A stretch of DNA of 64,000 nucleotides, taken from positions 472 through 64,471 of the forward strand of contig CAYXKT010000002.1 in assembly GCA_964465735.1 (NCBI GenBank), written 5' to 3'. The DNA comes from an uncultured bacterium. Its GTDB lineage: Bacteria; Auribacterota; Erginobacteria; Erginobacterales; Erginobacteraceae. Positions within the stretch are counted from its first letter, which is position 1. Every line of letters begins with the position of its first letter. Of this stretch, positions 1 through 64,000 are shown one piece after another. The notes beneath the pieces are model-generated. The model searched no databases and was not told where the DNA came from. It worked only from the letters and a program-made list of their open reading frames with translations. The translations under genes were made by a program, and so were the position numbers.

Positions 1-66
1 AATAAACCGATTGCTTCGTCATCCCGCACCGCAGTGGCCTGGTTTTCCGGGTTGCGGTTCAGGCAC
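1..66 (+). repeat. Intergenic nested-hairpin repeat element, copy A (3' half, truncated by the window edge)
   Basis: GATTGCTTCGTC..CC.C...GCAGTGGCCTGGTTTTCCGGGTTGCGGTTCAGGCAC matches the 3' part of the elements at 2455-2565 and 4895-5004. Confidence 0.5.
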
Positions 67-129
67 TTTTTATCCCTGACTTGGCTTGCCCCTGTGTCCT
101 TCTTCGCCTCTGCGGTTCAATTTTCAGGA

Positions 130-2361
130 CTAATTCTCAGTGTTCTCTGTGGTCTTGTCGTTTTCCATAATATCTTTTTCTGTAACCGGAAGCGAGAGAC
201 GGAGGTTGGTAAGCCGGCGGGCCCGGGAACTGGGGACTCCTCCCCGGGAGTAGAACATTGTCTCCCCAAAACCTCCTTCCGGCCAGGGGGGAGCGCCAAT
301 AAAGACCCAGGCGCCCAGCGGCCAGCGACTGCCGACAAAGATCCTTCCTCCGGGCGCGGTAAATTCCCAGCGGGACCACTGATCGGGAGCATCCGCCCGA
401 AGCAGGGGTGACTCTCCAACCAGGCGGTCCGGAAGACCATCATCTTCAGTATCGGCATAAACCACGAACCGGAACGCCCCTTCCTCACCACCTCGGGCGT
501 GGGCCAGTTCAACCACCACACTGGCCCCCTTTTCCGGAGGCGGGATAACTTCCCAGACTCCGGAGTCGAAGTAGGTGGCGTGCTCCTCGCCCACGGCCCA
601 GAGCCCGGAATGGGAGGGAGCGAGAATCTTCCCCTCATCCATCCCTCGACCGGTCTCCGAATCGAGAACCTCGACAATCAAGGACTCCAGGGTCTGCCGT
701 TGGAAACGCTGATCCCAGCAGACCGGGTCATTGGCTCGGCGAGGAAGACGCCGACCGGCCCAATCAACAATGTCGTCGGCCAGCAACGGGCGAAGTTCGA
801 CGCGTTCCCGATTAATCTCCCTCAGGGGATAGCGGGAAGTAAGGTAGCGCAGCTCGGTGCTGAGGTTGGTATGCCAGCCAACCAGAAGGACATAATCCCC
901 GGGCCGGACATTGCCCCGGGAGTTCCGGGTATAACCTCGGATCGGGGTCTTCGCCCACCAGCCGACCTTGCGCAGTTCGCTGGAGTAAACTGTCCGCCCC
1001 GAGAGGTTATCCCGGATATATTCGGCCGAACGACGGATATCAGCGAAACTATCCCGCGACCAATAAAGAGCAAAACCGGTAAAGACCGTAGAGGCAAGCA
1101 GAGAGATAGCGATAACAATCCAGCCGGCCAAACGGAGAAACCGTTTCCGAAAAGAGACCAGAAAGTCGGCCCCGTAACCGGCCAGGGGGAGAGTGGCCGC
1201 GGCCAGCATATAGAGGTAGCGCGGGGTCCACCACTTGTTGACTACCAGGGTGTAGAAAACGGCGGCAAACAAATAGAGAAAGCAGACTGTCCAACCGAAC
1301 CGGAGGGGATGACGGCGGGAACGGAAGAGGGAGAGGATCAGTCCCAGTCCGGCCAGAACCGCCACCGGATAGACGAGGACATAGGGATAGGCCTTGAGAT
1401 AGTAACTAAGCCAGATCATCCAGCGGCCGGAGATCGAACGCATCGAGGTCCGCATACCTTCCTGGTACCAGGTACTCATTGCCAGGTGATGCTGCCAGAC
1501 ATAGAGAAATATATAGGGTCCGGCGGAGATCAGCAGCCCGAACAGGGCGAGCGGACGGCGGTACCACCATCCGGCCCTCCGGCCTGATCCGGGGGCAAGA
1601 TAGGAGATCACAAGCAGAACCAACCCCCAGATCGCGCCCAAAAAGAGCAGGCGGCTGATCAGCACCGGTCCGGGGAGAGTGACCGGAAAGAAACCGAGGA
1701 GGAAATCAAACGCGCAGACAGTGAGATTCTCCACCCCGGGGAGAAAGTGGAAGCCAAGGGCAAGGAGACCCCAACCGGACAATAAAATACTCAAAACCGG
1801 AAGGAGAGTCCGCTCCCGACGGGCAGTAAGGAGAAAATAGAGAAAGACGGCCACCACCGCCACCGGGACCAGGACCAGACCGGTCGGGTAAGTGAGAAGC
1901 GCCACCCCACCGGAGAAGACCCCGACCGCCAGCCACCAGGGAGAACGGATTTCAAAGGCACGGAAGATCCCATAGAAAAAGAGGAGAACAAAGAAAGAGT
2001 ACATCCCGTGGGGGAAGATCCGCAGCGACCAGCGGAAGATCAGGGGAGAAACTGTATAAAAGAGAATGGTTAGAAACGCCGCCCGCCGGTTATAGACCGC
2101 CCGAGCCAGTCCGGAGAGGGGAAAGACGGCCAGAGAGGCAAAGATAATCGAGACCAGACGGCCAGCCAGTTCAAGATCGCCGCCGAGGTGGTTGAGCGAT
2201 TTCAGGGCAAAAGGGTACGCGGGGAGAATGATTGTCCCCCGGATCCGTTCCAGCGCGGTCATATAGTCCACACTGTCGGTATAGGCCGCCGGATGCCAGT
2301 TGAGGAAGAGCAACCGGGCGACCAGATTAACCCCAAAAATCAGCAGTACCCACTTTCTCAT
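130..2361 (-). CDS. GT-C fold integral-membrane glycosyltransferase (ArnT/PMT-like, GT39/GT83-type) with a C-terminal periplasmic domain of about 140 aa
   Basis: 743 aa. The N-terminal two-thirds has more than 10 predicted TM helices with an ArnT/PMT-like layout. The C-terminal soluble domain is homologous to the C-termini of 2696..4774 and 5166..5879. ATG at 2361 in an intergenic context. Confidence 0.6.
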   Translation of the reverse strand: MRKWVLLIFGVNLVARLLFLNWHPAAYTDSVDYMTALERIRGTIILPAYPFALKSLNHLGGDLELAGRLVSIIFASLAVFPLSGLARAVYNRRAAFLTILFYTVSPLIFRWSLRIFPHGMYSFFVLLFFYGIFRAFEIRSPWWLAVGVFSGGVALLTYPTGLVLVPVAVVAVFLYFLLTARRERTLLPVLSILLSGWGLLALGFHFLPGVENLTVCAFDFLLGFFPVTLPGPVLISRLLFLGAIWGLVLLVISYLAPGSGRRAGWWYRRPLALFGLLISAGPYIFLYVWQHHLAMSTWYQEGMRTSMRSISGRWMIWLSYYLKAYPYVLVYPVAVLAGLGLILSLFRSRRHPLRFGWTVCFLYLFAAVFYTLVVNKWWTPRYLYMLAAATLPLAGYGADFLVSFRKRFLRLAGWIVIAISLLASTVFTGFALYWSRDSFADIRRSAEYIRDNLSGRTVYSSELRKVGWWAKTPIRGYTRNSRGNVRPGDYVLLVGWHTNLSTELRYLTSRYPLREINRERVELRPLLADDIVDWAGRRLPRRANDPVCWDQRFQRQTLESLIVEVLDSETGRGMDEGKILAPSHSGLWAVGEEHATYFDSGVWEVIPPPEKGASVVVELAHARGGEEGAFRFVVYADTEDDGLPDRLVGESPLLRADAPDQWSRWEFTAPGGRIFVGSRWPLGAWVFIGAPPWPEGGFGETMFYSRGGVPSSRARRLTNLRLSLPVTEKDIMENDKTTENTEN

Positions 2362-2454
2362 AACCGGTAATTCGGACTCCGGTCCGGAATCCTATCAAAG
2401 CATTTCGTTGGTTTTATTAACTAATGTCTGGACGTAAACCCGATATCACGGAGA

Positions 2455-2565
2455 GTCTGTCGTCGCAAGAAACGAAGTCACGGGGCAATCTCATCACAAA
2501 ATAAACAGATTGTTTCGTCGTCCCTCCTCGTAATGACCTGGTTTTTGAGATTTCCGTTCAGAACC
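2455..2565 (+). repeat. Intergenic nested-hairpin repeat element, copy B (full length)
   Basis: tctgtcGTCGCAAGaaACGAAGtca...TCTCATCACaaaATAAACAGATTGTTTCGTCGTCCCTCCTCGTAATGACCTGGTTTTT...CGTTCAGAACC. Inverted pairs CGCAAG/CTCGTAATGAC-type and ACGAAG/CTTCGT around a conserved loop of about 23 nt. Confidence 0.6.
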
Positions 2566-2695
2566 TAACTAAACTTACTCTTTGAAGCTGGTTAAAACCT
2601 TTTCCCACTTCTTCTCACCGTCACAATATCAGTTCGTCACCACCGGTTTCATCCTTTCATAAAACTTTTGACAGTACCCCCGCTAAGTTTGCCGG

Positions 2696-4774
2696 CTATC
2701 CCTCCTCCGGTTTTTCCCCGGGGGGAAGGATCTCGATAACCAGATTGGTGGAACGAGGGCCGGTGGAGAGAGTCGGAGGTCCGGAGGTGGAATAATACAT
2801 CGTCGGCGACAGATCCCGGTGGCCCCAGCCGGTCCGGTCAAAGAAGACCCGGGCGCCTTCATTCCAGGTATTGCCCACGAACAGCCTACCTTCCGGAGCG
2901 GGCAGAGTCCAGTAACTCCAGTCACCGGCCGAGCGGGCGGTGAGAAAAGATGACCTCCCCAGTTCCAGATCGGGGCGGCCGTCGTTATTCTTATCTCCAT
3001 AGGCCACGATAAAGAATCCACCTTCGTTGCCGGAAGCGGCGTGCTGGACCTTAACGGTGACTATATCTCCGGTTGAATATGGCTTGACCACCTCCCAGAC
3101 CTGGAGATTATGGCCGGGTGTAGTCCTCAGCTGGATATGCGGGGCCGGTACCCGCTCACCGCTGACCCGAAAGGCCCCCGCCCCGCTCAACTCCTTCAGC
3201 GTCGATTGGAGCTGGAGTTGAGAGATCAAGTTGAATATTCCCAGTGCCAGAAGACCAATCAGGGTTATCCAGACCGCCCTCATCATCCCCGGCGAGGATC
3301 CGGCCCCCGGTCCTCCAGGCAGATCGTCCCCCCGTTTCCTGCTGAAATTCATCATCACGACACCTCCGGTCAGCCAGATTAAGTACAGCGGCAGGAGACT
3401 GAGCTGTCCCCGCAAACCCGCCATCTGTCCCAGGTTGAAAGCGTTAAAAGAACTGGAGACGACGGAATTGCTCTGGAAGGTCGTCTCCGGGTTGATTGAA
3501 AGATAGCCCCCGAAAAAGGAGTGAAAGTAAAGATCCCGGAAAGGATGCCGGGCATACTCCTCGAAACGGACGGCGGTGGCGGTCAGAACTAAAAAGATCG
3601 AGACCGCCGCCAGAAGGGCCGAGATCCGCGGAAAGCGGACCACGAAAAAGAAGGCCAACAGCACCATATACGGCAGCATCTCCATCGCGTGCCGCGGACC
3701 AAATGCTTTTCCCCCATAGTAATAAGGATAGAGGGTATTGATAAAGAAATACCCCGAAATCAGGACTATCAGAATCGGCAAAAGGGACCGCGACCCTTTC
3801 TCTCGGGCCAGATAAAAACCGCCGGGGAAGAGCAGGATGAGAAAGGGAGAGAGATGAAAAAATCCGCGGAAAGGACCAAAGGAGGTCTGGTAGAGGGCCT
3901 CCATCAACTTCCGAGTCTGGAAGCCGAGGAGGGGTCCGTCCTTGTAGGCGCTATGGGCAGCGGCCCGCTTGTCGAAGTAGGCGATATACCAGGGGTTATG
4001 GAAAACCAGGTAGTTATATCCGATCAAGATGGCGGCCGGCAAAATCAGGCCGGCCAGAAACCAGCCGAAACGGAAAGTTCGGCTCCCGTTCCGGAAAAAC
4101 CCTCGAACCAGGCAATAGACCGAGAGCAGGGTGACGATAGCCGCCACGGGATACTCGGTCACCACCGCCCAGCCCCCGGCCAGTCCGGAGAGAAAGATAA
4201 AGAGCGATCCCCGGGGAGCGTCCGGCTCCAGAACCAGGTATTTCAGGAGGAGATAAAACGAGATCACGGTCAGAACCGAACTGACCATATGGCCGTAGAT
4301 CACGGTGGAATAGGCAAAAGCGGAGGTACCGAGAAAAAGGGCCAGAGTAGAGATCAACCTCGGGGCGATGGCTGAATGGAAGAGGCCGAGCAATCGGAAG
4401 AAGACCACCCCGCCTAAAGCGCAGGGCAGGCCGACGATCAGCACCCCCACCAGCCAGCAGGAGAAGAGATGGTAGAAATCCTCCGAGAAGAGACCGGTCA
4501 GGGTACCCTTCAGCCGGGAGATCAGATAGTAGGGGCCGACCCCGACCAGACTCATCCCCGGCGCCTTGTTGGGATAGTTCTTTCCCTCGACATTGACGAT
4601 ATCGTGGGTGGGAACCCGGACACCCCCGAAATGGAGCTGCCCCTGCTCCACCACTGCCCGCATCTGGCCCAGCCGAGCGTTCTGATTCGCCCCCCCGCCC
4701 TGATAGAAATAGGCGAAGCTGAAGAACAAGACGAAAAAGAGAGTTATCTCCAATTTATAATTTCGCAAAATCAA
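2696..4774 (-). CDS. GT-C fold integral-membrane glycosyltransferase (ArnT/PMT-like) with the shared C-terminal domain
   Basis: Multi-TM N-terminal region followed by the conserved C-terminal domain (VxVxHAAxG..GGFxIxAY.D...DG.PD...S.FLT...W). I trimmed the ORF-track start (4972) to the TTG at 4772-4774 (on the minus strand, GAGGA sits 5 nt upstream), because the longer N-terminus would be encoded by the intergenic repeat element at 4895-5004. Confidence 0.5.
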   Translation of the reverse strand: MILRNYKLEITLFFVLFFSFAYFYQGGGANQNARLGQMRAVVEQGQLHFGGVRVPTHDIVNVEGKNYPNKAPGMSLVGVGPYYLISRLKGTLTGLFSEDFYHLFSCWLVGVLIVGLPCALGGVVFFRLLGLFHSAIAPRLISTLALFLGTSAFAYSTVIYGHMVSSVLTVISFYLLLKYLVLEPDAPRGSLFIFLSGLAGGWAVVTEYPVAAIVTLLSVYCLVRGFFRNGSRTFRFGWFLAGLILPAAILIGYNYLVFHNPWYIAYFDKRAAAHSAYKDGPLLGFQTRKLMEALYQTSFGPFRGFFHLSPFLILLFPGGFYLAREKGSRSLLPILIVLISGYFFINTLYPYYYGGKAFGPRHAMEMLPYMVLLAFFFVVRFPRISALLAAVSIFLVLTATAVRFEEYARHPFRDLYFHSFFGGYLSINPETTFQSNSVVSSSFNAFNLGQMAGLRGQLSLLPLYLIWLTGGVVMMNFSRKRGDDLPGGPGAGSSPGMMRAVWITLIGLLALGIFNLISQLQLQSTLKELSGAGAFRVSGERVPAPHIQLRTTPGHNLQVWEVVKPYSTGDIVTVKVQHAASGNEGGFFIVAYGDKNNDGRPDLELGRSSFLTARSAGDWSYWTLPAPEGRLFVGNTWNEGARVFFDRTGWGHRDLSPTMYYSTSGPPTLSTGPRSTNLVIEILPPGEKPEEG

Positions 4775-4894
4775 GGTATCCTCAGCTTGACTTAAAGAAT
4801 GACTGAAAATACAATCAGTCAGTAGTGGCCTGAACCGCTCGTCAGCAAAAGAATATACTATAGCGACTGAACGAAAACCTAAAATCTCACAGGC

Positions 4895-5004
4895 TCTGTC
4901 ATTGCGAGGGACAAAGTGACGAAGCAGTCTCATCACCAGATAAACAGATTGCTTCGTCGTCCCTCCTCGCAATAACCTGGTTTTCGGGGTTTTCGTTCCG
5001 GCAC
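4895..5004 (+). repeat. Intergenic nested-hairpin repeat element, copy C (full length, best-conserved stems)
   Basis: TCTGTCATTGCGAGGGACaaagtGACGAAGCAgTCTCATCACcagATAAACAGATTGCTTCGTCGTCCCTCCTCGCAATAACCTGGTTTTCGGGGTTTTCGTTCCGGCAC. Stems CATTGCGAGGGAC/GTCCCTCCTCGCAAT and GACGAAGCA/TGCTTCGTC. Confidence 0.65.
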
Positions 5005-5165
5005 TACTATAGGTTCTACTCCAGCGGCTGTCTATCCTAACCCGCCGGATTTGAATAATATTTCATTGGTTCGGGAAAATACAGGTTGTGGTTTGTGGTG
5101 TAATCGATTAGAGATAAAACGGTTTTAAGAAGAACAAGTCGGCCAAGGGAGCACGCGAATTTAAT

Positions 5166-5879
5166 ATGAAAATATTCGACCGTAATTTCTGGGGGACAAT
5201 TTTGATCTGGGTGGGGGTGGTTATCTTCCTGGTAGTAATTTACGACATTATCCGGCCGGTCTTTCCCGGACACCCCCCCTACCCGATTATCCAGTCGATC
5301 CAAAACTTTTTCTCCCCCTCTCGGGGACCGAATAAACCACCGCCCGCTGCCAAAAAGGCCCGGGCACGCCGCCCGACGGTGGCGAAAATCCCGCCAAAGT
5401 TTGCCGGCGACGCGCGGATGATGACCGCCAATTCTTATTCTCCGGCGGGGCATTACTCACAGTGGGTCTGGGCGGTTAAACCGGACCGGCAAACTGAGGA
5501 CACGGTCCGGGTCGAGGTTGCCCACGCCGCCCCGGGAATGCCGGGGGGGTTTTCGATCATTGCTTACGCCGACACCATCGGTGACGGTTGGCCCGACCAG
5601 AAGGTGGCGGAATCGGAATTCCTCACCGGTGACCAGGCCGGCCAATGGTCGATCTTTAACTTCACCGCCGGGGAAGAACCTCTGTTCATCGGGTATTCCT
5701 GGGCGGAGGGCCAGGATACTGTCATCTTCCGAAGTAACGGGGGATGGCCTGAGAAAGATTTTCCCCTGGAAGACCGATTCTTTTACCTGATCGACGGACC
5801 TGGTTCCAAGTCGGCCGGGCCGGCCTATACCAATCTCCGGGTATCATTCTCCCGGCAATCAACCCAGGAGAATTCTTAA
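5166..5879 (+). CDS. Small signal-anchored protein carrying the same C-terminal domain as the two neighbouring GT-C enzymes
   Basis: 237 aa. One N-terminal TM helix (FWGTILIWVGVVIFLVVIY), a Pro/Ala/Lys-rich linker, then a domain of about 130 aa that aligns with the C-termini of 130..2361 and 2696..4774. Confidence 0.5.
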   Translation: MKIFDRNFWGTILIWVGVVIFLVVIYDIIRPVFPGHPPYPIIQSIQNFFSPSRGPNKPPPAAKKARARRPTVAKIPPKFAGDARMMTANSYSPAGHYSQWVWAVKPDRQTEDTVRVEVAHAAPGMPGGFSIIAYADTIGDGWPDQKVAESEFLTGDQAGQWSIFNFTAGEEPLFIGYSWAEGQDTVIFRSNGGWPEKDFPLEDRFFYLIDGPGSKSAGPAYTNLRVSFSRQSTQENS

Positions 5880-5880
5880 A

Positions 5881-6606
5881 TTGACGAATATATTCAGCAG
5901 GACTTTGATCGCTGTCGGCATCTTTGTCTCCGTGGGGGTTATCTGCCAAATCCTCTTCGAGCGCGCTGACCAGCCAGGCACGCCACGGCCCCGGATCGCC
6001 CCAGATCGACCACGGATAGAACCGCAGTCGGTGGAAAGCGGTGCCGCCCTGGAGAAGACCGCGAACTACCTGCGAAAAACCGCAACGCAGATAGTGTCGG
6101 GCTGGACCGAGACCGTGGACTTCTCCCACTCCGGCCACTATGATTCCTGAGACGGCAAAGTCCTATCCTGGTGGGAGTACAACGACCAGGACAAACAAAA
6201 GGTAATCTGGAAGTCGGCGCCCTGCCCGGAGAAGCGAACCACCACCCTGGTATTCAGCGGGGTCCTGGGGACTGCTGGAGGAGAAGCGAAACTTTGCGTC
6301 AACGGTCGCCCGGCTCTCTCTTTAAATACCGGGGTCGGACCGGCAACTGAAGAATGGGGAAGAGGAGACTACCACCTGAAGTTTTTCTCCATAGTCGTCA
6401 AACCAAACCAGGAACGGCTGGGGATCTTCGCTCTGAGCATACCGAAAGAAGATGTCACCTCCGGAGAGCCTATCACTCTGGAGGTAAGAGCGGAGGGGCT
6501 TTATAAGTCCGGTAACGGCAACAGATTTTTTCTGCTCAGTTCGATCCCCGAAATTTTAAAGAAACTGCCTCCAAAGAAGCAGGCCCTCGTCTCGTCCACC
6601 GTTCGA
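5881..6606 (+). CDS. Signal-anchored protein whose reading frame is interrupted by an in-frame TGA at 6148-6150 (readthrough, recoding, pseudogene or sequencing error)
   Basis: A TTG-initiated ORF 5881..6150 (89 aa, one TM) is followed in the same frame by 152 further sense codons ending at the TAA at 6604-6606. That stretch contains no ATG, GTG or TTG, so the downstream part has no start codon of its own. Confidence 0.35.
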
Positions 6607-6647
6607 TAACGGAAAGTTACCGGGAAAAACAAAAACTCCAAGATGAT

Positions 6648-8774
6648 ATGCCCTGGAATCCAACAGTCAGACTGATCTTCCTCTTCAGCGGGGTATTTTA
6701 TATCCTGATCGGGATCGGCTTGAAGGGTGGCTTCACTTTTCCCCGCTACCGGCAGCGCCGGATCGGCGGCCTGATCTGGACAATCACCGGGGGGGTGATC
6801 GTTTTTCTCGCCGCCGCCACCGCCGGAGCTGTCGGCTTCCCAGCCCAGCGGATGATGGGGCGCCTGGTTCTCCCGGCGATCAAGCTGGGGGAACTGCTTG
6901 CCGCCTGGGTCCCGCCGCATTCGGCTTCCATTACCGCCGAGGGGTTGACGCTGGTCATCCTGATCGCCGGCGGACTCCTCCTCGGGAAGAAGAAGACCGC
7001 CCGCCCCCTGATCCTGATCCTCTTCGCCGGCGGAGCGGCCCTGGCCGGAGGTTTCTTTCTCAGCCGTTACTCCCTGCCCTCGGCCTATCTCCTTTTCGGG
7101 TTGGCGGTTCTCTACGCCGCGATGAGCGTCCGAACCGGGGACAGCCGGCGGACCGGCAAAGAACCTTTTCTCTCCCCGACCGCCGCGATGCTGACCGTGT
7201 CGGCAATTATTCTCCTCGGCTTTATTCTGAGAACCTACGGACTGGGCGAGGTCTCCTATCGCTTTGATCACTACGAGGCCGATTATGGACGGGAAGCACT
7301 GAAAGTCCTGGCCGGACACCATAACGCCAATCTCTGGACTTCCACGATCTGGCGAGGCTTGGGGCACCTCAACTATTCCCCGGTTTACACTTACCATACC
7401 GCCCTCTTCTTTCAACTCTTCGGGGCCACCATCGTCTCCCTGAAGCTGGTCTCCGTGACCTGGGGGTTGGCGGCCCTGCTTTTGACCTACGCAATCGCCT
7501 CCACTCTCTTCGGGAGAAAGACCGCCCTGATTACCATCTTTTTCCTGGCCGTCTCCCCGCTGCATATAAATTACAGCCGTTTGGGCCTCCTCCTCGGCTC
7601 CACGTTGACAATCAGCCTGCTGATCGTCTTCCTGCTCCTGCGGGCCCTCTTGAAGGAGAAGGTGATCTATTATCTTCTTCTGGGGGTGGCGGCCGGATTC
7701 GCCGGATATTTCTACTCCCCGGCCAAGTACCCGGTCCTGCTGGCCGCGGTTCTGATGGCCGCCTACACGATCTTCAAGCGAAGATGGATTTTACGGAACT
7801 GGCCAGGGTTGATCGTCCTCGGGCTGACGGTGATCATCCTGATGACCGCGCTCAATATCCCGGCCCTGGACCTGATGGCGCCCCGCTTCGCCGGCTACGA
7901 ATCAGTCTGGCACCGGACGGCCGACCATCAATATTCTTCCCAGGCCAATTACCGGAGGGGGATCCCCCTGGTCTGGGAAAACTGGGTGAAACTGGTCCGA
8001 AGTTTCTTCCTGGAGAGAAACTTCAGCTACGACCCCTGGCCCCAAGGCAACCTCTACTTCAACCCGGTCATCCCCCCCCTGGTCCTGCTCGGGATCGCCA
8101 TCAGCCTGGCCCGAATCCGGAAGGCAAATTACCGACTGCTCCTCTTCCTCGCGGCGGCCTTTTTGGTCCCCAACCTCCTCTCCCGGCCGCCGGTAATGGT
8201 CCGACGGATGATGGTCTCCTGGCCTTTCCTCTATTGTCTGGCAGCGATCCCCTTAGCCGAGCTGATCGGGCAAGCCGGTCAACAGGCGGGGCGGGCGGCG
8301 GGGCGGACAGCGGGCGCGATCATTATCGGGGGCCTAATCCTGTTCGGGGCCTACAACACCACCATCTTCTTCCAGAGCCGCGAGCCGGCGGGGAGATGGG
8401 AGGAAGAACGCTTCTTCGACGAGTACGCCAAGAGCCTGATCGACGATTATTATCTCTTCATCGTCCCCATTCAGCGGGGGCTGAGCGAGGAGACAATCCG
8501 CTTCCTCCTCCACGAGAAGATCGAGGCCGGGGTGCGGGGCTACCGCTTTCTCCCCCCCCGGGAGGTTGAAGATTTGTCCCGGGAAGAAGTGCAAAAACAT
8601 CTCCCGGCCGCGGTCGTCGCCGCTTCGGGCACGGTTGCCCGGGCGGTTCTGGAAAAGACCGGGGAGAGACTGGGAAAAGACCGGATCGAGGAGTTCCGGG
8701 ACAAGTTCAACCGGCCCCGAGCCGTCACCATCTTCTTTGAAAGTCCCGGGGGCACACACCTGATTGTTGAATAA
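6648..8774 (+). CDS. GT-C fold integral-membrane glycosyltransferase (ArnT/PMT-like, GT39/GT83-type)
   Basis: 708 aa with many TM helices. The region RFDHYEADYG...GHHNANLW...YSPVYTY...AVSPLHINYSRLG is typical of the ArnT/PMT N-terminal catalytic loop and TM organisation. Soluble C-terminal region of about 150 aa. Confidence 0.6.
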   Translation: MPWNPTVRLIFLFSGVFYILIGIGLKGGFTFPRYRQRRIGGLIWTITGGVIVFLAAATAGAVGFPAQRMMGRLVLPAIKLGELLAAWVPPHSASITAEGLTLVILIAGGLLLGKKKTARPLILILFAGGAALAGGFFLSRYSLPSAYLLFGLAVLYAAMSVRTGDSRRTGKEPFLSPTAAMLTVSAIILLGFILRTYGLGEVSYRFDHYEADYGREALKVLAGHHNANLWTSTIWRGLGHLNYSPVYTYHTALFFQLFGATIVSLKLVSVTWGLAALLLTYAIASTLFGRKTALITIFFLAVSPLHINYSRLGLLLGSTLTISLLIVFLLLRALLKEKVIYYLLLGVAAGFAGYFYSPAKYPVLLAAVLMAAYTIFKRRWILRNWPGLIVLGLTVIILMTALNIPALDLMAPRFAGYESVWHRTADHQYSSQANYRRGIPLVWENWVKLVRSFFLERNFSYDPWPQGNLYFNPVIPPLVLLGIAISLARIRKANYRLLLFLAAAFLVPNLLSRPPVMVRRMMVSWPFLYCLAAIPLAELIGQAGQQAGRAAGRTAGAIIIGGLILFGAYNTTIFFQSREPAGRWEEERFFDEYAKSLIDDYYLFIVPIQRGLSEETIRFLLHEKIEAGVRGYRFLPPREVEDLSREEVQKHLPAAVVAASGTVARAVLEKTGERLGKDRIEEFRDKFNRPRAVTIFFESPGGTHLIVE

Positions 8775-9129
8775 ATTAACTGGCTATATCCGGATTTCCC
8801 AAAGCCTATTGGTAGCCTTAATCAATGCTGGAGGAGCGTTAGAGGCGGCTTTGAAAGTTCAGAGATAAACAGATTTTTGCTCAAAGTTAACATTCACAAC
8901 TCCTGATACGGGACATCGTTCTTCCCTCACAAAAGGGGAGATCGCCGATCAATCGCCAAAAGCAATTTCTGATCAATTCCCGAACAGCAACAGGTTACCT
9001 GCCGCCTTTTCCCGGGGAAAGTTCAATCTTCCGTGATGAATTCGAGCGGGCGGAAGCGAGAACCTTCCCGGGGAACTTGGGCCCGTCCGGTCGGCCTCCG
9101 GGGGATTATTGGGAAGCCGGAAGCTCCCG

Positions 9130-10314
9130 TTAAAATTCAAACGCCAGCTGGGCGGTGAACAAGTTTCGCTGGTCGTCGTTCTTGAACTCGCCGTAGAGAT
9201 ACTCAGCCGCCAGGGTGGTATTGGGGAAGATCCCCCAGGATATGCAGATCCCGCCCTGATTTTCCGGGAACCCCGGGAAATCGTTGGAGCCTTCATAGCG
9301 GAGGGCGGTCTCCCAGTTCCCGGAAAACTCCCAGGCCAACTCGATGTTCCAGGCCCGCGGCGCCTTGCCCTCGAGGTCGCTCTCCTCCCCTTCCGGAACG
9401 GGGATATCCTTAAACCTCTTCAACGCGCCCAGGTATTCGGCGCTGAGAGTCAACGAATCGAACTCAAAGATGAAATAGGCGCTGAGGCCGCCCAAGAACT
9501 CGTTGATCTCGCCCAGGGGAAGCATTTCAGCCAGGCCATCGCTATCGGCGATGTCGCTCAGATAGGAAACTCCGGTTGTCAGACCATTGACCGGAGTGAG
9601 ATCAAGGGAGGCTACCAGGTTGTTGATCCGGGAGCCTTGATCTACTTTTTGAATATCGCCCTTGAACGCGCCGACCGAGACGGCGAAGAGGTCGTCTTCC
9701 ATCCCGAGGAGAACCGCGGTCTCCCGCGTCTCGCCCAGCTCCAGGGTCAGGGGGGCGCTGATGAAGCGGCTCTCGAAAACGCCAAAGGGGACATAGAGCT
9801 TTCCGGCCGAGAGGTAATAGGGAAAATCCTCTTCCGCTCCCAGGGTGATGACCCCCTCATCGAGATCGATCGGTTCGGTGGAGTCTTCCTCCCAGAGCAG
9901 AAGGGCCCGGCCGCGGACGTATTTGATCACGTCGACGTCCAGTCCGAGCTCGAAGGTGGCCAGCGTAAGATCGCTGTTGTGCTCATACACCCCTCCGGCT
10001 TTCTTCAACATCTCGTAATTGGCCTCGATCTCGAGAAGTCCCGAAAGCATCACGCCGGGCCAGATCTCGATCCCCTCTTCGAGAAATTTCTTCCCGGCCA
10101 GGGTATCATAGAGCCGGGGCTTCTCTTTCGGTTCCGAGACCCCGGCGGCTTCCGACGGAACGGCAGGGACCCTTGACTCCAGGACTTCGATTCTCTCGGT
10201 GAGGTCACGGATGGCCGGGTCATCCTGCGCCTCAACCGCTGGGGTTGTCAGTACGGCCGCGGAAACCGCGCCAATCAATATTGAAAAAACTATTTTCATC
10301 CTTCTCATCGGCAT
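9130..10314 (-). CDS. Outer-membrane beta-barrel protein (porin-like)
   Basis: 394 aa. Signal peptide MPMRRMKIVFSILIGAVSAAVLTTPAVEA. Alternating amphipathic beta-strand pattern, rich in aromatic residues and Gly. C-terminus ...QLAFEF ends in Phe, the usual OMP beta-signal. Confidence 0.5.
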   Translation of the reverse strand: MPMRRMKIVFSILIGAVSAAVLTTPAVEAQDDPAIRDLTERIEVLESRVPAVPSEAAGVSEPKEKPRLYDTLAGKKFLEEGIEIWPGVMLSGLLEIEANYEMLKKAGGVYEHNSDLTLATFELGLDVDVIKYVRGRALLLWEEDSTEPIDLDEGVITLGAEEDFPYYLSAGKLYVPFGVFESRFISAPLTLELGETRETAVLLGMEDDLFAVSVGAFKGDIQKVDQGSRINNLVASLDLTPVNGLTTGVSYLSDIADSDGLAEMLPLGEINEFLGGLSAYFIFEFDSLTLSAEYLGALKRFKDIPVPEGEESDLEGKAPRAWNIELAWEFSGNWETALRYEGSNDFPGFPENQGGICISWGIFPNTTLAAEYLYGEFKNDDQRNLFTAQLAFEF

Positions 10315-10457
10315 TTCTCCTTTTTACAGCCTAATTTTATCGGTTTCGGGTGCTTCCCGCGTTTTACATTATTCTCATCTCCTTCCCTCGCAGTCCGGCA
10401 ACCGCAATTGATTATCTCTTTCAACCAACCTCGAAAAAATTTTCTGGAACGGACGGA

Positions 10458-10688
10458 TTACCCGATCCAGCGATACAAGACCGCTGCGGACGAACGGCAA
10501 CCATTCATACCGCAGCAACCGCAGGAGCCGCCGCGGCATTCGATCCTCTCCTTCTCCACCGACCCCTTACGGGTCAGCATCTCCATCATCTTCTCCAGCG
10601 CCGATTCCTCGATGCTGAAACGGATCGCGAGGTCGGAGAGGGAGACGGAATCCCGTTCCTTGATCAATGCCTTAATTTCGCTCAGCAT
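10458..10688 (-). CDS. feoC: FeoC-like ferrous-iron transport regulator
   Basis: 76 aa lying directly downstream of feoB (3-nt gap). Winged-helix-like N-terminus plus the Cys cluster CRGGSCGCCGMNGC, as in FeoC. Confidence 0.55.
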   Translation of the reverse strand: MLSEIKALIKERDSVSLSDLAIRFSIEESALEKMMEMLTRKGSVEKERIECRGGSCGCCGMNGCRSSAAVLYRWIG

Positions 10689-10691
10689 TGT

Positions 10692-13001
10692 TCAGCCCGT
10701 CTTCTTTTGGCTCTTTTTTATCATTCCCAGGACAAAGACGATCAGGATCGCCGCCACCATTCCGATCCAGAACAGGGATGTCCCCGGATGGAGGCCGAAC
10801 CGCGCCACCTGGTAGAAGAGGGTCGAGGTCAGCCAGGCCAGGCCCGAAAGGTAAAGGGCGCTGAAGAGCGTCCACTGCCAGTTCAGCTCCCGGTAGACGG
10901 CGGCGATGGCAGCCACGCAGGGCATATAGAGCAAAATCATCAGGAGATAGGCGTAGGCCCCCGCCCGGCCGTCGAACCGCCTCGTCAGGGCCGAGGGGGT
11001 CGAGGTTTCGACCTCCAGTCCCGCGGCGGCTTTATCCAAACTGCCGTATTCCTCAACTTCCGCCCCCAGCAGTCCGGAGACCGAGAAGGGCAGGGTCAGC
11101 TCCGCCAGCGCGACCGGGATTGTCGCGAACGACTCCCCGATTCCTCCCCAGAAGTCGAAATTTTCTCCTTCGCCGGCCGCCGCTTCATCCGGACCGGCGT
11201 CGAGCCGGGAGTAGAGCGCGTCGAGCGTCCCGATCACCGCTTCCTTGGCGAAGATCCCGGTGAAGATGCCGACCGCGGCCGGCCAGTTGGATTCCTTCAT
11301 ACCCATCGGCTGAAATATCGGGACGATCCCCTTCCCGATCGCGCTCAGGATCGAGTTCTCGCTGTCCTCATTCCCGAAGGAACCGTCCGGGCCGAGGGAG
11401 TTGAGAAAGTTCAGGACGATCACCACCAGGATGATGACTTTCCCGGCCCGGAGCATAAACGCCTTCAGCCGGTCCCAGGTATGAAACAGGATCCCCCGGA
11501 GGGCGGGGATATGATAGGGCGGAAGTTCCATCAGGAAGGCGGAGGGTTTCCCCTGTAAGACCGTCCGGTTGAGCAGAACCCCGGTCAGGACGGCGAGAAC
11601 GATCCCCGCCAGGTAGAGCGAGAGCACCACCCAGCCCCCGATCCCGGGGAAGAACGCGGCGGCGAAGAGCGCGTAGACCGGCATCCTCGCCCCGCAGGAC
11701 ATAAAGGGGTTCATCATAATCGTCATCACCCGGTCCTTTTCACTCTCCAGCGTCCGGGTGGCCATAATCGCCGGGACGTTGCAGCCGAAACCGATCAGCA
11801 TCGGGACGAAGGATTTTCCCGGCAGGCCGATCGCCCGCATCAGCCGGTCCATCACGAAGGCGGCCCGCGCCATATACCCGGAGTCCTCCAGAAGGGAGAG
11901 GCAGAGGAAGATGAAGAAGATCGGCGGGATGAAGGTGGCCACGGTCTGGATCCCCCCGCCGATACCCCCGGCCAGCAGGGTGACCAGGAACCCGGGCGCG
12001 CCGATTTTCTCCAGGAGATTTCCGAAGCCATCGACAAAGATGGTCCCGGCGAAGCCGTCAAAAAAATCTATGAAACAGCCGCCGAGGTTGATGGTGGCCC
12101 AAAAGGTGAAGTACATCGCCGCCAGGAAGATCGGGATCCCTAAAAATCGGTTCAGAACCACCCGGTCGATAACGTCGCTCACCGTTTTGCGGACAACGTC
12201 CTTGCGGTCCACCGCCTTGCGGCAGACCGCGCTGATAAATCCGTAGCGACTGTCGGCGATGACGATATCGGTGTCCTCCCCGTTAACAGCCTCGATCCTC
12301 TTCCGGAGGCCGGGGACTATTTCCCGAACCGCCGCCGGAACCGCGAACTTTCCGGGATCGATATCCCCCTCCAGCAGCTTGACCGCCAGCCAGCGGGGGT
12401 CAAACTCCCTCCCCGCCGGATCGGCCGGAAGCCGGGCGATGATCTCCGTTATCGCCTCCTCGACCTCGGGGGGGTAGTAGATCTCCACCGAGGAGACCGG
12501 CCGGTCTTTTAGGCCTCGGTTGACGGCCGATTTCAGTTCGTCGATCCCCTCCCGCCGGGAGGCGACTATGGGCACCACCGGGCAGCCCAGAAGCCCGGCC
12601 AGCTCGTCCACCTTGATCTTGAGGCGCTTGACCCGGGCCAGATCGACCATATTCAGGGCGATCACCATCGGCACCTTCATCCCGATCAGCTGGGTGGTCA
12701 GGTAGAGGTTCCGCTCCAGGTTGGAGGCGTCAACGATGTTGACGATCAGCTCCGGCCGGTCCTGGAGGATATAATCGCGGGCGATCTCCTCGTCGAGCGA
12801 CGAGGTCGAGAGAGAATAGATCCCCGGGAGATCGACGACCTCGATCTCTTGGCCGTCGCGGGAATAGTTGCCGCTCTTGCGCTCGACGGTCACCCCGGGC
12901 CAGTTGCCGACCCGCTGCTTGCCGCCGGTCAGCGCGTTGAAGAGCGTGGTCTTGCCGCAGTTGGGGTTGCCGGCGATACCGATTCTGTATTTTTTGCTCA
13001 T
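10692..13001 (-). CDS. feoB: Ferrous iron transporter FeoB
   Basis: 769 aa. N-terminal G-domain motifs GNPNCGKTTLFNALTG and DLPGIYSL, followed by the polytopic membrane domain. GGGAGG ribosome-binding site 9 nt upstream. 4-nt overlap with feoA. Confidence 0.95.
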   Translation of the reverse strand: MSKKYRIGIAGNPNCGKTTLFNALTGGKQRVGNWPGVTVERKSGNYSRDGQEIEVVDLPGIYSLSTSSLDEEIARDYILQDRPELIVNIVDASNLERNLYLTTQLIGMKVPMVIALNMVDLARVKRLKIKVDELAGLLGCPVVPIVASRREGIDELKSAVNRGLKDRPVSSVEIYYPPEVEEAITEIIARLPADPAGREFDPRWLAVKLLEGDIDPGKFAVPAAVREIVPGLRKRIEAVNGEDTDIVIADSRYGFISAVCRKAVDRKDVVRKTVSDVIDRVVLNRFLGIPIFLAAMYFTFWATINLGGCFIDFFDGFAGTIFVDGFGNLLEKIGAPGFLVTLLAGGIGGGIQTVATFIPPIFFIFLCLSLLEDSGYMARAAFVMDRLMRAIGLPGKSFVPMLIGFGCNVPAIMATRTLESEKDRVMTIMMNPFMSCGARMPVYALFAAAFFPGIGGWVVLSLYLAGIVLAVLTGVLLNRTVLQGKPSAFLMELPPYHIPALRGILFHTWDRLKAFMLRAGKVIILVVIVLNFLNSLGPDGSFGNEDSENSILSAIGKGIVPIFQPMGMKESNWPAAVGIFTGIFAKEAVIGTLDALYSRLDAGPDEAAAGEGENFDFWGGIGESFATIPVALAELTLPFSVSGLLGAEVEEYGSLDKAAAGLEVETSTPSALTRRFDGRAGAYAYLLMILLYMPCVAAIAAVYRELNWQWTLFSALYLSGLAWLTSTLFYQVARFGLHPGTSLFWIGMVAAILIVFVLGMIKKSQKKTG

Positions 13002-13246
13002 CCGTCCGAACCTCCCATCTTTTCGACCTGAACCACCCCGGCCTCCTCCTTGCGGAGGCTAAGGCGGTAATCCTTCAGCTCGATCTCCACCGGATCGCCC
13101 AGGGGGGCCACCCTGGTGACGGTGAATTCCGTCCCCTTGATCAACCCCATAGGCAGGAGCCGGGCCCGGTAGCCTTTCTCGCCCGGCGCCAGGGCCGTCA
13201 CCCGGGCCCGGTCTCCCGGTTTTAAATCACCCAATGTCAAAGGCAT
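12998..13246 (-). CDS. feoA: FeoA ferrous iron transport protein
   Basis: 82 aa SH3-like FeoA (LGDLKPGDRARV...RLLPMGLIKGTEFTVTRVAPLGDPVEIEL). ATGA overlap with feoB. GAGGAGG ribosome-binding site. Confidence 0.85.
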   Translation of the reverse strand: MPLTLGDLKPGDRARVTALAPGEKGYRARLLPMGLIKGTEFTVTRVAPLGDPVEIELKDYRLSLRKEEAGVVQVEKMGGSDG

Positions 13247-13263
13247 CGTATTCCTCCTCTTCT

Positions 13264-13290
13264 ATTATAATTAATTGATTATCTTTATCA
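13264..13290 (-). promoter_or_regulatory. Fur-box-like sequence upstream of feoA-feoB
   Basis: On the minus strand: TGATAAAGATAATCAATTAAT, about 15 of 19 matches to GATAATGATAATCATTATC. Lies 17-40 nt upstream of the feoA ATG (13246), in an AT-rich intergenic region with a GAGGAGG ribosome-binding site. Confidence 0.5.
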
Positions 13291-13312
13291 GTTGTTCCGG
13301 AAAAAAATTTTG

Positions 13313-13636
13313 TCAGCCCAGAACTGACTGATCCCGGGGAAAACCCCGTCTCTCCTCCCGGACCATAACCTTGTTCGCCTCTCCCCTGCCGATGGCCAGG
13401 CGGGTATCCTTCACTTCGATAACAATCGGACCGCTGCCGGAGTTCCTGATCACCCGTAACGGCTCGCCCGGAAGCAACCCGAGCGCGGTCAGCCGTTTCT
13501 TGAAATGCCATCCGCCCTCGAGAGCGGCCAGCGTGACAAGATCGTCCTCACGGGCAAAGGTGACCGGGACGGTATTCCCGCGCGCGCGGATAACGCGGCT
13601 ATTACGCCGGTGAAAAGCAGAATTTCGATAGATCAT
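13313..13636 (-). CDS. feoA: Second FeoA-domain protein
   Basis: 107 aa. FeoA-like core (LAALEGG...KKRLTALGLLPGEPLRVIRNSGSGPIVIEVKDTRLAIGRGEA) directly upstream of feoA/feoB. Confidence 0.7.
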   Translation of the reverse strand: MIYRNSAFHRRNSRVIRARGNTVPVTFAREDDLVTLAALEGGWHFKKRLTALGLLPGEPLRVIRNSGSGPIVIEVKDTRLAIGRGEANKVMVREERRGFPRDQSVLG

Positions 13637-13697
13637 TTGACTATGCTCCTGAGATTTTCATAACCCGAATTATTCATCATCACTTTAATTTATGGCG

Positions 13698-13765
13698 AAC
13701 AGATTAAATTGCTTCGTCGGCCAGAAAGCTTTCGGGCCTCCTCGCAATGATATGTATCATTGCGA
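13698..13765 (+). repeat. Repeat element copy D (partial, diverged) carrying the 11-bp-arm palindrome TCGCAATGATA-tg-TATCATTGCGA
   Basis: GAACAGATTAAATTGCTTCGTCGG....CCTCCTCGCAATGATATGTATCATTGCGA. About 105-130 nt upstream of the second feoA start (13636). Confidence 0.5.
13742..13765. promoter_or_regulatory. Fur-box-like palindrome (AATGATAtgTATCATT) upstream of the second feoA
   Basis: Perfect 11-bp inverted arms TCGCAATGATA/TATCATTGCGA separated by TG. The core resembles the Fur box half-sites AATGATA/TATCATT. Lies within repeat element copy D. Confidence 0.4.
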
Positions 13766-13940
13766 CCGCGATCACACCACGGGGGGAAACAATCTCTATA
13801 ATCTCTATCGACTTGCCCGACAATATTGTTTTTCGCCGATAATCCCGGTTGATGCATTGCGGTATTTAATTCCGTCGGCCCGGAATAAGGTCGAGGGGAT
13901 AATACTGCGATCGATATTCATTCTCAATCGATTTCCGAGT

Positions 13941-13965
13941 AAAAAAAATCCCGGCCGGCTCACTT
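13941..13965 (-). terminator. Possible weak intrinsic terminator downstream of fur
   Basis: The minus strand reads GAGCCGGCCGGGATTTTTTTT: a short GC palindrome CCGGCCGG followed by a T8 run directly after the fur stop (13960). Confidence 0.35.
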
Positions 13966-14388
13966 TCGGCACTCAGCACAGATCCCCCGTATCCCCAACC
14001 GGTGTTCCAGAGGCTGGAAATTGAATTTGTCGCAGACACTCTGCTGGAGCCGCTCAATCTCGTCATTCCTGAACTCATAGACTCTTCCGCACTTCACGCA
14101 AACCAGGTGATCGTGATGCTCGTGACCGTAGGTATGCTCGTAGGTGACGTTCCCCCGGCACATAACGGCCTCCTTGGCCATCCCGCTCTCGAGGAGCAGG
14201 GGGATGAACCGATAGATCGTCGGCATCGAGACCCTCTCCCCCACCGCCTTCAGCCGGTCAAAGAGATCCTCCACGGTGAAGTGGTGGTGAATCTCAAACA
14301 CTTCCCGCAGGAGAATCCTTCTCTCGGGGGTGAACTGCAATCCCCGCGACTTGAGAAAGGCGCCAAATTTATCTTCTGGGGCATCCAT
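13960..14388 (-). CDS. fur: Fur-family transcriptional regulator (ferric uptake regulator)
   Basis: 142 aa. DNA-binding helix region TPERRILLREVFEIHHHFTVEDLFDRL. Metal sites HTYGHEHHDHLVCVKCGRV and CAEC. Sits upstream of the feo genes. Confidence 0.85.
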   Translation of the reverse strand: MDAPEDKFGAFLKSRGLQFTPERRILLREVFEIHHHFTVEDLFDRLKAVGERVSMPTIYRFIPLLLESGMAKEAVMCRGNVTYEHTYGHEHHDHLVCVKCGRVYEFRNDEIERLQQSVCDKFNFQPLEHRLGIRGICAECRK

Positions 14389-14401
14389 CGTTTATAACTG
14401 T

Positions 14402-14423
14402 AATTGATAATCAGTGGCAATAT
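14402..14423 (-). promoter_or_regulatory. Possible Fur-box-like site (TTGATAATCAGT) immediately upstream of fur (autoregulation candidate)
   Basis: AATTGATAATCAGTGGCAATAT, 14-35 nt upstream of the fur ATG at 14388. This match is partial only. Confidence 0.3.
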
Positions 14424-14593
14424 ACCAGCCTCTGAAATCAGGTCAACAGTTTTTTTAAACGATCTGGTCCGGAGTTTCTTCGTCGAGGAAAACTTCAATT
14501 ACGACCCCTAACCCCGGGGTAACGAATCCGCCCGGGACATAACCTGTTGTTTCGCGAAACGTAATAGTTTGTCTTGAGAAATCCGGATTGAGC

Positions 14594-16819
14594 CTATTTC
14601 GGGGATAAACCGGACTGGTCTATAATCAGGGGTTTCCCTTCGATCAGGAAGTAGTAACCGGCCGGTTGGCCGTCGAGACCAAGCAATTCTCGCGGTTGGT
14701 CCGGGAGAGCGAATTCTTCCATCACTTTCCGGATGGCGTCCCGGTTGGAAACAACCCCGATCACCGCGGCCGCCTGCCCCGTCTCCTTATGTTCCTTCAG
14801 GAACTCTCTCATTCCATCCTCCCCGGCCCGGTATTGCCGCCAGGGGTCGGGCACTACCTCCCGGTAGTCGTAATAACGGTTGATGGTAGTACGATGACGG
14901 TGAAGTCGTCCGGTGGCGGAGTAGCTGAGAAAATCCACCACCCGGCCCAGCCCAAGCTGGGTCATAATACGGGGACAATGGATAGAAAGGCGGTAGCCTT
15001 CCTGAAGCAGGGTGTCAGAGAGCCGGCCGATCGCGGTCTGGTCGGGCTCCCGGCGGTTGAAGAACCGCTCCAGACCGAAGAGAGCGATTACCGACAGAAA
15101 AGCTGTCAGGAACAGAACCCCGCAGCCGAACGGCAGTTTTCGCAGTCGGCCGGGAAAGATATCGGTCAGCGCCCGGCCGGTCTCCTGAATGAACGCCCCG
15201 GCCAGGAGGGCGGCCAGGGGAATGCCGAGAATGAGATGCCGGGGAACCGACCCGATCGGCCGAACCAGAATCATAAACGGGCCCAGGGCCGGAACCAGCC
15301 AGAGAAGGAGGACGGCCCCCCGGGTCCGCTTCCAGTTGCCCAGGCTCCAGCCCAACCCGAGCAGGGCCAGAAGGAAGGAGGCCCGGTTGAGCAGCCCCCT
15401 TCTCGGGGGATAAGTAAAACTCCCCGAATCCCGGGCCCGGCAGAGGTTCCGGTAGAGAATATCCAGGTTCTCCATTAACTGGCCGGGGATCAGTTCCCAG
15501 CGGATCGACATATCCGCCCGGGATTGGCTGCCGATAAAGGGGTAGATGCTCCCCCCCTTGGAGCTGGTGTAGGCGGTATCGGCCACCATCTGGATATCCC
15601 CGGCCTGGATTATGAAGAAGACCGCGAAGACGGCGCCGAAGGCCGCCATCTTGGCCCAGTCGCGGCGAAAAAATCCCCGGTAGAAAATGCTCCGGTGAAT
15701 CAGAACCGCCGCCGCCAGGGGGACCAGAAACCGGGTTGGAAGATAAAAGAAGTGGTTAAAACTCAGCAAAAATCCAAGGGCCAGGTAGATGACGATCCGC
15801 CCGCTCCGGACGGCTTTCAGGAGCAGGAGGAGAACCAGCAGAGTAAAGGCAATGCTCATACTCCCGAACATCCCGGCCCGATAGATGGTCAGATGCCAGG
15901 GCGAAAAGGTGAGCAGCACCCCCGCCGTTATCCCCGCCGTCTCCCCGATCAGGCTTCTCCCCAGCAGATAGATAAGAAAAACACTCACCACCGCCCAGAA
16001 GACGGAACTGGCCCGAAAGACCACCAGGTGGACCCCGCCCAGCCGCATCAGAAAGGCCGCCGGGATGGTGAAGAGCGCCGAAGTGGACGAGTCGGCCCCA
16101 TAGGAACGGGGAAAATAGCTCCAGATCATCTCCCGGGTCGGCTGACTGCCCTCCAGGAACTGGACCGCGGCCAGGGCATTGGTAGCCTCGAACTCGTCGA
16201 ACCGAGGGTTGCGATCCAGGGCGTGAAAACCGATGGCCAGGTTCAGGACCATCAGGATCAATAACACCGGGAGGACAGAAAGGAGCCAACGCTTCCTCTC
16301 CATCGCCTGCTTCCTCTTCCCCCAAACCGCGCCCAGCAACGCGGTCAGAACCGCCACCAGGTAAAACCAGCGGGCGGAGGCGTTGTCTTTTCCGGTGATC
16401 AGCATCTCCGCCCGAACCCCGGAGAGCAGGGCGAGGGCATACCAGAAAAAAGCCGGCCGGCCTCGGGTCAGGGCAAACAGACCCAGTAGCAGGAAGAGGA
16501 CCGCCCCCCCCACGATCAGGTTAGCCGAGTGGGCTAAAAAATACTCCTGGAGGAGATGGGCCGCTTTCCACGCCTCCCGGAGGATGGGTTCGAGAGAAGG
16601 AAGAGAACCGCCGGGGTAAAAGGCGGTCCGTTTGGCCTGGTTAAGCACCAGGGCGAAACTCAGCCCAAAGAGCAGCACCCCCCCAACGACCAAAAGAATC
16701 GCTCCTCTGATCCAGGCAGTTTTCCCCCGGCGAAGGAACAGCCCCACTATGATCAAAACTAACCCGATCAGGGCCGGAACAAAGAGCGGGTTATCAATCA
16801 AACCGGGAGTGGCGGACAT
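14594..16819 (-). CDS. GT-C fold integral-membrane glycosyltransferase (ArnT/PMT-like)
   Basis: Polytopic membrane protein of about 740 aa (TLLVLLLLLKAVRSGR..., SPWHLTIYRAGMFG loop) directly downstream of a soluble GT2 polyprenyl-P-sugar synthase. I set the start at the ATG 16817-16819 (GAGGAGAG 5 nt upstream). The ORF-track start at 16951 would overlap the upstream gene by 120 nt. Confidence 0.55.
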   Translation of the reverse strand: MSATPGLIDNPLFVPALIGLVLIIVGLFLRRGKTAWIRGAILLVVGGVLLFGLSFALVLNQAKRTAFYPGGSLPSLEPILREAWKAAHLLQEYFLAHSANLIVGGAVLFLLLGLFALTRGRPAFFWYALALLSGVRAEMLITGKDNASARWFYLVAVLTALLGAVWGKRKQAMERKRWLLSVLPVLLILMVLNLAIGFHALDRNPRFDEFEATNALAAVQFLEGSQPTREMIWSYFPRSYGADSSTSALFTIPAAFLMRLGGVHLVVFRASSVFWAVVSVFLIYLLGRSLIGETAGITAGVLLTFSPWHLTIYRAGMFGSMSIAFTLLVLLLLLKAVRSGRIVIYLALGFLLSFNHFFYLPTRFLVPLAAAVLIHRSIFYRGFFRRDWAKMAAFGAVFAVFFIIQAGDIQMVADTAYTSSKGGSIYPFIGSQSRADMSIRWELIPGQLMENLDILYRNLCRARDSGSFTYPPRRGLLNRASFLLALLGLGWSLGNWKRTRGAVLLLWLVPALGPFMILVRPIGSVPRHLILGIPLAALLAGAFIQETGRALTDIFPGRLRKLPFGCGVLFLTAFLSVIALFGLERFFNRREPDQTAIGRLSDTLLQEGYRLSIHCPRIMTQLGLGRVVDFLSYSATGRLHRHRTTINRYYDYREVVPDPWRQYRAGEDGMREFLKEHKETGQAAAVIGVVSNRDAIRKVMEEFALPDQPRELLGLDGQPAGYYFLIEGKPLIIDQSGLSPK

Positions 16820-16830
16820 AACTTCTCTCC

Positions 16831-17619
16831 TCAGACTTCCCCGTCCCGATAAGCCGCGCTCTGCCGACGCCCGCGGAGAAATAATATTCGCAGGTAACCC
16901 CGGGCGGTCCGGATGATTTTCATCTTGCTCTTTCCCTGCCGTCGGGACCAATCAACCTTGAATTCAACCTCGGAGATGGACAGACGCAGCTCGACCATCT
17001 TGTAGAGCAACTCCACCATACATTCAAAACCCGGACTCTCAACGATCCCGGGACCGAAAACTTCCTGGAGCCGGAGAATAGCTCCACCCCGGAAAAGCCG
17101 AAAAAAACTACTGAAAGTATTGAGCCCCCCCAAGCCAAGACCGACCTTGACCAGGGCGTTGGCCAGATGACTGATCAGGAGCCTGAAGGTCGAGACCTCA
17201 GAAAAGCCGCCCCCATAAGTATAGGGACTGGCCAGAACGACATCGTAACCTTCCCGGATCCGGACCAGCATCCGGGAGAGGGTCTCCAATCCGGAAGTAT
17301 TATCAGCTTCCAATGTCGCCACCAGATCGTTTCTCCGCAGACTCCTCGAAAGCCGGGAAAAAGCGGCGGCAAAGGAACGGCCAGGGCCAAGATTGCGGAC
17401 GTTGGTAATAAGATCGCAGCTCAGGCTGGACCCCTGTTGGCGGATGATATCCCCTCCCCGATCCGAACTCCCATCGTCCACAGCCAGGACCCGAACCCGG
17501 TACCGGGGATGATTGGCGGCAAATTTTTCGATCTCTGAAAGTAACCGGGGAAGATTGGGGGCCTCATTATAAAAGGGAAAGACCAGATAGAGACACTGAG
17601 CAGCGGAAGAATCAGTCAC
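16831..17619 (-). CDS. GT2 polyprenyl-phosphate glycosyltransferase (Dpm1/ArnC/GtrB-like, soluble form)
   Basis: 262 aa. LYLVFPFYNEAPNL, VLAVDDGSSD and the DxD region. No C-terminal TM helices. 8-nt overlap with the upstream epimerase gene. Confidence 0.7.
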   Translation of the reverse strand: MTDSSAAQCLYLVFPFYNEAPNLPRLLSEIEKFAANHPRYRVRVLAVDDGSSDRGGDIIRQQGSSLSCDLITNVRNLGPGRSFAAAFSRLSRSLRRNDLVATLEADNTSGLETLSRMLVRIREGYDVVLASPYTYGGGFSEVSTFRLLISHLANALVKVGLGLGGLNTFSSFFRLFRGGAILRLQEVFGPGIVESPGFECMVELLYKMVELRLSISEVEFKVDWSRRQGKSKMKIIRTARGYLRILFLRGRRQSAAYRDGEV

Positions 17620-18598
17620 GGTTCCCCTCCCGCACCGCCTTGATGGTCATCTTCAGGGCGTCTTCAAAGGAAACCTGCGGGTGGTAGCCTAAGATTTCCT
17701 GGGCCCTGGTCAGATCCGGACACCGCCGAGTTATGTCCCGATACCGGCCGAAAACTTCGGAGAAAGGTATAAACTTCAGTTTCAAATCCTTCCCGGTGGC
17801 GGCCAGCCGGTGAATTATCCGAGCGGCCTTGACGACGCTGACCTCCTCGGTATTGCCCAGGTTGATGATATTCCCCACCGCCGCCGGCTGCTCCATCGCC
17901 AACACCGTTCCCCGCACCAGGTCAGAGACATAAGCCATTGAGCGGGTCTGGCTGCCGTCGCCGTGGATCACCACTTCCCGGTCATTGAGGACCGCCCGGA
18001 CAAAGATCGGGATATGCCCCCCCGACCACTGAAAACTGGAACGGGAGCTAAATCCTCCGAAATATCTCAAGACCACCACCGGCAGTCCGTACTGCTGGTG
18101 ATAACCAAAGGCCAGCTGTTCGGCGTAAAGCTTGGAGACGGCGTAACTCCAGCGTTTGATCATACTCGGCCCGATCAACAGGTCCCCATCCTCCTGGAAA
18201 GGGAGATCGGGGGACATCCCGTAAACATCGGAGGTGGAGGCGAAGATTACCTTGGCGCCGGTGGAGCGGGCCGCTTCCAAAACATTCTCGGTCCCCCGGT
18301 TATTGACCAGCAGGGTGGGAAGTCGGAAGTCCTTCTCCCCGATCTTCTTCACCGCCGCCAGATGGACTATGGTCTGCACATCGCGGGCAAGTTCCCGGAC
18401 CAGACCGCTATCGAGGACATCCCCCTGAACAAACCGGGAATTGGGATCATTCCGCCAACGGGCGATATTCTCCAACCGGCCAAAACTCAGGTTATCCAGA
18501 CCGATAACCCGGTAATTACCGCTCTCCAAGAGAGTGTCGAGAAGATGAGAACCGATCATCCCCGCCACCCCGGTTATCAGGATCTGTTTCTTGCTCAT
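17612..18598 (-). CDS. NAD-dependent sugar-nucleotide epimerase/dehydratase (extended SDR)
   Basis: 328 aa. Rossmann motif ILITGVAGMIGSHL. Catalytic YAVSK (YxxxK). Typical UDP-sugar epimerase/decarboxylase length. Confidence 0.8.
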   Translation of the reverse strand: MSKKQILITGVAGMIGSHLLDTLLESGNYRVIGLDNLSFGRLENIARWRNDPNSRFVQGDVLDSGLVRELARDVQTIVHLAAVKKIGEKDFRLPTLLVNNRGTENVLEAARSTGAKVIFASTSDVYGMSPDLPFQEDGDLLIGPSMIKRWSYAVSKLYAEQLAFGYHQQYGLPVVVLRYFGGFSSRSSFQWSGGHIPIFVRAVLNDREVVIHGDGSQTRSMAYVSDLVRGTVLAMEQPAAVGNIINLGNTEEVSVVKAARIIHRLAATGKDLKLKFIPFSEVFGRYRDITRRCPDLTRAQEILGYHPQVSFEDALKMTIKAVREGNRD

Positions 18599-18647
18599 TC
18601 TTTCCAGATAAGGTTTGAACCCGCTTGTGTACCCGATAAAGGATATA

Positions 18648-18810
18648 ACCTAAGTTGAGCGATTATTGCGGATGAAATGTGCTAAGATTTTGCTGGCCGA
18701 CGGGTTGCGAAAACCGCAGCCATATCCAGGAGATATGGCGAGGATTTTCAATATCCGTTCGGACGCAAAAGATTGGTGCAGTTCGCCGCATAGAATCGCT
18801 CAATTTAGGT
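18648..18810. mobile_element. MITE-like element of about 163 bp with 15-17 bp terminal inverted repeats (copy 1 of 2)
   Basis: acCTAAGTTGAGCGATT...AATCGCTCAATTTAGGt. AT-rich relative to its flanks. Near-identical copy at 52258-52420 (2 mismatches). Intergenic. Confidence 0.6.
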
Positions 18811-18883
18811 ATAATACTATCTTAGTCTGGGTAAAGCAAAAATAAATCGTTGAGAAAGATAACCCGAGGAAGACGACTACCGG

Positions 18884-19777
18884 TTGACAATTCGGGGTCC
18901 GTTCTCCTATTATACAAGTATGAAAGATATTTCTGTCATTATACCGGCTTACAACGAAGAGGCGGGGATCGGGCAAGTGCTGGCGGAGGTGGAGGAAGTT
19001 ATGCGGGGTAGCGGACTTGACTTCGAGATCATCGTGGTCAACGACGGGTCGACCGACCGGACAGCGGAGATTGTCCAGAAGACCGGAGCGGTTCTCCTGG
19101 AGCAGCCGGCCAACCGGGGCTACGGGGCCTCGCTGAAGCTGGGGATCCATCGGGCGAAGTTCGAACGGGTCCTGATCCTGGACGCCGATGGAACCTACCC
19201 GCCGGAAGCGATCCCCCGGTTGCTGGAAAAAGCCGATGACTTCGAGATGGTAGTGGGGTCCCGAACCGGGGAGAACGTTGCCATCCCGGCCTTCCGGCGG
19301 TTCCCCAAATGGCTGCTGAAGAAGCTGGCGGATTACCTGGTGGGGATGAAGATACCCGACCTCAACTCCGGGCTGCGGATCTTCCGGAAGTCGGCGGCGG
19401 AAAAATTTCTTCCCATCCTCCCCGACGGCTTCTCCTTCACGACCACGATCACGGTCGCCTTCCTTTCCAGCAGTCTTCCGGTACACTATGCCCCGATCGA
19501 CTACTACAAGCGTTCCGGGCGTTCCAAGTTCCGCCCGCTTCAGGATACCCTCAATCTTTTAAACCTGATCATCCGGACCAGCCTCTACTTCAACCCCCTG
19601 AAGATCTTCGTCCCTGCCGGCACCTCCCTGCTGGTGGCCGGGTTGGCCCTTCTGGTCCACCGGCTGATCGCCGGGGGGGGAGGGATGGTAACCACGGTGG
19701 TATTGCTGATGGCCGGACTCCAGCTCCTCGCCCTGGGGTTGCTGGCCGACCTGATTGATAAAAGATCCTCCCAATGA
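18884..19777 (+). CDS. GT2 polyprenyl-phosphate glycosyltransferase (ArnC/Dpm1/GtrB-like, membrane-anchored)
   Basis: ISVIIPAYNEEAGIGQVL, IIVVNDGSTD, LDADGTYPPE, and two C-terminal TM helices. The start is either the TTG at 18884 (GAGGAAG 11 nt upstream) or the ATG at 18920 (MKDISVII). Confidence 0.8.
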   Translation: MTIRGPFSYYTSMKDISVIIPAYNEEAGIGQVLAEVEEVMRGSGLDFEIIVVNDGSTDRTAEIVQKTGAVLLEQPANRGYGASLKLGIHRAKFERVLILDADGTYPPEAIPRLLEKADDFEMVVGSRTGENVAIPAFRRFPKWLLKKLADYLVGMKIPDLNSGLRIFRKSAAEKFLPILPDGFSFTTTITVAFLSSSLPVHYAPIDYYKRSGRSKFRPLQDTLNLLNLIIRTSLYFNPLKIFVPAGTSLLVAGLALLVHRLIAGGGGMVTTVVLLMAGLQLLALGLLADLIDKRSSQ

Positions 19778-21195
19778 AGGTTCTTCTGATCAACCCGCCC
19801 CGGGAGAATGAACTGACCGGGAACAATCCGGCCCTGATCGACGAAAGCCGGGGATATAACCCACCCCTGGGTCTGCTTTATCTGGCCGGCTACCTGGAAG
19901 CAAAAACCTCTTATCAAGTCGTGATCTGCGACGCGCAGGTTGAGGAGATCTCCTACCCGCAACTGGGAGAGCGGATCCGGGAGGCCGCGCCCGACCTGGT
20001 CGGACTGACCGCGATGACCTTCACTCTCCTTGACGTGATCAAAACCGCTCGGCTGGTCAAGGAAATCTCCCCTTCCCTGCCGGTGATGGTCGGCGGGGTC
20101 CACGCCTTTCTCTACCCGGAGGAGACCGTTAACCTCCCTGAGATTGATTATGTCTTGAGCGGTGAGGGAGAAGAGAGTTTCGCCCTTCTCCTGGACCGGC
20201 TGGAGAATCAGGGCGACCTCAATACCGTTCCCGGCCTGACCTACCAGAAAGACGGCCGGATCTGTTCCAGCCCAGCCCCGCCGCTCTGCGCCGATCTCGA
20301 CTCCCTCCCCTTCCCCGCGCGGCAGCTCACTCCCTGGCAAAAATACAGTTCGGTGATGGCCAAACGGCAGCCGATCACCACGATGTTCACCAGTCGGGGC
20401 TGTCCCTTCCGCTGCTCCTTCTGCGCCCGCCCCCACCTGGGAAAACAGTTCCGCTACCGTTCGGCTGAAAACGTGGTCGATGAGATGGAAGAGTGCGTAA
20501 AGTTGGGGATCCAGGAATTTCTGATCTACGATGACACCTTCACCGTCAACCGCGACCGGGTGCTGGCGGTCTGTGAGGAGATCCGCCGCCGGAAGCTGGC
20601 GATCGGCTGGGATATCCGGGCGAGGGTGGATTGTGTGGACGAAGAGATGCTAAAGCAGCTTAAAGCCACCGGTTGCGAACGGATCCACTACGGGGTGGAG
20701 GCGGGGACGGAGAAGATTTTGCGGGTCCTGAACAAGGGAATCACCAGGAAACAGGCTCGGGATACGATCGCCCTGACCCGGCAGATCGGGATCGAGACTC
20801 TGGCCTACTTTATGATCGGATCCCCAACCGAGACCCGGGAGGATATCCTGACAACAATCCGGTTCGCGCTGGAGCTGAAACCGGACTTCGTGCATATTAC
20901 TATCCTCTGTCCCTTTCCAGGGACCGCAATCTATGAGCAAGGACTAAAGGAAGGCGTCTTCTCCCGGGACCACTGGCGGGATTTCGCCGCCAACCCGACC
21001 CCCGACTTCTCCCCGCCTTACTGGAATGAGCTTCTCTCTGATACCGAGCTACAGGAACTCTTGCAATTAGCCTATAAAAAATTCTATACTCGCCCGTCTT
21101 ATCTCCTGAAAAGAGCTCTCCAGGTCAGATCTCTGCGGGAGTTTAAAACCAAGTTCAATGCCGGCTGGAAAATTTTCCGGATGAAAAATCGGTAA
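19774..21195 (+). CDS. Cobalamin (B12)-binding radical SAM enzyme (class B)
   Basis: 473 aa. N-terminal B12-binding/Rossmann-like region. CxxxCxxC radical SAM motif in TSRGCPFRCSFCARP. ATGA overlap with the upstream GT2. Confidence 0.8.
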   Translation: MKVLLINPPRENELTGNNPALIDESRGYNPPLGLLYLAGYLEAKTSYQVVICDAQVEEISYPQLGERIREAAPDLVGLTAMTFTLLDVIKTARLVKEISPSLPVMVGGVHAFLYPEETVNLPEIDYVLSGEGEESFALLLDRLENQGDLNTVPGLTYQKDGRICSSPAPPLCADLDSLPFPARQLTPWQKYSSVMAKRQPITTMFTSRGCPFRCSFCARPHLGKQFRYRSAENVVDEMEECVKLGIQEFLIYDDTFTVNRDRVLAVCEEIRRRKLAIGWDIRARVDCVDEEMLKQLKATGCERIHYGVEAGTEKILRVLNKGITRKQARDTIALTRQIGIETLAYFMIGSPTETREDILTTIRFALELKPDFVHITILCPFPGTAIYEQGLKEGVFSRDHWRDFAANPTPDFSPPYWNELLSDTELQELLQLAYKKFYTRPSYLLKRALQVRSLREFKTKFNAGWKIFRMKNR

Positions 21196-21416
21196 GGATT
21201 CAAGACCCCCGATCGGCTTATCTCGTCGGATCCAAATGAACACCCGGAATGCTTTGAACTGATTCACCTGCCGGATAAACTGGCAGGAGCCTGGAGAAAA
21301 TAGGGGGGCCGAAATAGCGCCCCCGGCGGGCTTCTCCGGCCGGAGCAAAAATTCTCAGACTACCAGCAGGTAAAACCAAATAAGCTATTATCGGAAAAAC
21401 GGATAAATTAAATCAA

Positions 21417-23474
21417 ATGGCGAAGAAACGGAAAATACGGCCGGAGGCGACGACCCCGGCAGCGATATCTTTTAAGTACCGGCCGACGGCAAAGAAAATT
21501 ATCACCGGCCTCTTTCTGCTGGCAGTGGTTCTCTCTTTCTTTCTCCGATTCTACGACCTGGAACTTAAGCCACTCCACCACGACGAGGGGGTCAACTCCT
21601 GGTTCTTGCTCAACCTGAAAGCTGACTTCCCCGGCGGCTGGACCTACGACCCCTCAAACTATCACGGGCCCTTCCTCTTCTTCACCCATATCATTCCCCT
21701 GGCCATTTACGAAAGCGTCTTTTCGCTACGCTGTATGGTGGCCCTCTTCGGCTCCCTGACCATCTGGCTCCTCTGGCCGCTGCGGCGAAAAATCGGCCGG
21801 GTCGGGGTAACGGCGGCCGCCTTTCTCCTCGCCATCTCTCCCTCCCATCTCTTCTTCTCCCGGACCAACATTCACGAAATTTACCTGGTCTTTTTCACCC
21901 TGGGGACAGTGGTCGGGATTGTCCGACTCTGGGAGACTAAGAAACCAATTTATCTGATCCTGGCCGTCGCCTGCTGGGCCTGGGTGATCACGGTCAAGGA
22001 GACCTACATCATCACCGCCGGGTCCTGGTTCTGGGCCGCAGTCGGGACCTACATCTGGTTCTCCATCACCCGCCGGAATGACGAAATTCCACCCAAATAC
22101 GCGGCCCGAGAAATGGGGGGGTGGCTGAAGACTCACTATGCGGCGATCTGGTTAGCGGCGGGAGTCTTCGTCCTGATTATCATCATCTATTATTCCTCCC
22201 TCTTCACCAGCCTGAAAGGAACCACCAGCGATCTGATCGAAAGCCTGATGATCTGGCAGAAGACCGGGACCAAGGGTGCCGGACACGAGAAACCTTTCTT
22301 TTACTGGTGGTGGCTGCTGCGGGACTTTGAGCTACCGATCTTCATCATCGGGGTCCTCGGACTCGCTCTGGCGACAGTCCGGAGAAACGCCTTTGCCGTC
22401 TTCTGTGTCATCTGGGCGGTAGTGATGTTTTTAATCCATTCCTCAATCGCCTACAAGACCCCCTGGCTGGCGCTTAACTTTATGCTTCCCCTGGTTCTCC
22501 TGGCCGGTTTCTTCTGCGAGCAGCTTTATCGTTCTCTGAGAAAGACCCCGGTACTGGCCGGGGCGGCCGGAGTCATCTTCGCCGGTGGACTTCTGGCCTG
22601 GGGGACCGGGATCAGCCGGACAGTCAATTTCATCGAATACGACGATGATCGCCATATGATCGTCTATTCCCAGACCCGACGCGACCTCAACGACCTGGTC
22701 GCGGCGATCGAGGAGTACGCCCACGAGCAGGGCCAGGGCTACACCACCGAGATCAAGATCGTCTCCGACGAGTACTGGCCGCTCCAGTGGTATTTAAGGG
22801 AATATCCCCGGGTAGGTTTCTGGGGAAAGGTGCTCCCCGATTCCGATGGACCGATCGTGATCGGCCGTTCCACCACCCGGAACGAACTGGAAAAAGTTCT
22901 CCAGGACACCTACTCCTCCGAACTCTACAGTGTCCGGCCGGGGCTGGATCTTTATCTCTACACCCGCCTCCACCGGGGGAGAGTCCCGAAAGAAGAACTC
23001 CCGGCCCCGGAGCCGATGGGGATAACAAAGGCTGATCTCCAACCGGGACTGGTCGGCAGTTACTTCAACAAGGTTAATCCGGTCGGCCGGGCCGACGATA
23101 CCCGGATTGAGGATCAGTTTGAATTTCACTATAACAGCCCGGCGGAGACCAGGGCCGGGCTCGGGTTTTCGCCGCCCTTAAGCATTCTCTGGGAAGGAAT
23201 AATCGAGATCCCCCGGGCAGGGACCTATGTTTTTGCCACCGAGTCCGACGACGGCTCCTGGATCTTTATCGGCGAGCGGCAGGTAGTCGATAACGGCGGG
23301 GCCCACGCAATGCAGTATCGCTCCGGAGAGATCACCCTGGAGGAAGGGTTTTATCCACTGAAGATCAAGTACTTCGAAGTCGGCGGCGGGGCGGTCCTCA
23401 AGGTCTTCTGGTCCCCCCCGGGGGAGAGCGAGGAGCCGATCCCTCCCGGGCGCCTCTTCCACCAGAAACGGTAA
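21417..23474 (+). CDS. Polytopic membrane protein (GT-C-like, LKPLHHDEGVNSWF motif) fused to a C-terminal PA14 carbohydrate-binding domain
   Basis: 685 aa. About 11 TM helices in the N-terminal 400 aa. The C-terminal 145 aa (GLVGSYFNK...DDGSWIFIGERQVVDNGGAH...GFYPLKIKYFEVGGGAVLKVFWSPPG) matches the PA14 domain pattern. The PA14 part spans about 23040-23474. Confidence 0.6.
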   Translation: MAKKRKIRPEATTPAAISFKYRPTAKKIITGLFLLAVVLSFFLRFYDLELKPLHHDEGVNSWFLLNLKADFPGGWTYDPSNYHGPFLFFTHIIPLAIYESVFSLRCMVALFGSLTIWLLWPLRRKIGRVGVTAAAFLLAISPSHLFFSRTNIHEIYLVFFTLGTVVGIVRLWETKKPIYLILAVACWAWVITVKETYIITAGSWFWAAVGTYIWFSITRRNDEIPPKYAAREMGGWLKTHYAAIWLAAGVFVLIIIIYYSSLFTSLKGTTSDLIESLMIWQKTGTKGAGHEKPFFYWWWLLRDFELPIFIIGVLGLALATVRRNAFAVFCVIWAVVMFLIHSSIAYKTPWLALNFMLPLVLLAGFFCEQLYRSLRKTPVLAGAAGVIFAGGLLAWGTGISRTVNFIEYDDDRHMIVYSQTRRDLNDLVAAIEEYAHEQGQGYTTEIKIVSDEYWPLQWYLREYPRVGFWGKVLPDSDGPIVIGRSTTRNELEKVLQDTYSSELYSVRPGLDLYLYTRLHRGRVPKEELPAPEPMGITKADLQPGLVGSYFNKVNPVGRADDTRIEDQFEFHYNSPAETRAGLGFSPPLSILWEGIIEIPRAGTYVFATESDDGSWIFIGERQVVDNGGAHAMQYRSGEITLEEGFYPLKIKYFEVGGGAVLKVFWSPPGESEEPIPPGRLFHQKR

Positions 23475-23616
23475 CTCAAAGCGAACCTTTCGGGGCCCGC
23501 CAGGAAAGTTGATCTCACTTGACACCGGGACTGAAGATCGGGTATCTTTTAATATCTATGGTTGTTTGCCTGAAACCAATTCCGGAGCCCCCACATTCGG
23601 GGAAAAGGAGGAACAG

Positions 23617-24213
23617 ATGCGGATAAAATCATCGAACAGGGCCAAGCGGTTGGCAACAGTTATCCTGACCGCGATCTTTTTCTCCATCGGACTGGGGGGG
23701 TGCCAGGAAACGGGACCGGAGGCTACAACCATTGATGTCGAGAAAATTATCGACTTTACCGGGGTCATCTCGATTACCCTGCCTTCCGGGGAGACCACCC
23801 GGCTCGCTGTCGGCCAGACCCTGATCCCTCTTCCCGCGGATACTCTGGTCGAGATAGTCTCCGGAGAGTCCACCGGGATGCTGGCGGGAAAGATCATTCT
23901 CCTCCGGGAAGATCAGGTTGCCCGGATCATCCGGCCGGGGGTGACCGCCCACCACGTGATCCGTTTCACCGGGGAGTTGAAGATCGTCCTCCCCGACGGC
24001 ACCGTGATCTTCGTTAAGGAGGGGGATCCTCTGCCCATCCTCCCTGCCGGAACCCGGATCGAGGTGATCTCGGGCGAACTGGTAGTACTCTGGGGCGACG
24101 AGCGGATTACCCTGGTCGCCGGCAATGTCGCCTGGATCGAGTTGCGGCCCAAAGACCGACTGTTGGAACTGGAGAGAGGCGACATCAGCCCGGCCAGCCC
24201 GTTTAGACCTTAA
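23617..24213 (+). CDS. Lipoprotein with an internal duplication (two repeats of about 50 aa)
   Basis: Start ATG 23617 with AAGGAGG 6 nt upstream (the ORF-track start at 23509 is less likely). Lipobox LGGC in MRIKSSNRAKRLATVILTAIFFSIGLGGC. Repeats I.LP.G....G..L..LPA.T..E..SGE occur twice. Confidence 0.5.
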   Translation: MRIKSSNRAKRLATVILTAIFFSIGLGGCQETGPEATTIDVEKIIDFTGVISITLPSGETTRLAVGQTLIPLPADTLVEIVSGESTGMLAGKIILLREDQVARIIRPGVTAHHVIRFTGELKIVLPDGTVIFVKEGDPLPILPAGTRIEVISGELVVLWGDERITLVAGNVAWIELRPKDRLLELERGDISPASPFRP

Positions 24214-24236
24214 AACCTTGAGGATGAGGGCGGCCT

Positions 24237-25430
24237 TTGAAACAGTTCAGATCCTTGAACGCTATTCTCCGAGGTGGGTTGGCTCTGGGACTCTTGCTTC
24301 TGCCGGCCCTTTCGGCTCTCGCCCTGGAAATCGGTTCGCCAGGACACGGCATCAGTCAGGGAAGCCTGGTCATCCATCCCCGGATTCAACTCCAGGGAGA
24401 ATATGACGACAATATCTTCCTCACCGACCGGGACCGAAAACAGGACCTGATCGGTATCCTGGTCCCGGGGGTAACCTTGGAATTCCCCTGGGAGAATAAT
24501 CTCCTGCTCCTCGACTACCAGGCCTTGCTCTATTATTATCGGGACTATCCTGATCAGAACCATCAGGACCACCGCCTCCAAGGTCGGATCAGCCTGCTGG
24601 CCGCCCCCTTCTCCCTGAAGGCGGAAGACACCTTCCTCAAAACTTCCTCTCGGGAAAATACCGACTACACCGACCGAGTAGAACGAATTGAGAATATTGC
24701 CCGAGCGGAGCTGATATATTTGGCAAATAAATTCCAGGTCCAGGGGGGATACGAAAATTATCTCTACCGCTACGATGAGCGACCCTACCGTCCCTACGAC
24801 CATACCGAACACCGGGGAATCCTGACCGGGTTTTATCAGGCAGCGCCCAAGACCAAGGCCCTTCTGGAGTACACCCACTCCCGGATCATCTACCGCGATT
24901 ACAAGGATCGCAACGGATACTACAATGAAGTCCGGGCCGGATTTATTGGGGAGATCACCTCCAAGCTGACCGGGACGGCCAAGATCGGTTACCAGGAGCG
25001 GCGCTACCGGGAAGATTCAATCTGGGACGACTATCGGGGGATCGTCGGCTACGCCCTGCTGGAACAGGTTTTTTCGCCTGAGCACGACCTCCGCCTGGCC
25101 TGGGAACGTTCGGTCCAGGAATCAACTTTTTCCGGCAACAGCTATTACCTGCTCAACCGGGCCTGGATCTATTACAGCCGCCAACTCACCCATAAGATCC
25201 GCGGCTTTGCCCGCCTCCAGTACAGCAACTACCGCTACCCCGAAACTTCCTTGGACCGCGGCGGGAAAAGACGGGATAATACCTGGGAACCGGAGATCGG
25301 GGTCAGGTACCAGGTTCAGCCCTGGCTGGCGGCCGAATTCAAGTACCGCTACCGAAACCGCGACTCCAACTGGCCGGATAAGGATTATTTGAATAACCGG
25401 TTTTACCTGGAAATATCGGCGGCGTATTGA
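24237..25430 (+). CDS. Outer-membrane beta-barrel protein, possibly associated with polysaccharide export
   Basis: 397 aa. Signal peptide ...LLLLPALSALALE. Tyr/Arg-rich alternating strand pattern. C-terminus ...LEISAAY ends in an aromatic residue. Located immediately upstream of wza/wzc-like genes. Confidence 0.5.
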   Translation: MKQFRSLNAILRGGLALGLLLLPALSALALEIGSPGHGISQGSLVIHPRIQLQGEYDDNIFLTDRDRKQDLIGILVPGVTLEFPWENNLLLLDYQALLYYYRDYPDQNHQDHRLQGRISLLAAPFSLKAEDTFLKTSSRENTDYTDRVERIENIARAELIYLANKFQVQGGYENYLYRYDERPYRPYDHTEHRGILTGFYQAAPKTKALLEYTHSRIIYRDYKDRNGYYNEVRAGFIGEITSKLTGTAKIGYQERRYREDSIWDDYRGIVGYALLEQVFSPEHDLRLAWERSVQESTFSGNSYYLLNRAWIYYSRQLTHKIRGFARLQYSNYRYPETSLDRGGKRRDNTWEPEIGVRYQVQPWLAAEFKYRYRNRDSNWPDKDYLNNRFYLEISAAY

Positions 25431-25486
25431 CCCTGAATTTTGGCCCTGAAGCGATTTCAGTCCGGACGATAAAAAAGGAGCACAGA

Positions 25487-25540
25487 CGTTCCTGTCTGTG
25501 GAAGCTGGACCACAGGCAGGAACGTCTGCTACTATGGCCG
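25487..25540. repeat. 19-bp near-perfect inverted repeat (hairpin) between the OMP gene and the Wza-like gene
   Basis: CAGACGTTCCTGTCTGTGG (8-nt spacer) CCACAGGCAGGAACGTCTG, one mismatch. Not followed by a T-run. Confidence 0.6.
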
Positions 25541-25620
25541 CCGGTCAGCCTCCTGATGGGTGAATCCGGAAAATATTTATTTTGCCCGGACAATTTGTTT
25601 TCATTATATGACATCAGAAA

Positions 25621-26427
25621 ATGCTATTCTTACGGAACTACAGGACCAACCGGATAAATCGAGAACTTGGATTTATGTTTTTTAAAAAAAAGTCAATTGA
25701 TACGGCTCCCCAGATCCGGCAGGGAATATTCCTTAATCGGACGGGTTTTGTCTTCACGGCATTGTTGATTACCCTCAGTGGCGCTCCTTTTTTCCTGGGA
25801 GGCTGCGGAGGTACTCCGGAGCCCCAGCCGGGTTCCGAAACCATCGATGACAGGAACTTTTTTTACTCGCGGCCGGACGAAGCGGCCGGGGTGAAGCCAA
25901 AAGCCGGGGAGATTGCCGAACCGGTGGACGAGGGGGAGAGCTACCTGATCAATCCCCACGATCTGCTGGATATCTCCGTCCTCGGGGAGAGCGATCTCTC
26001 GCTCACCGTCCGAGTCTCGGAACGGGGTCAGATTTCCTTTCCTCTCCTGGGAGAAGTCCGGGCGGCGGGCTATTCCCCCCTGCAACTCGAACGACAGCTG
26101 GAAGAACTGCTGGGAGCGGATTTCCTGGTCTCTCCCTCGGTCAATGTCACCGTCAAAGAGTCCGGAACGATCTCGGTCCTGGGTCAGGTCAATAAGCCGG
26201 GGGCCTTCGAGATCAAGGGCCGCCTCACCGTCACCCGGGCGATCGCCCAGGCCGGCGGGTTGACCAGTATTGCCAGTCCTAACGGGACCCGTCTGATCCG
26301 CAGGTATAACGGCCGGGAGGAGACCATCCTGATCCGTTTAAACGATATCCTCAAGGATGGAGACCTGGCCCACGACCTCCCCCTCCGCCCCGGGGATTTG
26401 ATCGTGGTCCCGGAAAGCTTTTTTTAA
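25621..26427 (+). CDS. Polysaccharide export protein, Wza/EpsA family (Poly_export + SLBB domains), lipoprotein
   Basis: Lipobox LGGCGG. Poly_export-like YLINPHDLLDISVLGESDLSLTVRVSERGQISFPLLGEVRAAGYSPLQLE. SLBB-like ISVLGQVNKPGAFEIKG...LIRL...GDLIVVPE. An alternative start lies at the ATG of about 25675. Confidence 0.8.
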   Translation: MLFLRNYRTNRINRELGFMFFKKKSIDTAPQIRQGIFLNRTGFVFTALLITLSGAPFFLGGCGGTPEPQPGSETIDDRNFFYSRPDEAAGVKPKAGEIAEPVDEGESYLINPHDLLDISVLGESDLSLTVRVSERGQISFPLLGEVRAAGYSPLQLERQLEELLGADFLVSPSVNVTVKESGTISVLGQVNKPGAFEIKGRLTVTRAIAQAGGLTSIASPNGTRLIRRYNGREETILIRLNDILKDGDLAHDLPLRPGDLIVVPESFF

Positions 26428-26435
26428 AGGAGATT

Positions 26436-28478
26436 TTGATGGACAGGTTTCACGACATCAACACCGGCCTGCGGGAAAGAATCTATATTATTCACCGCCG
26501 GAGATGGGTCCTGATCACCGTCCTGGTGATTATCTTCACCGTAACCGCGATCGCCAACTTCGCCGCCACTCCGCTCTACCAGGCCGCCAGCCGAATCCGG
26601 ATCGAACCCCAGATGCCTGATGTCGTTCCCTTCCAGGATCCTCGCGCGATCTCCTCCGGACGACAGCTTGATTATTACAATACCCAGTACCGGATGCTGA
26701 AGTCCCCGTCACTGGCCAAGCTGGTCCGGGAAAATCTCCCCATTGAGGCAGCGGAAGTTTTAAGCCCCGACCGGCTGCTTTCGATGGTGGAGATCAAGCC
26801 GATCACCCAGAGCGAGCTGGTCGATATCGTGGCGATCGGACCCGACCCCGAACTGGCGGCCCTGGTCGCCAACATCTGGGCCGACCAGTTTATCCGGATG
26901 TCGATCCAAGCCAAGTTCGAATCGGTCCAGACCGCCCTCTCCCAGTTAAACCGGCAACTGGAAGAACAGAACCAGAAAGTCATCGACGCCCAAACGGAAC
27001 TGATGGACTACAAGGAACGGGAACGGATCATCTCCCTGGAGGACATCGAGAAACAGTTAAGTCAACTCTCCGGGGACTATTCCGCGATCCGCCAGCAAGC
27101 CGAGGAGAAGGAGCTTCATCTCCAGCACCTGGCCAAGTACCAGGGTCAGGATCTCTCACTGGAGAACTTCCCCCAGGTCCGCTACCATTCAATTATTCTC
27201 CAGTTGAGAAACCGCCTGGTCCAGCTCCAGGCCACCCGGGGGGAATATTCCCAGCGCTACCGGGAGCGCCACCCGAGGATGATCCAGCTCGAAGCCGAGA
27301 TCGCCACCGTCGAGGCCGGGCTCCAGGAAGAGATCGGCAAAATCGTCGAAGGATTAAGGAGGGAGCGGGACCTGGCCCGGGATCAGGAGGAGATCCTCCG
27401 GCGGGAGCTGGAGAAACAGAAAACTTTATTCTTCACGATGGAAAGAAAAATCAAAGATATCGAGGGACTAAGTGCCAAGGTGGACATTGACCGGGAAGTC
27501 CAGCAGGCCCTCCTCTCCCGGGTCAGCGAGGCCACGATGACCAAGGGGATCGAGATCACCAATATCCAAGTGGTCGATTACGGTGAAGTCCCCCGCCAGC
27601 CGTTCAAACCCCGAAAGACTTTCAATCTGATCCTCTCCCTGATAATCGGGACCGGAGGTGGGATAGCGGCGATCTTCTTTCTGGAGAATCTCGACACCAG
27701 CGTCAAAACTACGGGCGAAGCTAAAAAGATTCTAAAAATCCCCTTTCTTGGCACCATCCCCCTTTATTCCCAGGTCAGCATCCGCAACGGCCTCTCCATC
27801 CGCAACGGCCTCTCCCCCCTGGAGATAATGAAAAACCCAATGGGATTGATCCCGGAAGCCTACCGGGCGATCCGGACCGGGATCTATTACGCTTCTTGCG
27901 ACTCCTCTCCCCGGACCATCCTGGTCACCAGCTCACTTCCCCAGGAAGGGAAGACCGACGTCTCCACTCTCCTCGCCCTCTCCCTGGCCCAGGGACAGGA
28001 GCGGGTCCTCCTGATCGACGCCGATCTGAGAAAACCCCGGATCGGGAAAATTTTTGGTGTTAACCGGGAACAACCGGGCTTAAGCACGATCCTTTCCGGC
28101 CGGGCCGGGCTCGACGAAGCGGTCCGGCCGACCGATTTTCCGGGCCTCGATTTCATCCCCGGAGGGCGGATCCCCCCCAACCCCGCCGAACTGATCAACT
28201 CCCGGCGTTTCGGTGAACTGCTGGAGGAAGCGCGGGGGAAGTGGGACCGGATCATCCTCGACTCCCCTCCCCTCCTCTCGGTCACCGACGCGGTGATTAT
28301 AGGCCGGATGGTCGATGGAGTCGTAATGGTCCTCCGCGCCGGCGAGACCCGGGGGAAGATCGCCGCTTACTGCCGGGAAAAGCTGGAGCACGTCAACGCC
28401 CGGATGATCGGGGTGATCCTCAACGGCGCCGACATCCACCGGGGCGAGAACTATTACTACCAGTCCTACTATGCTTGA
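26436..28478 (+). CDS. Polysaccharide co-polymerase / BY-kinase (Wzc/EpsB-like, fused Wzz domain plus tyrosine autokinase)
   Basis: 680 aa. N-terminal TM plus periplasmic coiled-coil Wzz-like region, then a second TM. Walker A' TSSLPQEGKT, Walker B VLLIDADLR. C-terminal Tyr cluster YYYQSYYA. AGGAG ribosome-binding site. Confidence 0.8.
   Translation: MMDRFHDINTGLRERIYIIHRRRWVLITVLVIIFTVTAIANFAATPLYQAASRIRIEPQMPDVVPFQDPRAISSGRQLDYYNTQYRMLKSPSLAKLVRENLPIEAAEVLSPDRLLSMVEIKPITQSELVDIVAIGPDPELAALVANIWADQFIRMSIQAKFESVQTALSQLNRQLEEQNQKVIDAQTELMDYKERERIISLEDIEKQLSQLSGDYSAIRQQAEEKELHLQHLAKYQGQDLSLENFPQVRYHSIILQLRNRLVQLQATRGEYSQRYRERHPRMIQLEAEIATVEAGLQEEIGKIVEGLRRERDLARDQEEILRRELEKQKTLFFTMERKIKDIEGLSAKVDIDREVQQALLSRVSEATMTKGIEITNIQVVDYGEVPRQPFKPRKTFNLILSLIIGTGGGIAAIFFLENLDTSVKTTGEAKKILKIPFLGTIPLYSQVSIRNGLSIRNGLSPLEIMKNPMGLIPEAYRAIRTGIYYASCDSSPRTILVTSSLPQEGKTDVSTLLALSLAQGQERVLLIDADLRKPRIGKIFGVNREQPGLSTILSGRAGLDEAVRPTDFPGLDFIPGGRIPPNPAELINSRRFGELLEEARGKWDRIILDSPPLLSVTDAVIIGRMVDGVVMVLRAGETRGKIAAYCREKLEHVNARMIGVILNGADIHRGENYYYQSYYA
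27780..27815 (+). repeat. In-frame 18-bp tandem duplication (ATCCGCAACGGCCTCTCC x2) inside the Wzc-like gene
   Basis: Encodes SIRNGL-SIRNGL in the linker before the kinase domain. Perfect direct repeat. Confidence 0.7.
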
Positions 28479-28607
28479 ATAGTCGCCCCCAATCCAAACC
28501 ACCCCGCTCGTTTTTTGTCCCTACCCGTCATCCTGCGTCGTGGATGCGGGGTTTAGCGCGGGTTGTTTCTTCCATCGTCGAGAGGGATCCGGAGAGCATA
28601 AATCGTA

Positions 28608-29579
28608 TTGGAGAACGGGTATTTGCAGATGGAAACCACTGACGATAGCTTGAACCGGGAAGAAACCCCATACCAATGCCCGTATTTTGATAACCGGGAT
28701 TGTCCACGTTATTGTCTGGATTTTATTTTTTACCAGAACCCGGAAACAACGACGGCCCTGGGAAGGTGTCCCCGGTTCGAAGATTCATACGTTCTCTTCT
28801 CCACCCCCGCCACCGGTTTGAAGGATTACTACGATCCGAAAAGATTGCAGGAGTATTGTTCCTACTACGAACCATTCCGCCGGAGGCGTTTTCACGAGAT
28901 ATTCCGGATCTCCACCCTGCGAAATTTCCCCGGAAACTCCGCTCTTGATATCGGCTGCGGTTTCGGCTGGTTCTTGGAAGAGTTGCATAGTCGGGGATGG
29001 AAACGATTGGTCGGCATAGATTACTCTCCCGTCAGCCACCGGGACAACGGGAAAGGTCTGGAGATCATCAACGAGAAGTTCAGTCCAACGCTGGAACTGG
29101 AGGAAAGATTCGACCTGATCATCCTCTCCAATGTCCTGGAACATCTCTGGCAGCCGCTGGATTGCCTGCGCTGGATCAGGAACCACCTCCGCCAAGAGTC
29201 CGGCGGTCTCCTGCTCCTGGTAGTCCCCACGGCGGACGGGATGCTGATGCGGTTATCCCACCGGTTTATCCAAGCTTTCCCCCGCCTCTCCGATGGAATG
29301 GTTGAGGATATATACCAGATCGGCAGCACGATGGGGCACCGGGTCCTTTACACTACTGCCGGGGTGATCAAGCTTTGCCGGATGGCCGGACTGACCGTCC
29401 TGGACCGGGAAGAAACCCCGATCATAGACGCCGGAAACATCAGGCAACGAATGTTGATCGAAAAGGACCACCTGACCGGGTCGGATCACCTGAAGGCTTT
29501 CCTGCTGGAGCGACTGTCCCGGCTGGCCTCCCGGAGAGGGGAGAACGATGAACTGGCTCTGGTCTTAACCCCCGCTTGA
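28608..29579 (+). CDS. Class I SAM-dependent methyltransferase with an N-terminal Cys-rich region
   Basis: SAM motif I LDIGCGFGWFLEEL. Post-I acidic residue in GIDYSP. Motif LIILSNVLEHL. N-terminal CPYFDNRDCPRYC. Confidence 0.7.
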   Translation: MENGYLQMETTDDSLNREETPYQCPYFDNRDCPRYCLDFIFYQNPETTTALGRCPRFEDSYVLFSTPATGLKDYYDPKRLQEYCSYYEPFRRRRFHEIFRISTLRNFPGNSALDIGCGFGWFLEELHSRGWKRLVGIDYSPVSHRDNGKGLEIINEKFSPTLELEERFDLIILSNVLEHLWQPLDCLRWIRNHLRQESGGLLLLVVPTADGMLMRLSHRFIQAFPRLSDGMVEDIYQIGSTMGHRVLYTTAGVIKLCRMAGLTVLDREETPIIDAGNIRQRMLIEKDHLTGSDHLKAFLLERLSRLASRRGENDELALVLTPA

Positions 29580-30340
29580 TGATCAACGTGATGAAACCGA
29601 AACAGGATATACAGGCGGAACAGGAGTTTTTCGCGGGTCCGATGGAGAACTTTGAACCCTTCGACTGGCGGGCCAAGGAACTGCTTTACTTCTGGCTCTC
29701 ACGGCGAAACCGTCCCGCCACTGACAGCCTGATCCTCGACCTGGCCGCGGGCAGCGGCAACTTCACCAAAGTCCTCCTGGCCCGCGGTCACCGGGTGGTC
29801 GGGTTCGACATCGCCCACAACCTGATCCGCACCCTCCGCGAACGGACCGGCCTGCGGCAGGTCTTCGTCGGGAGAGCGGAGGAGATCGCCCTGGATTCCG
29901 ACTCTTTTGACCTGGTGACGATGTGCGGGGTTCTCCACCATTTCCCGGACATCCTGCCCCTCCTGGAGGAGATAGCCCGGGTACTGAAACCCGGTGGGTC
30001 GTTCTTCGCCATCGAGCCCAACCTCCATAACCCCTGGATGTTTCTCTTCCGGTCCCCCTCCAGCCCGCTGTACATACCCGAAGGAGTGACCCGGAACGAA
30101 CGGCCGCTGAGCCGGCGGGAACTGGATACCGCCCTGGCCCGGGTCTTCCCCCGCCGGCTGGTGGAGGGCATCTGTGGGGTTACCTTTCTCAAGTCGGGGA
30201 CGGTTCTCGATCCCCTGCTCTCGGGTTTTAACCTCTATTCCCGCCTGATGGGCAAACTCCTACCCCGGTCCCGCTGGGGCGAGTTCCTGATCTGCTCCGG
30301 CTGGAAGGGATCACAACCAACCATCGCCGACCGGATATGA
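29576..30340 (+). CDS. Class I SAM-dependent methyltransferase
   Basis: ILDLAAGSGNFTKVL, VVGFDIAHN, FDLVTMCGVLHHF, LKPGGSF. ATGA overlap with the upstream methyltransferase. Confidence 0.7.
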   Translation: MMINVMKPKQDIQAEQEFFAGPMENFEPFDWRAKELLYFWLSRRNRPATDSLILDLAAGSGNFTKVLLARGHRVVGFDIAHNLIRTLRERTGLRQVFVGRAEEIALDSDSFDLVTMCGVLHHFPDILPLLEEIARVLKPGGSFFAIEPNLHNPWMFLFRSPSSPLYIPEGVTRNERPLSRRELDTALARVFPRRLVEGICGVTFLKSGTVLDPLLSGFNLYSRLMGKLLPRSRWGEFLICSGWKGSQPTIADRI

Positions 30341-32133
30341 CCGGGAAGCTCCATCTGCCGATCTTCCTGCTGGGGGCGCTGTTTCTCCTGGCCCGACCCC
30401 TGATCTCACAACAACACCAGCTCCTGATCGGCCTCCGGCATTTTCTGGCGCCCGCCGCGCTCTTTCTCTTTTTCTCGGGAGCGGCGGCTTTTCGGCTCCG
30501 GCACCGGCCCGATCGGCTGCTCGGTTTATTCCGCCGCTGGTTTCTGGCCGTAACCGTCGCCGGGGCGCTGGTGCTCAGCCTGCTGCTGCTCTGGCTGGTC
30601 CGGTTGAACTTCAGCTCTCCCCTATTCCTGATCGACCACGTGGAGAGTACTCTCTACCTCCAGGCCCTGAACATCGCCCAGGACGGCAGTTTTCCCTATC
30701 CCCCCCCCAACCGTCTTCCCCTGATCTTTGACGCCTATAACCCCCTGTTTCAGTACCTGCTCGCCCTGCTGATCAGGATTTTTTCTCCGGGGACCGCGGC
30801 CGCCAAATCACTGGCGGTTTCTTTTTCCGCGTTCCTGATCGGCAGACTTCTTCTGACGGCGAAAAACCTCAGGTTGAACCGTTACGGCCTGGCCCTGGCG
30901 GTCTTTGCCTTCCTTTGCGCTTCTCCCCCGGCTTATCTGGTCTGGGCCCGCAATGACAGTATGCTGGCGTTCCTGATCGCCGGATTTATCTGCCGGCTTT
31001 ATCGGGCGAGGCGGCTCCGGCAATACCTGCTCTGTCTCCCCTGGCTCTATCTGGCATTTATGACCAAGCAGACGGGACTGCTCTGGGCGGGTTTCGCCAT
31101 CCTGGTCCTCCTTCACCGCCGGGCCGGATGGCGCAACCTGCTATTATTCTGTTCCGTCGGGATCATCCTGCTTGTCGCCACCGGTTACCTGCTCAACCTC
31201 GTGACTTCCGGTCATTACCTGTTCTGGACCACGACCCTCCCGGCCCGCCACCCGATGAAGCCACCGGCCGGAATAATGGAGGCGGTTCTCGCTTTCCTTC
31301 CCTTCCGCCTGCTTCCGCTGCCCCTGACTCTGGCTGCCCTGACCCTGCTCCAGGCCCGGGACCGGGCGCGACGCTTCCTTCTCCGGATCTCGGCCGGAGA
31401 GGAGACTCCGATGATCTTTTTCGGGGGGGCGGCGGTTTATGGAGTCCTGATCGGACTGATACCCCTGGCCAAGACCGGGGGGCTGGACAACAGTTTTCTC
31501 CCCGTCCTCTTTCCCCTCGCCTTGGCCACCGGCATCCTGGGACAGGTAATCTTCCGGATCGGAAAGAAAAGTTCCTCTCCATACTTCCCGGTGGCGACCG
31601 CGTTGATACTGAGCCTGGTTGTGCTGTTCTCGACCGTCAGTTCCGCTGGCCAAACGATAATCTCTGCCGGGAAAATCCGCCCCCGGGTCGGGGCGGTCAG
31701 CCGGGAGCAACTGGAAGAAATCGCCGAAATCTTAAGAGAACAGGGAATAACCCGGGCCTTCTTTCCTCCATCCCGGAAACCGGGACCGGGGGAAGAAAGG
31801 TTCGCCAGCCTCCAGGAAAACTTCGCGCCCCGGTTCGGCTATTACCTGGACGAAGCGGCTCTGAAAGACTACCTGGCTGCCGGTTTCTCCTTCCCGGATT
31901 CTTTCAACCGGGCCCTGGCGGAGGGAGAGATGGAAGCGATCATTGTCCCGAAAGGCTATCTTCCCTTCTCCGGAACCAACCCCTACGGCCGCTGGAGCAC
32001 TGCCCGCTGCAGTCGGGACCTTTATCCTCCCCTGACCCGGGAACTCTTCCGCCGATATTTTCAGCTCGTCGGGAGCCGGATAGACCGGTTTGATCTCTAC
32101 GTGTACAGCCTCCCGGAGGAAGAAAGTCGCTAA
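30337..32133 (+). CDS. Polytopic membrane protein of unknown function (possible GT-C-like or polymerase)
   Basis: 598 aa. At least 10 hydrophobic helices in the N-terminal 430 aa, then a soluble C-terminal domain of about 150 aa. ATGA overlap with the upstream gene. Confidence 0.4.
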   Translation: MTGKLHLPIFLLGALFLLARPLISQQHQLLIGLRHFLAPAALFLFFSGAAAFRLRHRPDRLLGLFRRWFLAVTVAGALVLSLLLLWLVRLNFSSPLFLIDHVESTLYLQALNIAQDGSFPYPPPNRLPLIFDAYNPLFQYLLALLIRIFSPGTAAAKSLAVSFSAFLIGRLLLTAKNLRLNRYGLALAVFAFLCASPPAYLVWARNDSMLAFLIAGFICRLYRARRLRQYLLCLPWLYLAFMTKQTGLLWAGFAILVLLHRRAGWRNLLLFCSVGIILLVATGYLLNLVTSGHYLFWTTTLPARHPMKPPAGIMEAVLAFLPFRLLPLPLTLAALTLLQARDRARRFLLRISAGEETPMIFFGGAAVYGVLIGLIPLAKTGGLDNSFLPVLFPLALATGILGQVIFRIGKKSSSPYFPVATALILSLVVLFSTVSSAGQTIISAGKIRPRVGAVSREQLEEIAEILREQGITRAFFPPSRKPGPGEERFASLQENFAPRFGYYLDEAALKDYLAAGFSFPDSFNRALAEGEMEAIIVPKGYLPFSGTNPYGRWSTARCSRDLYPPLTRELFRRYFQLVGSRIDRFDLYVYSLPEEESR

Positions 32134-32157
32134 CCACCCGATCCCGGTTTGACCGGG

Positions 32158-33156
<999 letters not shown>

Positions 33157-33176
33157 TTATTATACCAGTTTGCCCT

Positions 33177-34409
33177 TCAGTTTCTAAGGATAAAATCGAT
33201 CAGCCGGCCGGAGAGATCCGCCCCTGAGAACCGATTCCGGACATAAACCTTTGACTTCGCCACGATCCGTTCCAGTTCCTCCCTGCCCAGTTTCCTGACC
33301 TTCTCCACCAATGCCGCCATCCCTCGGGCGTCTCCAAGATCCACCCGCCAGCCCAGACCCGAACCGGCCATAATCTCCCCGATATGACTCTTCTCCGGAC
33401 CGACGTAAACAAAGGGCCGGCCGATCTCCAGTATCCCGTAGATCTTGCAGGTGTGGACAATCCCCGGGTATGACTCTCCCATCACCACCGCGTGGAGGTC
33501 AGCGGCGGAAAGGCTGTACTTGATCTCCGGCCGGGGAAGATAGTCGAGATAAACCACGTTATCAAGCCGGTGTTCCTCCCGGCAGCGGAGCACATCCCGG
33601 ACCCGCTCGCCCCCGCCGATAAAGACAAACACCACTTCCGGATCGTCCCGGAGAAGCACCGCCGCCCGGAGCAGGGTGTCCAGGGGATGGCAGACGCTGA
33701 GGTTCCCCGCGTACATCACGACAAACTTCTCCTCAAGCCGGTACTTTTTGCGGAAAGGATTAGCCCCGTGGGGAATGGTCCTAAGGTCCTCACTGTGGGG
33801 CCAGAGCGGAATGACTTCGATCCGGCCTTTTGGGGCGCCCTTGGCCTCCACCCGGTCTTGCATAAAACGGTCCAGGGCGACGATACCGTCGCTGTTCTTG
33901 AGGACGAACCGCAAAACCGCCTCCAGGAACCTCGCTCGGGTTCCCCCCCGCCGAATCCATCCGGCCTCGATGGCCTGGTCGGGGTTGAGATCCATCATCC
34001 AGTAGATCAGCCGTCCGCCCCGGATCCGGGTAAAAAGGAGAGCGGAGAAAGCCACCATCGGCGGGGTGGTCAGGACCACCACCCGGTCGTACCGGGGGAG
34101 GAAGGCCATCCGGACCGTGAAGGCCAGGTTGAGGAGGAGAGCGTCAATGACCCTGGTCAGGCGGTTTCTCCGGCCGAACCGGAACCGCCAGACCCGGACC
34201 ACCCGGATATCCCGGTAAACTTCACTCCGGGGGTAGAGGGGGTAAGGTTCGGCGTAGCCCCTCCTCCCGGCCAACACGGTCACCCGGCAGCCGCGTTGGA
34301 CCAGGGAAACCGCCAGGTCGGTCAGGTACTGAGCGGTGGAGACCACGTCCGGATAAAAGACCTGGTTGACCAGAAGCACCCGGGGAGGCTTTTCTCCCTT
34401 CCGGATCAT
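33177..34409 (-). CDS. GT4 glycosyltransferase (WcaI-like)
   Basis: GT-B, retaining-type C-terminal domain (ExFG-like ...GESYPGIVHTCKIYGILEIGRPFVYVGP). I set the start at the ATG 34407-34409, which forms an ATGA overlap with the upstream carbamoyltransferase stop. The ORF-track start is 34442. Confidence 0.75.
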   Translation of the reverse strand: MIRKGEKPPRVLLVNQVFYPDVVSTAQYLTDLAVSLVQRGCRVTVLAGRRGYAEPYPLYPRSEVYRDIRVVRVWRFRFGRRNRLTRVIDALLLNLAFTVRMAFLPRYDRVVVLTTPPMVAFSALLFTRIRGGRLIYWMMDLNPDQAIEAGWIRRGGTRARFLEAVLRFVLKNSDGIVALDRFMQDRVEAKGAPKGRIEVIPLWPHSEDLRTIPHGANPFRKKYRLEEKFVVMYAGNLSVCHPLDTLLRAAVLLRDDPEVVFVFIGGGERVRDVLRCREEHRLDNVVYLDYLPRPEIKYSLSAADLHAVVMGESYPGIVHTCKIYGILEIGRPFVYVGPEKSHIGEIMAGSGLGWRVDLGDARGMAALVEKVRKLGREELERIVAKSKVYVRNRFSGADLSGRLIDFILRN

Positions 34410-36151
34410 CTTCCTTTCTCCCCCTCCTTGCGCAGGAAACACCGGCCCAGAACCAGGACGTCGATCCTGGTCTTGAGGTAGCAGTTTACGGCCTCCTCCG
34501 GCGTGCAGACTATCGGCTCGTTCTCGTTGAAGGAGGTGTTGAGGACCATCGGAATTCCGGTCTGATTCCCGAACTCGTTGATCACCGCCCAGTAACGGGG
34601 GTTACTCGCCTTCGAGACTGTCTGGACCCGGGCCGTCCCGTCTCTATGGGTAACCGCCGGGATCAGGTCCCGTTTTTCCTCCCGGACCGGAAATACCTTG
34701 AGCATATAGGGAGAGGTCGGGCAGTCCATCTCGAAATACTCCCCCGCCTTCTCTTCCAACACCGAAGGGGCGAAGGGGCGGAAAGGCTCCCGACTCTTCA
34801 CCCGGTGGTTGAGGATATCCTTCATCTCCTTCCGGCGAGGATCAGCCAGAATACTCCGGTTCCCGAGCGCCCGGGGACCGTACTCCATCCGGCCCTGGAA
34901 CCAGCCGACCACCAGGCCCCGGGAAACCGCTTCGGCGGTCCGGCGGAATAATTCCTCCTCTCCCATTTTCCGGAAGAACAGACCGGCGGCGGTCAGCGCC
35001 GCCTCAAACCGTTGTTCGGAAAACCCGGGCCCAAGATAGGAGTGATCCATCGTGAAGTTCCGGGGCTTTCCTTCCCGACAGTGATAAACATAGGCGGCCG
35101 CCCCGAGCGCCGTCCCGGAATCCCCGGCCGCCGGCTGGATATAGACATTCTTAAACGGGGTGCGGGCCGTAATCTTCCCGTTGGCCAGACTGTTAAAGGC
35201 CACGCCGCCGGCCAGGGCGAGGTTCTCCTCCCCGGTGGCCCGGTGGAGGCAGTTGAGGTTATGGACGAGGATCTCCTCCAGGGCCGCCTGGAGAGAGGCC
35301 GCCAGATTCCGGTCCCGGTCGCTCAGATCGTCGCCGGGGTTCCGGGACGGGCCGAAGACCCGGGACCAGGTTTCGGAGAAGAGGATATCCTGTTCCGGTG
35401 CTCCCCCCTGCCAGTGGACCTTGGCCTGTCCCTGGTGATGGGTGAAATAATCAAGGTTGAGCCGGAATCCGCCACCCGGCAGCAAGGTGAACATTCTCCT
35501 GAATTCCTCGAGAAATACCGGTTCGCCGTAGGCGGCCAGCCCCATCACCTTATATTCGTCCCCGAAACGCCTAAAGCCGAGAAACTGGGTGGCCGCCGTG
35601 TAGAGGAACCCGGCGGAATGGGGGAAATATACCCGCCCGGCGATCTCCAGGCGGCGGGCTTCCCCCCGGCCCCAGACCGCCGAAGAGAAATCCCCCATCC
35701 CGTCGATCGAGAGAAAGGCGGCCCGCTCGAACCCGGAGAGGAAGAAGCTGCTGGCGATATGGGCCCGGTGATGCTCGACGTTGACGAAACGGGCCCTCAG
35801 GGCGGCTGGGGAGATGCCAAGGGCGGCGGTAAAATCCCCGGAGAACGACGAGGAACGGCGAAAGGCCCTCAGGCGGTCACAGACCAGGGACCGGTCGGGC
35901 CGGTGCCGGAGGACGAAGAGAACTTTCCGCCCCAGGTTGGCCCAGGGGTTTTTCGAGATCGCGACCACGTCGATCTCGGCGGGGTCGAGATCGAGGTCTT
36001 CCAGGCAGCGTCGGAGGGCCCCTCCCGGAAATCCGGAGATATGCTTGATCCGGCTGAACCTCTCCTCTTCCGCGGCCCAGACCGGAACCCCGTCCCGGAG
36101 CAGGGCGACGGAGGCATCGGGGTGATAAGCGTTGATACCCAGTATATTCAT
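34406..36151 (-). CDS. Carbamoyltransferase (NodU/CmcH/TobZ family)
   Basis: 581 aa. MNILGINAYHPDASVALLRDG...AAEEERFSRIKH N-terminal ASKHA/Kae1-like region and a C-terminal YrdC-like region. Characteristic of O-carbamoyltransferases. Confidence 0.85.
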   Translation of the reverse strand: MNILGINAYHPDASVALLRDGVPVWAAEEERFSRIKHISGFPGGALRRCLEDLDLDPAEIDVVAISKNPWANLGRKVLFVLRHRPDRSLVCDRLRAFRRSSSFSGDFTAALGISPAALRARFVNVEHHRAHIASSFFLSGFERAAFLSIDGMGDFSSAVWGRGEARRLEIAGRVYFPHSAGFLYTAATQFLGFRRFGDEYKVMGLAAYGEPVFLEEFRRMFTLLPGGGFRLNLDYFTHHQGQAKVHWQGGAPEQDILFSETWSRVFGPSRNPGDDLSDRDRNLAASLQAALEEILVHNLNCLHRATGEENLALAGGVAFNSLANGKITARTPFKNVYIQPAAGDSGTALGAAAYVYHCREGKPRNFTMDHSYLGPGFSEQRFEAALTAAGLFFRKMGEEELFRRTAEAVSRGLVVGWFQGRMEYGPRALGNRSILADPRRKEMKDILNHRVKSREPFRPFAPSVLEEKAGEYFEMDCPTSPYMLKVFPVREEKRDLIPAVTHRDGTARVQTVSKASNPRYWAVINEFGNQTGIPMVLNTSFNENEPIVCTPEEAVNCYLKTRIDVLVLGRCFLRKEGEKGR

Positions 36152-36155
36152 CGTC

Positions 36156-37319
36156 TCAACCGATTACCTGTTTATAGACACTTTCCATCGAGCGGGCAAT
36201 CCCGCTCCAGGCAAAGCGCCGGGCCGCCAGTTCTCTTCCCCGCTCCCCCATCTCCCGCATCCGTCCGGGGTCGGCCAGCAGAGCTTTGATCCCCGGTCCG
36301 AGGACCCCGGGATCACCGTTGAGAACCAACCCGGCTCCGGCCTCCTCCACCTCCCGGGAGAGGCCCACCTCCGGGGTGACTACCACCGGCACCCCGGCCG
36401 CCATCGCCTCGAGGACGGCGATCCCGAAGTTCTCCGAATAAGAAGGCAGAAGAAAAACATCGGCCGCGCCGAAGAGCCGCCTCTTCTCCTCCCCGTAAAC
36501 CGGTCCGGCAAAGGTTATCCTCTCCAATACTCCGTTCCGTAAGGCCAGTTTGTCAAGTTGAATTCGGTAGTTGTCGTCGTCGTTGCCGGCCACCGCCAGG
36601 TGGGCCCCTTCCAGGTACCGGAGGGCCGGGATCAGGCGGTCCAGGCCCTTCTTCCAGTTGACCCGGCCAAGGAAGAGCAGTAAAGGCTTCTTCCGGACCA
36701 GGGCTTCAATCGCGGGAGAGACCGAACCCCCGGATTTGGGTGACGTATCTGACGGGTCTATCCCAATCGGAATGACAAAGATCTCGGGCAGATTGAAATG
36801 AAAACTCCGGATCTCTTTCTTTTCGATATCGGTAGTGACGTGGATCCGGGCCGCGCCCTCCACAACCCGGCGCCCGAAAAGTTGGATCCAGGCCGATTTC
36901 ACCAGGCGGCTCTTCCGCCGGACCAGGTCTTTAACCAGCATACCCCGGGGCGAGAGGATGTAGGGGACTCCGTGCCGGGCGGCGATGGTGGCCGCGATAT
37001 GGGTGGGCCAGGAGAAGAAGGTATGGATATGGACCAGATCGAACTCGCCGGTTCTCCGCTCCAGTTCCCTCTCCATCGGCGGGGAATAGAATATTTTTTT
37101 CAGACATCTGGAACGAAAATACCAAACTCTCACTCCATCCAGGTCAACCGGCACGCCTACCGGCCTATCGACCCGAAAAGGCCCGTCAAGATCGGTGGTG
37201 AAGACCTCGATGTCGTGCCCAATCCGGGCCAGATGCTTGCAGAGCCCGTGAACCGACCGGACCGGTCCCCCGTAGCGGAGCGCGGGATAGTAATAGGGTG
37301 TCACGTGCAGTATTTTCAT
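36156..37319 (-). CDS. GT4 glycosyltransferase
   Basis: MKILHVTPYYYPALRYGGPV N-terminus. C-terminal E..AMAAGVPVV motif (EX7E region). Confidence 0.8.
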   Translation of the reverse strand: MKILHVTPYYYPALRYGGPVRSVHGLCKHLARIGHDIEVFTTDLDGPFRVDRPVGVPVDLDGVRVWYFRSRCLKKIFYSPPMERELERRTGEFDLVHIHTFFSWPTHIAATIAARHGVPYILSPRGMLVKDLVRRKSRLVKSAWIQLFGRRVVEGAARIHVTTDIEKKEIRSFHFNLPEIFVIPIGIDPSDTSPKSGGSVSPAIEALVRKKPLLLFLGRVNWKKGLDRLIPALRYLEGAHLAVAGNDDDNYRIQLDKLALRNGVLERITFAGPVYGEEKRRLFGAADVFLLPSYSENFGIAVLEAMAAGVPVVVTPEVGLSREVEEAGAGLVLNGDPGVLGPGIKALLADPGRMREMGERGRELAARRFAWSGIARSMESVYKQVIG

Positions 37320-37340
37320 TTGGCCGGCGGAAATAATGAA

Positions 37341-38876
37341 TTATGCTCCCGGCGGAACCTGAATATTCTCTTCCGTCCCCACCACATCTCTCCCCCGGAG
37401 CCGGAACCAATACCGGGCGAGGGCCAGGGCGCTGTTCAGGGCCATTATTATCAGGACCCAGCGGGCCCAGAGCAAGACATACCGCGTAAGATAACTCTCG
37501 AATGACATCAGGGGGAGGAGGGAGGCCAGGTAAACGATCAAGCCGTCCCGGCGAACCAGGATTAACCGGAGCGCCAGGGCAAAAACCACTCCCAGGAAGC
37601 CAAAGCCGCTCAGGACGCCAACCCACCCCCAGTCAGCGTAGGACGAACCCAGGACCGTAACCAACTGGTCGAACCGGGCCAGTTCGAAATGCCGGTTCAC
37701 TGTACCCGCCACCACCATCGGGGGCTTGCCGGGCCACAACACCCTCGGCACGACCGCAGCCGCGGCTTCCAGGTTGTGCCTGCCCCCAAGGAAGGAGACC
37801 CCAAAGCGGTTGTGGGACTCCATCAGGGCCGCCGGCCAGTCGAAACCGTTGAAACGGACCACCATACTCTGCCGGAGCAAGATATCCACCGGCTCCAGGT
37901 CGAAAAACTCGGGATTGGCCACGATCAGCCGAGCACGACGAAAAATATTCCTCTCTTCGGCAATATGCCTCCGGAGAGAGGGATCGGTGCGAGTCAAGTG
38001 TTTGGCCGAAGTCATCAGGAAAAATCCGCCAAGCAGCAGGAAAAATCCCCAGACCACGACTTTCAATCTGATCGACCGGCGAGGATAGAGATAATAGACC
38101 GCGAACGATATGATCAGACAGTAGATTATGATCCGCCGGTTTTCGTAGGCCAGCATCACCGGCAGCAGGAGAGCAAAAAAGATAAAGATCAATTTCGGGG
38201 AGATGCGCCGGGGTCCGGTCCGAGCCAGGAGCAGACTCAGCATTATCCAGGCGGTTCCCAGCAACCAGGGACCTCCCTGCAGAAATATGTTCTCGATTGC
38301 GCCCTCCACCCCGGCAAAGCCGAAGGAGTGCATAACAAATGAACGGGTCATATATCCGAAAATCCCCAAGCAGAGGAAATACCAGAAGAGGGCGGTCCAG
38401 GGGAGAAAGCCCTGCATCATCGGGGAGTAGAAACTTTCCAGGGCGGATTCCAGCGACCGGTCCAAATCAGACATCCGGACCGCCCAGCGATACATTAGGT
38501 CGAAGACCAGCAGCCCGGCCAGGCAGAGCGCGAGCGCCGGGATGTAATATTCATCGGCGCCAAGATTGAAGTATCCGATGATCCCGGCATTGGGAAACGC
38601 CAGCCGGGGGAGCGGGCCGAGGCCGAAATAAACGAACGAGTTGACCAGGACAATACCGTGGGGAGAAAGAAAACCCATAATTCCCGGGTGAACCGGACTG
38701 GTCAGCCAGCGGAAACAGATCATCGTCATCACGATCAACCCGACGGAATACTGCAGGGAGTATGCCGCACCACGGGACGGCAAAAGGAGAAAAAAGCCCC
38801 CCGCTCCGAGACCACAGGCCAGCCAGGCGACCACCCTCCGGCCCAGCTTCAGGTCAACCAGTTCCATAACGGCCAA
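37341..38876 (-). CDS. Polytopic membrane protein, Wzy-like oligosaccharide repeat-unit polymerase candidate
   Basis: 511 aa with about 12 TM helices and one large loop. Position in the operon between the GT4 and kinase genes. Confidence 0.45.
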   Translation of the reverse strand: MAVMELVDLKLGRRVVAWLACGLGAGGFFLLLPSRGAAYSLQYSVGLIVMTMICFRWLTSPVHPGIMGFLSPHGIVLVNSFVYFGLGPLPRLAFPNAGIIGYFNLGADEYYIPALALCLAGLLVFDLMYRWAVRMSDLDRSLESALESFYSPMMQGFLPWTALFWYFLCLGIFGYMTRSFVMHSFGFAGVEGAIENIFLQGGPWLLGTAWIMLSLLLARTGPRRISPKLIFIFFALLLPVMLAYENRRIIIYCLIISFAVYYLYPRRSIRLKVVVWGFFLLLGGFFLMTSAKHLTRTDPSLRRHIAEERNIFRRARLIVANPEFFDLEPVDILLRQSMVVRFNGFDWPAALMESHNRFGVSFLGGRHNLEAAAAVVPRVLWPGKPPMVVAGTVNRHFELARFDQLVTVLGSSYADWGWVGVLSGFGFLGVVFALALRLILVRRDGLIVYLASLLPLMSFESYLTRYVLLWARWVLIIMALNSALALARYWFRLRGRDVVGTEENIQVPPGA

Positions 38877-39939
38877 CTCCCCGGTTACCGGATATCCGCG
38901 GCAGGCAATATCCCGGCCGCGGTCTTCCGTGATCCCGGACTGCCTTGTTCAGAAGATGCTCCACCCCCTTGAGAGCGGCGATCGAAACGGGCAGAAGCAG
39001 GGCCCGGCCGATCCTGACCGGGATGACAGCCTGTTCCAACAGATATAGTGAGGTTAGGGCCTTGAGCTGGCCGGGAACCTCCTCGAGGAAGGATTGTAGG
39101 GAGACCTCCGAATCGGTACAGAGCCATCTTTCGTTGACGAAAAAATCGAGCAGGTCACGGCAACGGCAGAAGCAGCCGGAGTTCTCCCAATCAATAATCC
39201 TGATCGAGCCATCGGGAGCGAAGAACAGCTGATCCGGCCGCAAATCCCCGTGCGAAAAGACCAGCTCCACCCGGTCCAGGCGGGAGGCCGAGTTTTTCAG
39301 GGACCGGACATACCGCCGGACCTCCTTGTCGGCTTCCGGCCGGGAAAGGATCTCTCCGGACAGGCCGGCAAGATAATCTTCGGTTTCGACCACCCGGACC
39401 GGCGCCGAATCTTGCACCTTCCGGACAATCTCTTTCAGGCGGCCGGCGAAGCCAGCCGCGTCGAGGTCGCGCAGAGATCCCGACTTGAAGGGGCGCTCGC
39501 AGATGAATTCCTCGCTGAAGACCCCGGCCTTCCGATCGACAGCGAACAGCCGGGGGATAAAGTCGGCCCCAGCCAGCCGCTGGCGGGCCGTTACCTCGTT
39601 ATCGAAGAACGGCGACAGATCTTTATTTTTCAGAATATTTACCACCTTACGGCGGTCGAAATCAATTATCCGGAAAAATCGCCGGGCATCGATGATCACC
39701 TCGGGCTTTGCCCGGTCGAGAAAAGGGCGGAGCCGCTCAAACCGGAGGTGGTTCTCCAATCTCTCCTTTCCCCGTTTCCGGATCCAGGGAACCGCCGGCC
39801 GGGCCAGGCGCTTCAAGAGACGCCTCGACCGGGTCCGCGATCGGATCGCCCAGAAATGCTTCATCACGTAACCGACGGCCCGGGGCGATTCCGGGTCGAA
39901 GAAGACCGGATAGGAGAGAAACCGGATCAGTTTTGTCAC
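38854..39939 (-). CDS. APH/choline-kinase-fold phosphotransferase
   Basis: Catalytic loop SHGDLRPDQLFF and metal-binding IIDWENSG. The start is probably the GTG at 39937-39939, overlapping the upstream stop (GTGA). The ORF-track N-terminal extension of 160 aa is low-complexity and overlaps the upstream gene. Confidence 0.55.
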   Translation of the reverse strand: MTKLIRFLSYPVFFDPESPRAVGYVMKHFWAIRSRTRSRRLLKRLARPAVPWIRKRGKERLENHLRFERLRPFLDRAKPEVIIDARRFFRIIDFDRRKVVNILKNKDLSPFFDNEVTARQRLAGADFIPRLFAVDRKAGVFSEEFICERPFKSGSLRDLDAAGFAGRLKEIVRKVQDSAPVRVVETEDYLAGLSGEILSRPEADKEVRRYVRSLKNSASRLDRVELVFSHGDLRPDQLFFAPDGSIRIIDWENSGCFCRCRDLLDFFVNERWLCTDSEVSLQSFLEEVPGQLKALTSLYLLEQAVIPVRIGRALLLPVSIAALKGVEHLLNKAVRDHGRPRPGYCLPRISGNRGVGRYGTG

Positions 39940-41174
39940 CGCGACTGTTCCTCCCCCCGGCTGACGATTCCGGCCAGCATCTCTTCGGCGATCACCGCCG
40001 GCGGTCGATCGGTCTTGATAACCAGGCGGTATCGGGACCGACGGCTCATTCCGTCCAGGACCAGGGCGTGGGCGGCCGCTTCTCGGGGGGTCAACTCCCC
40101 CTTGCGCCGGGCGATCTCCTCCGGCTCGTTCCACAACAATATAAATAGGTCCGGGCGGGGAAGCAGGAGGTAAAGAACCCTGATCAGTCCTTCCGGAACC
40201 GCAAAACCCATCGACCGGGACTTGACCGCGTAGGTGAAAAACTTGTCGGCGATAAACCACCCGCCGGACGCCTGAAACTTCCTGATCACCAGCCACTGAT
40301 AGAGCTGGATATCGAGAAAATGATAAAGCAGCCGGGGAATATCCAGGACCGCCGGCCAGACCCGGGGCGGAGCCGGCGGCGAGGTTGAGCCGGGGGGACA
40401 AGCGGGTAATACCCCCTGCCGGAAGGGACGTTCCGGAAGCATCCCGGTCTTTCCCCCGAGATGCCGGATCCGAAAACAGATTCCCAGTCCTTCCAGCCGG
40501 TCCCCGAGCTCGGCCAAGGCGGTGGTTTTCCCCACTCCGTCGGGGCCGTTGACCACCACGTAAAGTCCCGCGGGGAAGAGAAAATCCATCCAGAACCGGA
40601 TATCACCCACCCAGCGGAAAAACCGGTGGAGGGGACGCTCCCGGTATCTGGCCGCCAGCTCCTTTAGCCGGTTTTCGATCCGGATCTCCAAGGCCCGATC
40701 CTCTCGGAAAGCCGATTCCAGGATCCGAAGATAGTCCGGCTTGGGCTTGCGCCGGTGATGGATAAAAAGGCAGGTCAGGAATTCTTCCCTCCCCAACAAA
40801 CTGAATCCCTGCCGGGTCCATCGGCGGCCGACGAGAAAGATTCGGGCGGGAACCATCCCGGAGTCGAGACGGACGACCGAGCGAAGATCGAAAATCGCCG
40901 AATAGCCGTGCCAGTGGAGGGCAACCACCCTTCTCCCGTAACGGCTTCGGACCACCTGGACGAATCTCCACCCCGTATCCAGACGCGCGGCTTCGACAAC
41001 CAGTGAGGAAAACCGCTCAAGATCTCCGCCCGAGACCAGGATATCGGCGTCCTTGGCGGTCCCGGACAAAACCTGACGGAAATTCCTCATCAGGGCATAG
41101 TTGATCTTCCGCCGACCGGCCGACCGCAGAACTTCTCGGATCAGCTCAGCCCGGTTTTCTTGGAGAGTCTTCAT
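39936..41174 (-). CDS. Two-domain protein: N-terminal nucleotidyltransferase-like region plus C-terminal thymidylate-kinase-like P-loop kinase
   Basis: 412 aa. P-loop VVVNGPDGVGKTTALAELG (Tmk-like GxDGxGKTT). N-terminal region GTAKDADILVSGGD. Function not assignable. Confidence 0.45.
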   Translation of the reverse strand: MKTLQENRAELIREVLRSAGRRKINYALMRNFRQVLSGTAKDADILVSGGDLERFSSLVVEAARLDTGWRFVQVVRSRYGRRVVALHWHGYSAIFDLRSVVRLDSGMVPARIFLVGRRWTRQGFSLLGREEFLTCLFIHHRRKPKPDYLRILESAFREDRALEIRIENRLKELAARYRERPLHRFFRWVGDIRFWMDFLFPAGLYVVVNGPDGVGKTTALAELGDRLEGLGICFRIRHLGGKTGMLPERPFRQGVLPACPPGSTSPPAPPRVWPAVLDIPRLLYHFLDIQLYQWLVIRKFQASGGWFIADKFFTYAVKSRSMGFAVPEGLIRVLYLLLPRPDLFILLWNEPEEIARRKGELTPREAAAHALVLDGMSRRSRYRLVIKTDRPPAVIAEEMLAGIVSRGEEQSR

Positions 41175-41178
41175 ATAT

Positions 41179-42594
41179 TCAATTCCACCAGTACCGCTTC
41201 AGCCAGAGCAATTCCGGACGGCAGGCCGTCCATAACAGTCCCAGGTAAATCAAGCATACTACAACCGAAACGGCCGGGGAAGGCAATCCGGAGTAAACCA
41301 GAAGGCCCCAGCCGACCAGTCCGGCCGAAACCGCCAGGACCAGCGGCTTGACCAGTAAGGCCGGTTGAAGCTGCTGCAAACGGAGAAGGATAGCCAGCAG
41401 GTATCCAACCCCGGCCAGCTGGGAGAACCCCAGGTTCAGCGCCATCAGGTAAATCGGAGACGGTCCGTCTTCCGCGCCCGCCAGACGGTAAATCCCCAGG
41501 GATATCAGGAGAAAGATCGCGATCTCCATCAGGCGGCCCCAGGCGACGTGGAGCGGATCCTTGACGGCGAAAAACACCTGCTGAATGAACACGGCGGGGA
41601 CGATCACGACCAGGTAAAGACTGAAGAAGGGAAGCGCTCGAGCGGTGGGGACCCACCGGGCTCCGAGAACCAGAACGATCAGGTCCCGGAGAAAGAAGAT
41701 CGCGGCCAGGGCAAAAAAGGAACCCAGGGCCAGGTTGAGAAATATCCCCAGGTTGATCAGCGAATCCAGCCGGCGGAGATCGCTCTTGAGCCGGTTGATC
41801 AGGGAAAAGGCGAACCGGGCGTTGATCTCCCTGACCAGCCCGACGGCCGAAGAAACAATCATCAGGCCCCGCTCGTAAGCTCCCACGAAAGCCACCGGGA
41901 CCATCAACCCCAGGATCAGCTTATCCAGGGACTGCATCATCGTCGCGCAGATCCGGACAACAAACTTTTTCGAACCGTAAACCAGCACCACCCGGAGAAC
42001 TTCTTTTTCCCAGCCAACCCCGTATTCCCAGCGGCAGCATTTGAAGAAGATCACTGTCTCCAGAAGCACCCGGACGTACATCCCGGCCACCAGGCTGTAA
42101 ACCCCGGCGCCGGCCAGGGCCAGCCCCAGCGTGGCCAGGATACCGGCCGTCCGTGCGAGGAAATGCACGATCTCGGTCGTCTTGAAATCAAGGTTTCTCT
42201 CGATGACGAACTGGAAAATCAGGCTGAAAAAAGTTAGGATATGCCCGGCGATCAGCAGGAGATATATCCGGGAGATCTGCTCGCCGTAAACCCGGCTGAC
42301 GATCAACGCCCCGGGTACGGTCAGAACCGCGTAGGCGGCGGCCTGGAGAATCGTAATTCCGAGAACGTTTCTCTCGATGTTTTTCACCTCCTGGAACTGG
42401 ATTACGCAATGAGCGAAACCGAAGGAGATAAACATCGCGATAAACCCCAGAGAGGACTCGGCCAGGGCGAACACCCCGAAGACCTCCGGGGAGAGGATCC
42501 GCATAATCAGCAGGTGGAAGAAGAGAGAGACAACAAATTGCCCCTGTCTGCCGATCAAAATCCACTTAACACTCTGCTTGATCTTGGCTTTCAC
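41179..42594 (-). CDS. Wzx-like polysaccharide flippase (MOP superfamily)
   Basis: 471 aa with about 12-14 TM helices. N-terminus MKAKIKQSVKWILIGRQGQFVVSLFFHLLIMRIL, as in polysaccharide biosynthesis protein family flippases. Confidence 0.7.
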   Translation of the reverse strand: MKAKIKQSVKWILIGRQGQFVVSLFFHLLIMRILSPEVFGVFALAESSLGFIAMFISFGFAHCVIQFQEVKNIERNVLGITILQAAAYAVLTVPGALIVSRVYGEQISRIYLLLIAGHILTFFSLIFQFVIERNLDFKTTEIVHFLARTAGILATLGLALAGAGVYSLVAGMYVRVLLETVIFFKCCRWEYGVGWEKEVLRVVLVYGSKKFVVRICATMMQSLDKLILGLMVPVAFVGAYERGLMIVSSAVGLVREINARFAFSLINRLKSDLRRLDSLINLGIFLNLALGSFFALAAIFFLRDLIVLVLGARWVPTARALPFFSLYLVVIVPAVFIQQVFFAVKDPLHVAWGRLMEIAIFLLISLGIYRLAGAEDGPSPIYLMALNLGFSQLAGVGYLLAILLRLQQLQPALLVKPLVLAVSAGLVGWGLLVYSGLPSPAVSVVVCLIYLGLLWTACRPELLWLKRYWWN

Positions 42595-42667
42595 GTTCCC
42601 AGTGGAAGATAAATGGTTGGCGGGCCGGTCCGCGGATGGGTCACCGCTTTCCGGCCCCGGAGAGATA

Positions 42668-43720
42668 TCACTCCCGGCCGATAATATCCAGCATTCTCTC
42701 TGCCCGGTCCCGGATGGTATGACCTCCCGCCCTCACCCTTTCGAACCCGGCCCGGGAGACGGTTTCCCGTTCTCGTTCGTGCTCCAGGTAATAGCGGGCT
42801 TTATCCCGCAATTCTTCCGGGGAAGAGAAAAAGGCCATCTCCTTACCCTCGGTGAAGAATTCCCCCAACTCCTCCGAACGCTCCGAGAGAGTAAAGACCC
42901 CGCAGGCCGGCAGTTCGAACGAACGGTGATTATGGGTATCCCGATTCTCCCCCCGGAGGAAATTGAGGCCGATCGGGGAGGCGTTGAGAATGGCTGAGAG
43001 CTCGGCGCCCCGGACGATCCGGCCGTTTCCAGTCCGCTTTACGGCCAACCGGAGGCCGGACTCCAACTTCGCCCGGCCCCAGTACGCTCCCCAGATCGAA
43101 CGGGAAAACCCGCTGAGGGCCTCGAGCAGCCGGGCCCGATCCGAGGTATAGGTTCCGGCAAAGACCAGCTGGCGGCCGTACGTATCGCGGATTTCCTTCG
43201 ACGGTCGGACCGGGAAATGGGCCGAACCGTCGTAACCGAGGGGGAGATAGCGGACCCTTTCCGCTCCCAAACCGCGCAGTTCCTCAACATTGACCTGTTT
43301 AGCGGGGAAGATCCAGTGATAGAGCGGGACAATCCCTTCCAGGTCCGGGAAGCGGTTGCCAGGCGAGAGGGAGAAAAAATCGTCATAGTTGACGTTGACC
43401 AGGATCGTCCCCGGCAGTTCCCGGCGGATCAGGCGGAGGATCTCCGGCTTGACCAGGTTGCCCTTGACGACCAGGAGGAGATCGGGTTTCAGCCGGAGCG
43501 CGTTATCCCGAATGGCCCGGTTATATCGATCCGTCAGGCGGTTCCGGTTGAGGCGCCTCAGCAACCGCCCGGCCGGGCCGTAACCGAGCGGAAAGTACTC
43601 CAGGGTGTTGACGAAGGCCGCCCGCCGCCCCGCTCCGCCTAAAGCGCGGAGGAAACTCTCGCCGATCGCGAACGGGCCGACCGGAGCGACCAGGAGCACA
43701 TTTTCAATCCTCTTATTCAT
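42668..43720 (-). CDS. CgeB-family (DUF3880-like) glycosyltransferase
   Basis: 350 aa. C-terminal FLEGKEMAFFSSPEELRDKARYYLEHERERE...GHTIRDR, as in the CgeB/GT1-like family. Confidence 0.55.
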   Translation of the reverse strand: MNKRIENVLLVAPVGPFAIGESFLRALGGAGRRAAFVNTLEYFPLGYGPAGRLLRRLNRNRLTDRYNRAIRDNALRLKPDLLLVVKGNLVKPEILRLIRRELPGTILVNVNYDDFFSLSPGNRFPDLEGIVPLYHWIFPAKQVNVEELRGLGAERVRYLPLGYDGSAHFPVRPSKEIRDTYGRQLVFAGTYTSDRARLLEALSGFSRSIWGAYWGRAKLESGLRLAVKRTGNGRIVRGAELSAILNASPIGLNFLRGENRDTHNHRSFELPACGVFTLSERSEELGEFFTEGKEMAFFSSPEELRDKARYYLEHERERETVSRAGFERVRAGGHTIRDRAERMLDIIGRE

Positions 43721-44870
43721 TGTTCGCTCCCCCCAGGAGCCGCAGGTATTCCCCGGTCACCCGGGAACCGTAATCATCCCAGGAAAAGCCGCTGCGGACC
43801 TTCAGTTTCGCCCGCTCCCCCATCTCCCGCCGGAGATCCGGGTCCCGGTAGAGCCGGAGCAGCTTCTCCTGGATAGCTTCCACGTCCCGGACCGGGACGA
43901 TAAACCCCTCTTTCCCCTCCTCGATAAGGTCTTCCCCTCCGGTGTTGGGCGTGCAGATCAACGGCAACCCGCAAGCCATCGCCTGGAGTTGGACCATCGC
44001 CATCCCCTCTTCCAGGGAAGGCATAACAAAGACGCTGCCCCGCGAGAGATACCGATACAGTTCAGATCGGGGCCGGGAGCCGATGTACCTGTATGTCCCG
44101 GCGTACTCTCTCATCATCGGCTTGATCTCATCCGAGATCGTGCCGATGAAGAGAAGCTCGGCCTCCGGCAGCCGCAGTTCCTGGAAGGCCCGCAGGAGAT
44201 ACTGCACTCCCTTGCGCAGGCTCAGGCAGCCAGCGAAGACCACCCGGAAGACCGAATCCCGGCGGGGAACCTGCCGGAATTCCCCGAGGTCGACCCCGAG
44301 GAAGCACCGGATAATCTTCTCCGGAGGAACTCCCTGCCGGAGAAAGGAATCACGGGCGAAAGAACTGGGGACCGCGATATAATCGGTCTCTTCATACTCC
44401 CGCAGTTCTTTCTCCACCAGGGCCGGATGCGGCAGAACACCCCAGCAGCCGAGCCTCTCGTATTCTTCGGCCAAAATTTGCCTTTGGAAGAGGATATGGG
44501 AGCTGCCCCTCTCCAGGACGGTCTTCATCCCCCGGCGTTTCGCCTCCCGGATAGTCCGGAGGCCGAACGACGACCAACCGACCAGCAGATCTCCCCCCGC
44601 CAGCCTGCGGGATGCCTGGAGGTCGAACAGTTCACTGACCAGGCGAACGGGATCGGCCCGGGCGCTGACCGGCTTGGGGAGTTTCCGCCAGCCTCGGTAA
44701 ATCGCCTGGCAGAGAGGCAGGGATATCACCTTCCCGGGGGGGATTCCATATCCTCGGACCCGGGAAGCCGGGTAGCCGGTAATAATCCGCTCCAGACAGC
44801 CCCTCTGTTCCAGCTGCCGGGCCAGTTCAAAGGAATGGAACATCCCTCCCGTTGTCACGGTAACTTTCAT
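43713..44870 (-). CDS. GT4 glycosyltransferase
   Basis: FVMPSLEEGMAMVQLQAMACGLPLICT (EX7E). Start ATG 44868-44870 in an ATGA overlap with the upstream GT4 stop. The ORF-track start is 44954. Confidence 0.75.
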   Translation of the reverse strand: MKVTVTTGGMFHSFELARQLEQRGCLERIITGYPASRVRGYGIPPGKVISLPLCQAIYRGWRKLPKPVSARADPVRLVSELFDLQASRRLAGGDLLVGWSSFGLRTIREAKRRGMKTVLERGSSHILFQRQILAEEYERLGCWGVLPHPALVEKELREYEETDYIAVPSSFARDSFLRQGVPPEKIIRCFLGVDLGEFRQVPRRDSVFRVVFAGCLSLRKGVQYLLRAFQELRLPEAELLFIGTISDEIKPMMREYAGTYRYIGSRPRSELYRYLSRGSVFVMPSLEEGMAMVQLQAMACGLPLICTPNTGGEDLIEEGKEGFIVPVRDVEAIQEKLLRLYRDPDLRREMGERAKLKVRSGFSWDDYGSRVTGEYLRLLGGANNE

Positions 44871-46057
44871 AATTCGGGCAGCGCACGCAGGGCGCGCAAA
44901 ATCTCCTCCACCCCTTTTTGATAATTCCATCCAGAGACCCTCTCCTGGGCCCACACCCCCATCTCCTCCCGAAGTTCGGGAGACTGAGCAAGCCTTCGCA
45001 TCCGGTCGGCCAAGACCCCAACCTCTCCGACCGGACAGATGAAACCGTTCTCCCCTTCGACCACCAGGTCCCCGGCAGTACCGACCCCGTCGCTGACGAT
45101 AACCGGGAGGGAAAAATTCATCGCCTCGTTCAGGGCCCGGGGAGAAGGGTCGTACTCGGAGGGGAGAACGAAGACGTCCCCAGCGACATAGTATCGGGGC
45201 AGCTCAGTCTGGTTCCGGAACCCGGTGATGACAACATTGGTCAGGCGGCGGCGGGCGATCAGGTTCTCCAGGTCCCGGCGCTGCGCTCCTTCCCCAACGA
45301 AGACCAGGGAAGCTTCCGGCGGGTCACCCAGGAGGCGGTAGGCCTCGAGGAGATCAAGAGCGCGCTTGCGGGGATCGAGCTTCCCGGCGAAGAGAAAGAC
45401 CGGGAGACCGGCAGGGAGACCCAATGCGGTTTTGATCTCCTCCTTCCGCGGGGAGAGTTCCCGGGCCCGGGCCTGGAAATATTCATTATCCACCGCGGCC
45501 GGGTTCCAGTAAATCCTTCCCGGATCGGCCCCATAGGCAAGGTAGTAGTCGGCGTTTTTTTCGCACTCGCTCATAACCGCCGACGCCCGTCGGAAGAGAG
45601 GGGTAAGCACCGCCTTTTTTAAGACCCGGAGGGGGGCGGGGCGGCGGGGCCGGGAGACGACATTGCCCCCGATAAAGACCGGGATCCGGAATACCCCGGC
45701 CGCCAGGAAGGCCAGCCAGGCGGTCAGGTAATTGTAGCCCCAGACGAAGACGGCGTCGTAGCCTCCGGAGACAAGCGCGGGGACGATTCCCGGGTTGCAG
45801 AACCTTCCCAGGAGGGGAACCGGCCCCGAATAGAGACCAGCGAGAAACCGGTGGCGGTACCCTTCGAGCAGGGGGAGATCCCATTTGATATCCATCCGGA
45901 AGGTTCGGTCATACGCCGGTTTTTTTGCTCCGCCCTCCCAGCAATAATAGACCGTCAACTCGATCCCGGGATGCCGTTCCATCTCCTGGTAGAGACGGTA
46001 GTAGTACTGGATGGGATGGGTGACCAGGACCGCCAGACGGTATTTTTGTTTCATCAT
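44867..46057 (-). CDS. GT4 glycosyltransferase
   Basis: 396 aa. ...VLPSEYDPSPRALNEAMNFSLPVIVSDGVG (EX7E region). Confidence 0.75.
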   Translation of the reverse strand: MMKQKYRLAVLVTHPIQYYYRLYQEMERHPGIELTVYYCWEGGAKKPAYDRTFRMDIKWDLPLLEGYRHRFLAGLYSGPVPLLGRFCNPGIVPALVSGGYDAVFVWGYNYLTAWLAFLAAGVFRIPVFIGGNVVSRPRRPAPLRVLKKAVLTPLFRRASAVMSECEKNADYYLAYGADPGRIYWNPAAVDNEYFQARARELSPRKEEIKTALGLPAGLPVFLFAGKLDPRKRALDLLEAYRLLGDPPEASLVFVGEGAQRRDLENLIARRRLTNVVITGFRNQTELPRYYVAGDVFVLPSEYDPSPRALNEAMNFSLPVIVSDGVGTAGDLVVEGENGFICPVGEVGVLADRMRRLAQSPELREEMGVWAQERVSGWNYQKGVEEILRALRALPEL

Positions 46058-46065
46058 CGGGCCAC

Positions 46066-46821
46066 TCAGTTTGTTCCCCGGGCTGATGATATCCGGCGTT
46101 TTTCAGTGATCCCCCCCGGTTGCCGATCCTCCCGGTAGGCGGCCAGCCATCGGTTGATCTCACCGTGCCTCTGTTCCGGGACCGCGATCCTCCACCAGGC
46201 GTTGGGGATGATCCGGGTAACATACCCGTGCCCGGCGAGCAGTTCGATACAGCCCCTCTCCAGGTCGAGTGAATGGGTCTCGATCAGCCAGCGGACCCCG
46301 GGCGACTCCAAGAAATCCGCTGCTCCCTGAAGAGCCTCGACCTCGCCGCCGTCGATGTCGATCTTGATCAGACAGGGAAAGTCCACCCGGTCGCGAAAGG
46401 AATCCAGACTAACCCGGTCGCCCCCATCGGTTGAGCCGACAAACTTCCGGGAGATCACGACCTTCTTTTCCCCGGCGGCGGGGTTGAGGGACAGATTCTT
46501 CCTGATCCGGAGACAATGGTCGGCAGAAGGTTCGAAAGCGTAGACCTTCCCAGCCCCGGTTTTGGTCGCGAAGTAGAGAGTGTGTTCCCCGCAGGCGGCG
46601 CCGATATCGATAGCCGTCCTGGCTATCCGGGAAAACTTTTTCAGCCAGGGGTGGGTCTCGGCCTCCCACAGGCCGAGATACAATTGGCACTGATGGCTGA
46701 AATCGATCTCCATCCGGATCCCCCGGTATAACCCGAAGGGTATGGTTCTGGGCTTGCTTCCCTTCGGGAGCCGGAGAATCCGGTTCTTAAGAAAACGGTT
46801 GAAAGCGCTGCCTCGTGTCAT
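46066..46821 (-). CDS. FkbM-family methyltransferase
   Basis: 251 aa. AIDIGAACGEHTLYFA, VYAFEPS, CLIKIDIDGGEVEALQGA, typical of the FkbM family. Confidence 0.75.
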   Translation of the reverse strand: MTRGSAFNRFLKNRILRLPKGSKPRTIPFGLYRGIRMEIDFSHQCQLYLGLWEAETHPWLKKFSRIARTAIDIGAACGEHTLYFATKTGAGKVYAFEPSADHCLRIRKNLSLNPAAGEKKVVISRKFVGSTDGGDRVSLDSFRDRVDFPCLIKIDIDGGEVEALQGAADFLESPGVRWLIETHSLDLERGCIELLAGHGYVTRIIPNAWWRIAVPEQRHGEINRWLAAYREDRQPGGITEKRRISSARGTN

Positions 46822-46849
46822 ATTTTTCTCTTCGTTGGAGAGTTCCCCA

Positions 46850-47581
46850 TCACTTCCGGGCCGCCGTGACCAGGTTGGCGGTGAAGATCCCCCTCCCCTG
46901 CCCGCTCTCCACCATCAGGGCGAACCGCCAGAGGCCCTCGATACCCTTCCAGAATATGGTCCGGACGGCCGACTTCAGGCTGTAGCCAAAGACCGGGGGA
47001 GCGGAAAAGGTGGCGGCACCCCGGAACCCGGCCAGCAGCAGCGCGGCTTCCAGGCTGTAACTGGTAAACCCCGACTCGTGGGTCAGATCTCCCCAGCGGT
47101 AGCGGAGCGAAAAGGGACTCTCAAGGTTGACGGTCTGAATCAGCAGCACACCACCGGTGATCAGGGATTGGCGGACCAGGATCAGCAGATCGATGACTTC
47201 CTCCCGGGTAAAGTGCTCGATCAGGTCCCGGGCGACCACCGCCCCGTAAGTCCCGGGGTGGTCGGCCAGGTGATCCCTGACGTCCCCCCGGATTATACCC
47301 TCGATCCCCAGCGAGCGGGCAACGGCCACCTGTTCCCCGCTGATATCGATACCCCTGACGTCGGAATATCCGGCCCGGCGGAGATAGTGGACAAAGCCGC
47401 CGCTTCCGCAGCCGACATCGATCAACGGTGTGGAGAGATCCCGGGGAAGATGCCGCCGGAACCGGTTCTCCCAGACCGGAAACTGCCTCTCGATCGCCTC
47501 CAGGGTGATCTCCGGCCGAGCCGGTCGAGGCCGGATCTCATAGTTCTCGTACAACCTCTTCCTGTACTCTTCTCTCTCCAT
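46850..47581 (-). CDS. Class I SAM-dependent methyltransferase
   Basis: 243 aa. LIDVGCGSGGFVHYL, VRGIDIS, LIEHFTREE. Confidence 0.75.
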   Translation of the reverse strand: MEREEYRKRLYENYEIRPRPARPEITLEAIERQFPVWENRFRRHLPRDLSTPLIDVGCGSGGFVHYLRRAGYSDVRGIDISGEQVAVARSLGIEGIIRGDVRDHLADHPGTYGAVVARDLIEHFTREEVIDLLILVRQSLITGGVLLIQTVNLESPFSLRYRWGDLTHESGFTSYSLEAALLLAGFRGAATFSAPPVFGYSLKSAVRTIFWKGIEGLWRFALMVESGQGRGIFTANLVTAARK

Positions 47582-47715
47582 CTGACCCTCCCGGATTCCG
47601 CCGCCGGTGAAGAACAGCGGGGCGGGGTTTTCCCGCTTTGAATACTATACACGGCCCGGGCCGGCAATCAAGGATAGAGTAGCCAGGCGCCCCCTTACCG
47701 GGCGTCCCTATCCGG

Positions 47716-49194
47716 TCACCGCCCGGGGAAAATCCGGCCCGCCGCCAGGGACAGCAGGACCGTCAAAAGAAGGGCATTGGCGGGGATGGCGAAGTTGAAG
47801 TTAAGCGCACTCTGGAGAAGCAGACCCAGAACCCCGGCGGAACAGCCGGCGACCAGCCCTCGTCCAGCTATCGGCCATCCCCCCGGACGTTTCCGCGGGT
47901 GCCCCGGGTAAGTACTGTCCGGTTTCCAGAACAAAACCGAACCAAAGAATACCAGGAAGAACCCGGTCAGGCCCACCAATCCCCAGGTCCCCATCTCCGC
48001 CGCAACCTGGAGGTAATCGTTCTCGGCGTGGGTAAACGGTTTGCGGCGATCAAAGGACTTGTAATAGGGATATAACTTCTCGAATCCCCCCAGACCGATC
48101 CCCAGGAGCGGGAAATCCCCGTAGATCCGGATGGTATCCCGCCAGATGTCCCGCCGGTACTCCACCTCCTTCCCCTTTCCTCCGATCGTCTCAAAACGAT
48201 GGACCAGGTCGGCGGTCCCGAAGTAGGCCAAGCCCAGGGCGATCAGGACCAGAGAGACAACGAAGATCATCAGGGACTGCTTCCGGTCGATCAGCCGGAA
48301 GCGGCGGGAGATCAAGATCAAATATACAAAGGCGAGAAGACCGGCCAGTATCCCGCTCCGGGAATAGGAGAGAAAGAGGGAAACCGCCATCACCAGGGCC
48401 ATAAAGCCGAGCAGGAGACGCCGGGGTTCGGACCGGACCATCCGGTCCCGAAAAAGCTCCCCGGCCGGCCGGGGCCGACGGCTCAGGAGCAGGCCCAGGG
48501 CGAGGGGGATGACCATTATGATATAGCCGGCAAAATGGTTGCGGTTGACGAAGGGACCGAAGGGATTCCCGAAGCGGATCGGGCGGAGCCAGTAAATCAT
48601 ACCCTGCCAGGAGTACTTCTGGAGAATCCCGATCACCGAGACGGCAAAACCGGTAGCGACAACCGCGGTCAGCAGCCGGGCGGTGAATCCCATCCAGTTC
48701 CCCTCCGCCGGCCGGTAGCCTTTCAGGGTGTAAAAGATCGCTCCGTAGGCCGCCAGCCTGACCAGCTCCCCGGCGGTCCGGGAAGGGTAAAGGGAGAATA
48801 CCGTCCAGGAACCGGAGGTGACCCGCCCGGTCAAAAGCCAGAACCGGGCGGTCCGGGGACTGATCGCGGAGACCAGGGTGACCGGAAGCGGGATCAGCTG
48901 GACCAGCGGGCCGAGGAGAAACAGAATTCCGAACCCGCAGAGCAGATAATCGGCGACCGGGCGGCACGCCGTTGGCGAAAGAGCCCCCGAAAGAGAAGGA
49001 ATTCGGACGAGCAGATGCCGGCGGTAACGTTCGGTCGCGGCAATCAGGAAGCAGCCCGCGGACAGGATAATCCAGGCCCAGGTCTCGACCGCCCCGAAGG
49101 CCAGGGGGGAGAAGACCACCAGGAAGACGGCTCCCCACTCGACAATCCGCTCGCACCGGCGGATCTCCTTCGGAATTGTTAAACGCTCATCCAT
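47716..49194 (-). CDS. O-antigen ligase family (Wzy_C domain) membrane protein
   Basis: Polytopic membrane protein. Large periplasmic loop carrying FLSYSRSGILAGLLAF (the SRSG motif typical of the WaaL/O-antigen-ligase family). I chose the start at the ATG of about 49194 (MDERLT...) to avoid overlap with the upstream GT4. The ORF-track start is 49305. Confidence 0.55.
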   Translation of the reverse strand: MDERLTIPKEIRRCERIVEWGAVFLVVFSPLAFGAVETWAWIILSAGCFLIAATERYRRHLLVRIPSLSGALSPTACRPVADYLLCGFGILFLLGPLVQLIPLPVTLVSAISPRTARFWLLTGRVTSGSWTVFSLYPSRTAGELVRLAAYGAIFYTLKGYRPAEGNWMGFTARLLTAVVATGFAVSVIGILQKYSWQGMIYWLRPIRFGNPFGPFVNRNHFAGYIIMVIPLALGLLLSRRPRPAGELFRDRMVRSEPRRLLLGFMALVMAVSLFLSYSRSGILAGLLAFVYLILISRRFRLIDRKQSLMIFVVSLVLIALGLAYFGTADLVHRFETIGGKGKEVEYRRDIWRDTIRIYGDFPLLGIGLGGFEKLYPYYKSFDRRKPFTHAENDYLQVAAEMGTWGLVGLTGFFLVFFGSVLFWKPDSTYPGHPRKRPGGWPIAGRGLVAGCSAGVLGLLLQSALNFNFAIPANALLLTVLLSLAAGRIFPGR

Positions 49195-49231
49195 ATTCTC
49201 GGGTTTTCGCGCCGCGGAAGGGGGATCGACC

Positions 49232-50359
49232 TCAGGGGAGCCCGAACTCCGCCAGGAGCCCGGCGACTTTTTCCCGGAAGGCTTTTCTCCCGAAGTACCG
49301 GTCAACCCGATCGTGGAGCTCGGCCGGGTCCGGAGCGGTCTCGGTCAATAACCGCCGCAACCCCACCTCGAGTTCTTTCGGACTCTCCGGATCGACCAGG
49401 ATGCCCAGTTCCCCTCCCCGCAGGGCGTCCGCTGCCGCGTCCCGGTTCCCGCCCAGGCACCGCTTTCCGCATCCCATCGCCTCCAGGAAAACAATCCCGA
49501 ACCCTTCCCGGAGACTGGGCATCGCGAAACCGTCGGCCATCCGGTAATGATCGGGCAGTTCTTCGTCGGAAATATACCCGGTTAGGATCACCCTCCCCTC
49601 CAGCCCCAGCTCACGGACTCTCCGTTCGACGTTGGGGCGATCGTCTCCCTCCCCTACGATTAAAAAGCGCAGTCCCGGAAAATCCGGAAGCAGACGGGGC
49701 AGGATCTCAATGACTCGGGAGTATCCCTTGTCCAGCCGGGAGACCACCAGGCGACAGACGCTGATCAACACCCTGTCTTTAGGATCAATCCCATAGCGCT
49801 GCCGCAGCCCGGCCGGGGCCGGTCCGGGCGAGAACCGTTCCCCGTCAAATGTGACCGGGATCACCCGGAACCTTTCTTCCGGGATACCGATCCCGGCCTC
49901 CATCTTTCCCCGGGTAAAATTGCTGATCGGCAGAATCATATCCACCCGGCCCAGCGCCCGGCGGACCCGGCCCCGGGGCAGGTCCCAGACCTCAACCCCG
50001 TAGGCGCTGACCGCCGCCGGGATCGAGAGAGTTCTCTTCAGCCAGGCTGCCGCCGGAGCAAAGTGGGGATGGGCGGAGATGACCAGCGCCGGTCTTTCCC
50101 GCCGGGCGGCCCGCAGCAGCCGGGCCGCGAAGATCGGGGTCCGGACTCGCTCGGGCATATCCCCCGAGGCGGAGATCCCGACGCTCTCCCCGTAGCGCTC
50201 CTCCAGCTCTCCCGGCCGGTCGGACTTGCTCAACAGGCGGATCCGGCCGGGCCCGAGAACGGCCAGGGCCGCCTCCGTCAGCTCCGCCGAGTAATTCTGG
50301 ATACCCCCCACCCGGGACAACAGTTCCGGCACCCAGATATGGAGTACCCCGCTGTTCAT
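49232..50359 (-). CDS. GT4 glycosyltransferase (first gene of the long minus-strand operon)
   Basis: 375 aa. ...MPSLREGFGIVFLEAMGCGKRCL (EX7E). Confidence 0.8.
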   Translation of the reverse strand: MNSGVLHIWVPELLSRVGGIQNYSAELTEAALAVLGPGRIRLLSKSDRPGELEERYGESVGISASGDMPERVRTPIFAARLLRAARRERPALVISAHPHFAPAAAWLKRTLSIPAAVSAYGVEVWDLPRGRVRRALGRVDMILPISNFTRGKMEAGIGIPEERFRVIPVTFDGERFSPGPAPAGLRQRYGIDPKDRVLISVCRLVVSRLDKGYSRVIEILPRLLPDFPGLRFLIVGEGDDRPNVERRVRELGLEGRVILTGYISDEELPDHYRMADGFAMPSLREGFGIVFLEAMGCGKRCLGGNRDAAADALRGGELGILVDPESPKELEVGLRRLLTETAPDPAELHDRVDRYFGRKAFREKVAGLLAEFGLP

Positions 50360-50551
50360 AACTTCAATCCATTACCTCTCTCTTCCATCATCCCCGATTT
50401 CCGGTTAATCAGGAGAAACTCTGGTCATCGGGAAATTTGAGTCTAACGCCCCTCTGACCGACCATCAGCGGATAATGCCGACGGCCTTCACTGATATCAG
50501 GATACCGGGACAACGGTGGGAATTGTATCTATTCTCTCCCGAACCGGAAAG

Positions 50552-50586
50552 AAAAAAACCGGGCCCGCCTCTTGGCGGGCCCGGTT
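50552..50586 (-). terminator. Rho-independent terminator downstream of 50616..52037
   Basis: On the minus strand: perfect 11-bp GC-rich stem CCGGGCCCGCC / GGCGGGCCCGG with a 5-nt loop, followed by TTTTTTT. Confidence 0.8.
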
Positions 50587-50615
50587 CTTCCTGACTTGCT
50601 GTTATGTTGCGGTTA

Positions 50616-52037
50616 TTAGTAGCCCGTGGCTCCGGTGACGATCACCGCGGCCGACTCATTGGGCGCGAGGGTATCGGTACCGACATTCCGGATAATCCAC
50701 TGGTCGGGCGAACGGAAGACCGTCAGGTCGACAACTCCGTCCCCGTCAAAATCTCCCACCACCGGGACGTCGCCGCTATTGCCCCAGACTGCGGTATCAT
50801 AGCCGCCGACCCCGTCGCGCCGGATCCACCAGAACCTGTTGTCGGCCGGCCGGTAGGCGCCAAGGCAAGAATACCCCGAGACATAGGCGCCCGGGACCGG
50901 GATATCGCCGCTCAGACCCCAGGCCCGGCTGCCGGGCACGCCGTTGACGAACCAGCGCCAGGTGCCGTAATCATCCGTGTTGATGACGGCGATGTCGGTC
51001 GTCCCGTCGCCGGTGTAGTCGCCCGGAACCGGGATCACACCGTCATAACCGTAGAGGATTGAGGTAATGTTCTTGACGTACCAGTAACCGTTGGAGGGCC
51101 GCCAGACAGCCAGGTCGGTCGTTCCGTCGCCGTCGTAATCGCCCGGCACCGGAACGTCGCCGGCAATACCCCAGACTTCGCCATCGATGATGGCTCCGCC
51201 GCCCACGCTCTGGGCAAACCATTCTCCGGTACCCCGGTCGAAGTAACCCAGGTCGGCTCTGCCGTCACCGTCATAGTCGCCGGGGGCCGGGACATCGTAC
51301 TCACCACCGCCGAAGGTCTCGGTGCCGATCCCTTCCAGCTGCCAATCGCCGCTGGATTGGTTGTAAAAGGCGGCATCGGTCATCCCGTCTCCACTGTAGT
51401 CGTCACTGGCTTTGACCAGATAAATCGGGGAAGGCGCGGGCGCCGGGGGTGCCGGCGGGGCCACGGTGGTAACATTGGTGATCGCCACATCGTCGATCAC
51501 GACATTGTCGGCATCGACCTTCAAGTACTCGATCTCCACCTGCTGGGAGGAACTGGCGTTGAGGGCCATAGTAATGATTCCGCCGCCGAGGCTGTGAGGC
51601 CCGGGCAGCCAGGAAAGAACGGACCAGTCGGCGCCGTTATATTCCCGGACCTGGATCGCGCTGCTCGGGTTGGCGCCAATGGCCTGGAGGTAGAAGCTCA
51701 GGTCGCTGTCGCCCGGGACGCCGTCCAGAGTGTACTCCTCGGTAATGATCCGGGAGCGGGCGGTCCGGCCCAGCTGGATACTCGGTACACCAGACAACGG
51801 ACCACCATATAACATATCAGCGTCCGAGTTCCGGTTGCAATTGATGAATTCCCAGCCGTCGGGGCGGACCCCGATCTGGAAGTTGTCGAAGCCCTCATTG
51901 ATCTGGGCCGTGGCCGACAGGCTGAGACAGACTGACACCACAATCATTACCGCCAATACCATTATTCCACGCTTCATACTAACCCCCTTCAGGTAGGGTT
52001 GTGTCCCGTTGCGGGGACTTGGTAATATGAAATACAC
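50616..52037 (-). CDS. Secreted protein: N-terminal unassigned domain of about 135 aa plus FG-GAP/VCBS-like repeats, C-terminal ...VTGATGY
   Basis: 473 aa with a signal peptide. N-domain INEGFDNFQIGVRPDGWEFINCNRNSD..., homologous to four copies in the giant protein. Repeats [60 protein letters not shown]. Confidence 0.7.
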   Translation of the reverse strand: MYFILPSPRNGTQPYLKGVSMKRGIMVLAVMIVVSVCLSLSATAQINEGFDNFQIGVRPDGWEFINCNRNSDADMLYGGPLSGVPSIQLGRTARSRIITEEYTLDGVPGDSDLSFYLQAIGANPSSAIQVREYNGADWSVLSWLPGPHSLGGGIITMALNASSSQQVEIEYLKVDADNVVIDDVAITNVTTVAPPAPPAPAPSPIYLVKASDDYSGDGMTDAAFYNQSSGDWQLEGIGTETFGGGEYDVPAPGDYDGDGRADLGYFDRGTGEWFAQSVGGGAIIDGEVWGIAGDVPVPGDYDGDGTTDLAVWRPSNGYWYVKNITSILYGYDGVIPVPGDYTGDGTTDIAVINTDDYGTWRWFVNGVPGSRAWGLSGDIPVPGAYVSGYSCLGAYRPADNRFWWIRRDGVGGYDTAVWGNSGDVPVVGDFDGDGVVDLTVFRSPDQWIIRNVGTDTLAPNESAAVIVTGATGY

Positions 52038-52163
52038 CTAATTCCCGATTATTTACCATTTTCCTCCTGATCGTCCCAGAGGTCAAGAGAAAAATTGATT
52101 TTTTTGAAAATATTTGAACATTTGTAAAACTTTAGCCTTTGTTGCTATCTGCAGCACTTCTGA

Positions 52164-52225
52164 TTGTCATTGCGAAAAATCTCAACCTGAAGATTGCTTC
52201 GTCGCCTTCGGCTCCTCGCAGTGAC
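52164..52225 (+). repeat. Repeat element copy E (diverged)
   Basis: TGTCATTGCGAAAAATCTCAACCTGAAGATTGCTTCGTCGCCTTCGGCTCCTCGCAGTGAC. Same architecture: GTCATTGCGA ... GATTGCTTCGTCG ... CCTCGCAGTGAC. Confidence 0.5.
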
Positions 52226-52257
52226 AATTGCAGACTTATAAAACTGTAGAGACTTTT

Positions 52258-52420
52258 ACCTAAGTTGAGCGATTATTGCGGATGAAATGTGCTAAGATTT
52301 TGCTGGCCGACGGGTTGCGGAAACCGCAGCCATATCCAGGAGATATGGCGAGGATTTTCAATATCCGTTCGGAGGCAAAAGATTGGTGCAGTTCGCCGCA
52401 TAGAATCGCTCAATTTAGGT
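52258..52420. mobile_element. MITE-like 163-bp element with terminal inverted repeats (copy 2 of 2)
   Basis: Same sequence as 18648-18810, differing at 2 positions. Lies between the two tandem paralogous genes. Confidence 0.6.
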
Positions 52421-52526
52421 TTTATAGAGTTGAAGTGTTACTGACATTTTAACCATCGCACATAAAATCCAGCGATGTCGAGAGTCAAACCTGATTTATT
52501 TCCTGGCTTCGGTTTGCGGCTCCGTT

Positions 52527-53900
52527 TTAGTATCCCGGAGCCCCGGTGACGATCACGTCATTGAAGAGATCGGCGGATAAAGTAACTTCGAAGCCGGAGG
52601 TCGGGCCATCCGGTCCGGTCCGCCCCAGCCACCGGTCCGGCGACCGGAATACGGCCGGGTAAACCACCCCGTCCCCGTTAAAGTCGCCCACCACCGGGAC
52701 GTCACCGGTCAGACCCCACAGTGCGGTACCATAGCCGCCGACGCCGTCGCGCCGGATCCACCAAAACCTGTTGTCGGCGGGCCGGTAGGCGCCCAAGTAG
52801 GTATGCCCGTCAGCAAAGTAAACACCCGGGACCGGGATATCGCCGCTCAGACCCCAGGCCCGGCTGCCGGGCACGCCGTTGACGAACCAGCGCCAGGTGC
52901 CGTAATCATCCGTGTTGATGACGGCGATGTCGGTCGTCCCGTCGCCGGTGTAGTCGCCCGGAACCGGGATCACACCGTCATAACCGTAGAGGATTGAGGT
53001 AATGTTCTTGACGTACCAGTAACCGTTGGAGGGCCGCCAGACAGCCAGGTCGGTCGTTCCGTCGCCGTCGTAATCGCCCGGCACCGGAACGTCGCCGGCA
53101 ATACCCCAGACTTCGCCATCGATGATGGAGTGGCTGCCCGGTTTCTGGGCGAACCACTGCCCGGTACCCCGGTCGAAGTAACCCAGGTCGGTCCAGCCGT
53201 TGCCGTTATAGTCGCCGGGCGCCGGGACGTCGTAGTCGCCGCCGCCAAAGGTTATTTTGCCGAACCCGTCAATCCGCCAGTCTCCTTTGGCGGTGTTGTA
53301 AACCGCGATATCGGAAGTCCCGTCTCCAGTGTAGTCGTCACTGGCTTTTACAAGATAAAACGGAGAAGGGGCCGGCGCCGGGGGCGCCGGCGGGGGCGCG
53401 GTGTCCACATTGGTGATCACCACATCGTCGATCACAACGTGACCGTCTCCACCAGCCTTCAAATATTCAATCTCCACCTGCTGGGAGGAGCTGGCGTTGA
53501 GGACCATAGTAATGGTTTCGCCGCTGTTGTTGTGAGGACCTGGCAGCCAGGTCAGCACAGACCAGGCACCACCGACAAACTCGCGGACCTGGATGGCGCT
53601 GATCGGGTTGGGGGTGATCGCCTGGAGCCAAAAACTCAACTGACTGGCACCGGTCAGGGTGAACTTCTCGGTCAAGATCCGGGAGCGAGTGGTCCGGCCC
53701 AGCTGGATACTCGGTACACCAGACAACGGACCACCATATAACATATCAGCGTCCGAGTTCCGGTTACAGTTGAAAAAACACCAGCGCGCCGGCCTGACCC
53801 CGATCTGGAAAGAATCGAATCCTTCATCGATCTGGGCCAGGGCCGGCAACCCCGCACAGAAAACAAGCGCCAGGGCCAATACCAATAAATCACACTTCAT
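52527..53900 (-). CDS. Secreted paralog of 50616..52037 (N-domain plus FG-GAP-like repeats, C-terminal ...VTGAPGY)
   Basis: 457 aa with a signal peptide. Same architecture as the neighbour. Contains a 304-bp block that is 100% identical at the DNA level to the neighbouring paralog. Confidence 0.7.
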   Translation of the reverse strand: MKCDLLVLALALVFCAGLPALAQIDEGFDSFQIGVRPARWCFFNCNRNSDADMLYGGPLSGVPSIQLGRTTRSRILTEKFTLTGASQLSFWLQAITPNPISAIQVREFVGGAWSVLTWLPGPHNNSGETITMVLNASSSQQVEIEYLKAGGDGHVVIDDVVITNVDTAPPPAPPAPAPSPFYLVKASDDYTGDGTSDIAVYNTAKGDWRIDGFGKITFGGGDYDVPAPGDYNGNGWTDLGYFDRGTGQWFAQKPGSHSIIDGEVWGIAGDVPVPGDYDGDGTTDLAVWRPSNGYWYVKNITSILYGYDGVIPVPGDYTGDGTTDIAVINTDDYGTWRWFVNGVPGSRAWGLSGDIPVPGVYFADGHTYLGAYRPADNRFWWIRRDGVGGYGTALWGLTGDVPVVGDFNGDGVVYPAVFRSPDRWLGRTGPDGPTSGFEVTLSADLFNDVIVTGAPGY

Positions 53901-54063
53901 CCTTACCCCCTTGGTGGATGCGACCCGTTGCGAGGACCTGTTAAAAACAACATTAACTCTGTGAAATCCAAATATTCCTGATGATAATCCATTTTCCCCC
54001 TTATCATCCCGACGGTCAAGAGAAAGATTGTTTTTGTTATTTAGTGTCTGAACGAAAACCCCT

Positions 54064-54154
54064 GAAACCAGATCATTACGAGGAGGGACGACGAAGCAAC
54101 CTGTTTACCCTGTGATGAGATGGCTTCTTCGCTCCGTTTTTCGCAATGACAGAC
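54064..54154 (-). repeat. Repeat element copy F (minus orientation)
   Basis: The reverse complement reads TCTGTCATTGCGAAAAACGGAGCGAAGAAGCCATCTCATCACAGGGTAAACAGGTTGCTTCGTCGTCCCTCCTCGTAATGATCTGGTTT. About 160 nt upstream of the 52527..53900 gene start. Confidence 0.6.
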
Positions 54155-54435
54155 GCGATATAATTGGAGGTTTTTTTCAGACACCATTTACTATTTCGAC
54201 CGACCTTCCGTTTCGGATTCAATGTTGACCGGATACCCTTAGGTGTTCCGCGGACCACTCGCCGGCGGCGCCGCTTTTGCTATCTTTGCCGGAATATTTC
54301 TGCTACTTTCTCCCCGGGTGGACAAATTTTGGCCGGGAATTGCTGCTGGACCAGACCCCATCTCGGGGGCAGACAGGAATACCTGGCCCGCCATAAGTTC
54401 CTCAAATAATCCCAAATCAATAATTTTAACGCCGA

Positions 54436-55341
54436 ATGAAAACCACGAGAGAGAAAATTCTTCTTCCCCTGATCGACCTCGTCCCCTGGTCGGTCCGGAA
54501 CCTCTTCTACCGCCTCCCCGGCGTCGCTCCGATCCTCCGGGGTTTACTCAATCGGGCCCTCCCGGCCGAGGGCCGGCTGACCCCGGTCCGGATCTCGGCC
54601 GGCCCCCTGAAAGGATTTCAGCTGGAAATCGATTGCCGGAAGGAAAAATTCTTCTGGCTGGGCACCCACGAACCATCAGTCCAGAAAGCGCTGTGTCGAC
54701 TGGCCCAACCCGGGATGACCGCCTATGACGTCGGAACCTATATCGGTTTCTTTACCCTCCTGCTCTCGCGGGCAGTTGGGGATACGGGCCGAGTTATTGC
54801 CCTGGAACCCAATCCGGATACTTATCGACGTCTGCTTAGCAATCTCCGCCTCAACCACCGGGAGAATGTCCAGGCCCTGCTCCTGGCGGCCGCCGATAAG
54901 TCCGGGCGGGAACTCTTCCAGACGGCGAAACACGACCTGGCCCCGGAGGCCCACCTGGTCGCCTCGGCCACCGTCCCCGAGCCCGACCCGGCCCCGAAAG
55001 TCGAGGTGGAGACCGTCTCCCTCGACGACCTGGTCTTCGACCGGGGTTTCCCCCGACCGGACCTGTTGAAGATCGACGTCGAGGAGAGCGAGGTTCGGGT
55101 GCTGGCCGGGATGGACCGGATACTGAAGGAGTGCCGCCCGGTCATCATCTGCGAGACCCACAGCGAAGAGGCCTCCCGCGAGGGGGCGCGGGCGCTGTGC
55201 GGTCACCACTATTCGTTGCGCGATTTGGAGCGCGATGTACCGATACCGGACGGGATCGACCCGCGGCCGGGAAGACTTTATCTTTTGGCGACGCCCGAAA
55301 ACCCGATGGTAGGTCAGGCATTCCTGCCTGACCTACGATAA
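54436..55341 (+). CDS. FkbM-family methyltransferase
   Basis: 301 aa. AYDVGTYIGFFTLLLS, VIALEPNPDTY, LLKIDVEESEVRVLAGM. Confidence 0.7.
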   Translation: MKTTREKILLPLIDLVPWSVRNLFYRLPGVAPILRGLLNRALPAEGRLTPVRISAGPLKGFQLEIDCRKEKFFWLGTHEPSVQKALCRLAQPGMTAYDVGTYIGFFTLLLSRAVGDTGRVIALEPNPDTYRRLLSNLRLNHRENVQALLLAAADKSGRELFQTAKHDLAPEAHLVASATVPEPDPAPKVEVETVSLDDLVFDRGFPRPDLLKIDVEESEVRVLAGMDRILKECRPVIICETHSEEASREGARALCGHHYSLRDLERDVPIPDGIDPRPGRLYLLATPENPMVGQAFLPDLR

Positions 55342-55352
55342 ACGAGAGGCTT

Positions 55353-56057
55353 ATGAAGATCCACGTCGGCTGCGGAGATTCCCCGATTTCGGGGTGGCGG
55401 AATTTCGACAACTCGATCAGCCTCCGGCTGGCCGGGATCCCTCTCCTGCCCCGGCTCCTCCGCCGGTGCGGAATCCTCAACCCCCGCCAGTACGCCTTTA
55501 TCGAGTTTGCCCGGTTACACCGGATCGAGTACGGCGACGGGGTCAAGGGGCTCCCGGTCCCCGACTGCTCCGCCGAGGCTCTCTACAGCTGCCATATGAT
55601 CGAGCACCTCAGCCGGGCCGACGCCGGACGTTTCCTGGAGGAAGCGAAGAGGGTCTTAATCCCCGGGGGAGTCATCCGGCTGGCGGTCCCCGATCTCCGG
55701 AGACTGGCCGGCCGCTACCTGGAGACCGGCGATGCCGACGGTTTTATCGCCGCCACCTACCTGGGCCGAGAGAACGACGGATCCGTGGCCGGGAGGATGG
55801 CAACGCTGATCGCCGGGCCGCGGCTCCACGGGTGGATGTACGATGAAAGATCGTTGGGCCGACTTTTGCGGGACCACGGATTTTCCGAGGTCGTCGCGGT
55901 CCCGCCGGGCGAGACGGGGATCCGGGAACCAGGAGAGTTGGACCTGAGAGAGAAAGAAGATGAGAGCGTCTATGTTGAGGCGGTAAAACCGGCCGGGGAA
56001 TCGGAAGCCCAAATCGCCTCCAACCGCCCGGTCGGGCCGGTAGAACCGGCTCAATAA
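55353..56057 (+). CDS. SAM-dependent methyltransferase (Methyltransf_11/23-like)
   Basis: 234 aa. [42 protein letters not shown]. Its 3' end overlaps the giant gene convergently by 7 nt. Confidence 0.65.
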
Positions 56058-59000
56058 GCAGTCGCCCCGGTGACGAAGGAGTCGGTGGACTGGGCGGTGA
56101 AATCAACGTAGTAGTACGGCCCGAAGGAAGACAGGATATACCAGCGATTCTCGCCCGGCCGGAAGACGGTCGGATCAGCCAGACCGTCCCCGTCGAAGTC
56201 TCCCACTACCGGGATATCTCCCCGCCCGGGAAGTCCCCAGCGGAACGACTCGGTATAGCTCCCGTCCAGTTTCCGGATAAACCAGTGTCCGGAGGTCGGG
56301 CGATATACCGCCAGCTCGGTGGCCCCGTCACCGGTATAGTCCATCGGCATTGCCAGGTCACCCTCCAGGTACCACCTCCGGGAACCGACCCCCCGGACGA
56401 ACCAATCTCCGGTCGACGGGCGGAGCATCGTGATGTCGGTCGTCCCATCCCCATTGTAATCTCCCGGTACCGGAATATCGCCCTCCCATCCCCAGTGAGC
56501 CACGGTCAGGTTCCGGATCCACCAGCGGTTGGTCGAGGACCTAAAGACGGCCAGTTCGGCGGTCCCATCCCCGGTATAATCCCCTGGGACCGGCAGATCC
56601 CCCCATTCCCCCCACTGCTCTTCGTCCAGTAAAACTCCCCCGGTCAGGCTCAGGACATACCACTTCCCGGAGAAACGGTCGAAGTAGCCGACGTCGGCCG
56701 TCCCGTCCCCGTCGTAGTCGCCGGGCACCGGAATATCACCCTCTCCCCCGCCCCAGACCAGTCCTGAAGTCACCCCCCGGATATCCCATTCCCCGCTGGC
56801 TGGGTCGTAGACCGCGGTATCGCTCGCCCCGTCCCCGTTATAATCGTCCCAATCCACCACCAGGTGGGCCGGGGTCAACCGGACCTCCGGGGTTGGGCTC
56901 GGGGTAGGCGTCGGCGTCGGGGTCCGGTAACCTTCGGGGGTCTGGCTTGGAGCGACGGTCGGTGTCGGACTCAAATACCCGGCCGGAGTCGGGCTTGGCG
57001 AAGCGGTCGGGGAAGGAGTCGCGCTGGGCGCCGGCGTCGGGGTGGTCAGGTATCCGACCTTCTCCAGCCGGGAGATGAAGATATCCTCCGCGCCCCCACC
57101 GAAGACGGACTGGAAAGCGTTCTCGACCGGGAAGTCAGTCGAAACAGTATCCCCGACCAGGTAGAACCTCCGCGAGCCGTCGAGGGCCGCGCCCAAGCTG
57201 GATTCCGTTCCGCTCCCTCCCAGGTAGGTGGAATAAGCCAGCGCATCCCCGACGGGATAGAGACTGGCCGCGAAGGCGTCCCGGTTGCCCCCCCCGTAAA
57301 CGGACTGGTAAGGGCGATAGAGCGGGAAATCGGTCGAGGTGGTCCAGCCGGCCAGGTAAACGTATCCGGAGCCATCGACCGCGATCCCTCGTCCGCGCTC
57401 CTCTCCGCTCCCTCCCAGATAGGTCGAATAGACCAGGGCATCCCCGGCGGCGGCGAGCCGGGCAACGAATACGTCCCCATAACTTGTCCCGCCACTCAAG
57501 ACCGACTGCAGGGCGTCCCGGGTGGGGAAGTCGGCGGAGAGGGTGTTACCGACTATCAGCGCCTCCCCGGTGGCGAGCAGCGCGATATCCTCCGCTCCAT
57601 CCTTACCGGCGCCACCGAGATATGTCGCATAGAGCGGTTCCGAACCGTCGGCAGCGAACCGAACCACGAACGCGTCGGCCTGCCCACCGCCAAAAGCGGC
57701 CTGGAAGGAGGACGCGGTGGGAAAGTCCTCGGACTCGGTCCGCCCGGTCAGGTAAGCCGAACCGGACCCGTCGACCGCGATCGCTTCCGCGTAATCGGCG
57801 GCGGCGCCGCCGAGGAAAGTCGAATAGACCAGGCCGGAGCCGTCACCGGACATCTTGCTGACGAAAATATCCCAGAACGAAGTCCCGGCGTGGGCCGGCT
57901 GCCAGGAATTCAGGGTCGGGAAATCCGCCGACCCGGTGCAGCCGGCCAGGTAGATGTCCCCTTCCCCGTCGACCGCGATACCCCGGACGGAGTCAGTTCC
58001 GGAACCGCCCAGATAGGTGGAGAAGACAAGGGTATCCCCGGAGGAAGATAGCTTGCTGACAAAGGCGTCGTAATCCCCGCCTGCTCGCCCGGCCTGGTAG
58101 GCCGCCGCGGTCGGAAAGTCTTCCGAAGATGTGTAACCGGCCACCAGGGCGTTGCCGTCCCCGTCAAGAGCAATATCCCACCCGACGTCTTCCCCCGAAC
58201 CGCCCAGATAGGTGGAGTAGAGCAAATTCTGCCCGTTTGAGGAGAACCTGGTAACCACTGTATCCCAGGAGCTGGAATAGGCGGGCTGGAGAGCGGAGGC
58301 GGTGGGGAAATCGGCCGAGGTGGTCACCCCGGCCAGGTAAGCCTCTCCCCCGGAGTTAACCGCGATGGCGAAACCCCGATCCCTCCCCTCCTCCCCCAGG
58401 TAGGTCGAGTAGTCGAGGACCAGACGATACATATAGTTATCCGGGGTCGGGGTCGGCGAGGGAGCCGGGGTCGGGGTGTCCGTCGGCGGAGGCGAGACCG
58501 TCGGGGTTGCCGACGGCGTTGGGGTTGCCGACGGCGTCGGGGTAATTGAAGGGGTCGGGGTCATCGAGGCGGTCGGGATTGCCGAAGGCGTCGGGGTCAC
58601 CGTCGAGGTCGGCGTGGCGGATGGCGTCGGCGTTACCGAGGGTGTCGGCACCAGGGAAGGCGTTGGCGTAATGGACGATGTCGGCGCCGGTGACGGTGTC
58701 GGCGTCACCGTGAGCGTCGGGGTTGCCGACGGTGTCGGGGTAATCGAGGGCGTCGGGGTGATCGACGGCGTTGGGGAAATTGATGGCGTCGGTGTAATTG
58801 ACGGTGTCGGTGTCACGCTCGGGGTCGGAGTTGGCGTGACCGAGGGCGACGGCGTCACCGTCGCCGTCGGCGTCACACTCGGGGTCGGCGTTACTGAAGG
58901 CGTCGGAGTAACCGACGGTGTCGGCACCACGGAAGGCGTCGGCGTAATGGATGATGTCGGCGCCGGTGACGGTGTCGGCGTCACCGAAGGAGTCGGGGTC

Positions 59001-62000
59001 ACCGTCGGCGTCACCGTGAGGGTCGGGGTCACCGTCGCCGTCGGGGTAATCGAGGGCGTCGGGGTGATCGACGGCGTCGGGGAAATTGATGGCGTCGGTG
59101 TAATTGACGGTGTCGGCGTGATTGATGGCGTCGGTGAGGGCGTCGGAGTTATCGACGGCGTGGGCGTAATTGAGGGTGTCGGCGGCGCGGTGGGCGTCGG
59201 AGTCACCGAAGGCGTCGGCGTCACCGTCGCCGTCGGCGTCACGCTCGGGGTCGGCGTCAGTGTCGGCGTCGGACTCGGCGTCGGCGTCGGCGTGATCAGG
59301 CACTTGACCAGGACATCGTCCAGGGCCAGGTCGCCGAGGCTCTTCTGATAGGTGAACTGGACCTGGCTGCTCGAGGGGTTGAGAACCAGGCCAGTGAAGA
59401 CCGTCCCGGTCGCGGGGATGGGGAGAAGATCGGTCACGGCGGCCCAGCCGACGGTGGCGGCGTACTCCTCGACCAGGAGACTGCTCAAGGAGTCGGTCCC
59501 CTGCCCCTTGACCCAGAACTGGAGCCACTCCCCGGGCAGGAACTCCGCCGTCCGGATGTAGTAACCGTCGGTGTCGAGCTTGAGCGAGGGCGAGAGATGG
59601 CCGTAGTCCCCGGAGGTGGTATAGACGTCCCCGGCCGCCACCCCGGAGAAGTTCCAGCCCGCCGGGATATCCCAGAGCGGGGCGGTGAACCCGTCAAACC
59701 CCTCGTCCAGCCGGGTGCAGATCGCCGGTGTCGGCGTAGCCGTCGGCTCTGCCGTAGGAGTCGGGGTCGCAGTGGCACTGGGCGCAATCGAGGGAGTCGA
59801 GGTCGCAGTCGGGGCTACGGTCGGTGTCGGAGTTCGCGTCGGGGCCACCGTCGGGGTCGCTGTCGGCGGAACGGTCGGCGGTGGAGTCTTGACCGGGGTA
59901 AGAGTCGGGGCCGGAGATGGCGTGGTCAGGCAGCTGACTAAAACATCATCAAAAGCAAGATCTCCCGCGGACTTATTATAAGTAAAGCGCAATCGTGTAG
60001 TGGAAGTGAGCAGATTAAAAGCTCCCAGGGTAGTCCCGGTTGTCGGGAGCGAACTGATATCGGTAACCGTACTCCAGCTGTCAATCGAGTAGTACTCTTC
60101 TACCAAAAGATGACTGGATGAGTCGGTACCCTGGCCTTTAACCCAGAACTGGAGCCAGTTTCCTTCGGCCAAAGCTGCCGTCTCGATAATATCCCCGGTA
60201 TTGTCCAGTTTGATCGACGGGGAAAGATGTCCAAAACTCCCCACCGCGGTATAGGTATCGGAGTTCAGGTTACAGCCGGTAAAGGTCCAGCCGGACGGCC
60301 GGGTCCCGGTATTAAAACCGTCAAACCCTTCGTCCAGCCGGGTACAGATCTCCGGGGTCGGGGTCGGGGTGACCACCCGGGGAGTGGGCGTAACCGTCGG
60401 GGTCGGGGTCGGGGTGATCACCCGGGGAGTGGGCGTAACCGTCGGGGTCGGAGATGGGAAGTCGGCCGGGAAGTTGAAGCGGGCGGCAAAGGCGTCGTAA
60501 TCTCCGGACCGGGAGGACTGGTAGGCGTTGAGGACCGGGAAGTTGGAGGATTTGGTATAACCGCCGATCGCGATATCGGGGGAATCGTCCGCCAGCGCCC
60601 GGCCCCGGTCGACTCCCGAACCGCCCAGGTAGCTGGAATACTCCAGGGCCGAACCGGCGGGGTTGAACCGGGCCAGATAAGCGTCCCAGTCACCCCCGGA
60701 AGTGGACTGGTAGGCGTTGACCACCGGGAAGTCGGTAGACTTCGTGGCCCCGACCACGGAAACCCGGCCGTCGGTCACTCGCAGGGCGTGGCATTCCTCC
60801 AGGCCGCTCCCCCCGAGATAGGTGGAGTAACCAAGAGTGGAACCGTCGGGGGCCAACCGGGCAACAAAGGTGTCACTGGTGCCGGAGAGGCTCCCCTGAT
60901 AAGCAGCGGAGGTGGGGAAGTTAGCCGAGAAGGTATCTCCCGCCAGGTAAACATTCCCCCCGGAATCAAGGCCGACCCCGCTGGCGGAATCGGCGTCGTT
61001 GCCGCCGAGATAGGTGGAGAAGACCAGGGAAGTCCCCCCGGAGGAAAACCGGGCAACAAAGGCGTCATAGCCACCGGCCATCGCCGGCTGGTAGGCAGAC
61101 ACAGTGGGAAAATCTCCAGAGTAAGTCAGACCGGCCAGATAGATTTCACCGCTGGAAACCGTGACCGCCAACCCCTGGTCTTCATCCGACCCCCCAAAAT
61201 AGGTGGAATAAAGCAGGGATTGTCCGTCCGCGGCAAAACGGGCAACAAAAGCGTCGTAATCGCCCCCGGGCGTCCCTCCGTGCGCGGACTGATAGGCACC
61301 GACGACCGGGAAATCGCCGGAATTGGTGTACCCGGCCAGATAGGGGGTGTCGTTTTCGACGAAGATGCCGTAGCCACGGTCATTCTCATTCCCCCCCAGA
61401 TAGGTGGAGTAGAGAAGATCGGTGCCCCCGGAAGAGAACTTGGCGAGAAAGGCATCGCTGGAACCGGACCGAGACGACTGGTAGGCGTTGACAGCAGGGA
61501 AATTATAGGAAAATGTGGTCCCGATTATGTAGGCCTGGCCGGAGGAGTCGACCGCCAGAGCATTGACATAATCGGATGAAGATCCTCCCAGGTAGGTGGA
61601 GTAACTCAGGCTCTGCCCATCGGAGGAGAACTTGGCCAGGAAAACATCGTAATTACCGGCGTTGCCGGATTGATAGGCGTTGGCGGACGGAAAATTGCTC
61701 GACCGGGTATAGCCGGTCAGGTAGATCGAACCATCAACGATCTCAATCCCCCGGGTATAGTCCTTCCCGGTTCCGCCGAGATAAGTGGAATACTCCAGGG
61801 CCAGGTTAACCGGGGTCGGGGTCGGTCCGGACGGGGTCAGGGTGGGGACCGGGGTCAAGGTAGCAGTCGGCGGCGGGGTCGGGGTGGCGGTCGGCGGCGG
61901 GGTCAGGGGGAGCGATGGAGTCGGGGTCGGGGTTTTGTAGTCCCCCGGGGTCACCGTCGCCGTCGGCGGCACGCTGGAGGACGGCGACGGTGTCGGAGAT

Positions 62001-63901
62001 TTGTAATCTACCGGGGTCGGCGTGGTCAGGGAAGGGTTGCCCCGGATGATGATGTCGTCGAGAGCGATGTTGCCCTTCTCTTTATTCAAAGTAAACCGGA
62101 TCCGGTCGGTGGGGTTGTAGAGATTGATCGGACCCACCGTAACCCCCTGCTTGGTATCGGGAAGATAGGTAAACTCGCCCAGCGGATACCACTGGTCGTT
62201 ATAGTGGTCCTCAACCAGCAGGGAAGTGGTGGTATCGGTGCCGGCCCCCCGCATCCAGAACTGGAGCGAGGTGGCGTCATAAAGGACCTCGGTGGTGATC
62301 TGGGCCCCGTTGGTATCGAGCTTGATCGAGGGAGGCGACTGACCGCAGTAATCGGGGTTGGAATAAGTATCGCTGTTAAGGTTGCAATAAAGGAATGTCC
62401 AGCCGGCTGGTCGGACGCCCGCGGCAAATCCGGTAAAATCTTCCTCGACCACAACCTCGTGCGCGGTGACGTGAAAGGTCTTGGTCACGGGTTTGTGAGT
62501 AATCCCAGGATAGTAGAGGTCGTCGTATTTGATCGGCGGGACCGCCGAGAGGGGGGCAAAGATATGGTCGTCGAAGACGTGGCCGGCGGTAAAGGTCTGG
62601 AACGAGGTATAAGTCTGGCCGACATTGGTGGTGATGGTCCGGTTATCGAGGAGAACGTTGGGCATTATCCAGTCGTAGGGGTAGCTGCGGGGGGTAGTCG
62701 AATTGGTGTTGTCGTTCCCCTCCCGGTCCATCGGGATGTAGTTATTGTAGTTGAGGAAGGTCGAGAAGACGGCCAGGCAGGGTTCACTGGCCGGGGAGCG
62801 GGAAAAGCAGTTCAAATCACCGGCCAGGACCGCGTAATGGTTCTGCAGATCAAACTCAGTCTGCATATAATCCTTGAGCTGGTAAGCCTGGTCCTCCCGG
62901 ATCAGCCGGTCCGAGGTGGTATTGCCGGCCTTGAGATGAACGGAGACGATCTGGAGGTCCCGGTCGCCGGGGATATCGACCACCGCCCAGGCAAAATTCC
63001 TCCCCAGCGTCTCGTGGCCGACATCCTCCCAGGTCCCGGCGGTCAGGATCGACCATCGGCTGATGATCCCGTTGGCGGCGCCGGCGGACTCGATATAGTA
63101 ATCGAAATCACTCCCGAAGGCGGTATCCACCCATTCCCGGACCCCGGAGTAGGTGGACTGGACGCTGAACTCCTGGACGCTGGTAATATCCGGTCCCAGG
63201 CCCTGGAAGATCCGGGCCGCCGGATCTCCGTAACGGTACTTGAAGGCCATAATGTTAGTGGTACAGACGGTCAGGGACTCATAGTGGGAGATCGGGGTCG
63301 GCGGGGGCGTCGGGGACTTGTAGCCAACCGGGGTCGGAGTGGTGACACCGGCGGTCGGGGTCGGAACCGGGGTTGAGGTCGGGATCGGGGTCGGGGTCTT
63401 GAAAAGGGAGGTAATCAGGACATCATCAATACCCAGATTGCCGCTCCGTTTGGCGTAAGTAAATTTCAGCTGGCTGGTCGAGGGATTGAGGGCGAGGTCG
63501 CCGATCGTCGTCCCGGAGGTGGGGAGATAACTGACCTGAGTCAGGGTGTGCCAGGTACTGAAATACTCTTCGACCAGGAGGCTGCTGGTGATGTCCGTCC
63601 CCTGGCCCTTGATCCAGAATCGGAGCCAGTCCGGGTCGGAGAAGCTGGAGGTGGTGACGGCGTCGCCGGTGGCGTCAAGCTTGATCGAGGGGGAGGCGGC
63701 GCCGTAATCTCCGGCCATAATATAGGTATCGGCATCCTGGTTGCAACCCGTGAACGTCCAGCCGGCCGGTCGGGTCCCGGTATCGAAACCGTCAAACCCC
63801 TCCTCAATCAGGGCACCCCGGGAAGAAGAGATAACCGCGAAAGAAGCCAACAAGGCAACGGAGGCAAGAAAGACTCGAAAAAGACGCTTGGAGATCTTCA
63901 T
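56051..63901 (-). CDS. Giant secreted multidomain surface protein (2616 aa): 4x unassigned N-domain, EEP-like domain, 2x SBBP-type propeller repeat blocks, Pro/Thr/Ser linkers, C-terminal FG-GAP-like repeats ending ...VTGATAY
   Basis: Signal peptide [29 protein letters not shown]-like region at about 62500-63290 ([13 protein letters not shown]...VSVHLKAG...GDLNCF...[10 protein letters not shown]). SBBP-like repeats ([24 protein letters not shown]) at about 60100-61800 and 56730-58410. PT linkers, the largest at 58437-59330. FG-GAP-like repeats at 56054-56620. Confidence 0.85.
58437..59330. repeat. Low-complexity tandem-repeat DNA encoding a (T/S)PTP(S/T)(V/I/A) linker of about 300 aa
   Basis: 6-, 9- and 15-bp periodic GTCGGGGT / GACGGCGTCGG repeats. 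On the minus strand they read [17 protein letters not shown].... On the plus strand they produce the spurious [13 protein letters not shown]. Confidence 0.8.
60364..60447. repeat. 42-bp perfect tandem duplication within a PT linker of the giant gene
   Basis: GGGGTGA(C/T)CACCCGGGGAGTGGGCGTAACCGTCGGGGTCGG x2. Encodes [11 protein letters not shown](I/V)T twice. Confidence 0.7.
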
Positions 63902-64000
63902 CTATAGTTATCCTGTCAACCGGCTGATATAAATCCCACCTGCCCCACAGTCCTCCCGAAACGACCAGGATGAATACCACTGAGAGGATACTCTCTCCGT

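Follow-up and report, generated by a model that had tools for sequence, protein, structure and literature searches.

Miniature elements and the IS1380 family

Classical MITEs such as Correia/NEMIS in Neisseria, ERIC/IRU in enterobacteria and RUP in Streptococcus are non-coding elements of about 100-300 bp that end in terminal inverted repeats and are flanked by short target duplications. Their many copies occupy intergenic positions, form long hairpins and are mobilized in trans by an IS transposase. Here, a repeat is described that occurs twice in a 64-kb window, i.e. the whole stretch of 64,000 nucleotides analysed. It shares size class, architecture, hairpin and the intergenic multi-copy habit with these classical MITEs. 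It differs from them in three respects: its parent family appears to be IS1380 instead of families such as IS630, its target duplication is a 5-bp TWWWA instead of, e.g., TA, and its family resides in uncultured anaerobic-sediment lineages.

The IS1380 family comprises, among others, ISEcp1, ISPme1, IS1247 and IS1380 and, like the window MITE, generates 5-bp duplications of the T...A type. ISEcp1, its best-known member, duplicates TATGA (PMC2887853). The ends of ISEcp1, read from NZ_LT985286.1, are CCTAGATTCTACG (IRL) and CCTAAATTCCACG (IRR). The MITE end CCTAARTTGAGCG resembles both of them, and the terminal repeats of ISEcp1 IRR and of the MITE end CCTAAATTGAGCG alike begin with CCTA. ISEcp1 and ISPme1 possess an outward promoter and perform one-ended gene capture (PMC9330008), neither of which was seen for the window MITE. 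IS1380 transposases serve as prokaryotic outgroup of piggyBac (PMC10813416). The TTAA target of piggyBac-derived eukaryotic MITEs resembles TTAAA, the commonest target pentamer of the family described below, but these MITEs make 4-bp duplications in eukaryotic hosts, whereas the window family makes 5-bp duplications in bacterial hosts.

With a probability of roughly 0.92, the two repeats represent a non-autonomous MITE of 161 bp that carries the termini of a deep, widespread IS1380 subgroup and would be mobilized by an IS1380-type transposase encoded elsewhere. The element is of an ordinary kind; its parent family is one for which no published MITEs were found. A literature search yielded no paper describing IS1380-derived MITEs, and the terminal sequence is absent from the searchable literature. 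A hitherto unexplained repeat can now be annotated as a mobile element: its boundaries are exact, its target motif is TWWWA, and a parent family can be named.

Two copies of a 161-bp element in the window

The segments 18648-18810 and 52258-52420 differ at only two positions (18710 A versus 52320 G, and 18764 C versus 52374 G). Alignment bears out the near-identical pair of the original prediction, and the flanks of both copies are unrelated. The length of 163 bp had to be corrected: each boundary had been placed one base too far out, and the outer A and T of the 163-bp span are target sequence outside the element. The element proper comprises 161 bp (CCTAAG...TTTAGG). Copy A extends from 18649 to 18809 on the plus strand; this 'top' strand folds better than its complement, and its IRL-like end lies to the left. 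Copy B (52259-52419) has the same orientation and is identical at 159 of 161 positions.

Because of these boundaries, the earlier reading had overlooked the target-site duplications and called them not obvious. Both copies are flanked by perfect 5-bp duplications that can be read directly: TATAA for copy A (18644-18648 and 18810-18814) and TTTTA for copy B (52254-52258 and 52420-52424).

Inverted termini are present as described before. In copy A, the left terminal repeat CCTAAGTTGAGCGATT (18649-18664, plus strand) is a 16-mer that also ends IS1380-type elements and many other MITEs, and the right one (18794-18809, minus strand), read inward as CCTAAATTGAGCGATT, is identical in its first 8 nt to the IRR of ISEcp1. 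The two repeats agree in 15 of 16 positions; only position 6 differs (G versus A). A terminus search allowing up to three mismatches returned only four ends in the window (chance expectation 0.37), all belonging to copies A and B; those of copy B are located at 52259-52274 (plus strand) and 52404-52419 (minus strand). A third copy in the 64-kb window was not found by blastn.

The element is AT-richer than its host, as had been claimed, when its GC content of 48% is compared to the window mean of 59%, but not when it is compared to the surrounding intergenic DNA (39%). Its coding capacity is confined to ORFs that start with TTG or GTG and encode no more than 59 aa; no ATG-initiated ORF is located within it.

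Both copies are intergenic, in agreement with the original prediction. To the left of copy A is an epimerase gene (17612-18598, minus strand) and to its right a divergently oriented GT2 gene (18920-19777, plus strand); copy B is situated between tandem FG-GAP paralogues that are 76% identical. The location of copy B next to genes of duplication origin, the presence of just two copies in the window and the palindromic nature of the element might suggest that the copies arose by local segmental duplication or gene conversion, or that they are REP/BIME palindromes spread by a RAYT rather than by DDE transposition. REPs are 20-40 bp long and lack target duplications. Here, likeness breaks off sharply at the inverted termini on both ends, a different 5-bp duplication flanks each copy, and many family members (see below) occupy unrelated sites in other genomes. 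This origin has therefore next to no chance of being correct, and transposition remains the preferred reading for both copies. Since they differ by only 1.2%, they stem from recent insertions.

Seven Logan short-read contigs from six runs stop 23-25 bp inside copy A, arriving from either side. This shows that the copy A insertion exists in those six runs. The breaks probably reflect further copies in the same runs. Elements of this kind fragment short-read assemblies. Exact-protein look-ups of the flanking proteins did not recover an empty, pre-insertion site: three flanking proteins were without record, and the recorded ones are encoded on contigs that end inside the MITE.

Distribution and target sites of the family

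The original prediction had proposed a search for further copies, and the same 159-161 bp family was indeed found at more than 120 metagenome loci and at about a dozen MAG loci. Members in Desulfobacterota-type MAGs are 72-78% identical to copy A over the full length. In the sample series Ga0255432, 11 matches are distributed over 10 contigs. The family is abundant in uncultured sediment lineages, among them those of sulfate-reducer type. A 30-mer from the element centre, used to trace the exact window variant, had no match in JGI metagenome contigs; the nearest copy (L152) is 93% identical.

For the analysis of insertion sites, 97 complete copies were recovered that represent 78 unique sites. 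In addition to the duplications at both window copies, perfect 5-bp duplications were found at 56 of these 78 sites, and 11 further sites have one mismatch. A permutation control gave a mean of 7.8 and a maximum of 16. Other duplication lengths are virtually lacking across the 78 sites. The consensus is T-W-W-W-A, with T at position 1 and A at position 5 in 55 of 56 cases each. The rare pentamers without initial T or final A (GAATA, TCTTG, GAGAT, TAGCT) are still duplicated as a whole. This means that the duplication comprises 5 bp and the element 161 bp.

Insertion sites across the family are mutually unrelated, and all of the 80 sites examined lie outside long ORFs. The orientation relative to adjoining genes is unbiased (left neighbour 23 plus and 20 minus, right neighbour 27 plus and 21 minus).

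A terminus common to short elements and IS1380-type transposons

The 16-bp terminus CCTAARTTGAGCGATT is not confined to this family. Dozens of short, unrelated elements (43-309 bp) end in it; the MAGs that contain them carry labels of at least nine bacterial phyla, and most of the elements have 5-bp duplications. The terminus also bounds three longer elements (1728, 1728 and 1766 bp) with ORFs of 461-467 aa; duplications (GAGAT and TAGCT) flank two of the three. In both 1728-bp elements, L076 and L098, the ORFs match the NCBIfam model NF033539 'IS1380 family transposase' with 218 and 195 bits (cutoff 180 bits) and PF13701 with 111 and 86 bits. A frameshifted transposase homologue is found between the same 16-mer ends in L028, and homologous transposase fragments adjoin this terminus in L053, L001 and L050. 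IS elements with matching terminal repeats, a further check suggested earlier, do exist, and they encode IS1380-family transposases. ISEcp1 plasmids are not among the matches at E<=1e-5 obtained with the L098 transposase in a plasmid collection.

The transposases with identical 16-bp ends share only 37-43% identity with each other. Since the end is constant while the transposases diverge to about 40%, it is an easy query with which to find this IS1380 subgroup and its many miniature derivatives. In contrast to the full-length IS1380-family elements, which have NF033539 transposases between exactly the 16-bp MITE ends, the window MITE is only 161 bp long, lacks a transposase and any internal similarity to them, and has a body that is a conserved hairpin throughout.

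5-bp duplications in AT-rich DNA are also made by Tn3-derived TIMEs, an established class (PMC4133298). Like the window MITE, TIMEs are non-autonomous, and AT-rich targets with 5-bp duplications are what would speak for a TIME here. The ends, however, are unrelated, and the transposase family is a different one. Repeats of the Tn3 family have about 38 bp and begin with GGGG, and Tn3-type transposases comprise about 1000 aa. By contrast, the ends found here have 16 bp and begin with CCTAA, which is at odds with the defining feature of a TIME, and the full-length relatives encode IS1380-family transposases of 461-467 aa. Derivation from Tn3 is hence extremely improbable, and an IS1380 origin is retained.

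Under this IS1380 origin, the 16-bp ends would be bound by an IS1380-type DDE transposase whose gene is located in another part of the genome or of the community. The element would then be inserted into AT-rich intergenic TWWWA pentamers, and those 5 bp would be duplicated. The original prediction had mainly read the repeat as a MITE mobilized by a transposase encoded elsewhere, and every check suggested there speaks for this reading. The 64-kb window does not encode an IS1380 transposase, so that mobilization must come from elsewhere; this step is inferred. Likewise, the fetched loci with members of the 159-161 bp family all lack an IS1380 transposase gene. Since the full-length IS elements with identical ends originate from other phyla and their likeness to the MITE is confined to these ends, they do not pin down the actual mobilizing partner.

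Two other candidates were rejected. The conserved 'TTCAAGTTTGCCGCAGATACAAGG' group (L061, L072) was considered as end of an autonomous IS, but its inward ORFs are ordinary host genes, and it forms a MITE family in its own right, about 208 bp long. L046, which has 30 bp in common with the left end of the family, was considered as parent IS, but has neither transposase homology nor a partner end.

A conserved, strand-asymmetric hairpin

Over its full length the element folds as a conserved hairpin; its body is an imperfect palindrome that has been conserved, and sequence variation across the family tracks the pairing of this hairpin rather than codons. In 12 sequences, 12 hairpin pairs show compensatory changes, compared to 4.8 +/- 1.5 in shuffled alignments (none of 500 reaches 12) and at most 5 in the slid-partner control. 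With 74 distinct copies, 15 compensatory pairs were counted (shuffle mean 5.1, maximum 10). For the same 74 copies, RNAalifold offered alternative local hairpins in the centre. These were set aside in favour of the long hairpin because its pair counts exceed both the shuffled and the slid controls.

The plus strand is predicted to fold with -84.7 kcal/mol (z = -10). The 74 copies contain nine majority G.U pairs and not a single majority A.C pair, which points to one folding strand. The asymmetry is found family-wide and was seen again in a second, unrelated family of 208 bp that shares the ends. Together with the compensatory pairs in both alignments, such a stable and asymmetric fold would suit an element that is primarily a structured RNA gene or a cis-regulatory RNA (terminator, stabilizer or small RNA), whose repeats would be retained for this role and whose transposon-like ends would be secondary. 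A structured ncRNA gene had been named in the original prediction, too. Several results argue against this identity: 5-bp duplications are found at most sites, IS elements that encode a transposase have identical ends, insertion sites are mutually unrelated, and orientation towards neighbouring genes is random. A sigma-70 scan detected no promoter-like site inside the element, and a terminator scan likewise yielded nothing convincing. In a comparison with Rfam 15, the whole window had no match at gathering score, and the segment 18550-18910 had none even at E<=1. Furthermore, RNA and DNA energy parameters alike favour the top strand. The asymmetry is therefore not RNA-specific, and folding does not separate an RNA from a single-stranded DNA hairpin. 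As an account of what the element is, the RNA gene is improbable, while the conserved hairpin that inspired it is real.

For a MITE of IS1380 type, the covarying one-strand hairpin exceeds what the 'two ends are enough' model needs, and its strand asymmetry is a hint that the structure of the element matters. It is conceivable, and on balance rather doubtful, that the conserved hairpin does not simply follow from the presence of two inverted ends and that IS1380-type mobilization or host tolerance acts on a folded single strand, either top-strand ssDNA or RNA. In this case, the structure of the element body would be under selection and not the 16-bp ends alone. Along similar lines, the MITEs may have been recruited as intergenic RNA hairpins. 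Among recent single-sided changes, a weak excess of G.U over A.C was observed (18 versus 14 pair types).

Copies, boundaries and genomic setting

The element occurs twice in the window in the same orientation, as copy A (18649-18809) and copy B (52259-52419), and its sequence features make it a classical bacterial MITE in kind. The near-identity described in the original prediction was confirmed by an alignment with 50-bp flanks: The copies are mismatched only at 18710 A / 52320 G and 18764 C / 52374 G (1.2% divergence), and their flanks are unrelated to each other. The predicted inverted termini were also found, left CCTAAGTTGAGCGATT and right, read inward, CCTAAATTGAGCGATT. In a terminus search allowing up to three mismatches, these four ends are the only ones in the window (chance expectation 0.37), and blastn did not find a third copy there. 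The element has no coding capacity. Both copies are intergenic, as had been stated. Copy A is located between an epimerase gene on the minus strand and a GT2 gene on the plus strand, copy B in the spacer between two tandem FG-GAP-repeat paralogues (50616-52037 and 52527-53900, both minus strand; 76% identical). That the element is AT-richer than its host holds against the window mean (48% vs 59% GC) but not against the surrounding intergenic DNA (39% GC).

The assumed length of 163 bp had to be corrected because the ends had been placed one base too far out on both sides. With the bounds CCTAAG...TTTAGG, the element comprises 161 bp and is flanked on either side by TATAA in copy A and by TTTTA in copy B, i.e., the target-site duplications that had been called not obvious are present at both sites. 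The outer A and T common to both copies are due to target preference: Among the matches listed for the 159-161 bp family, 55 of 56 duplicated pentamers have T at position 1, and 55 of 56 have A at the last position. The rare atypical pentamers, GAATA and TCTTG at MITEs as well as GAGAT and TAGCT at complete IS copies, are likewise duplicated over their entire 5 bp, which excludes an element of 163 bp with a duplication of only 3 bp.

The genes beside copy A are also carried by seven Logan contigs (L118-L121, L252-L254) from independent short-read assemblies of six sequencing runs. All end 23-25 bp inside the element, four from the left (18649-18673) and three from the right (18787-18809). As they run into the element, the insertion is present in those samples, and the break position suggests that the element is repeated there. 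The element systematically fragments short-read assemblies of this population.

Two further observations concern other parts of the window. The FG-GAP paralogues share a long, nearly identical central stretch (residues ~280-385 of their alignment, vs 76% identity overall), which suggests a recent duplication or gene conversion. A very large ORF on the minus strand (56051-63901, 2616 aa) has a higher local GC content of 65-66%, and the GC skew switches sign there.

The 159-161 bp family

Further copies and their target-site duplications, whose search the original prediction had recommended, proved abundant. Full-length homologues (72-78% identity) were detected at about a dozen MAG loci, and a search with the conserved core pattern yielded, as a lower bound, >120 metagenome stretches. 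From all loci, 97 complete copies were extracted, which occupy 78 unique sites among the matches listed and have a modal size of 159 bp. Among these, 5-bp duplications are perfect at 56 of the 78 sites and have one mismatch at 11, compared to a mean of 7.8 (maximum 16) in a flank permutation control. The duplication consensus is T-W-W-W-A with TTAAA as most frequent pentamer, the 10-bp flanks are 80% AT, and at none of 80 sites, both window sites included, is the element inserted inside a long ORF. The closest relative of the window variant among the matches listed, L152 (93% identity), resides at a different, unrelated locus. This copy (L152 1512-1675, Ga0208905_1000143) has one mutated terminus, CTTAAG, and a duplication with one mismatch (TTTAA / TTTAG). 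An exact 30-mer from the window variant was not found in JGI metagenome contigs.

Relation to IS1380 elements

An IS element with matching terminal repeats, which had been proposed as a search target, was found. In three database stretches (L076, L098, L028), partner ends are 1728, 1728 and 1766 bp apart, two of these full-length elements have duplications (GAGAT, TAGCT), and their ORFs comprise 461-467 aa, with a frameshift in L028. A fourth element, in L090, is truncated (1444 bp). The intact ORFs match NCBIfam NF033539 'IS1380 family transposase' with 218 and 195 bits (cutoff 180) as well as Pfam PF13701. Homologous transposase fragments adjoin the same terminus in L053, L001 and L050. ISEcp1, a characterised IS1380 family member located on an E. 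coli plasmid, has the ends CCTAGATTCTACG and CCTAAATTCCACG, and its transposition unit generates a 5-bp TATGA duplication (PMC2887853). The MITE has similar ends, a duplication of the same length and the same T...A form of the target, and therefore agrees with IS1380-family transposition.

A 1727-bp IS1380-like element with the ends CCTAACCTGAGCGATT and CCTAAATTGATCGTTT resides on plasmid pDCAR1 of the cultured Solidesulfovibrio carbinolicus DSM 3852 (L242 1250-2976 = NZ_CP026539.1 about 62164-63890). It is unannotated, with no gene listed in the PLSDB table, and its flanks do not form a matching duplication (TTTTA vs AATGA). It might serve as an experimental handle on this IS1380 subgroup.

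The element shows all sequence-level features of the MITE class and of a derivation from IS1380-type ends. The original MITE reading stands with respect to ends, duplications and multiple copies. Found at many unrelated intergenic sites with 5-bp TWWWA duplications, the element would most likely be mobilised in trans, as the other part of that reading holds, by an IS1380-type DDE transposase whose gene lies elsewhere and which binds the 16-bp ends and carries out the insertion. Such a transposase is encoded neither in the window nor in any MITE-bearing locus searched, and the full-length elements with identical ends have only these ends in common with the MITE. A Tn3-derived TIME and a described Rfam family were rejected: The element lacks the class features of the former and has no match to the latter. 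The literature searched, which was incomplete and did not include ISfinder, contained neither a description of IS1380-derived MITEs nor the terminal sequence.

More unusual are two properties. One is the exact 16-bp end kept across many phyla and transposases only ~40% identical. In L076, L098, L028, L053, L001 and L242, from hosts labelled Spirochaetota, Bacteroidota, Acidobacteriota, Aegiribacteria and Desulfovibrionales, it shows no or hardly any variation, while the associated IS1380-type transposases share only 37-43% identity. This suggests either that the ends are strongly constrained or that transfer across phyla took place. The other is a covarying, strand-asymmetric hairpin.

The hairpin

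The whole element forms one long imperfect hairpin with -84.7 kcal/mol (z = -10) on the plus strand and -64.8 kcal/mol on the minus strand. In an alignment of 12 members, pairing extends to 93.7% of cells, and 12 pairs, most of them outside the terminal repeats, have changes on both sides. Shuffles gave 4.8 +/- 1.5 such pairs (0/500 reached 12) and a slid-partner control at most 5. Among the matches listed, 74 distinct copies are 96.4% paired with 15 both-side-changed pairs (shuffle mean 5.1, maximum 10). G.U is the majority state of nine pairs among these copies and A.C of none, which accounts for the top-strand folding advantage of 20-30 kcal/mol in most 159-bp-family copies. This advantage is family-wide under DNA and RNA parameters and also present in an unrelated 208-bp family with the same ends.

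The hairpin is real and conserved. As candidate explanations, a single-stranded intermediate may be under selection, a perfect DNA palindrome may be avoided with one-strand pairing kept, or an RNA effect may operate at the host level. A structured ncRNA gene had been the original alternative to a MITE. Several results speak against an RNA function linked to host genes: the random orientation relative to neighbouring genes, a scan that revealed no promoter-like site inside the element, the lack of an Rfam match and a G.U excess that is weak among recent one-sided changes.

The terminus in other elements

Scanning one genome per species (596 Gb) for CCTAARTTGAGCGATT yielded at least 117 loci. 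Because several hundred chance matches to a 16-mer with one two-fold position are expected in 596 Gb, each match was tested individually. Among the matches listed, nearly all are from MAGs of anaerobic-sediment lineages, with the labels Desulfobacterota, Nitrospirota, Scalindua, Bacteroidota, Chlorobium, Nitrospinota, Gemmatimonadota, Deferribacteres, Spirochaetota and Acidobacteriota. Here, the base just outside the terminus is almost always A, the flanks are AT-rich, and for about half of the termini, an inverted partner is located at a distance of 43-309 bp, in most cases with a 5-bp duplication. The sequences between paired termini fall into many mutually unrelated groups; therefore, numerous distinct miniature elements use this terminus in common. 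An exact match on a contig labelled Methanobacteriota archaeon (L054 1387-1402) has no partner end within 4.4 kb and could be explained by chance, by a solo end or by incorrect binning.

Some extremely small elements (43-67 bp) are made up of two IS1380-type ends back to back with little else: L011 1506-1548, L023 (minus strand, 44 bp), L019 70-115, L065 (46 bp), L039 7458-7509, L009 433-487 and L047 202-268. Duplications of 5 bp flank several of them (TCTCA, TAACA, TATTA). These elements may represent some of the smallest MITE-like elements or have arisen by deletion. The same ends, with the inner sequence TTCAAGTTTGCCGCAGATACAAGG..., also bound a second abundant MITE family of ~199-211 bp (L061 4603-4811, L072 5120-5318, L049, L095, L106, L115 and others). 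In most copies, one strand folds 15-28 kcal/mol better. Viral contigs from IMG/VR (L244, L246) carry a 209-bp copy of this family with the duplication TTTGA.

Follow-up and report, generated by a model that had tools for sequence, protein, structure and literature searches.

Closest described systems

Systems that combine a GT2 synthase, a flippase and a GT-C enzyme decorate lipid A, O-antigens, teichoic acids, and S-layer and adhesin glycoproteins. Three-component systems of this kind (ArnC/ArnD/ArnEF/ArnT, GtrB/GtrA/GtrC, CsbB/GtcA/YfhO, PgfS/PgfM and Agl22/Agl23) are the nearest relatives of the locus described here in glycosylation with polyprenyl-phosphate (Pren-P) monosaccharides. In the Arn pathway, ArnD edits the lipid-linked sugar between the GT2 and GT-C steps, and to our knowledge the edits known on a lipid-borne sugar are only simple hydrolytic ones, as exemplified by this deformylase. 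Like these systems, the present locus combines a GT2 of the ArnC/GtrB/DPMS class with a GT-C-type membrane protein in a surface-polysaccharide setting; the GT-C-type partner is Agl23-like in the window (the whole 64-kb stretch of DNA that was analysed) and PMT_2 or YfhO-like in other phyla. Unlike them, it carries a radical SAM enzyme between synthase and consumer, probably coupled to the synthase, and no small flippase of the GtrA/ArnEF type was seen in the window. The GT2–radical SAM cassette would add a new component to the known three-component systems.

A GT2 and a B12 radical SAM enzyme that act on a lipid-linked sugar have been described in HpnI–HpnJ(–HpnK), the pathway of bacteriohopanetetrol cyclitol ether biosynthesis (PMC13459092). 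HpnI is the GT2 upstream of HpnJ in Mycetohabitans, it makes the lipid-linked hexosamine that is the substrate, and the operon, in the order GT2 (HpnI)–HpnJ–HpnK–LPG_synthase_TM, also holds an LPG_synthase_TM/flippase-like protein. The window has the same succession of a GT2 and a 473-amino-acid B12 radical SAM enzyme; HpnJ is also 473 amino acids long and can be aligned with it over the whole length without large indels. The differences are that the window GT2 is ArnC/GtrB-like, that the window contains neither HpnK nor hopanoid genes, and that HpnI–HpnJ acts on a hopanoid, whereas the likely acceptor of the window system is polyprenyl phosphate.

GenK, GenD1 and MoeK5 methylate unactivated sugar carbons, MoeK5 on a lipid-phosphoglycerate-linked sugar. 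They share the class B architecture, a likeness drawn from description only, but belong to antibiotic pathways and do not use polyprenyl-phosphate carriers. MoeK5 co-clusters with HpnJ in a similarity network (PMC9204698), and ArnD, HpnI–HpnJ and MoeK5 are taken here as precedents for the editing of a lipid-linked sugar. Two further comparisons concern BchE, the anaerobic Mg-protoporphyrin IX monomethyl ester cyclase, which has the same two-domain architecture but a C-terminal extension, and AprD4, the 1,2-diol dehydratase of apramycin biosynthesis, which is only 23–24% identical to the window enzyme and does not bind cobalamin (PMC12931638).

A class B-type radical SAM gene overlaps a GT2 gene

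The radical SAM gene (19774..21195, plus strand, ATG start) encodes a 473-amino-acid enzyme of an unnamed orthogroup. Its N-terminal B12-binding (Rossmann) domain covers residues 21–139 (19834..20190, plus strand; PF02310, 88.7 bits against a cut-off of 32.1), and its radical SAM core covers residues 206–365 (20389..20868, plus strand; PF04055, 100.1 bits against a cut-off of 29.5). The CX3CX2C motif, which holds the [4Fe-4S] cluster of radical SAM enzymes, is C210-x3-C214-x2-C217 (nt 20401–20424) within GCPFRCSFC; the three cysteines lie in GCPFRCSFCARP (nt 20398–20433) and are unchanged in all aligned orthologs, in HpnJ and in BchE. By the sequence of this core and of the N-terminal domain the enzyme is class B-type, as the first-pass annotation had called it, with putative cobalamin binding. 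Two other open reading frames of 471–473 amino acids were considered as paralogs and rejected, as they encode a Wzx-type flippase (41179–42594) and an FG-GAP protein (50616–52037). No B12 riboswitch was found within the 64-kb window.

An AF2 model of the enzyme (pLDDT 85.7, pTM 0.87) has AprD4 as its best structural match, followed among the nearest folds by MgmA/QCMT, TsrM and CysS; TokK and OxsB structures are matched as well. Because AprD4 functions without cobalamin, such a fold is compatible with enzymes that use the cofactor and with those that do not. An AprD4-like, cobalamin-independent reaction on the lipid-linked sugar (a 1,2-diol dehydration that results in deoxygenation), or epimerisation by a radical route, with the Rossmann domain as a structural relic, is nevertheless decidedly unlikely. 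AprD4 has a sugar substrate and lies within the B12 radical SAM similarity network despite not binding cobalamin (PMC12931638), and a nitroreductase-family flavoprotein, inserted between the GT2 and radical SAM genes in CPR loci, could serve as a reductase partner. However, the AprD4 sequence match spans residues 147–394 only and omits the N-terminal domain, which in the window enzyme scores strongly on PF02310 and can be aligned in sequence with OxsB from residue 37 and with TokK from residue 72, both of which bind cobalamin. The AprD4 NCBIfam model reaches 139.5 against a cut-off of 500, and no AprD3-like reductase is consistently linked.

The partner GT2 (18920..19777, plus strand; Glycos_transf_2, PF00535, 107 bits) belongs to the ArnC/GtrB/DPMS/AglJ class of polyprenyl-phosphate sugar synthases and consists of a GT-A domain and a C-terminal hydrophobic hairpin, visible as two hydrophobic segments in the sequence. 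Its longest open reading frame opens at TTG 18884, but ATG 18920 is probably the start, since the GT2 orthologs are mostly 285–286 amino acids long. A promoter-like site, TTGACA-18 nt-TATTAT (18884..18913, plus strand), which agrees with the consensus at 11 of 12 positions and is a consensus match only, lies shortly 5' of this probable start codon and overlaps the nominal TTG start. The top five NCBIfam matches are all Pren-P or Dol-P sugar synthases and all fall under their cut-offs (AglJ 126.6, DolP-hexose transferase 99, ArnC 88.5, PpgS 82.7, PgfS 69.8); with the best of them, AglJ, at 126.6 against a cut-off of 325, no equivalog-level assignment of sugar or lipid was reached. A PDB sequence search ranked ArnC first (E 2e-22, full-length alignment), with DPMS and GtrB next. 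The radical SAM start codon (ATG 19774–19776) overlaps the GT2 stop codon (TGA 19775–19777) in an ATGA (19774..19777, plus strand; cccaATGAag), so that the overlap with a GT2 of the polyprenyl-P-sugar type, noticed in the first-pass annotation, is confirmed.

Conservation of the GT2–radical SAM pair

Orthologs of the radical SAM enzyme were collected from 80 species-level genomes, with 74 loci testable for GT2 adjacency. Their identity is 52–86%, or 48–86% when the whole span of bacterial and archaeal lineages is considered, and they carry at least 17 phylum-level labels, mostly of uncultured bacteria and archaea, among them CPR, DPANN (Woesearchaeota), Methanosarcinales, Planctomycetota, Chloroflexota and anammox bacteria. 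An orthologous GT2 (41–83% identity) lies immediately upstream on the same strand in 59 of the 74 testable loci and is not adjacent in the other 15. Across 61 pairs the spacing is most commonly −4 nt (26 pairs), is −1 nt in 8, and falls between −4 and +11 nt in 46. Conversely, all three GT2 orthologs that were picked independently from a GT2 search have the radical SAM gene adjoining or one gene away. Pairwise identities of the two proteins correlate closely (Pearson r = 0.895, reached by 0 of 999 Mantel permutations), a correlation that shared species phylogeny could partly explain.

Because adjacency and near-zero spacing are kept across phyla, the arrangement goes far beyond chance, and the pairing is not incidental; conservation of genomic context, which the first-pass annotation had named as a check on its proposal, is thereby established. 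The two genes form a cassette that is conserved and co-inherited, and they are probably coupled in translation. A more distant homolog on a Solidesulfovibrio plasmid (38% identity), sister to the orthogroup with 87% bootstrap support, also follows a GT2, in this case of the ArnC/PgfS type.

No nucleotide-sugar-modifying enzyme or nucleotidyltransferase is consistently linked to the pair in these loci, and an SDR occurs in only about 10 of them. The lack of a linked donor-making enzyme fits an edit made after transfer of the sugar to the lipid. The opposite order, in which the enzyme would work before the GT2 on a nucleotide sugar and make an unusual donor for loading onto the lipid, is improbable. 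Gene order does not fix reaction order, radical SAM enzymes that act on nucleotide sugars exist (DesII, for example), and an SDR sugar epimerase/dehydratase is encoded nearby both in the window and in those roughly 10 loci. Yet only the GT2 is conserved with the enzyme, and the tight overlap with its stop codon suggests that the radical SAM enzyme is made in stoichiometric amounts with a membrane enzyme. The window SDR (17612–18598), moreover, belongs to a divergent minus-strand module outside the conserved pair (14594..18598), together with a second GT2 (16831–17619) and a PMT_2 GT-C (14594–16951), and this module is kept as a unit in Ca. Erginobacter (L001) at 72–85% identity.

The downstream GT-C-type protein and the surrounding loci

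Downstream of the radical SAM gene, the window encodes a polytopic, GT-C-like membrane protein of the Agl23 type whose C-terminal domain is PA14 (21417..23474, plus strand; TIGR03663, 226 bits against a cut-off of 126.25, residues 33–464). Pfam recognises PMT_2 (34 bits) and PA14 (62 bits, at about nt 23040–23447), and the C-terminal part matches PA14 structures. PA14 is a carbohydrate-binding domain; the protein passes the curated cut-off of the Agl23 subfamily, to which this domain is an addition. Agl23 acts with hexose-P-dolichol and has reported flippase activity (PMC11182771), and the Agl23/PA14 protein probably flips the lipid-linked sugar, consumes it, or does both. The 221 nt between the radical SAM gene and this one show no particular folding signal (z = −0.63) and contain no plus-strand terminator, Rfam match or B12 riboswitch.

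The Agl23/PA14 gene lies immediately 3' of the radical SAM gene in ortholog loci L002, L003, L005, L007, L009 and L011 and also in L086/L087, and within about 1.1 kb of it in L004 and L006. The earlier description of the pair as followed by a GT-C/PA14 protein thus holds for the window but does not generalise: direct downstream placement is specific to the PVC lineage, and elsewhere other GT-C types, or none, occupy this position. Polytopic proteins (at least 450 amino acids and at least 8 TM segments) are denser near the enzyme: their frequency per 10 kb is 2.2 in the nearest kilobase and 0.24–0.94 further out, and they vary by phylum between Agl23+PA14, PMT_2 and YfhO/PTPS_related types. Only 46 of 81 loci, in a rough count from hydropathy, have a GT-C-like protein no more than 3 kb away. 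LPG_synthase_TM/flippase-like proteins (TIGR00374) occur within a few kilobases of the pair in 8 loci and directly follow the enzyme in L068, L074 and L079. In the window the pair is surrounded by a Wzx/Wzy exopolysaccharide locus, and the ortholog loci are likewise of glycan-assembly type, with Wzy, a priming phosphoglycosyl transferase (PGT), GT4 and Wza/Wzc.

Placement among class B radical SAM families

In a neighbour-joining tree built on Kimura distances from the obtainable sequences, 97.5% of bootstraps recover the orthogroup as a single clade, and HpnJ and BchE fall outside it. The phylogenetic placement envisaged in the first-pass annotation accordingly separates this family from both. 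All NCBIfam class B models score the window enzyme under their cut-offs. BchE (TIGR02026) scores best, at 237.9 against a cut-off of 481.35, with 30% identity to annotated BchE; HpnJ (TIGR03471) is second, at 212.5 against 577.6, with 29% identity; and ApyD is third, at 204. This order was considered as a means of telling methylases from non-methylases and was dropped. ApyD is a C-beta-tyrosine methylase (per the ApyD paper), so the top three are not all non-methylases and the ranking does not discriminate.

No homologs of HpnI, HpnK or BchJ were found in the 80 loci (L001–L080) or in the window; for HpnI and HpnK the search used tblastn at E <= 1e-4. With glycan genes as neighbours, a hopanoid or bacteriochlorophyll context is ruled out, and the proposed link to lipid-carried sugars has withstood the search for orthologs in such unrelated contexts. 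Identity with BchE is ruled out by the sub-cut-off score, the 30% identity, the separate clade and the absence of bch neighbours at the orthogroup loci, and identity with HpnJ by its own sub-cut-off score, the 29% identity, the separate clade and the lack of HpnI and HpnK. Many database entries of the orthogroup are named BchE, and these names in metagenome annotations are mis-annotations.

A ring contraction like that of HpnJ or Cds, whose mechanisms have been described (PMC13459092), would convert the pyranose of the GT2 glycolipid into a carbocyclic, cyclitol- or calditol-like, acid-stable head group rather than a glycosyl donor. The matching length and end-to-end alignment with HpnJ, the rank of the HpnJ model, the hpn operon order together with the LPG_synthase_TM/flippase-like proteins near the pair in 8 loci, and the fact that every known Cbl radical SAM enzyme that does not methylate carries out the formation or rearrangement of a ring (PMC13598231) speak for this reading, which is still unlikely. 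The window enzyme is no nearer to HpnJ than to BchE, and its partner GT2 is of the ArnC/GtrB type and not HpnI. Furthermore, a ring-contracted phospho-cyclitol lacks an anomeric centre, which excludes it as a donor to the GT-C proteins that are enriched next to the pair, and loci that carry two or three different B12 radical SAM enzymes together with methyltransferases look like sites of multi-step tailoring.

The first-pass annotation had left open whether the sugar or the polyprenyl carrier is modified. Lipid-modifying B12 radical SAM enzymes do exist, namely the GDGT ring synthases and a ladderane candidate (PMC13598231, PMC9204698), and the orthogroup occurs in anammox bacteria. A ladderane role of the anammox copies was rejected, however, as the ladderane-associated model TIGR04072 scores 140.3 against a cut-off of 360 and the orthogroup is pan-phylum, extending far past anammox bacteria to CPR and DPANN. 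Of the two targets, the sugar has better support than the polyprenyl chain. That the enzyme acts on the carrier or on another membrane lipid (ladderane or tetraether-type, for instance), or that its co-localisation is incidental, is highly improbable; the ortholog loci build glycans and not lipids, and incidental adjacency is excluded by the 59 of 74 pairs, the reverse look-ups and the co-divergence of the two proteins.

Proposed role in tailoring lipid-linked sugars

The balance of the evidence from sequence and gene order inclines towards a role in which the radical SAM enzyme would tailor the polyprenyl-phosphate-linked sugar made by the GT2, before flipping and GT-C transfer. By its homology to ArnC, GtrB, DPMS and AglJ, the GT2 would take a common nucleotide-activated monosaccharide and attach it to polyprenyl phosphate on the cytoplasmic side of the membrane. 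The radical SAM enzyme, a soluble protein with a B12-binding domain, would then carry out a C–H functionalisation on the lipid-linked sugar that leaves a usable glycosyl donor. Synteny suggests that the edited Pren-P-sugar would be flipped and used by a GT-C-type enzyme on an extracytoplasmic glycan or glycoprotein of the Wzx/Wzy exopolysaccharide locus, the consumer in the window being the Agl23-like protein with its PA14 lectin domain.

[quoted passage not shown] The recurring cassette suggests a chemical edit of lipid-carried sugars for cell-surface decoration.

A literature search that reached few subscription-journal papers returned no radical SAM enzyme with a polyprenyl- or dolichyl-phosphate sugar as its substrate, and no description of the GT2–radical SAM pairing. 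We tentatively propose, at somewhat less than even confidence, that the orthogroup is the first radical SAM family, probably cobalamin-dependent, to edit a polyprenyl-phosphate-linked monosaccharide into a C-branched or rare GT-C donor, carried as a horizontally mobile, coupled GT2–radical SAM cassette through at least 17 phyla that include the small-genome CPR and DPANN. If so, radical chemistry would join the ways of building cell-surface sugars, a large family now mis-annotated as 'BchE' or 'YgiQ' would gain a function, and methylated sugars that have yet to be identified, such as the 174-Da unit of the anammox S-layer O-glycan, could be explained.

Among Cbl-dependent radical SAM enzymes, those that act on lipid-linked substrates are few and difficult to work with. 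A soluble member whose partner GT2 could itself supply the substrate therefore offers a practical entry point. As a compact two-gene system that is directly testable in E. coli, the cassette is a good experimental lead.

Methyltransferases beside the enzyme

A methyltransferase gene in the window (29576–30340) was considered as a further member of the module. It is not counted as one, because its similarity to the methyltransferase families found directly next to the enzyme in other loci is only 31% over 110 amino acids and it lies 8 kb away. Across the ortholog loci, class I methyltransferases are concentrated around the enzyme, which speaks for the proposed tailoring role: their frequency per 10 kb is 1.7 in the nearest kilobase and 0.10–0.28 further out, and the neighbouring methyltransferase genes often overlap the radical SAM stop codon.

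A gene for a B12-domain radical SAM enzyme overlapping a GT2 gene

The radical SAM enzyme is encoded on the + strand at 19774..21195, from an ATG start, and has 473 aa. Pfam places a B12-binding domain at residues 21-139 (88.7 bits versus a cut-off of 32.1) and a radical SAM core at residues 206-365 (100.1 bits versus 29.5), and the cluster motif C210-x3-C214-x2-C217 lies within GCPFRCSFCARP. These features bear out the first-pass annotation of a class B radical SAM enzyme with an N-terminal B12-binding region. The three motif cysteines are invariant in all alignments made, and an AlphaFold2 model built from 19 homologs is confident (pLDDT 85.7, pTM 0.87). The gene overlaps its upstream neighbor, a GT2 glycosyltransferase: positions 19771-19780 read cccaATGAag, in which the radical SAM ATG (19774-19776) shares bases with the GT2 TGA (19775-19777), and the ATGA overlap proposed earlier can thus be read directly at 19774-19777.

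The same annotation had described the GT2 as a polyprenyl-phosphate-sugar enzyme, a description that holds. By sequence, its closest relatives are all polyprenyl- or dolichyl-phosphate sugar synthases: the top NCBIfam matches are AglJ, DolP-hexose transferase, ArnC, PpgS, and PgfS, all below curated cut-offs, and the best PDB match is ArnC (2e-22, full length), followed by DPMS and GtrB. The protein ends in two hydrophobic segments at its C-terminus, as polyprenyl- and dolichyl-phosphate sugar synthases do. The nominal GT2 start, TTG 18884, doubles as the -35 hexamer of a strong promoter-like site (TTGACA-18-TATTAT, 18884-18913). ATG 18920, 6 nt past the -10 box, could act as a near-leaderless start and would give a protein of 285 aa, matching most orthologs; GAGGAAG at 18866-18872 might instead act as the ribosome-binding site of a start at TTG 18884.

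Relation to known radical SAM families

No NCBIfam model scores the window enzyme at or above its cut-off. The best matches are BchE (237.9 bits; cut-off 481), HpnJ (212.5; 578), and ApyD (203.7; 750), followed by BzaD (154.5; 450), PhpK (147.3; 600), HpnR (142.9; 650), QCMT (141.7; 360), the ladderane model (140.3; 360), and AprD4 (139.5; 500). The enzyme and its orthologs form a separate clade. The window enzyme shares 29% identity with annotated HpnJ and 30% with annotated BchE (both plasmid-derived sequences), whereas identity within the orthogroup never falls below 48%. A neighbor-joining tree of 42 sequences (472 columns, 200 bootstraps) recovers the orthogroup as monophyletic in 97.5% of replicates and places HpnJ and BchE elsewhere; GenK, Fom3, TsrM, MoeK5, and Cds stand outside this tree and were compared at most through NCBIfam models or PDB entries. 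Sister to the orthogroup (87% bootstrap) is a distant homolog from a Solidesulfovibrio plasmid, 38% identical and also encoded downstream of an ArnC/PgfS-type GT2.

The nearest known arrangement is hpnI-hpnJ-hpnK-(LPG_synthase_TM), in which a GT2 is likewise followed by a B12 radical SAM enzyme. HpnJ also has 473 aa, and the two proteins align end to end. The reaction proposed for HpnJ is ring contraction of the glucosamine in a lipid-linked sugar (PMC13459092; PMC9204698). An HpnJ/Cds-like ring contraction by the window enzyme nevertheless appears unlikely, as the resulting cyclitol phosphate could not be a donor for the GT-C proteins (large polytopic membrane proteins) near the pair. The top structural match of the model is AprD4, which does not bind cobalamin (PMC12931638). 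A cobalamin-free, AprD4-like or epimerase chemistry is considered quite unlikely. Homology leaves the chemistry of the window enzyme undecided, because its top three NCBIfam matches comprise one cyclase, one ring-contracting enzyme, and one C-methylase, and because its best structural match works without cobalamin binding.

Conservation of the pair

Radical SAM homologs number in the thousands, the nearest named one (86% identity) belonging to Ca. Erginobacter occultus (Auribacterota, PVC group). Scanning one genome per species gave 241 stretches encoding a relative. The best 80 (52-86% identity) were kept; almost all are from metagenome-assembled genomes (MAGs), and their ORFs were called mechanically. 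These best 80 of 241 loci carry at least 17 phylum-level labels across Bacteria and Archaea. The bacterial labels comprise PVC/Auribacterota, Chloroflexota, anammox and other Planctomycetota, Nitrospira, Actinomycetota, Acidobacteriota/Aminicenantes, KSB1, Pseudomonadota, Chitinivibrionales, Verrucomicrobiota, Eisenbacteria, Omnitrophota, Thermodesulfobacteriota, Myxococcota, Muiribacterium, and several CPR/Patescibacteria; the archaeal labels are Woesearchaeota and Methanosarcinales.

The radical SAM enzyme and its polyprenyl-phosphate-sugar-synthase-type GT2 are a conserved, co-diverging pair. Among the best 80 of 241 loci, 74 have at least 1 kb of upstream sequence, and 59 of these encode, immediately upstream and in the same orientation, a GT2 41-83% identical to that of the window. 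The first-pass annotation had named hopanoid or bacteriochlorophyll loci as contexts that would mark the co-localization as incidental; no HpnI, HpnK, or BchJ homolog was found in the window or the 80 loci. Of 61 pairs measured from GT2 stop to radical SAM start, 26 have a spacing of -4 nt and 8 of -1 nt, and 46 fall within the range from -4 to +11 nt. In 57 pairs, the pairwise identities of one protein are correlated with those of the other (Pearson 0.895, Spearman 0.55; Mantel, 0 of 999 permutations). In a reverse look-up, all three GT2 orthologs, picked solely for long contigs absent from the radical SAM match list, have a B12 radical SAM gene adjoining or one gene away. Set beside this pairing, action of the radical SAM enzyme on a nucleotide sugar is improbable, and modification of the lipid carrier or incidental adjacency very improbable.

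Six of the 61 pairs are ~0.7 kb apart, and the intervening sequence, where identified, contains a small inserted gene encoding a methyltransferase (loci L008, L010, and L040) or a nitroreductase-family protein (L066 and L071); a seventh pair, in L004, is separated by 312 nt. In CPR genomes, the nitroreductase-family flavoprotein lies between GT2 and radical SAM genes at 9331-9999 in L066, at 9277-9999 in L053, and at the equivalent site in L071. Its top NCBIfam match is BluB (79 bits, below cut-off), and it might be a reductant or partner enzyme.

Neighbors of the pair

GT-C-like proteins and methyltransferases are enriched locally, and both recur among the neighbors when all locus ORFs are clustered de novo. 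Class I SAM methyltransferases reach 1.7 per 10 kb within 1 kb of the radical SAM gene versus 0.10-0.28 farther away; one occurs within that distance in 24 of 81 loci, often overlapping the radical SAM stop. GT-C-sized polytopic membrane proteins, counted by a crude hydropathy rule, reach 2.2 per 10 kb within 1 kb versus 0.24-0.94 farther away, and one lies within 3 kb in 46 of 81 loci. Their families vary by lineage: PVC relatives have Agl23 with PA14, a Chloroflexia genome has PMT_2, Methanosarcinales and Woesearchaeota have YfhO/PTPS_related, and Brocadia has membrane proteins of three kinds that bear PA14. Flippase-like LPG_synthase_TM proteins occur near the pair in 8 loci, and further recurrent neighbors include priming phosphoglycosyl transferases, Wzy-like polymerases or ligases, and GT4s.

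In the window, the GT-C/PA14 protein noted after the radical SAM gene is an Agl23-like protein with a C-terminal PA14 domain (21417..23474; curated Agl23 model, 226 bits versus a cut-off of 126.25). Since the GT2 is synthase-like and this protein passes the Agl23 model, the gene order reads synthase, radical SAM enzyme, Agl23-like protein. The Haloarcula proteins Agl22 (a synthase) and Agl23 produce hexose-P-dolichol and use or flip it (PMC11182771).

In several loci, the ortholog stands in a tandem array with one or two extra B12 radical SAM genes. Because these belong to other subfamilies (30-38% identity), each locus has one ortholog of the window enzyme. A second subfamily, conserved and uncharacterized, forms its own clade at 34-36% identity to the window enzyme and stands in tandem with the ortholog at 3673-5097 in L088 (an unlabeled MAG), 11423-12844 in L073 (Omnitrophota), and 11486-12901 in L061 (Woesearchaeota).

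Proposed function

In the proposed route, the GT2 would attach a common sugar to polyprenyl phosphate, the radical SAM enzyme would edit that lipid-linked sugar, and the edited product would be flipped and transferred by a GT-C protein, with PA14 binding the carbohydrate acceptor. In the Arn pathway, ArnD holds the position proposed here for the radical SAM enzyme, editing a lipid-linked sugar. That the radical SAM enzyme tailors the lipid-linked sugar of the GT2 is, on balance, probable. The most likely tailoring is a donor-preserving edit, with cobalamin-dependent C-methylation first; taken by itself, C-methylation is a tentative assignment. Four points favor such an edit: a ring-contracted cyclitol phosphate would be unusable by the GT-C proteins clustering with the pair; most cobalamin-dependent radical SAM enzymes are methylases (PMC13598231); loci that combine class I methyltransferases with two or three different B12 radical SAM enzymes resemble multi-site tailoring; and MoeK5, a C-methylase of a lipid-linked sugar, co-clusters with HpnJ in a published similarity network (PMC9204698).

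By analogy, the pair would extend three-component lipid-carrier glycosylation, with HpnI/HpnJ as its nearest mechanistic analog. A literature search that left most subscription-journal papers outside its reach, so that absence is no proof, found no radical SAM enzyme with a polyprenyl- or dolichyl-phosphate sugar as substrate and no description of this GT2-radical SAM pairing, including in 2022 and 2026 reviews of B12/lipid radical SAM enzymes. Brocadia, Scalindua, and related anammox genomes encode members of the orthogroup (Kuenenia is not among the best 80 of 241 loci), and the anammox S-layer O-glycan contains a methylated HexNAc and an unidentified 174-Da unit (PMC5088730). A link between the two is a lead only.

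The surrounding polysaccharide locus

The window as a whole is a large Wzx/Wzy-type exopolysaccharide locus, encoding Wza, a Wzc-like kinase, a BBP2 porin, Wzx, Wzy, several GT4s, a carbamoyltransferase, at least five methyltransferases, and at least four GT-C proteins. GT-C-type or large polytopic genes lie at 130-2361, 6648-8774, 14594-16951, 21417-23474, and 30337-32133; at least four have PMT_2/Agl23 matches, and a 598-aa polytopic protein in this set has no Pfam match. The SAM-dependent methyltransferases (Methyltransf_11/23 and FkbM types) are scattered through the locus, at 28608-30340, 46066-46821, and 54436-56057, which suggests a heavily methylated polysaccharide.

A second lipid-carrier module lies divergently on the - strand at 14594-18598 and comprises an SDR sugar epimerase/dehydratase, a second GT2 (only 24% identical to the first), and a PMT_2 GT-C protein. 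The window thus holds two polyprenyl-phosphate-sugar modules back to back. The second is kept as a block in Ca. Erginobacter (72-85% identity). Between the GT-C/PA14 gene and the BBP2 porin, a 234-aa ORF at 23509-24213 has a lipoprotein-like signal (…GLGGC) and no Pfam match; it is kept at the equivalent site in PVC relatives L002-L005 (55-70% identity). Farther along, a giant 2616-aa ORF (56051-63901, - strand) combines SBBP beta-propeller with FG-GAP repeats, and a pair of FG-GAP proteins, each of ~460 aa, is encoded nearby at 50616-52037 and 52527-53900. Presumably all three are surface proteins or adhesin-like ones, encoded beside the polysaccharide locus.

A 27-kb plasmid of the pathogen Lawsonia intracellularis carries a further glycan locus with many radical SAM and methylation genes. 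Its region 1619-13365 contains two radical SAM genes, three GT2 genes, GalE, and two DUF2304 proteins. Seven consecutive CDSs there are annotated as class I methyltransferases, though two of them are short and may be pieces of one gene. One radical SAM protein of this locus shares 27% identity with the window enzyme and falls in a group with HpnJ.

Follow-up and report, generated by a model that had tools for sequence, protein, structure and literature searches.

A GT-C membrane protein of the TIGR03663/Agl23 family with a C-terminal PA14 domain, encoded beside an ArnC/GtrB-like GT2 at an Auribacterota exopolysaccharide locus

The genes described here lie in a 64-kb stretch of Auribacterota DNA, called the window below (Table 1). 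Genes for a GT2 glycosyltransferase, a B12-binding radical SAM (rSAM) enzyme and a polytopic GT-C membrane protein with a C-terminal PA14 domain head an exopolysaccharide (EPS) locus of the Wzx/Wzy/Wza/Wzc type. The locus encodes Wza, Wzc, an EpsL-like protein, Wzx, a Wzy_C protein, GT4 glycosyltransferases, a carbamoyltransferase and methyltransferases, and the order of these genes is the same in an 80%-identical relative. The likely true start of the GT2 gene, which sits 1.6 kb upstream of the GT-C-PA14 gene, is the ATG at 18920, and its product has two C-terminal transmembrane (TM) helices. The rSAM gene begins within the end of the GT2 gene, the two sharing 4 nt, and its product passed no NCBIfam equivalog. 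Rfam gave zero matches across the whole window, including riboswitches or other RNAs in the 221-nt gap 5' of the GT-C-PA14 gene. On the 3' side, the product of the conserved downstream gene has zero Pfam or NCBIfam matches and belongs to no known family; homologs with 70-79% identity occupy the same position in three related loci (L001, L004 and L005), in which the order of the export genes is also the same.

Table 1. Features of the GT-C-PA14 locus and its surroundings in the window
Feature	Position	Strand	Basis
GT2 polyprenyl-phosphate glycosyltransferase (ArnC/GtrB/DPM1/AglJ-like)	18884-19777	+	Pfam Glycos_transf_2, 1.1e-30
B12-binding radical SAM enzyme	19774-21195	+	Pfam B12-binding and Radical_SAM
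GT-C-PA14 gene (685 aa, ATG start)	21417-23474	+	ORF list, TIGR03663, Pfam PMT_2 and PA14, AF2 model
Membrane domain, aa 23-406, 11 TM helices	21483-22634	+	AF2 model and hydropathy
First periplasmic loop motif LKPLHHDEG (L50-K-P-L-H-H-D56-E57-G58)	21564-21590	+	Conservation; loop assigned outside
Periplasmic alpha/beta domain, aa 407-540, family core	22635-23036	+	TIGR03663 match to aa 464; alignments of relatives
PA14 domain, aa 542-677	23040-23447	+	Pfam PF07691
Asp-Asp motif of PA14, S610-D611-D612-G613-S614	23244-23258	+	Invariant in 41/41 PA14-bearing relatives
Conserved downstream gene, probable lipoprotein (start ATG 23617)	23509-24213	+	Signal ...FFSIGLGGC (translation)
EpsL-like outer-membrane beta-barrel	24237-25430	+	Pfam, NCBIfam EpsL
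Wza-like Poly_export/SLBB protein	25621-26427	+	Pfam
Wzc-like Wzz/GNVR/P-loop protein	26436-28478	+	Pfam
Two SAM-dependent methyltransferases	28608-29579, 29576-30340	+	Pfam; syntenic in L001
Wzy_C protein (separate)	47716-49305		
Three other PMT_2 GT-C proteins	130-2361, 6648-8774, 14594-16951		Pfam
Large repeat surface proteins, SBBP/FG-GAP	56051-63901		

A preliminary description of the sequence had read the central open reading frame as a GT-C-like polytopic membrane domain fused to a C-terminal PA14 domain, and this is borne out by the ORF list, the Pfam matches, an AlphaFold2 (AF2) model and the topology. Because eight relatives (76-96% identity, 684-687 aa) cover 100% of the protein in a database search, the ATG start is consistent. 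The NCBIfam model TIGR03663 (Agl23 family), which has 435 positions, scores 226 bits (cut-off 126.25), with its positions 4-431 aligned to aa 33-464. In Pfam the match is to the GT-C family PMT_2 (PF13231; aa 85-205, 34.2 bits with a threshold of 26.1, E=3.7e-8) and not to PMT. The product is a member of the known, barely studied TIGR03663/Agl23 family, which has a GT-C fold, and NCBI automatic annotation already labels GT-C-PA14 proteins as such. A literature search found 'PA14 domain', 'GT-C' and 'glycosyltransferase' combined nowhere, and a search for TIGR03663 found it mentioned only in an unrelated context.

The AF2 model of the protein (mean pLDDT 88.5, pTM 0.84) has the GT-C membrane fold. 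Together with hydropathy it yields 11 TM helices (aa 23-45, 85-117, which is kinked, 128-148, 154-174, 177-193, 197-217, 241-259, 306-322, 325-343, 349-374 and 378-406), in agreement with the earlier estimate of about 11. Lysine and arginine account for 20 of the 62 residues in the loops assigned to the cytoplasm vs. 10 of the 98 in the periplasmic loops, and by the positive-inside rule the N terminus is cytoplasmic, whereas the last 279 aa, with PA14 among them, are outside. The side of the PA14 domain had been singled out for checking, and the AF2 model, hydropathy and the positive-inside rule together place it in the periplasm, not in the cytoplasm. With the N terminus inside, 11 helices and the C terminus outside, PA14 therefore shares one side of the membrane with the loop that carries the D-E pair.

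This loop contains the LKPLHHDEG motif to which the preliminary description had drawn attention (aa 50-58). H54, D56 and E57 do not vary in alignments of 46 and of 25 sequences, and in one of 148 their conservation is 90% or higher, so that D56-E57 constitute conserved acidic residues in the first extracytoplasmic loop. In GT-C enzymes the catalytic acidic motif canonically lies in loop 1, and LKPLHHDEG stands at the corresponding place, an equivalence by position only; because only marginal sequence similarity links the protein to GT-C enzymes of solved structure, it is from position that we infer D56 and E57 to be catalytic. Similarity to ArnT ranges from E=3.7e-4 with one profile to 0.09 with the 25-sequence core profile, and a single-sequence phmmer search of the PDB with the core (aa 1-520) gave nothing at E<=10. 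Conservation is concentrated on the periplasmic face: of the 36 residues that do not vary among the 46 sequences, 33 fall in periplasmic loops or no more than one residue away from where a TM helix ends on the periplasmic side. Further invariant residues on this side are R149/H153/E154, K194-E195-T196, H290 and Y346-K347-T348-P349-W350, and K194, E195, Y346, K347 and W350 are still invariant in the 148 cluster representatives. D409, Y417, P455 and R507 of the periplasmic alpha/beta domain are likewise invariant; this domain is also found in PA14-less relatives to about aa 517, where the Acidobacteriota matches stop.

Pfam places the PA14 domain (PF07691; 62.1 bits with a threshold of 24, E=6.8e-17) at almost the same span as the one proposed earlier, about 23040-23474, and the domain has the beta-sandwich PA14 fold. 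The strings DDGSWIFIGERQVVDNGGAH and GFYPLKIKYFEVGGGAVLKVFWSPPG, previously quoted as a PA14 signature, are present in the protein. PA14 domains are known to bind glycans rather than peptides, and the closest solved relatives are the polysaccharide- or sugar-binding PA14s of RsgI3, Lap, MpPA14 and Flo5. The SDDGS motif, whose D611-D612 would mediate any Ca2+-dependent carbohydrate binding, corresponds in alignment to DDG in RsgI3 and to ADDG in the sugar-binding PA14 of Lap, and the invariance of SDDGS, N626, H630 and Y652-F653 in 41 sequences suggests a conserved ligand site. A six-frame search detected no further PA14 domains in the window. The polysaccharide-sensing RsgI3, an anti-sigma factor, is the closest PA14 relative, and non-catalytic GT-C folds (PIG-U/GAB1) exist among known structures; the protein might accordingly be a non-catalytic scaffold or sensor, whose PA14 would sense extracellular polysaccharide and whose membrane domain would anchor it or signal. 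However, the protein lacks a signalling domain in the cytoplasm, where its loops are at most 23 aa each, the conservation of the periplasmic face resembles that of an active site, and the gene is tightly linked to a probable donor-synthesising GT2. A scaffold or sensor of this kind is thus highly improbable.

The preliminary description had called the fusion an uncommon architecture. This holds among characterised proteins, but in sequence space the fusion is recurrent: among the roughly 4,200 clusters of the family, the 147 nearest representatives (clustered at 50% identity) include 27 that carry it, as scored in the 148-sequence alignment with a local PA14 HMM built from one of the alignments, and it is present in nearly all of the best 120 database matches. 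PA14-bearing members occur in Auribacterota/PVC bacteria, anammox Brocadiales, Elusimicrobia, Coatesbacteria and Oligoflexia, with several paralogs in anammox bacteria. In a crude neighbor-joining tree of the core they are not one pure clade; the nearest neighbor bears PA14 for 22 of the 27 PA14-bearers vs. 9 of the 115 PA14-less sequences.

Among NCBIfam models the GT2 comes closest to AglJ, Dol-P-hexose transferase, ArnC and PpgS, in each case under the equivalog cut-off, with 1.4e-28 for the haloarchaeal Dol-P-hexose transferase model. In the PDB it matches ArnC over its full length (1e-22), as well as DPMS and GtrB (1.6e-14). By this resemblance, the GT2 is probably the maker of the lipid-linked sugar donor for the GT-C-PA14 protein. 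A homolog is present in 14 of the 20 distinct PA14-bearing loci contained in the set L001-L083, in 12 of these 14 directly adjacent or with only the rSAM gene between, and three of the six loci without it are truncated on the relevant side. Three further loci (L084-L086) also contain the GT2, and it occurs in 1 of 62 PA14-less Acidobacteriota loci. What is new here is that PA14-bearing members almost always adjoin an ArnC/GtrB/DPM1-like GT2, whereas their PA14-less Acidobacteriota relatives do not. The rSAM gene is kept between the two in Auribacterota/PVC relatives (L001, L005 and L007-L009; with the GT2 in L012).

A GtrB/ArnC-like GT2 encoded with a GT-C protein, as seen here, is typical of the periplasmic glycosylation systems ArnC/ArnT, which modifies lipid A with aminoarabinose, and GtrA/GtrB/GtrC, which glucosylates O-antigen. 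These have three components, whereas no dedicated small flippase was found near the GT-C-PA14 gene. Large proteins apart, the 64-kb window holds no ORF of 80 aa or more with at least three hydrophobic segments, as expected for GtrA or ArnE/F, and PF04138 (GtrA) is absent among the precomputed Pfam matches of the neighbors in L001, L003 and L084-L087; this is a search at the level of loci, and the genome beyond may encode one. The window also differs in the rSAM gene inserted between GT2 and GT-C and in the marginal sequence similarity to ArnT. ArnT and GtrC are not known to carry a PA14.

The periplasmic PA14, the tight GT2 linkage and the lack of a separate flippase gene nearby suggest that the bacterial TIGR03663 subfamily acts on a periplasmic glycan. 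With moderate confidence we favor a periplasmic polyprenyl-P-sugar-dependent glycosyltransferase that forms a two-gene module with the upstream GT2 and whose PA14 holds the acceptor glycan. The observations behind this reading are the domain architecture, the fold, the topology, the pattern of conservation and the gene linkage, from which catalysis, donor, acceptor and the binding of carbohydrate by PA14 are inferred. The GT2 (18920-19777) would load a sugar on polyprenyl phosphate at the cytoplasmic face, the intervening B12-radical SAM enzyme may modify the lipid-linked sugar, and the latter would then reach the outer leaflet. There, the GT-C domain would bind the donor via D56-E57 and the other invariant periplasm-side residues named above, and the sugar would be passed to the acceptor glycan held by the C-terminal lectin-type domain. 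In the Auribacterota host, a member of the PVC group, the acceptor would most likely be the EPS of the adjacent locus, which would make this a Gtr/Arn-style decoration step in the periplasm. The EPS context is confined to the Auribacterota lineage; since the neighbors in anammox bacteria and Elusimicrobia are T2SS genes, other PA14 proteins and regulators, the acceptor may not be EPS in general. A role as polymerase, also considered earlier, finds no support and was rejected: a separate Wzy_C protein is encoded, and there is no link of the TIGR03663 family to polymerisation. If the protein is a plain Gtr/Arn-like side-chain transferase, the result is a useful annotation and no surprise.

The function is contested because the only studied TIGR03663 member, Agl23 from Haloarcula hispanica, has been described as a hexose-P-dolichol flippase and not as a transferase (PMC11182771). 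Purified Agl23 flips lipid-linked oligosaccharide in liposomes, having translocated Man5GlcNAc2-PP-Dol in proteoliposomes, and rescues a yeast rft1 deletion, but the substrate of the flipping assay was non-native (PMC11182771). It acts with a GT2 that makes polyprenyl-phosphate hexose (Agl22/Dol-P-hexose synthase) (PMC11182771), and the GT2 of the window matches the Dol-P-hexose model. The two proteins are likened via their common HMM family; the window protein differs in being bacterial, in its PA14 beyond the TIGR03663 match and in that the activity reported for Agl23 is flipping, not transfer. An Agl23-type flippase or scramblase would move the GT2-made polyprenyl-phosphate sugar to the periplasmic leaflet, another enzyme, such as one of the other PMT_2 proteins of the window, would transfer it, and PA14 would only tether the protein to the assembly site. 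The model that the protein passes so clearly is named 'flippase activity-associated protein Agl23', although its type is 'subfamily' and not equivalog. A GtrA-type flippase gene lies near none of the GT2/GT-C-PA14 pairs examined, so that the flipping function is otherwise unaccounted for. On the other hand, it is not apparent why a scramblase would require an invariant acidic pair, about 30 invariant periplasmic-face residues and a lectin-type domain, and the original genetic paper on Agl23, by Lu and colleagues in 2020, is said to speak of 'utilization' of lipid-linked intermediates. We therefore consider a pure flippase rather unlikely, although a flippase, with or without transfer activity in the same protein, is the chief competitor of the favored reading. 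The family, whose one studied member is named a flippase, has, as far as sequence and fold can tell, every hallmark of a transferase.

Protein acceptors must also be considered. The window protein resembles the PMTs in its 11 TM helices and in the D-E motif of its first loop; it moreover matches Pfam PMT_2, and the window also contains genes for large repeat surface proteins. A PMT-like protein O-glycosyltransferase would draw on polyprenyl-P-sugar to glycosylate Ser/Thr residues in proteins that are secreted or belong to the S-layer, with PA14 in the role of the MIR domain of eukaryotic PMTs. Identity with Pmt1/2/4 (GT39) is 11-16%, and these have the MIR domain inserted in a loop, whereas the PA14 beta-sandwich is C-terminal. 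Since ALG12, ArnT and AglB score equally well in structure comparison, the GT-C fold does not discriminate between acceptor classes. The position of the gene in a polysaccharide export operon and the preference of PA14 domains for glycans also argue against such an enzyme, which we regard as distinctly unlikely. In its favor, anammox bacteria, with their several PA14-GT-C paralogs, have a heavily O-glycosylated S-layer protein, and the paper on Kuenenia S-layer glycosylation names no glycosylating enzyme (PMC5088730). A more speculative and quite doubtful proposal is that the GT-C fold both moves the polyprenyl-phosphate sugar across the membrane, as measured for the archaeal Agl23, and transfers it to the PA14-captured periplasmic acceptor, the anammox paralogs being the S-layer O-glycosylation machinery; GT2 and GT-C-PA14 would then form a self-sufficient two-component module for periplasmic glycosylation that needs no GtrA-type flippase.

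In all domains of life, GT-C enzymes add sugars to the glycans and proteins of the cell surface. Both their way of capturing acceptors and the passage of monophosphate-linked sugar donors through the membrane are understood only in part. The GT2/GT-C-PA14 pair offers a compact two-gene system for deciding between 'flippase, transferase or both'. The bacterial subfamily provides candidate surface-glycan-modifying enzymes for little-known members of the PVC group as well as for anammox bacteria, and the heavily glycosylated S-layer and matrix of the latter matter for granule formation in wastewater treatment.

GT-C proteins with periplasmic carbohydrate-binding modules are also represented by mycobacterial EmbA/B/C, AftA, AftB and AftD, which differ in CBM types, size and TM number and are more distant structural matches than ArnT or the PMTs. 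As for PA14 itself, that of RsgI3 (Clostridium thermocellum) is on a single-pass anti-sigma factor and those of the RTX adhesins Lap and MpIBP are on giant secreted adhesins, whereas the one described here is on a polytopic, enzyme-like membrane domain. Speaking against the favored reading, this PA14 carries the changes D619G, H646Y and D654E at three otherwise near-invariant positions, both in the window protein and in a relative of 96% identity.

The start and gene model of the GT-C-PA14 open reading frame are sound, because eight database relatives (76-96% identity, 684-687 aa) cover 100% of it at near-equal length. The preliminary description had claimed a GT-C-like membrane domain with a C-terminal PA14, and the strings that it quoted, LKPLHHDEG (aa 50-58) among them, are present in the translation. 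Both domains score above their Pfam cut-offs, and the C-terminal region can be regarded as a bona fide PA14 domain. The predicted fold and the loop-1 motif place the protein in GT-C, and the curated HMM test assigns it to TIGR03663. The feature is real and the first observation was sound.

AlphaFold2, given a 46-sequence alignment, yields a high-confidence model (mean pLDDT 88.5, pTM 0.84), and combining its helices with hydropathy leads to 11 TM segments. A short helix (85-97) can be read either as juxtamembrane or as the opening half of TM2, which would then be kinked; since it is too short to span the membrane alone, the count remains 11 under both readings. Lys and Arg account for 20 of the 62 residues in the assigned cytoplasmic loops and for 10 of the 98 in the assigned periplasmic ones, and this concentration points to an N-in, C-out orientation; the N-terminal 22 residues alone hold seven. 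Loop 1 (H54-H-D56-E57), an alpha/beta domain (aa 407-540) and PA14 are predicted to be periplasmic; the preliminary description had asked for a topology prediction on the side of PA14. A non-catalytic sensor is an unlikely reading of the protein, which has no cytoplasmic domain and whose largest cytoplasmic loop is 23 aa.

Of the 36 residues invariant in the 46-sequence alignment, 33 are found within periplasmic loops or no more than one residue away from where a TM helix meets the periplasm. They include R44, P52, H54, D56, E57, Y77...H83-G84-P85, R149, E154, K194-E195-T196, H290 and Y346-K347-T348-P349-W350. K194, E195, Y346, K347 and W350 are still invariant in 148 representatives of 50%-identity clusters, in which D56/E57 are at least 90% conserved; D56/E57 are invariant too in a set with eight PA14-less Acidobacteriota proteins. 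This is the pattern of a putative extracytoplasmic active site formed by the loop-1 acidic pair and basic residues, which could bind a polyprenyl phosphate. Equivalence of catalytic residues is drawn from position only, because sequence links to solved GT-C enzymes are weak: in the solved-structure set one profile matched ArnT at E=3.7e-4 and a second at 0.09, and phmmer against solved GT-C enzymes gave no match. The main rival explanation is that the protein is a flippase, as its family name (Agl23) says. Agl23 of H. hispanica is regarded as a hexose-P-dolichol flippase, and the purified protein moved Man5GlcNAc2-PP-Dol in proteoliposomes and rescued a yeast rft1 deletion (PMC11182771). A pure flippase, however, leaves the periplasm-facing invariant acidic pair and the periplasmic lectin domain unexplained.

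Across 41 PA14 sequences there is little or no variation at S610-D611-D612-G613-S614, N626, H630, G644, Y652-F653, G658-A659 and W665, a conservation that exceeds the needs of the fold, and the Asp-Asp motif lines up with the DDG found in RsgI3 and in Lap PA14. The residues at aa 619, 646 and 654 (nt 23271-23273, 23352-23354 and 23376-23378) are D, H and D in 38 of 41 PA14-bearing family members, but G, Y and E in the window protein and in a relative 96% identical to it; this joint change might reflect the loss or alteration of a site for a ligand or metal.

Carbohydrate-binding-type modules on the extracytoplasmic side of GT-C enzymes have good precedents, MIR in PMTs and CBMs in Emb/AftD; PA14 in a comparable role, as in the window protein, is a new variation on this theme and not a new principle. 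In a search of 5.8 billion proteins, nearly all of the best 120 matches carried PA14 and PMT_2, several labelled by NCBI "TIGR03663 family protein" or "flippase activity-associated protein Agl23". They include Ca. Erginobacter occultus (85% identity; Auribacterota, PVC group), Coatesbacteria and Elusimicrobia, with Brocadia, Kuenenia and Anammoxibacter at ~39%. A scan of GTDB species genomes added an Oligoflexia MAG, and many Acidobacteriota relatives that end at ~aa 517 without PA14. When the core (aa 1-520) was searched against 1.84 billion cluster representatives, 4,205 clusters passed E<=1e-3, of which 734 also passed E<=1e-30; PA14 was C-terminal in 27 of the best 147 representatives (18%) and in tandem in two. 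The nearest neighbour by core identity bore PA14 for 22 of 27 PA14-bearers vs 9 of 115 PA14-less sequences, and the bearers formed no single clean clade in a crude NJ tree of the core. The census and this grouping therefore suggest that the fusion is a recurrent trait inherited within the subfamily. The earlier interpretation was largely right; its "uncommon architecture" holds among characterised proteins, but the fusion recurs in databases and is less unusual than thought. A literature search found no published description of a GT-C-PA14 protein, and databases already auto-annotate such proteins.

Across phyla, the link to a GT2 gene is the only neighbourhood feature that persists. By tblastn, a GT2 homologue is present in 14 of 20 distinct PA14-bearing loci, three of the six others being truncated on the relevant side, and in only one of 62 PA14-less Acidobacteriota loci. 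It lies upstream with an rSAM gene in Auribacterota/PVC group loci (L001, L005, L007-L009), immediately downstream in anammox bacteria and one Elusimicrobia MAG, and immediately upstream in the Oligoflexia MAG. Precomputed Pfam annotation of three further loci (L084-L086) places GT2 downstream in each: at 14 nt in one, at 4 nt in another and, past a transposase, at 2.3 kb in the third. In the window, GT2 has two C-terminal TM helices and matches ArnC (full length, E=1e-22), P. furiosus Dol-P-Man synthase and GtrB; its best NCBIfam models (AglJ, haloarchaeal Dol-P-hexose transferase, ArnC, PpgS) all score below equivalog cut-offs. These features class it as a probable polyprenyl-phosphate glycosyltransferase. 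Since the TTG of its longest frame falls in the first hexamer of the best sigma-70-like promoter match and the ArnC alignments begin at ~aa 13, ATG 18920, with a promoter just upstream, is the more likely start.

In periplasmic glycosylation of the Arn/Gtr type, the polyprenyl-phosphate sugar that a GT2 has made within the cell serves a GT-C enzyme on the outside. Because the parts of the locus fit this logic, a transferase role is proposed for GT-C-PA14, which with GT2 may work like ArnT/GtrC with ArnC/GtrB. GT2 would make the polyprenyl-phosphate sugar in the cytoplasm, the rSAM enzyme may modify it, and GT-C-PA14 would transfer it to a periplasmic acceptor glycan bound by PA14. Catalysis, donor, acceptor and lectin activity are here what we infer from observed fold, topology, conservation and linkage; in the Auribacterota lineage the likeliest acceptor would be what the adjoining EPS locus makes. 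The protein falls outside the three-component Arn/Gtr definition, as no dedicated flippase gene lies near GT-C-PA14: the neighbourhoods examined (L001, L003, L084-L087) hold no GtrA-type gene, and the whole 64-kb window no small ORF with at least three TM segments. Flipping is otherwise without a candidate, which favours the flippase reading; one protein doing both flipping and transfer, though improbable, is kept in view because of this absence of GtrA.

For anammox bacteria especially, a PMT-like protein O-glycosyltransferase is a live option beside the proposed glycan transferase. Extra PA14 genes precede GT-C-PA14 there (L003 1-5111; L010 and L012-L016, upstream of the match; L085 5205-7790), encoding a PA14 protein of 801-861 aa and another, at least 824 aa long, that combines PA14 with PMT_2, so that PA14-bearing membrane proteins form local paralogue clusters. 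A paper on the anammox S-layer O-glycan names no glycosylating enzyme (PMC5088730).

Features of the window
Feature	Position	Strand	Details
PMT_2 (GT-C) protein	130-2361	-	743 aa
Large protein	2696-4972	-	758 aa; 8 predicted hydrophobic segments; no Pfam match
PMT_2 (GT-C) protein	6648-8774	+	708 aa
FeoB	10692-13001	-	
Fur-family regulator	13960-14388	-	
PMT_2 (GT-C) protein	14594-16951	-	785 aa
Best sigma-70-like promoter match in region	18884-18913		TTGACA-18-TATTAT, 11/12; begins at TTG of longest GT2 ORF
GT2	18884-19777	+	longest ORF opens with TTG; probable true start ATG 18920
B12-binding radical SAM (rSAM)	19774-21195	+	start overlaps GT2 by 4 nt
GT-C-PA14	21417-23474	+	ATG start, 685 aa
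TIGR03663, "flippase activity-associated protein Agl23"	aa 33-464		NCBIfam, 226 bits (cut-off 126.25)
PMT_2 (PF13231), GT-C family	aa 85-205		Pfam, E=3.7e-8, 34.2 bits (cut-off 26.1)
PA14 (PF07691)	aa 542-677		Pfam, E=6.8e-17, 62.1 bits (cut-off 24)
Probable lipoprotein, unknown family	23509-24213	+	probable start 23617; signal ...FFSIGLGGC
EpsL-like outer-membrane barrel, Wza- and Wzc-like export proteins, two methyltransferases			downstream of lipoprotein gene
GT4s, carbamoyltransferase			further downstream
Wzx	41179-42594		
Wzy_C protein	47716-49305		
FG-GAP protein	50616-52037		
FG-GAP protein	52527-53900		
SBBP beta-propeller + FG-GAP repeats	56051-63901	-	2,616 aa

The gene content is that of a Wzx/Wzy-type exopolysaccharide locus, and in an 80%-identical relative the order is conserved from GT2 to the membrane protein placed next after the methyltransferases. 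A gap of 221 nt separates rSAM from GT-C-PA14. The rSAM protein stays below every NCBIfam equivalog cut-off; BchE, HpnJ and ApyD are its best matches. In a Brocadiaceae locus (L012, 1356-3625), a 60%-identical rSAM homologue adjoins a 49%-identical GT2, ~6 kb from its GT-C-PA14 gene; this rSAM identity far exceeds that of GT-C (39%), which hints at strong constraint or at transfer of the GT2-rSAM pair. The probable lipoprotein has two alike internal segments (...LPSGETTRLAVGQTLIPLPADTLVEIVSGE and ...LPDGTVIFVKEGDPLPILPAGTRIEVISGE), and homologues (70-79% identity) occupy the same position in L001, L004 and L005.

The three other PMT_2 proteins have 11-13 predicted hydrophobic segments each, which brings the organism to at least four GT-C paralogues in a 24-kb stretch; neither these three nor the 758-aa protein carries PA14. 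Upstream of the glycan locus, at a distance of a few kb, are FeoB and the Fur-family regulator, and in the Elusimicrobia locus L086 (1-2401) FeoB and a FeoA-domain gene lie ~5.6 kb from GT-C-PA14, probably by coincidence. In a Coatesbacteria MAG (L087), GT-C-PA14 has a 4-nt overlap with the end of a gene (5779-8004) for a 741-aa protein of DUF2298, another large membrane-protein family, and the convergent downstream gene encodes 241 aa with no Pfam match on record. The region of the 2,616-aa ORF is the most GC-rich of the window (0.65-0.66), and GC skew changes sign there; this protein and the two FG-GAP proteins (456-472 aa) are probable surface proteins.

Follow-up and report, generated by a model that had tools for sequence, protein, structure and literature searches.

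A divergent jelly-roll domain, probably related to MAM and cleaved-adhesin modules, in six copies across three secreted proteins of an uncultured member of the Auribacterota

A domain of about 135 aa, named here the X domain, was found in exactly six copies in the window analysed, a stretch of 64,000 nt from an uncultured Auribacterota bacterium (contig CAYXKT010000002.1, positions 472-64,471; GCA_964465735.1). Four copies (c1 to c4) are carried by a secreted protein of 2616 aa, and two tandem paralogs (A and B) have one copy each, behind the signal peptide. The X domain is probably a divergent, so far unmodelled branch of the MAM/gingipain cleaved-adhesin/choice-of-anchor-J kind, to which it is joined by weak sequence links. 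The low GC3 of one copy, c3, is inherited within the Erginobacter lineage. To our knowledge, Auribacterota is a phylum known from MAGs alone.

The features of the three genes are given in Table 1. The giant protein consists, in order, of a signal peptide, X(c1), an EEP-like domain, X(c2), a PT linker, an SBBP propeller, X(c3), a PT linker, X(c4), a long PT linker, an SBBP propeller, a PT linker and an FG-GAP region. The NCBIfam model Lepto_SBBP_lipo covers aa 723-1084. The interval between c1 and c2 (aa 201-485) was left without a match by the Pfam scan of the giant protein. It was weakly matched to the Bacillus cereus sphingomyelinase C (phmmer, E 0.007), and GDLN and 'THKPV' motifs were visible by eye in its translation; it is tentatively assigned as EEP-like. 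Comparison of the C-termini showed that the FG-GAP/VCBS-like region is common to the giant protein, which ends in ...VTGATAY, and to both paralogs. The true start of paralog A is probably the Met at 51977. The adjoining genes (Wzx-like, GT4, Wzy_C and FkbM) form a polysaccharide-synthesis cluster.

Table 1. Position of the X domain copies and associated features in the window
Feature	Coordinates	Strand	Evidence
Giant secreted protein, 2616 aa	56051..63901	-	ORF and translation; Pfam SBBP 3.4e-51, FG-GAP
X copy c1, aa 31-164, immediately behind the signal peptide	63410..63811	-	External HMM E 3e-52; GC3 0.77
Region between c1 and c2 resembling the endonuclease/exonuclease/phosphatase (EEP) fold, aa 201-485	62447..63301	-	Tentative
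X copy c2, aa 484-620	62042..62452	-	External HMM E 1.7e-44; GC3 0.73
SBBP beta-propeller repeat region 1, aa ~702-1145	60467..61798	-	Pfam SBBP; 'YSTYLGG' repeats in translation
50-nt direct repeat, 88% identity to 59688-59737	60315..60364	.	Repeat search
X copy c3, aa 1188-1323, compositionally distinct	59933..60340	-	External HMM E 1.5e-53; GC 51.5%, GC3 56.6%
Maximum-likelihood low-GC3 segment within c3, aa 1222-1321, GC3 0.50	59939..60238	-	Scan statistic LLR 15.1
X copy c4, aa 1397-1533	59303..59713	-	External HMM E 1.4e-39; GC3 0.91
Long Pro/Thr/Ser linker, C-terminal side of c4; period 18 nt, 44.5 copies	58499..59293	-	Tandem Repeats Finder and translation
SBBP beta-propeller repeat region 2, aa ~1836-2290	57032..58396	-	Pfam SBBP, best stretch 1959-1995; repeats in translation
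C-terminal FG-GAP/VCBS-like repeat region, aa ~2375-2616	56054..56779	-	Pfam FG-GAP, FG-GAP_3
Paralog B, 457 aa: signal peptide, X, Pro/Ala linker, FG-GAP region	52527..53900	-	ORF, Pfam
Paralog B X domain	53412..53834	-	External HMM E 3.8e-27
Paralog A, 473-aa ORF: signal peptide, X, Pro/Ala linker, FG-GAP region	50616..52037	-	ORF, Pfam
Paralog A X domain	51477..51905	-	External HMM E 1.3e-25

An external HMM was built from foreign sequences alone and then run on the window copies. All six were matched (E 1e-25 to 1e-53), in the three secreted proteins and at the places where a preliminary description of this DNA had located them. DNA identity among the six copies was 45-62% (c3 versus c4, 61%); they are old paralogs, with no recent duplication. 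The X domains of paralogs A and B were 77% identical in aa and 81% in nt, and these two genes are a younger tandem pair. Counterparts of c1 were present at the equal position in the 'Ca. Erginobacter occultus' orthologue (L003, 85%) and in the L009 orthologue (65%). One clade united the c1 copies of Erginobacter (window, L003 and L001), and another united c2 with its L003 and L009 copies (bootstrap 1.0 for both). Two motifs are near-invariant, E-x-F...P-x-G-W on the N-terminal side and D-D-[VI] on the C-terminal side, and residues E5, D132 and D133 were invariant or nearly so in the family alignments. Cysteine was absent from the invariant and near-invariant alignment columns; it recurs only at the domain borders (C-T-R-L-D-E-G-F ... 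D-D-V-L-V-x-C) and in 'GCN'.

The X family was collected by an exhaustive HMMER search, which gave 1076 representatives (50%-identity clusters) with E<=1e-3 and, with E<=1e-10, 623. Most were 400-2900 aa long. Two to seven X copies were carried by 45 of the 156 family proteins examined. The partners of the domain were FG-GAP, Ig-like, fn3, LTD and peptidase C39-like domains and T9SS C-terminal domains, and most of its hosts were large surface proteins with several domains, from PVC and Bacteroidota. A related-loci search, made with a narrower alignment, found the family in MAGs of Auribacterota, other PVC, Verrucomicrobiota and Flavobacteriaceae. In a cluster look-up, the relatives bore no database names other than 'hypothetical protein' and 'PKD repeat protein'. 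The word-indexed protein search alone gave 10 matches, mostly contig-end fragments; the family became visible by the exhaustive search.

The AF2 model of the X domain (pLDDT 89.9, pTM 0.86) is a jelly-roll of ten beta strands, in agreement with the lectin-like beta-sandwich that had been predicted. Its two sheets are superimposable on the beta-sandwich jelly-roll of members of the GBD clan (galactose-binding-domain-like). In Foldseek, Kgp K1, K3 and K2 took the first five places (E 2e-5 to 7e-5), and the MAM domain of promeprin beta came next (E 1e-4). The other solved structures matched were reelin sub-repeats, CBM4, 6, 16, 22, 29, 36 and 61, and a porphyran-binding CBM. By sequence profile, meprin beta MAM was reached at E 0.07 with the six copies and at E 3.4e-4 with 40 sequences, the latter value being for the whole sequence and weak (about 0.05) per domain. 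A profile of divergent members had Kgp K1 as its top PDB match, also weakly (E 0.011). The choice_anch_J model NF038128 was matched by 6 of 40 diverse family members (best E 1.1e-6). The best score, that of member P0061 over model positions 2-149 of 162, was 28.2 bits for a cut-off of 30, and none of the six window copies matched this NCBIfam model at E<=1; choice-of-anchor J is therefore not a name that PGAP would give them. On the six window copies and 40 diverse members, PF07675 gave no match at E<=1 and the Pfam model PF00629 gave none. No curated model of Pfam-A or NCBIfam reached its threshold on any window copy. The remaining Pfam glimmers in family members were all of the GBD clan (F5_F8_type_C(_2) and CBM_11). 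Pfam and NCBIfam scans run on single sequences and member by member gave sub-threshold matches to the domain, such as PCSK9_C3 and WCX, which were rejected as spurious.

Curated HMMs miss the X domain, probably because its subfamily is divergent and so far unmodelled. The earlier statement that the domain belongs to no known family thus holds for the curated models and fails at the superfamily level, where MAM, cleaved-adhesin and CBM fold relatives were found; a match to MAM or CBM had been named beforehand as evidence against novelty, and at that level these relatives essentially amount to one. The window copies without Pfam or NCBIfam match, and relatives named 'hypothetical protein', could be taken as signs of a genuinely new fold or family without described relatives, but this is contradicted by the structural matches, the meprin MAM profile match and the near-cut-off NF038128 match, and we regard it as very improbable. 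Current understanding is not overturned by these findings.

Among the named relatives, the cleaved-adhesin domain (K1-K3 of P. gingivalis Kgp/RgpA/HagA; PF07675; PDB 4itc, 3km5, 3m1h) is about 170 aa long, whereas X is about 135 aa, and the proteolytic processing sites and catalytic domain of gingipains have no counterpart here. The PVC/Auribacterota hosts of X have FG-GAP C-terminal regions, unlike cleaved-adhesin proteins, which have T9SS C-terminal domains; the Bacteroidota members of the X family do carry the latter (Por_Secre_tail). Two C-terminal variants of X proteins were seen, the Bacteroidota-type T9SS tail and the FG-GAP type with conserved endings of PVC/Auribacterota, and this pairing with differing sorting or anchor regions across phyla is a likeness to choice-of-anchor J. 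Combinatorial modularity and copy-number change have been described for the cleaved-adhesin domains of Kgp, RgpA and HagA (PMC5266723), and cleaved adhesins have a structural Ca2+ site, on the convex face, in common with CBMs and reelin sub-repeats (PMC4882317). Jelly-roll CBMs (CBM4, 6, 16, 22, 29, 36 and 61) and reelin sub-repeats were 8-17% identical to X, with no significant sequence-profile link. The MAM domain (PF00629; meprin, neuropilin, RPTP mu/kappa) occurs chiefly in eukaryotes, and its four cysteines follow a conserved pattern. This pattern is missing from the X alignments, in which the cysteines are at the two domain boundaries. A new family model would be justified beside cleaved-adhesin, MAM and choice-of-anchor J, and a module left blank by curated databases is now given a name and a fold. 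It is present in more than 1000 protein clusters, among them many giant surface proteins from little-known lineages of PVC and Bacteroidota.

By analogy, the X domain would most likely be a non-catalytic binding module, for adhesion or substrate targeting, on secreted and surface proteins. The two conserved motifs probably form the structural core plus a putative metal site common to these folds. The EEP-like region, the SBBP/FG-GAP propellers, the PT linkers and the polysaccharide cluster suggest glycans, detritus or cell-surface polymers as the ligand class, and the X proteins are likely an attachment or substrate-capture apparatus of Auribacterota. More narrowly, X could be a carbohydrate-binding module that directs its proteins to a polysaccharide, either detrital glycans or exopolysaccharide of the cell itself, and not a protein-binding adhesin. 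Many of the strong structural matches are CBMs (the seven families and the porphyran-binding module cited above), the genes adjoin the Wzx/Wzy/GT4/FkbM cluster, and one family member has a weak Pfam CBM_11 match (E 0.34). However, cleaved adhesin and MAM, which score highest among the relatives, serve mainly in protein binding or oligomerisation. CBMs usually accompany a carbohydrate-active enzyme, and no glycoside hydrolase or other CAZy catalytic domain was fused to X in the 17 architectures scanned, so that this restriction to carbohydrates is possible but doubtful.

Within its gene, copy c3 has the lowest GC and GC3 (GC 51.5%; GC3 57% versus 76% for the gene; permutation p<0.001), which confirms the lower GC first noticed for this copy. 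The LLR of its low-GC3 segment was reached in 0 of 1000 permutations, and the dip is thus outside the normal intragenic variance to which it might have been ascribed. The coding GC3 over the window has a mean of 0.745 and an sd of 0.076 (100-codon windows). No embedded RNA was found in the AT-rich patch (Rfam, E<=1), and a promoter or terminator was unsupported as its cause (0 promoter-like sites; 1 terminator-like site for 1.2 expected). The c3 of the 'Ca. Erginobacter occultus' orthologue is 93% identical in aa to that of the window, with a GC3 of 0.61, and has the same trough (40-codon bin 1282-1321, 0.40 versus 0.42). Being common to this orthologue, the dip is neither an assembly artefact nor recent. 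The gene is repetitive and related MAG contigs break within it (L003 ends and L023 starts in a c4 unit), as in a chimera produced by a repeat-induced mis-join of another organism's reads, but in an independently assembled Ace Lake MAG c3 occupies the same place, has this GC3 trough too and is 92-97% identical in nt over its length, which makes a chimera barely credible.

As judged from sequence comparison, c3 is a separate subtype, closest to tandem-array copies of another protein. It is 75-76% identical in aa to the array copies of L004, in the Auribacterota MAG MFD02416.bin.2.262, versus about 62% to the same-position copy of the orthologue in this MAG; the best matches of c1, c2 and c4 there are in the orthologue (65-71%). 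The grouping of c3 with L004 had a bootstrap of 69%. A mosaic c3, with a native N-terminal and a foreign C-terminal part, was rejected: both parts are nearest L004-type copies (86% and 74%). A 'c4-type' copy at the c3 position of the L009 orthologue was also dropped (bootstrap <=8%; the three L009 copies are homogenised). The 50-nt direct repeat spans the boundary between linker and domain, 'TPTP(E/A)[12 protein letters not shown]', at both c3 and c4.

Two origins of the dip were weighed. Copy c3 could be a cassette received from a lower-GC donor by horizontal transfer or recombination, its composition still being donor-like. The significance of the dip, the closeness of c3 to the L004 array copies and the presence of the junction repeat and a 45-nt duplication on its flanks are in favour of this. 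However, the 'Ca. E. occultus' orthologue, whose nucleotide divergence is 12%, has the dip as well, and any transfer of c3 therefore predates that split. The close c3 relatives found are all GC3-rich (L004 0.89-0.94, L006 0.69, L025 0.72-0.85, L026 0.85), so that a low-GC donor is unsupported and absent from the data. L026 was ruled out as donor by its GC3, and L025 by that of its c3-like domain, although its contig GC is 52.6%. In addition, the homogenisation of the three L009 copies (99.5% bootstrap) obscures the ancestral state at the c3 position. We consider a low-GC donor unlikely. GC-biased gene conversion has been proposed for bacteria in the literature, and the contrast could have arisen in situ if tandem copies with frequent gene conversion were driven GC3-rich and the non-recombining singleton c3 drifted AT-ward. 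Array copies are always the GC3-richest (seven of L004, 0.89-0.94; c4 units of L003, 0.83-0.87; three of L009, 0.85-0.89; c4 of the window, 0.91), singletons are lower (c1 0.77, c2 0.73, c3 0.57), and L009 and L004 copies evolve in concert. Yet c3 is below the window-wide coding GC3, and a missing GC-raising force alone leaves a GC3 lower than that of ordinary single-copy genes unexplained; the correlation is based on a handful of loci. An origin in situ would thus not be likely either. The conserved trough beside GC3-rich tandem copies is a small, clean case in which to study the part of repeat dynamics in local composition.

The cassette-like acquisition or exchange of c3 put forward in the preliminary description is retained in so far as c3 is a separate subtype near the array copies of another protein; against it, the dip is inherited, the donor was not found and the clearest turnover is that of c4. 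A wider scheme would make X a functionally distinct, phylum-spanning family that in Auribacterota tethers a putative extracellular EEP-type phosphodiesterase/nuclease and propellers to one particular polymer (extracellular DNA/detritus, or a methylated exopolysaccharide made by the cell itself), with subtypes such as c3 swapped as cassettes between surface-protein genes or lineages, varying specificity and leaving the compositional scar of c3. We hold this scheme to be improbable.

Module turnover is real, and it concerns mainly c4, not c3. X modules and their PT linker are amplified and lost in tandem between close relatives. The L003 orthologue, 88% identical in nt to the giant gene over 5.1 kb, has at least four tandem units of c4 plus PT linker, its contig ending in a c4 unit, and the L004 array contains 7-8 near-identical X copies.

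The X domain, about 135 aa long, was located in six copies by motif search and MAFFT alignment. Four (c1 to c4) belong to a giant secreted protein and one to each of two paralogs (A and B). The other copies were 35–57% identical to c1, and 19 columns were invariant across the six (e.g. E-x-F, P-x-x-W and a C-terminal D-D). An HMM built from 34 foreign sequences only recovered every copy (E 1.5e-53 to 1.3e-25) and, across all frames of the window, gave no further X match, which bears out the preliminary description of a six-copy domain shared by three secreted proteins. DNA identity among the copies was 45–62%; they are therefore old paralogs, except for the younger A/B gene pair (81%). In many copies (c3, c4 and many foreign sequences of the family alignment A4), the first strand is directly preceded by a Cys (I-C-T-R-L-D-E-G-F), and a second Cys directly follows the last (D-D-V-L-V-x-C). 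This pair suggests a disulfide that would clamp the N- and C-terminal strands.

Positions of the X copies and associated features in the window
Feature	Position	Strand	Remark
X copy c1	63410-63811	minus	giant protein; motif search and MAFFT alignment
X copy c2	62042-62452	minus	giant protein; motif search and MAFFT alignment
X copy c3	59933-60340	minus	giant protein; motif search and MAFFT alignment
X copy c4	59303-59713	minus	giant protein; motif search and MAFFT alignment
X copy A	51477-51905	minus	paralog A; motif search and MAFFT alignment
X copy B	53412-53834	minus	paralog B; motif search and MAFFT alignment
Boundary Cys codons	59716-59718 / 59300-59305 (c4), 60341-60346 / 59930-59935 (c3)		
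Giant protein ORF, 2616 aa	56051-63901	minus	
Paralog, 457 aa	52527-53900	minus	
Paralog A, 473-aa ORF	50616-52037	minus	
Pro/Thr-rich (PT) linker after c4, ~300 aa	58499-59293	minus	18-nt period x 44.5
Polysaccharide-synthesis cluster	41179-50359 and 54436-56057	minus and plus, respectively	lies beside and in between the genes of the three secreted proteins

Searches of Pfam-A and NCBIfam gave zero matches on the six copies, permissive E-values included. The AlphaFold2 model of c3, built from a 14-sequence alignment, was all-beta (pLDDT 89.9, pTM 0.86). Foldseek ranked the cleaved-adhesin domains K1, K3 and K2 in positions 1–5 (E 2e-5 to 7e-5), with promeprin beta next. The sequence evidence agreed independently, both lines leading to the MAM and cleaved-adhesin domains. 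The sole PDB match of the six-copy profile was the meprin beta MAM domain (E 0.07, and 3.4e-4 with a 40-sequence family profile), and Kgp K1 was the best match of a profile made from the most divergent members (E 0.011). The NCBIfam model NF038128 ('choice-of-anchor J') was matched by 6 of 40 diverse members (best E 1.1e-6); one family member scored 28.2 bits over positions 2–149 of the model's 162 (cut-off 30 bits). The remaining faint Pfam signals came from galactose-binding-domain-like families only. We conclude that X is a divergent, unmodelled subfamily within the MAM/cleaved-adhesin/choice-of-anchor-J branch of the jelly-roll superfamily. The statement that X could not be matched to a known family thus holds for curated models, none of which names the copies, and fails at the superfamily level, where the profiles reached a MAM domain. 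The subfamily is new and sizeable, yet unremarkable within a known class of binding module.

An exhaustive HMMER search returned 1076 representatives (50% identity) at E ≤ 1e-3, 623 at ≤ 1e-10 and 140 at ≤ 1e-30. Family proteins were mostly of 400–2900 aa, and 2–7 X copies were present in 45 of the 156 examined. X was frequently the first domain behind the signal peptide; its partners were FG-GAP (propeller-type) repeats, Ig-like, fn3, LTD, C39-like peptidase and T9SS C-terminal sorting domains. The named genomes with close copies belonged to Auribacterota (Erginobacter, Euphemobacter), other 'PVC group' MAGs, Verrucomicrobiota and Flavobacteriaceae, and relatives are named 'hypothetical' in the databases. 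Members from PVC MAGs typically carry a C-terminal FG-GAP-type region with a conserved end. One domain joined to C-terminal regions that differ by phylum is the behaviour for which 'choice-of-anchor' domains are named.

MAM domains serve in protein–protein adhesion or oligomerisation, and CBMs bind glycans. Because the relatives of the fold are non-catalytic binding modules, X may be read as a binding or targeting module, which would present or anchor the catalytic and propeller parts of the secreted proteins on a polymer. Cleaved adhesins, the haemagglutinin-adhesin domains of gingipains and HagA, keep protein complexes assembled at the cell surface (PMC5266723). Reelin sub-repeats, CBMs and cleaved adhesins all have a convex-face Ca2+ site (PMC4882317); the invariant N-terminal Glu and the last-strand Asp-Asp of X are candidate residues of a predicted site of this kind. 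The adjoining polysaccharide cluster and many CBM structural matches favour a glycan as the putative ligand. That X is specifically a carbohydrate-binding module is rather unlikely.

The GC content of c3 was 51.5%, and its GC at third codon positions (GC3) 56.6%, vs 62.8% and 75.5% for the whole gene; c4, directly downstream in the protein, had a GC3 of 91%. The gene-wide sliding-window minimum fell on c3, with 0.4% (GC) and 1.1% (GC3) of windows equally low. A scan statistic delimited aa 1222–1321 (59939–60238; GC3 0.50) with an LLR of 15.1 (next segment 6.8), attained in 0 of 1000 permutations. The composition of c3 is therefore clearly lower in GC than its gene, as had been claimed, and exceeds normal intragenic variance. 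Over 100-codon windows of the window's long ORFs, mean GC3 was 0.745 (sd 0.076); the few as low as c3 appear, from ORF coordinates, to fall where stop-to-stop ORFs extend 5' into non-coding sequence. The AT-rich patch in c3 is not accounted for by an RNA family, a promoter or an unusual terminator. In L003, the Candidatus Erginobacter occultus orthologue of the giant gene, the counterpart of c3 lies at the same position (93% aa identity) with a GC3 of 0.61 vs 0.78 for the gene; in the 40-codon bin 1282–1321 the values were 0.42 (L003) and 0.40 (window). Nucleotide identity of c3 to L003 was 92–97%, slightly over the gene average and equalled by other segments. Because this independently assembled orthologue shows the same trough, the dip is neither an artefact nor recent: the anomaly is genuine and inherited.

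The dip had been taken to suggest cassette-like acquisition or exchange of c3. This reading is partly supported; import of c3 from a low-GC donor is not demonstrated. By neighbour joining, c1, c2 and c4 each paired with the same-position L003 copy. The c2 copy also joined that of L009, the orthologue in MAG MFD02416.bin.2.262 (bootstrap 1.0), and the best matches of c1 and c4 within this MAG were likewise the same-position L009 copies, in groupings without bootstrap support. The c3 copy grouped instead with 7–8 near-identical tandem copies in L004, a different X-domain protein of that MAG (bootstrap 69%, moderate). Their aa identity to c3 (75–76%) exceeds both the 65–71% of the orthologous c1/c2/c4 copies in the same two genomes and the ~62% between c3 and the same-position L009 copy. 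However, the three post-propeller copies of L009 are homogenised (99.5% bootstrap) and the ancestral state at the c3 position is therefore unreadable; a 'c4-type' copy there in L009 was dropped for this homogenisation. No mosaic boundary was visible within c3. All its close relatives found were GC3-rich (L004, 0.89–0.94; three other loci, L006, L025 and L026, 0.69, 0.72–0.85 and 0.85), so a low-GC donor is unsupported. What stands of the cassette proposal is the affinity of c3 to copies of another protein; the low-GC donor does not, and the dip is inherited. Cassette exchange across the X family in general is plausible.

GC-biased gene conversion on recombining repeats would fit the GC3 contrast between array and singleton copies, GC3 being systematically highest in the former and lowest in the latter. 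Over all loci, this contrast suggests that repeat recombination is linked to local GC, but conversion alone does not account for c3 falling below ordinary genes. The L004 array (4000–10032) has a period of ~211 aa.

Module turnover is real elsewhere than at c3 and mainly concerns c4. The giant gene was 88% identical in nucleotides over 5.1 kb to JAVCCZ010000132.1, a contig of the Ca. E. occultus MAG; its C-terminal part and one paralog matched a second contig of this MAG, which was described from Ace Lake, Antarctica (Candidatus Auribacterota, PVC group; PMC9324843). These genome-scan matches place the window in a close relative of Ca. E. occultus. At least four tandem units of c4 plus a PT linker of ~190–250 aa were present in L003:2425–9933, the contig stopping inside a fifth, vs a single unit in the window (58400–59713). 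The window c4 was 94% identical to the last complete L003 unit and 88% to the others. Either the copy number truly differs, or repeats were collapsed in one of the assemblies; in parallel, the cleaved-adhesin domains of kgp, rgpA and hagA vary in copy number and subtype (PMC5266723). A 50-nt direct repeat (88% identical) where linker and domain meet in c3 and c4 (59688–59737, 60315–60364) and a 45-nt tandem duplication (98% identical) immediately 5' of c3 in the gene sense (60353–60451) are plausible substrates for turnover events.

All three proteins carried a Sec-type signal peptide by sequence reading. In the giant protein it was followed by c1, a region resembling the endonuclease/exonuclease/phosphatase (EEP) fold, c2, a PT linker, an SBBP propeller and c3, then a PT linker, c4, the long PT linker, a second SBBP propeller, a PT linker and FG-GAP repeats. 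The paralogs have a minimal layout (signal peptide, X, Pro/Ala linker, FG-GAP). In paralog A the ORF begins at a GTG, and 20 codons (51977–52037) precede a Met with which a typical signal peptide begins (MKRGIMVLAV...); this Met, at 51977, is probably the true start. Between c1 and c2, aa 201–485 (62447–63301, minus strand) had no Pfam match and weakly matched Bacillus cereus sphingomyelinase C (EEP fold, E 0.007). With its GDLN- and 'THKPV'-type motifs, the region may act as a secreted phosphodiesterase or nuclease. DNA-degrading microcompartments are predicted in Ca. E. occultus (PMC9324843).

The three window proteins end in ...VTGA[T/P][A/G]Y (56051–56080, 50616–50645, 52527–52556). X proteins of other PVC MAGs (L004–L020) have a different conserved end, ...GLWA.RG.TR.YFG..GD.P[VA][TA]R. 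Such tails might close a propeller as its last strand or act as a sorting signal not yet recognised. Two metagenome homologues (P0004 and P0005; L001:10001–10615) have unrelated tails, ...STRLNSSHTDISRMPSSA and ...VSYTHLTLPTN, which lie close to or at the end of a contig and seem to be artefacts of assembly or of adapters, not genuine C-termini.

The polysaccharide-synthesis cluster encodes a Wzx-like flippase, four GT1/GT4 glycosyltransferases, a Wzy_C polymerase/ligase, and FkbM-type and other methyltransferases. Its main part lies downstream of the paralogs (minus strand), at lower window coordinates; two further methyltransferase genes separate the giant gene from the paralogs. Ahead of each paralog, the intergenic DNA (51800–52600, 53800–54400) had a GC content of 43–50% vs 59% for the window and is presumably a promoter region.
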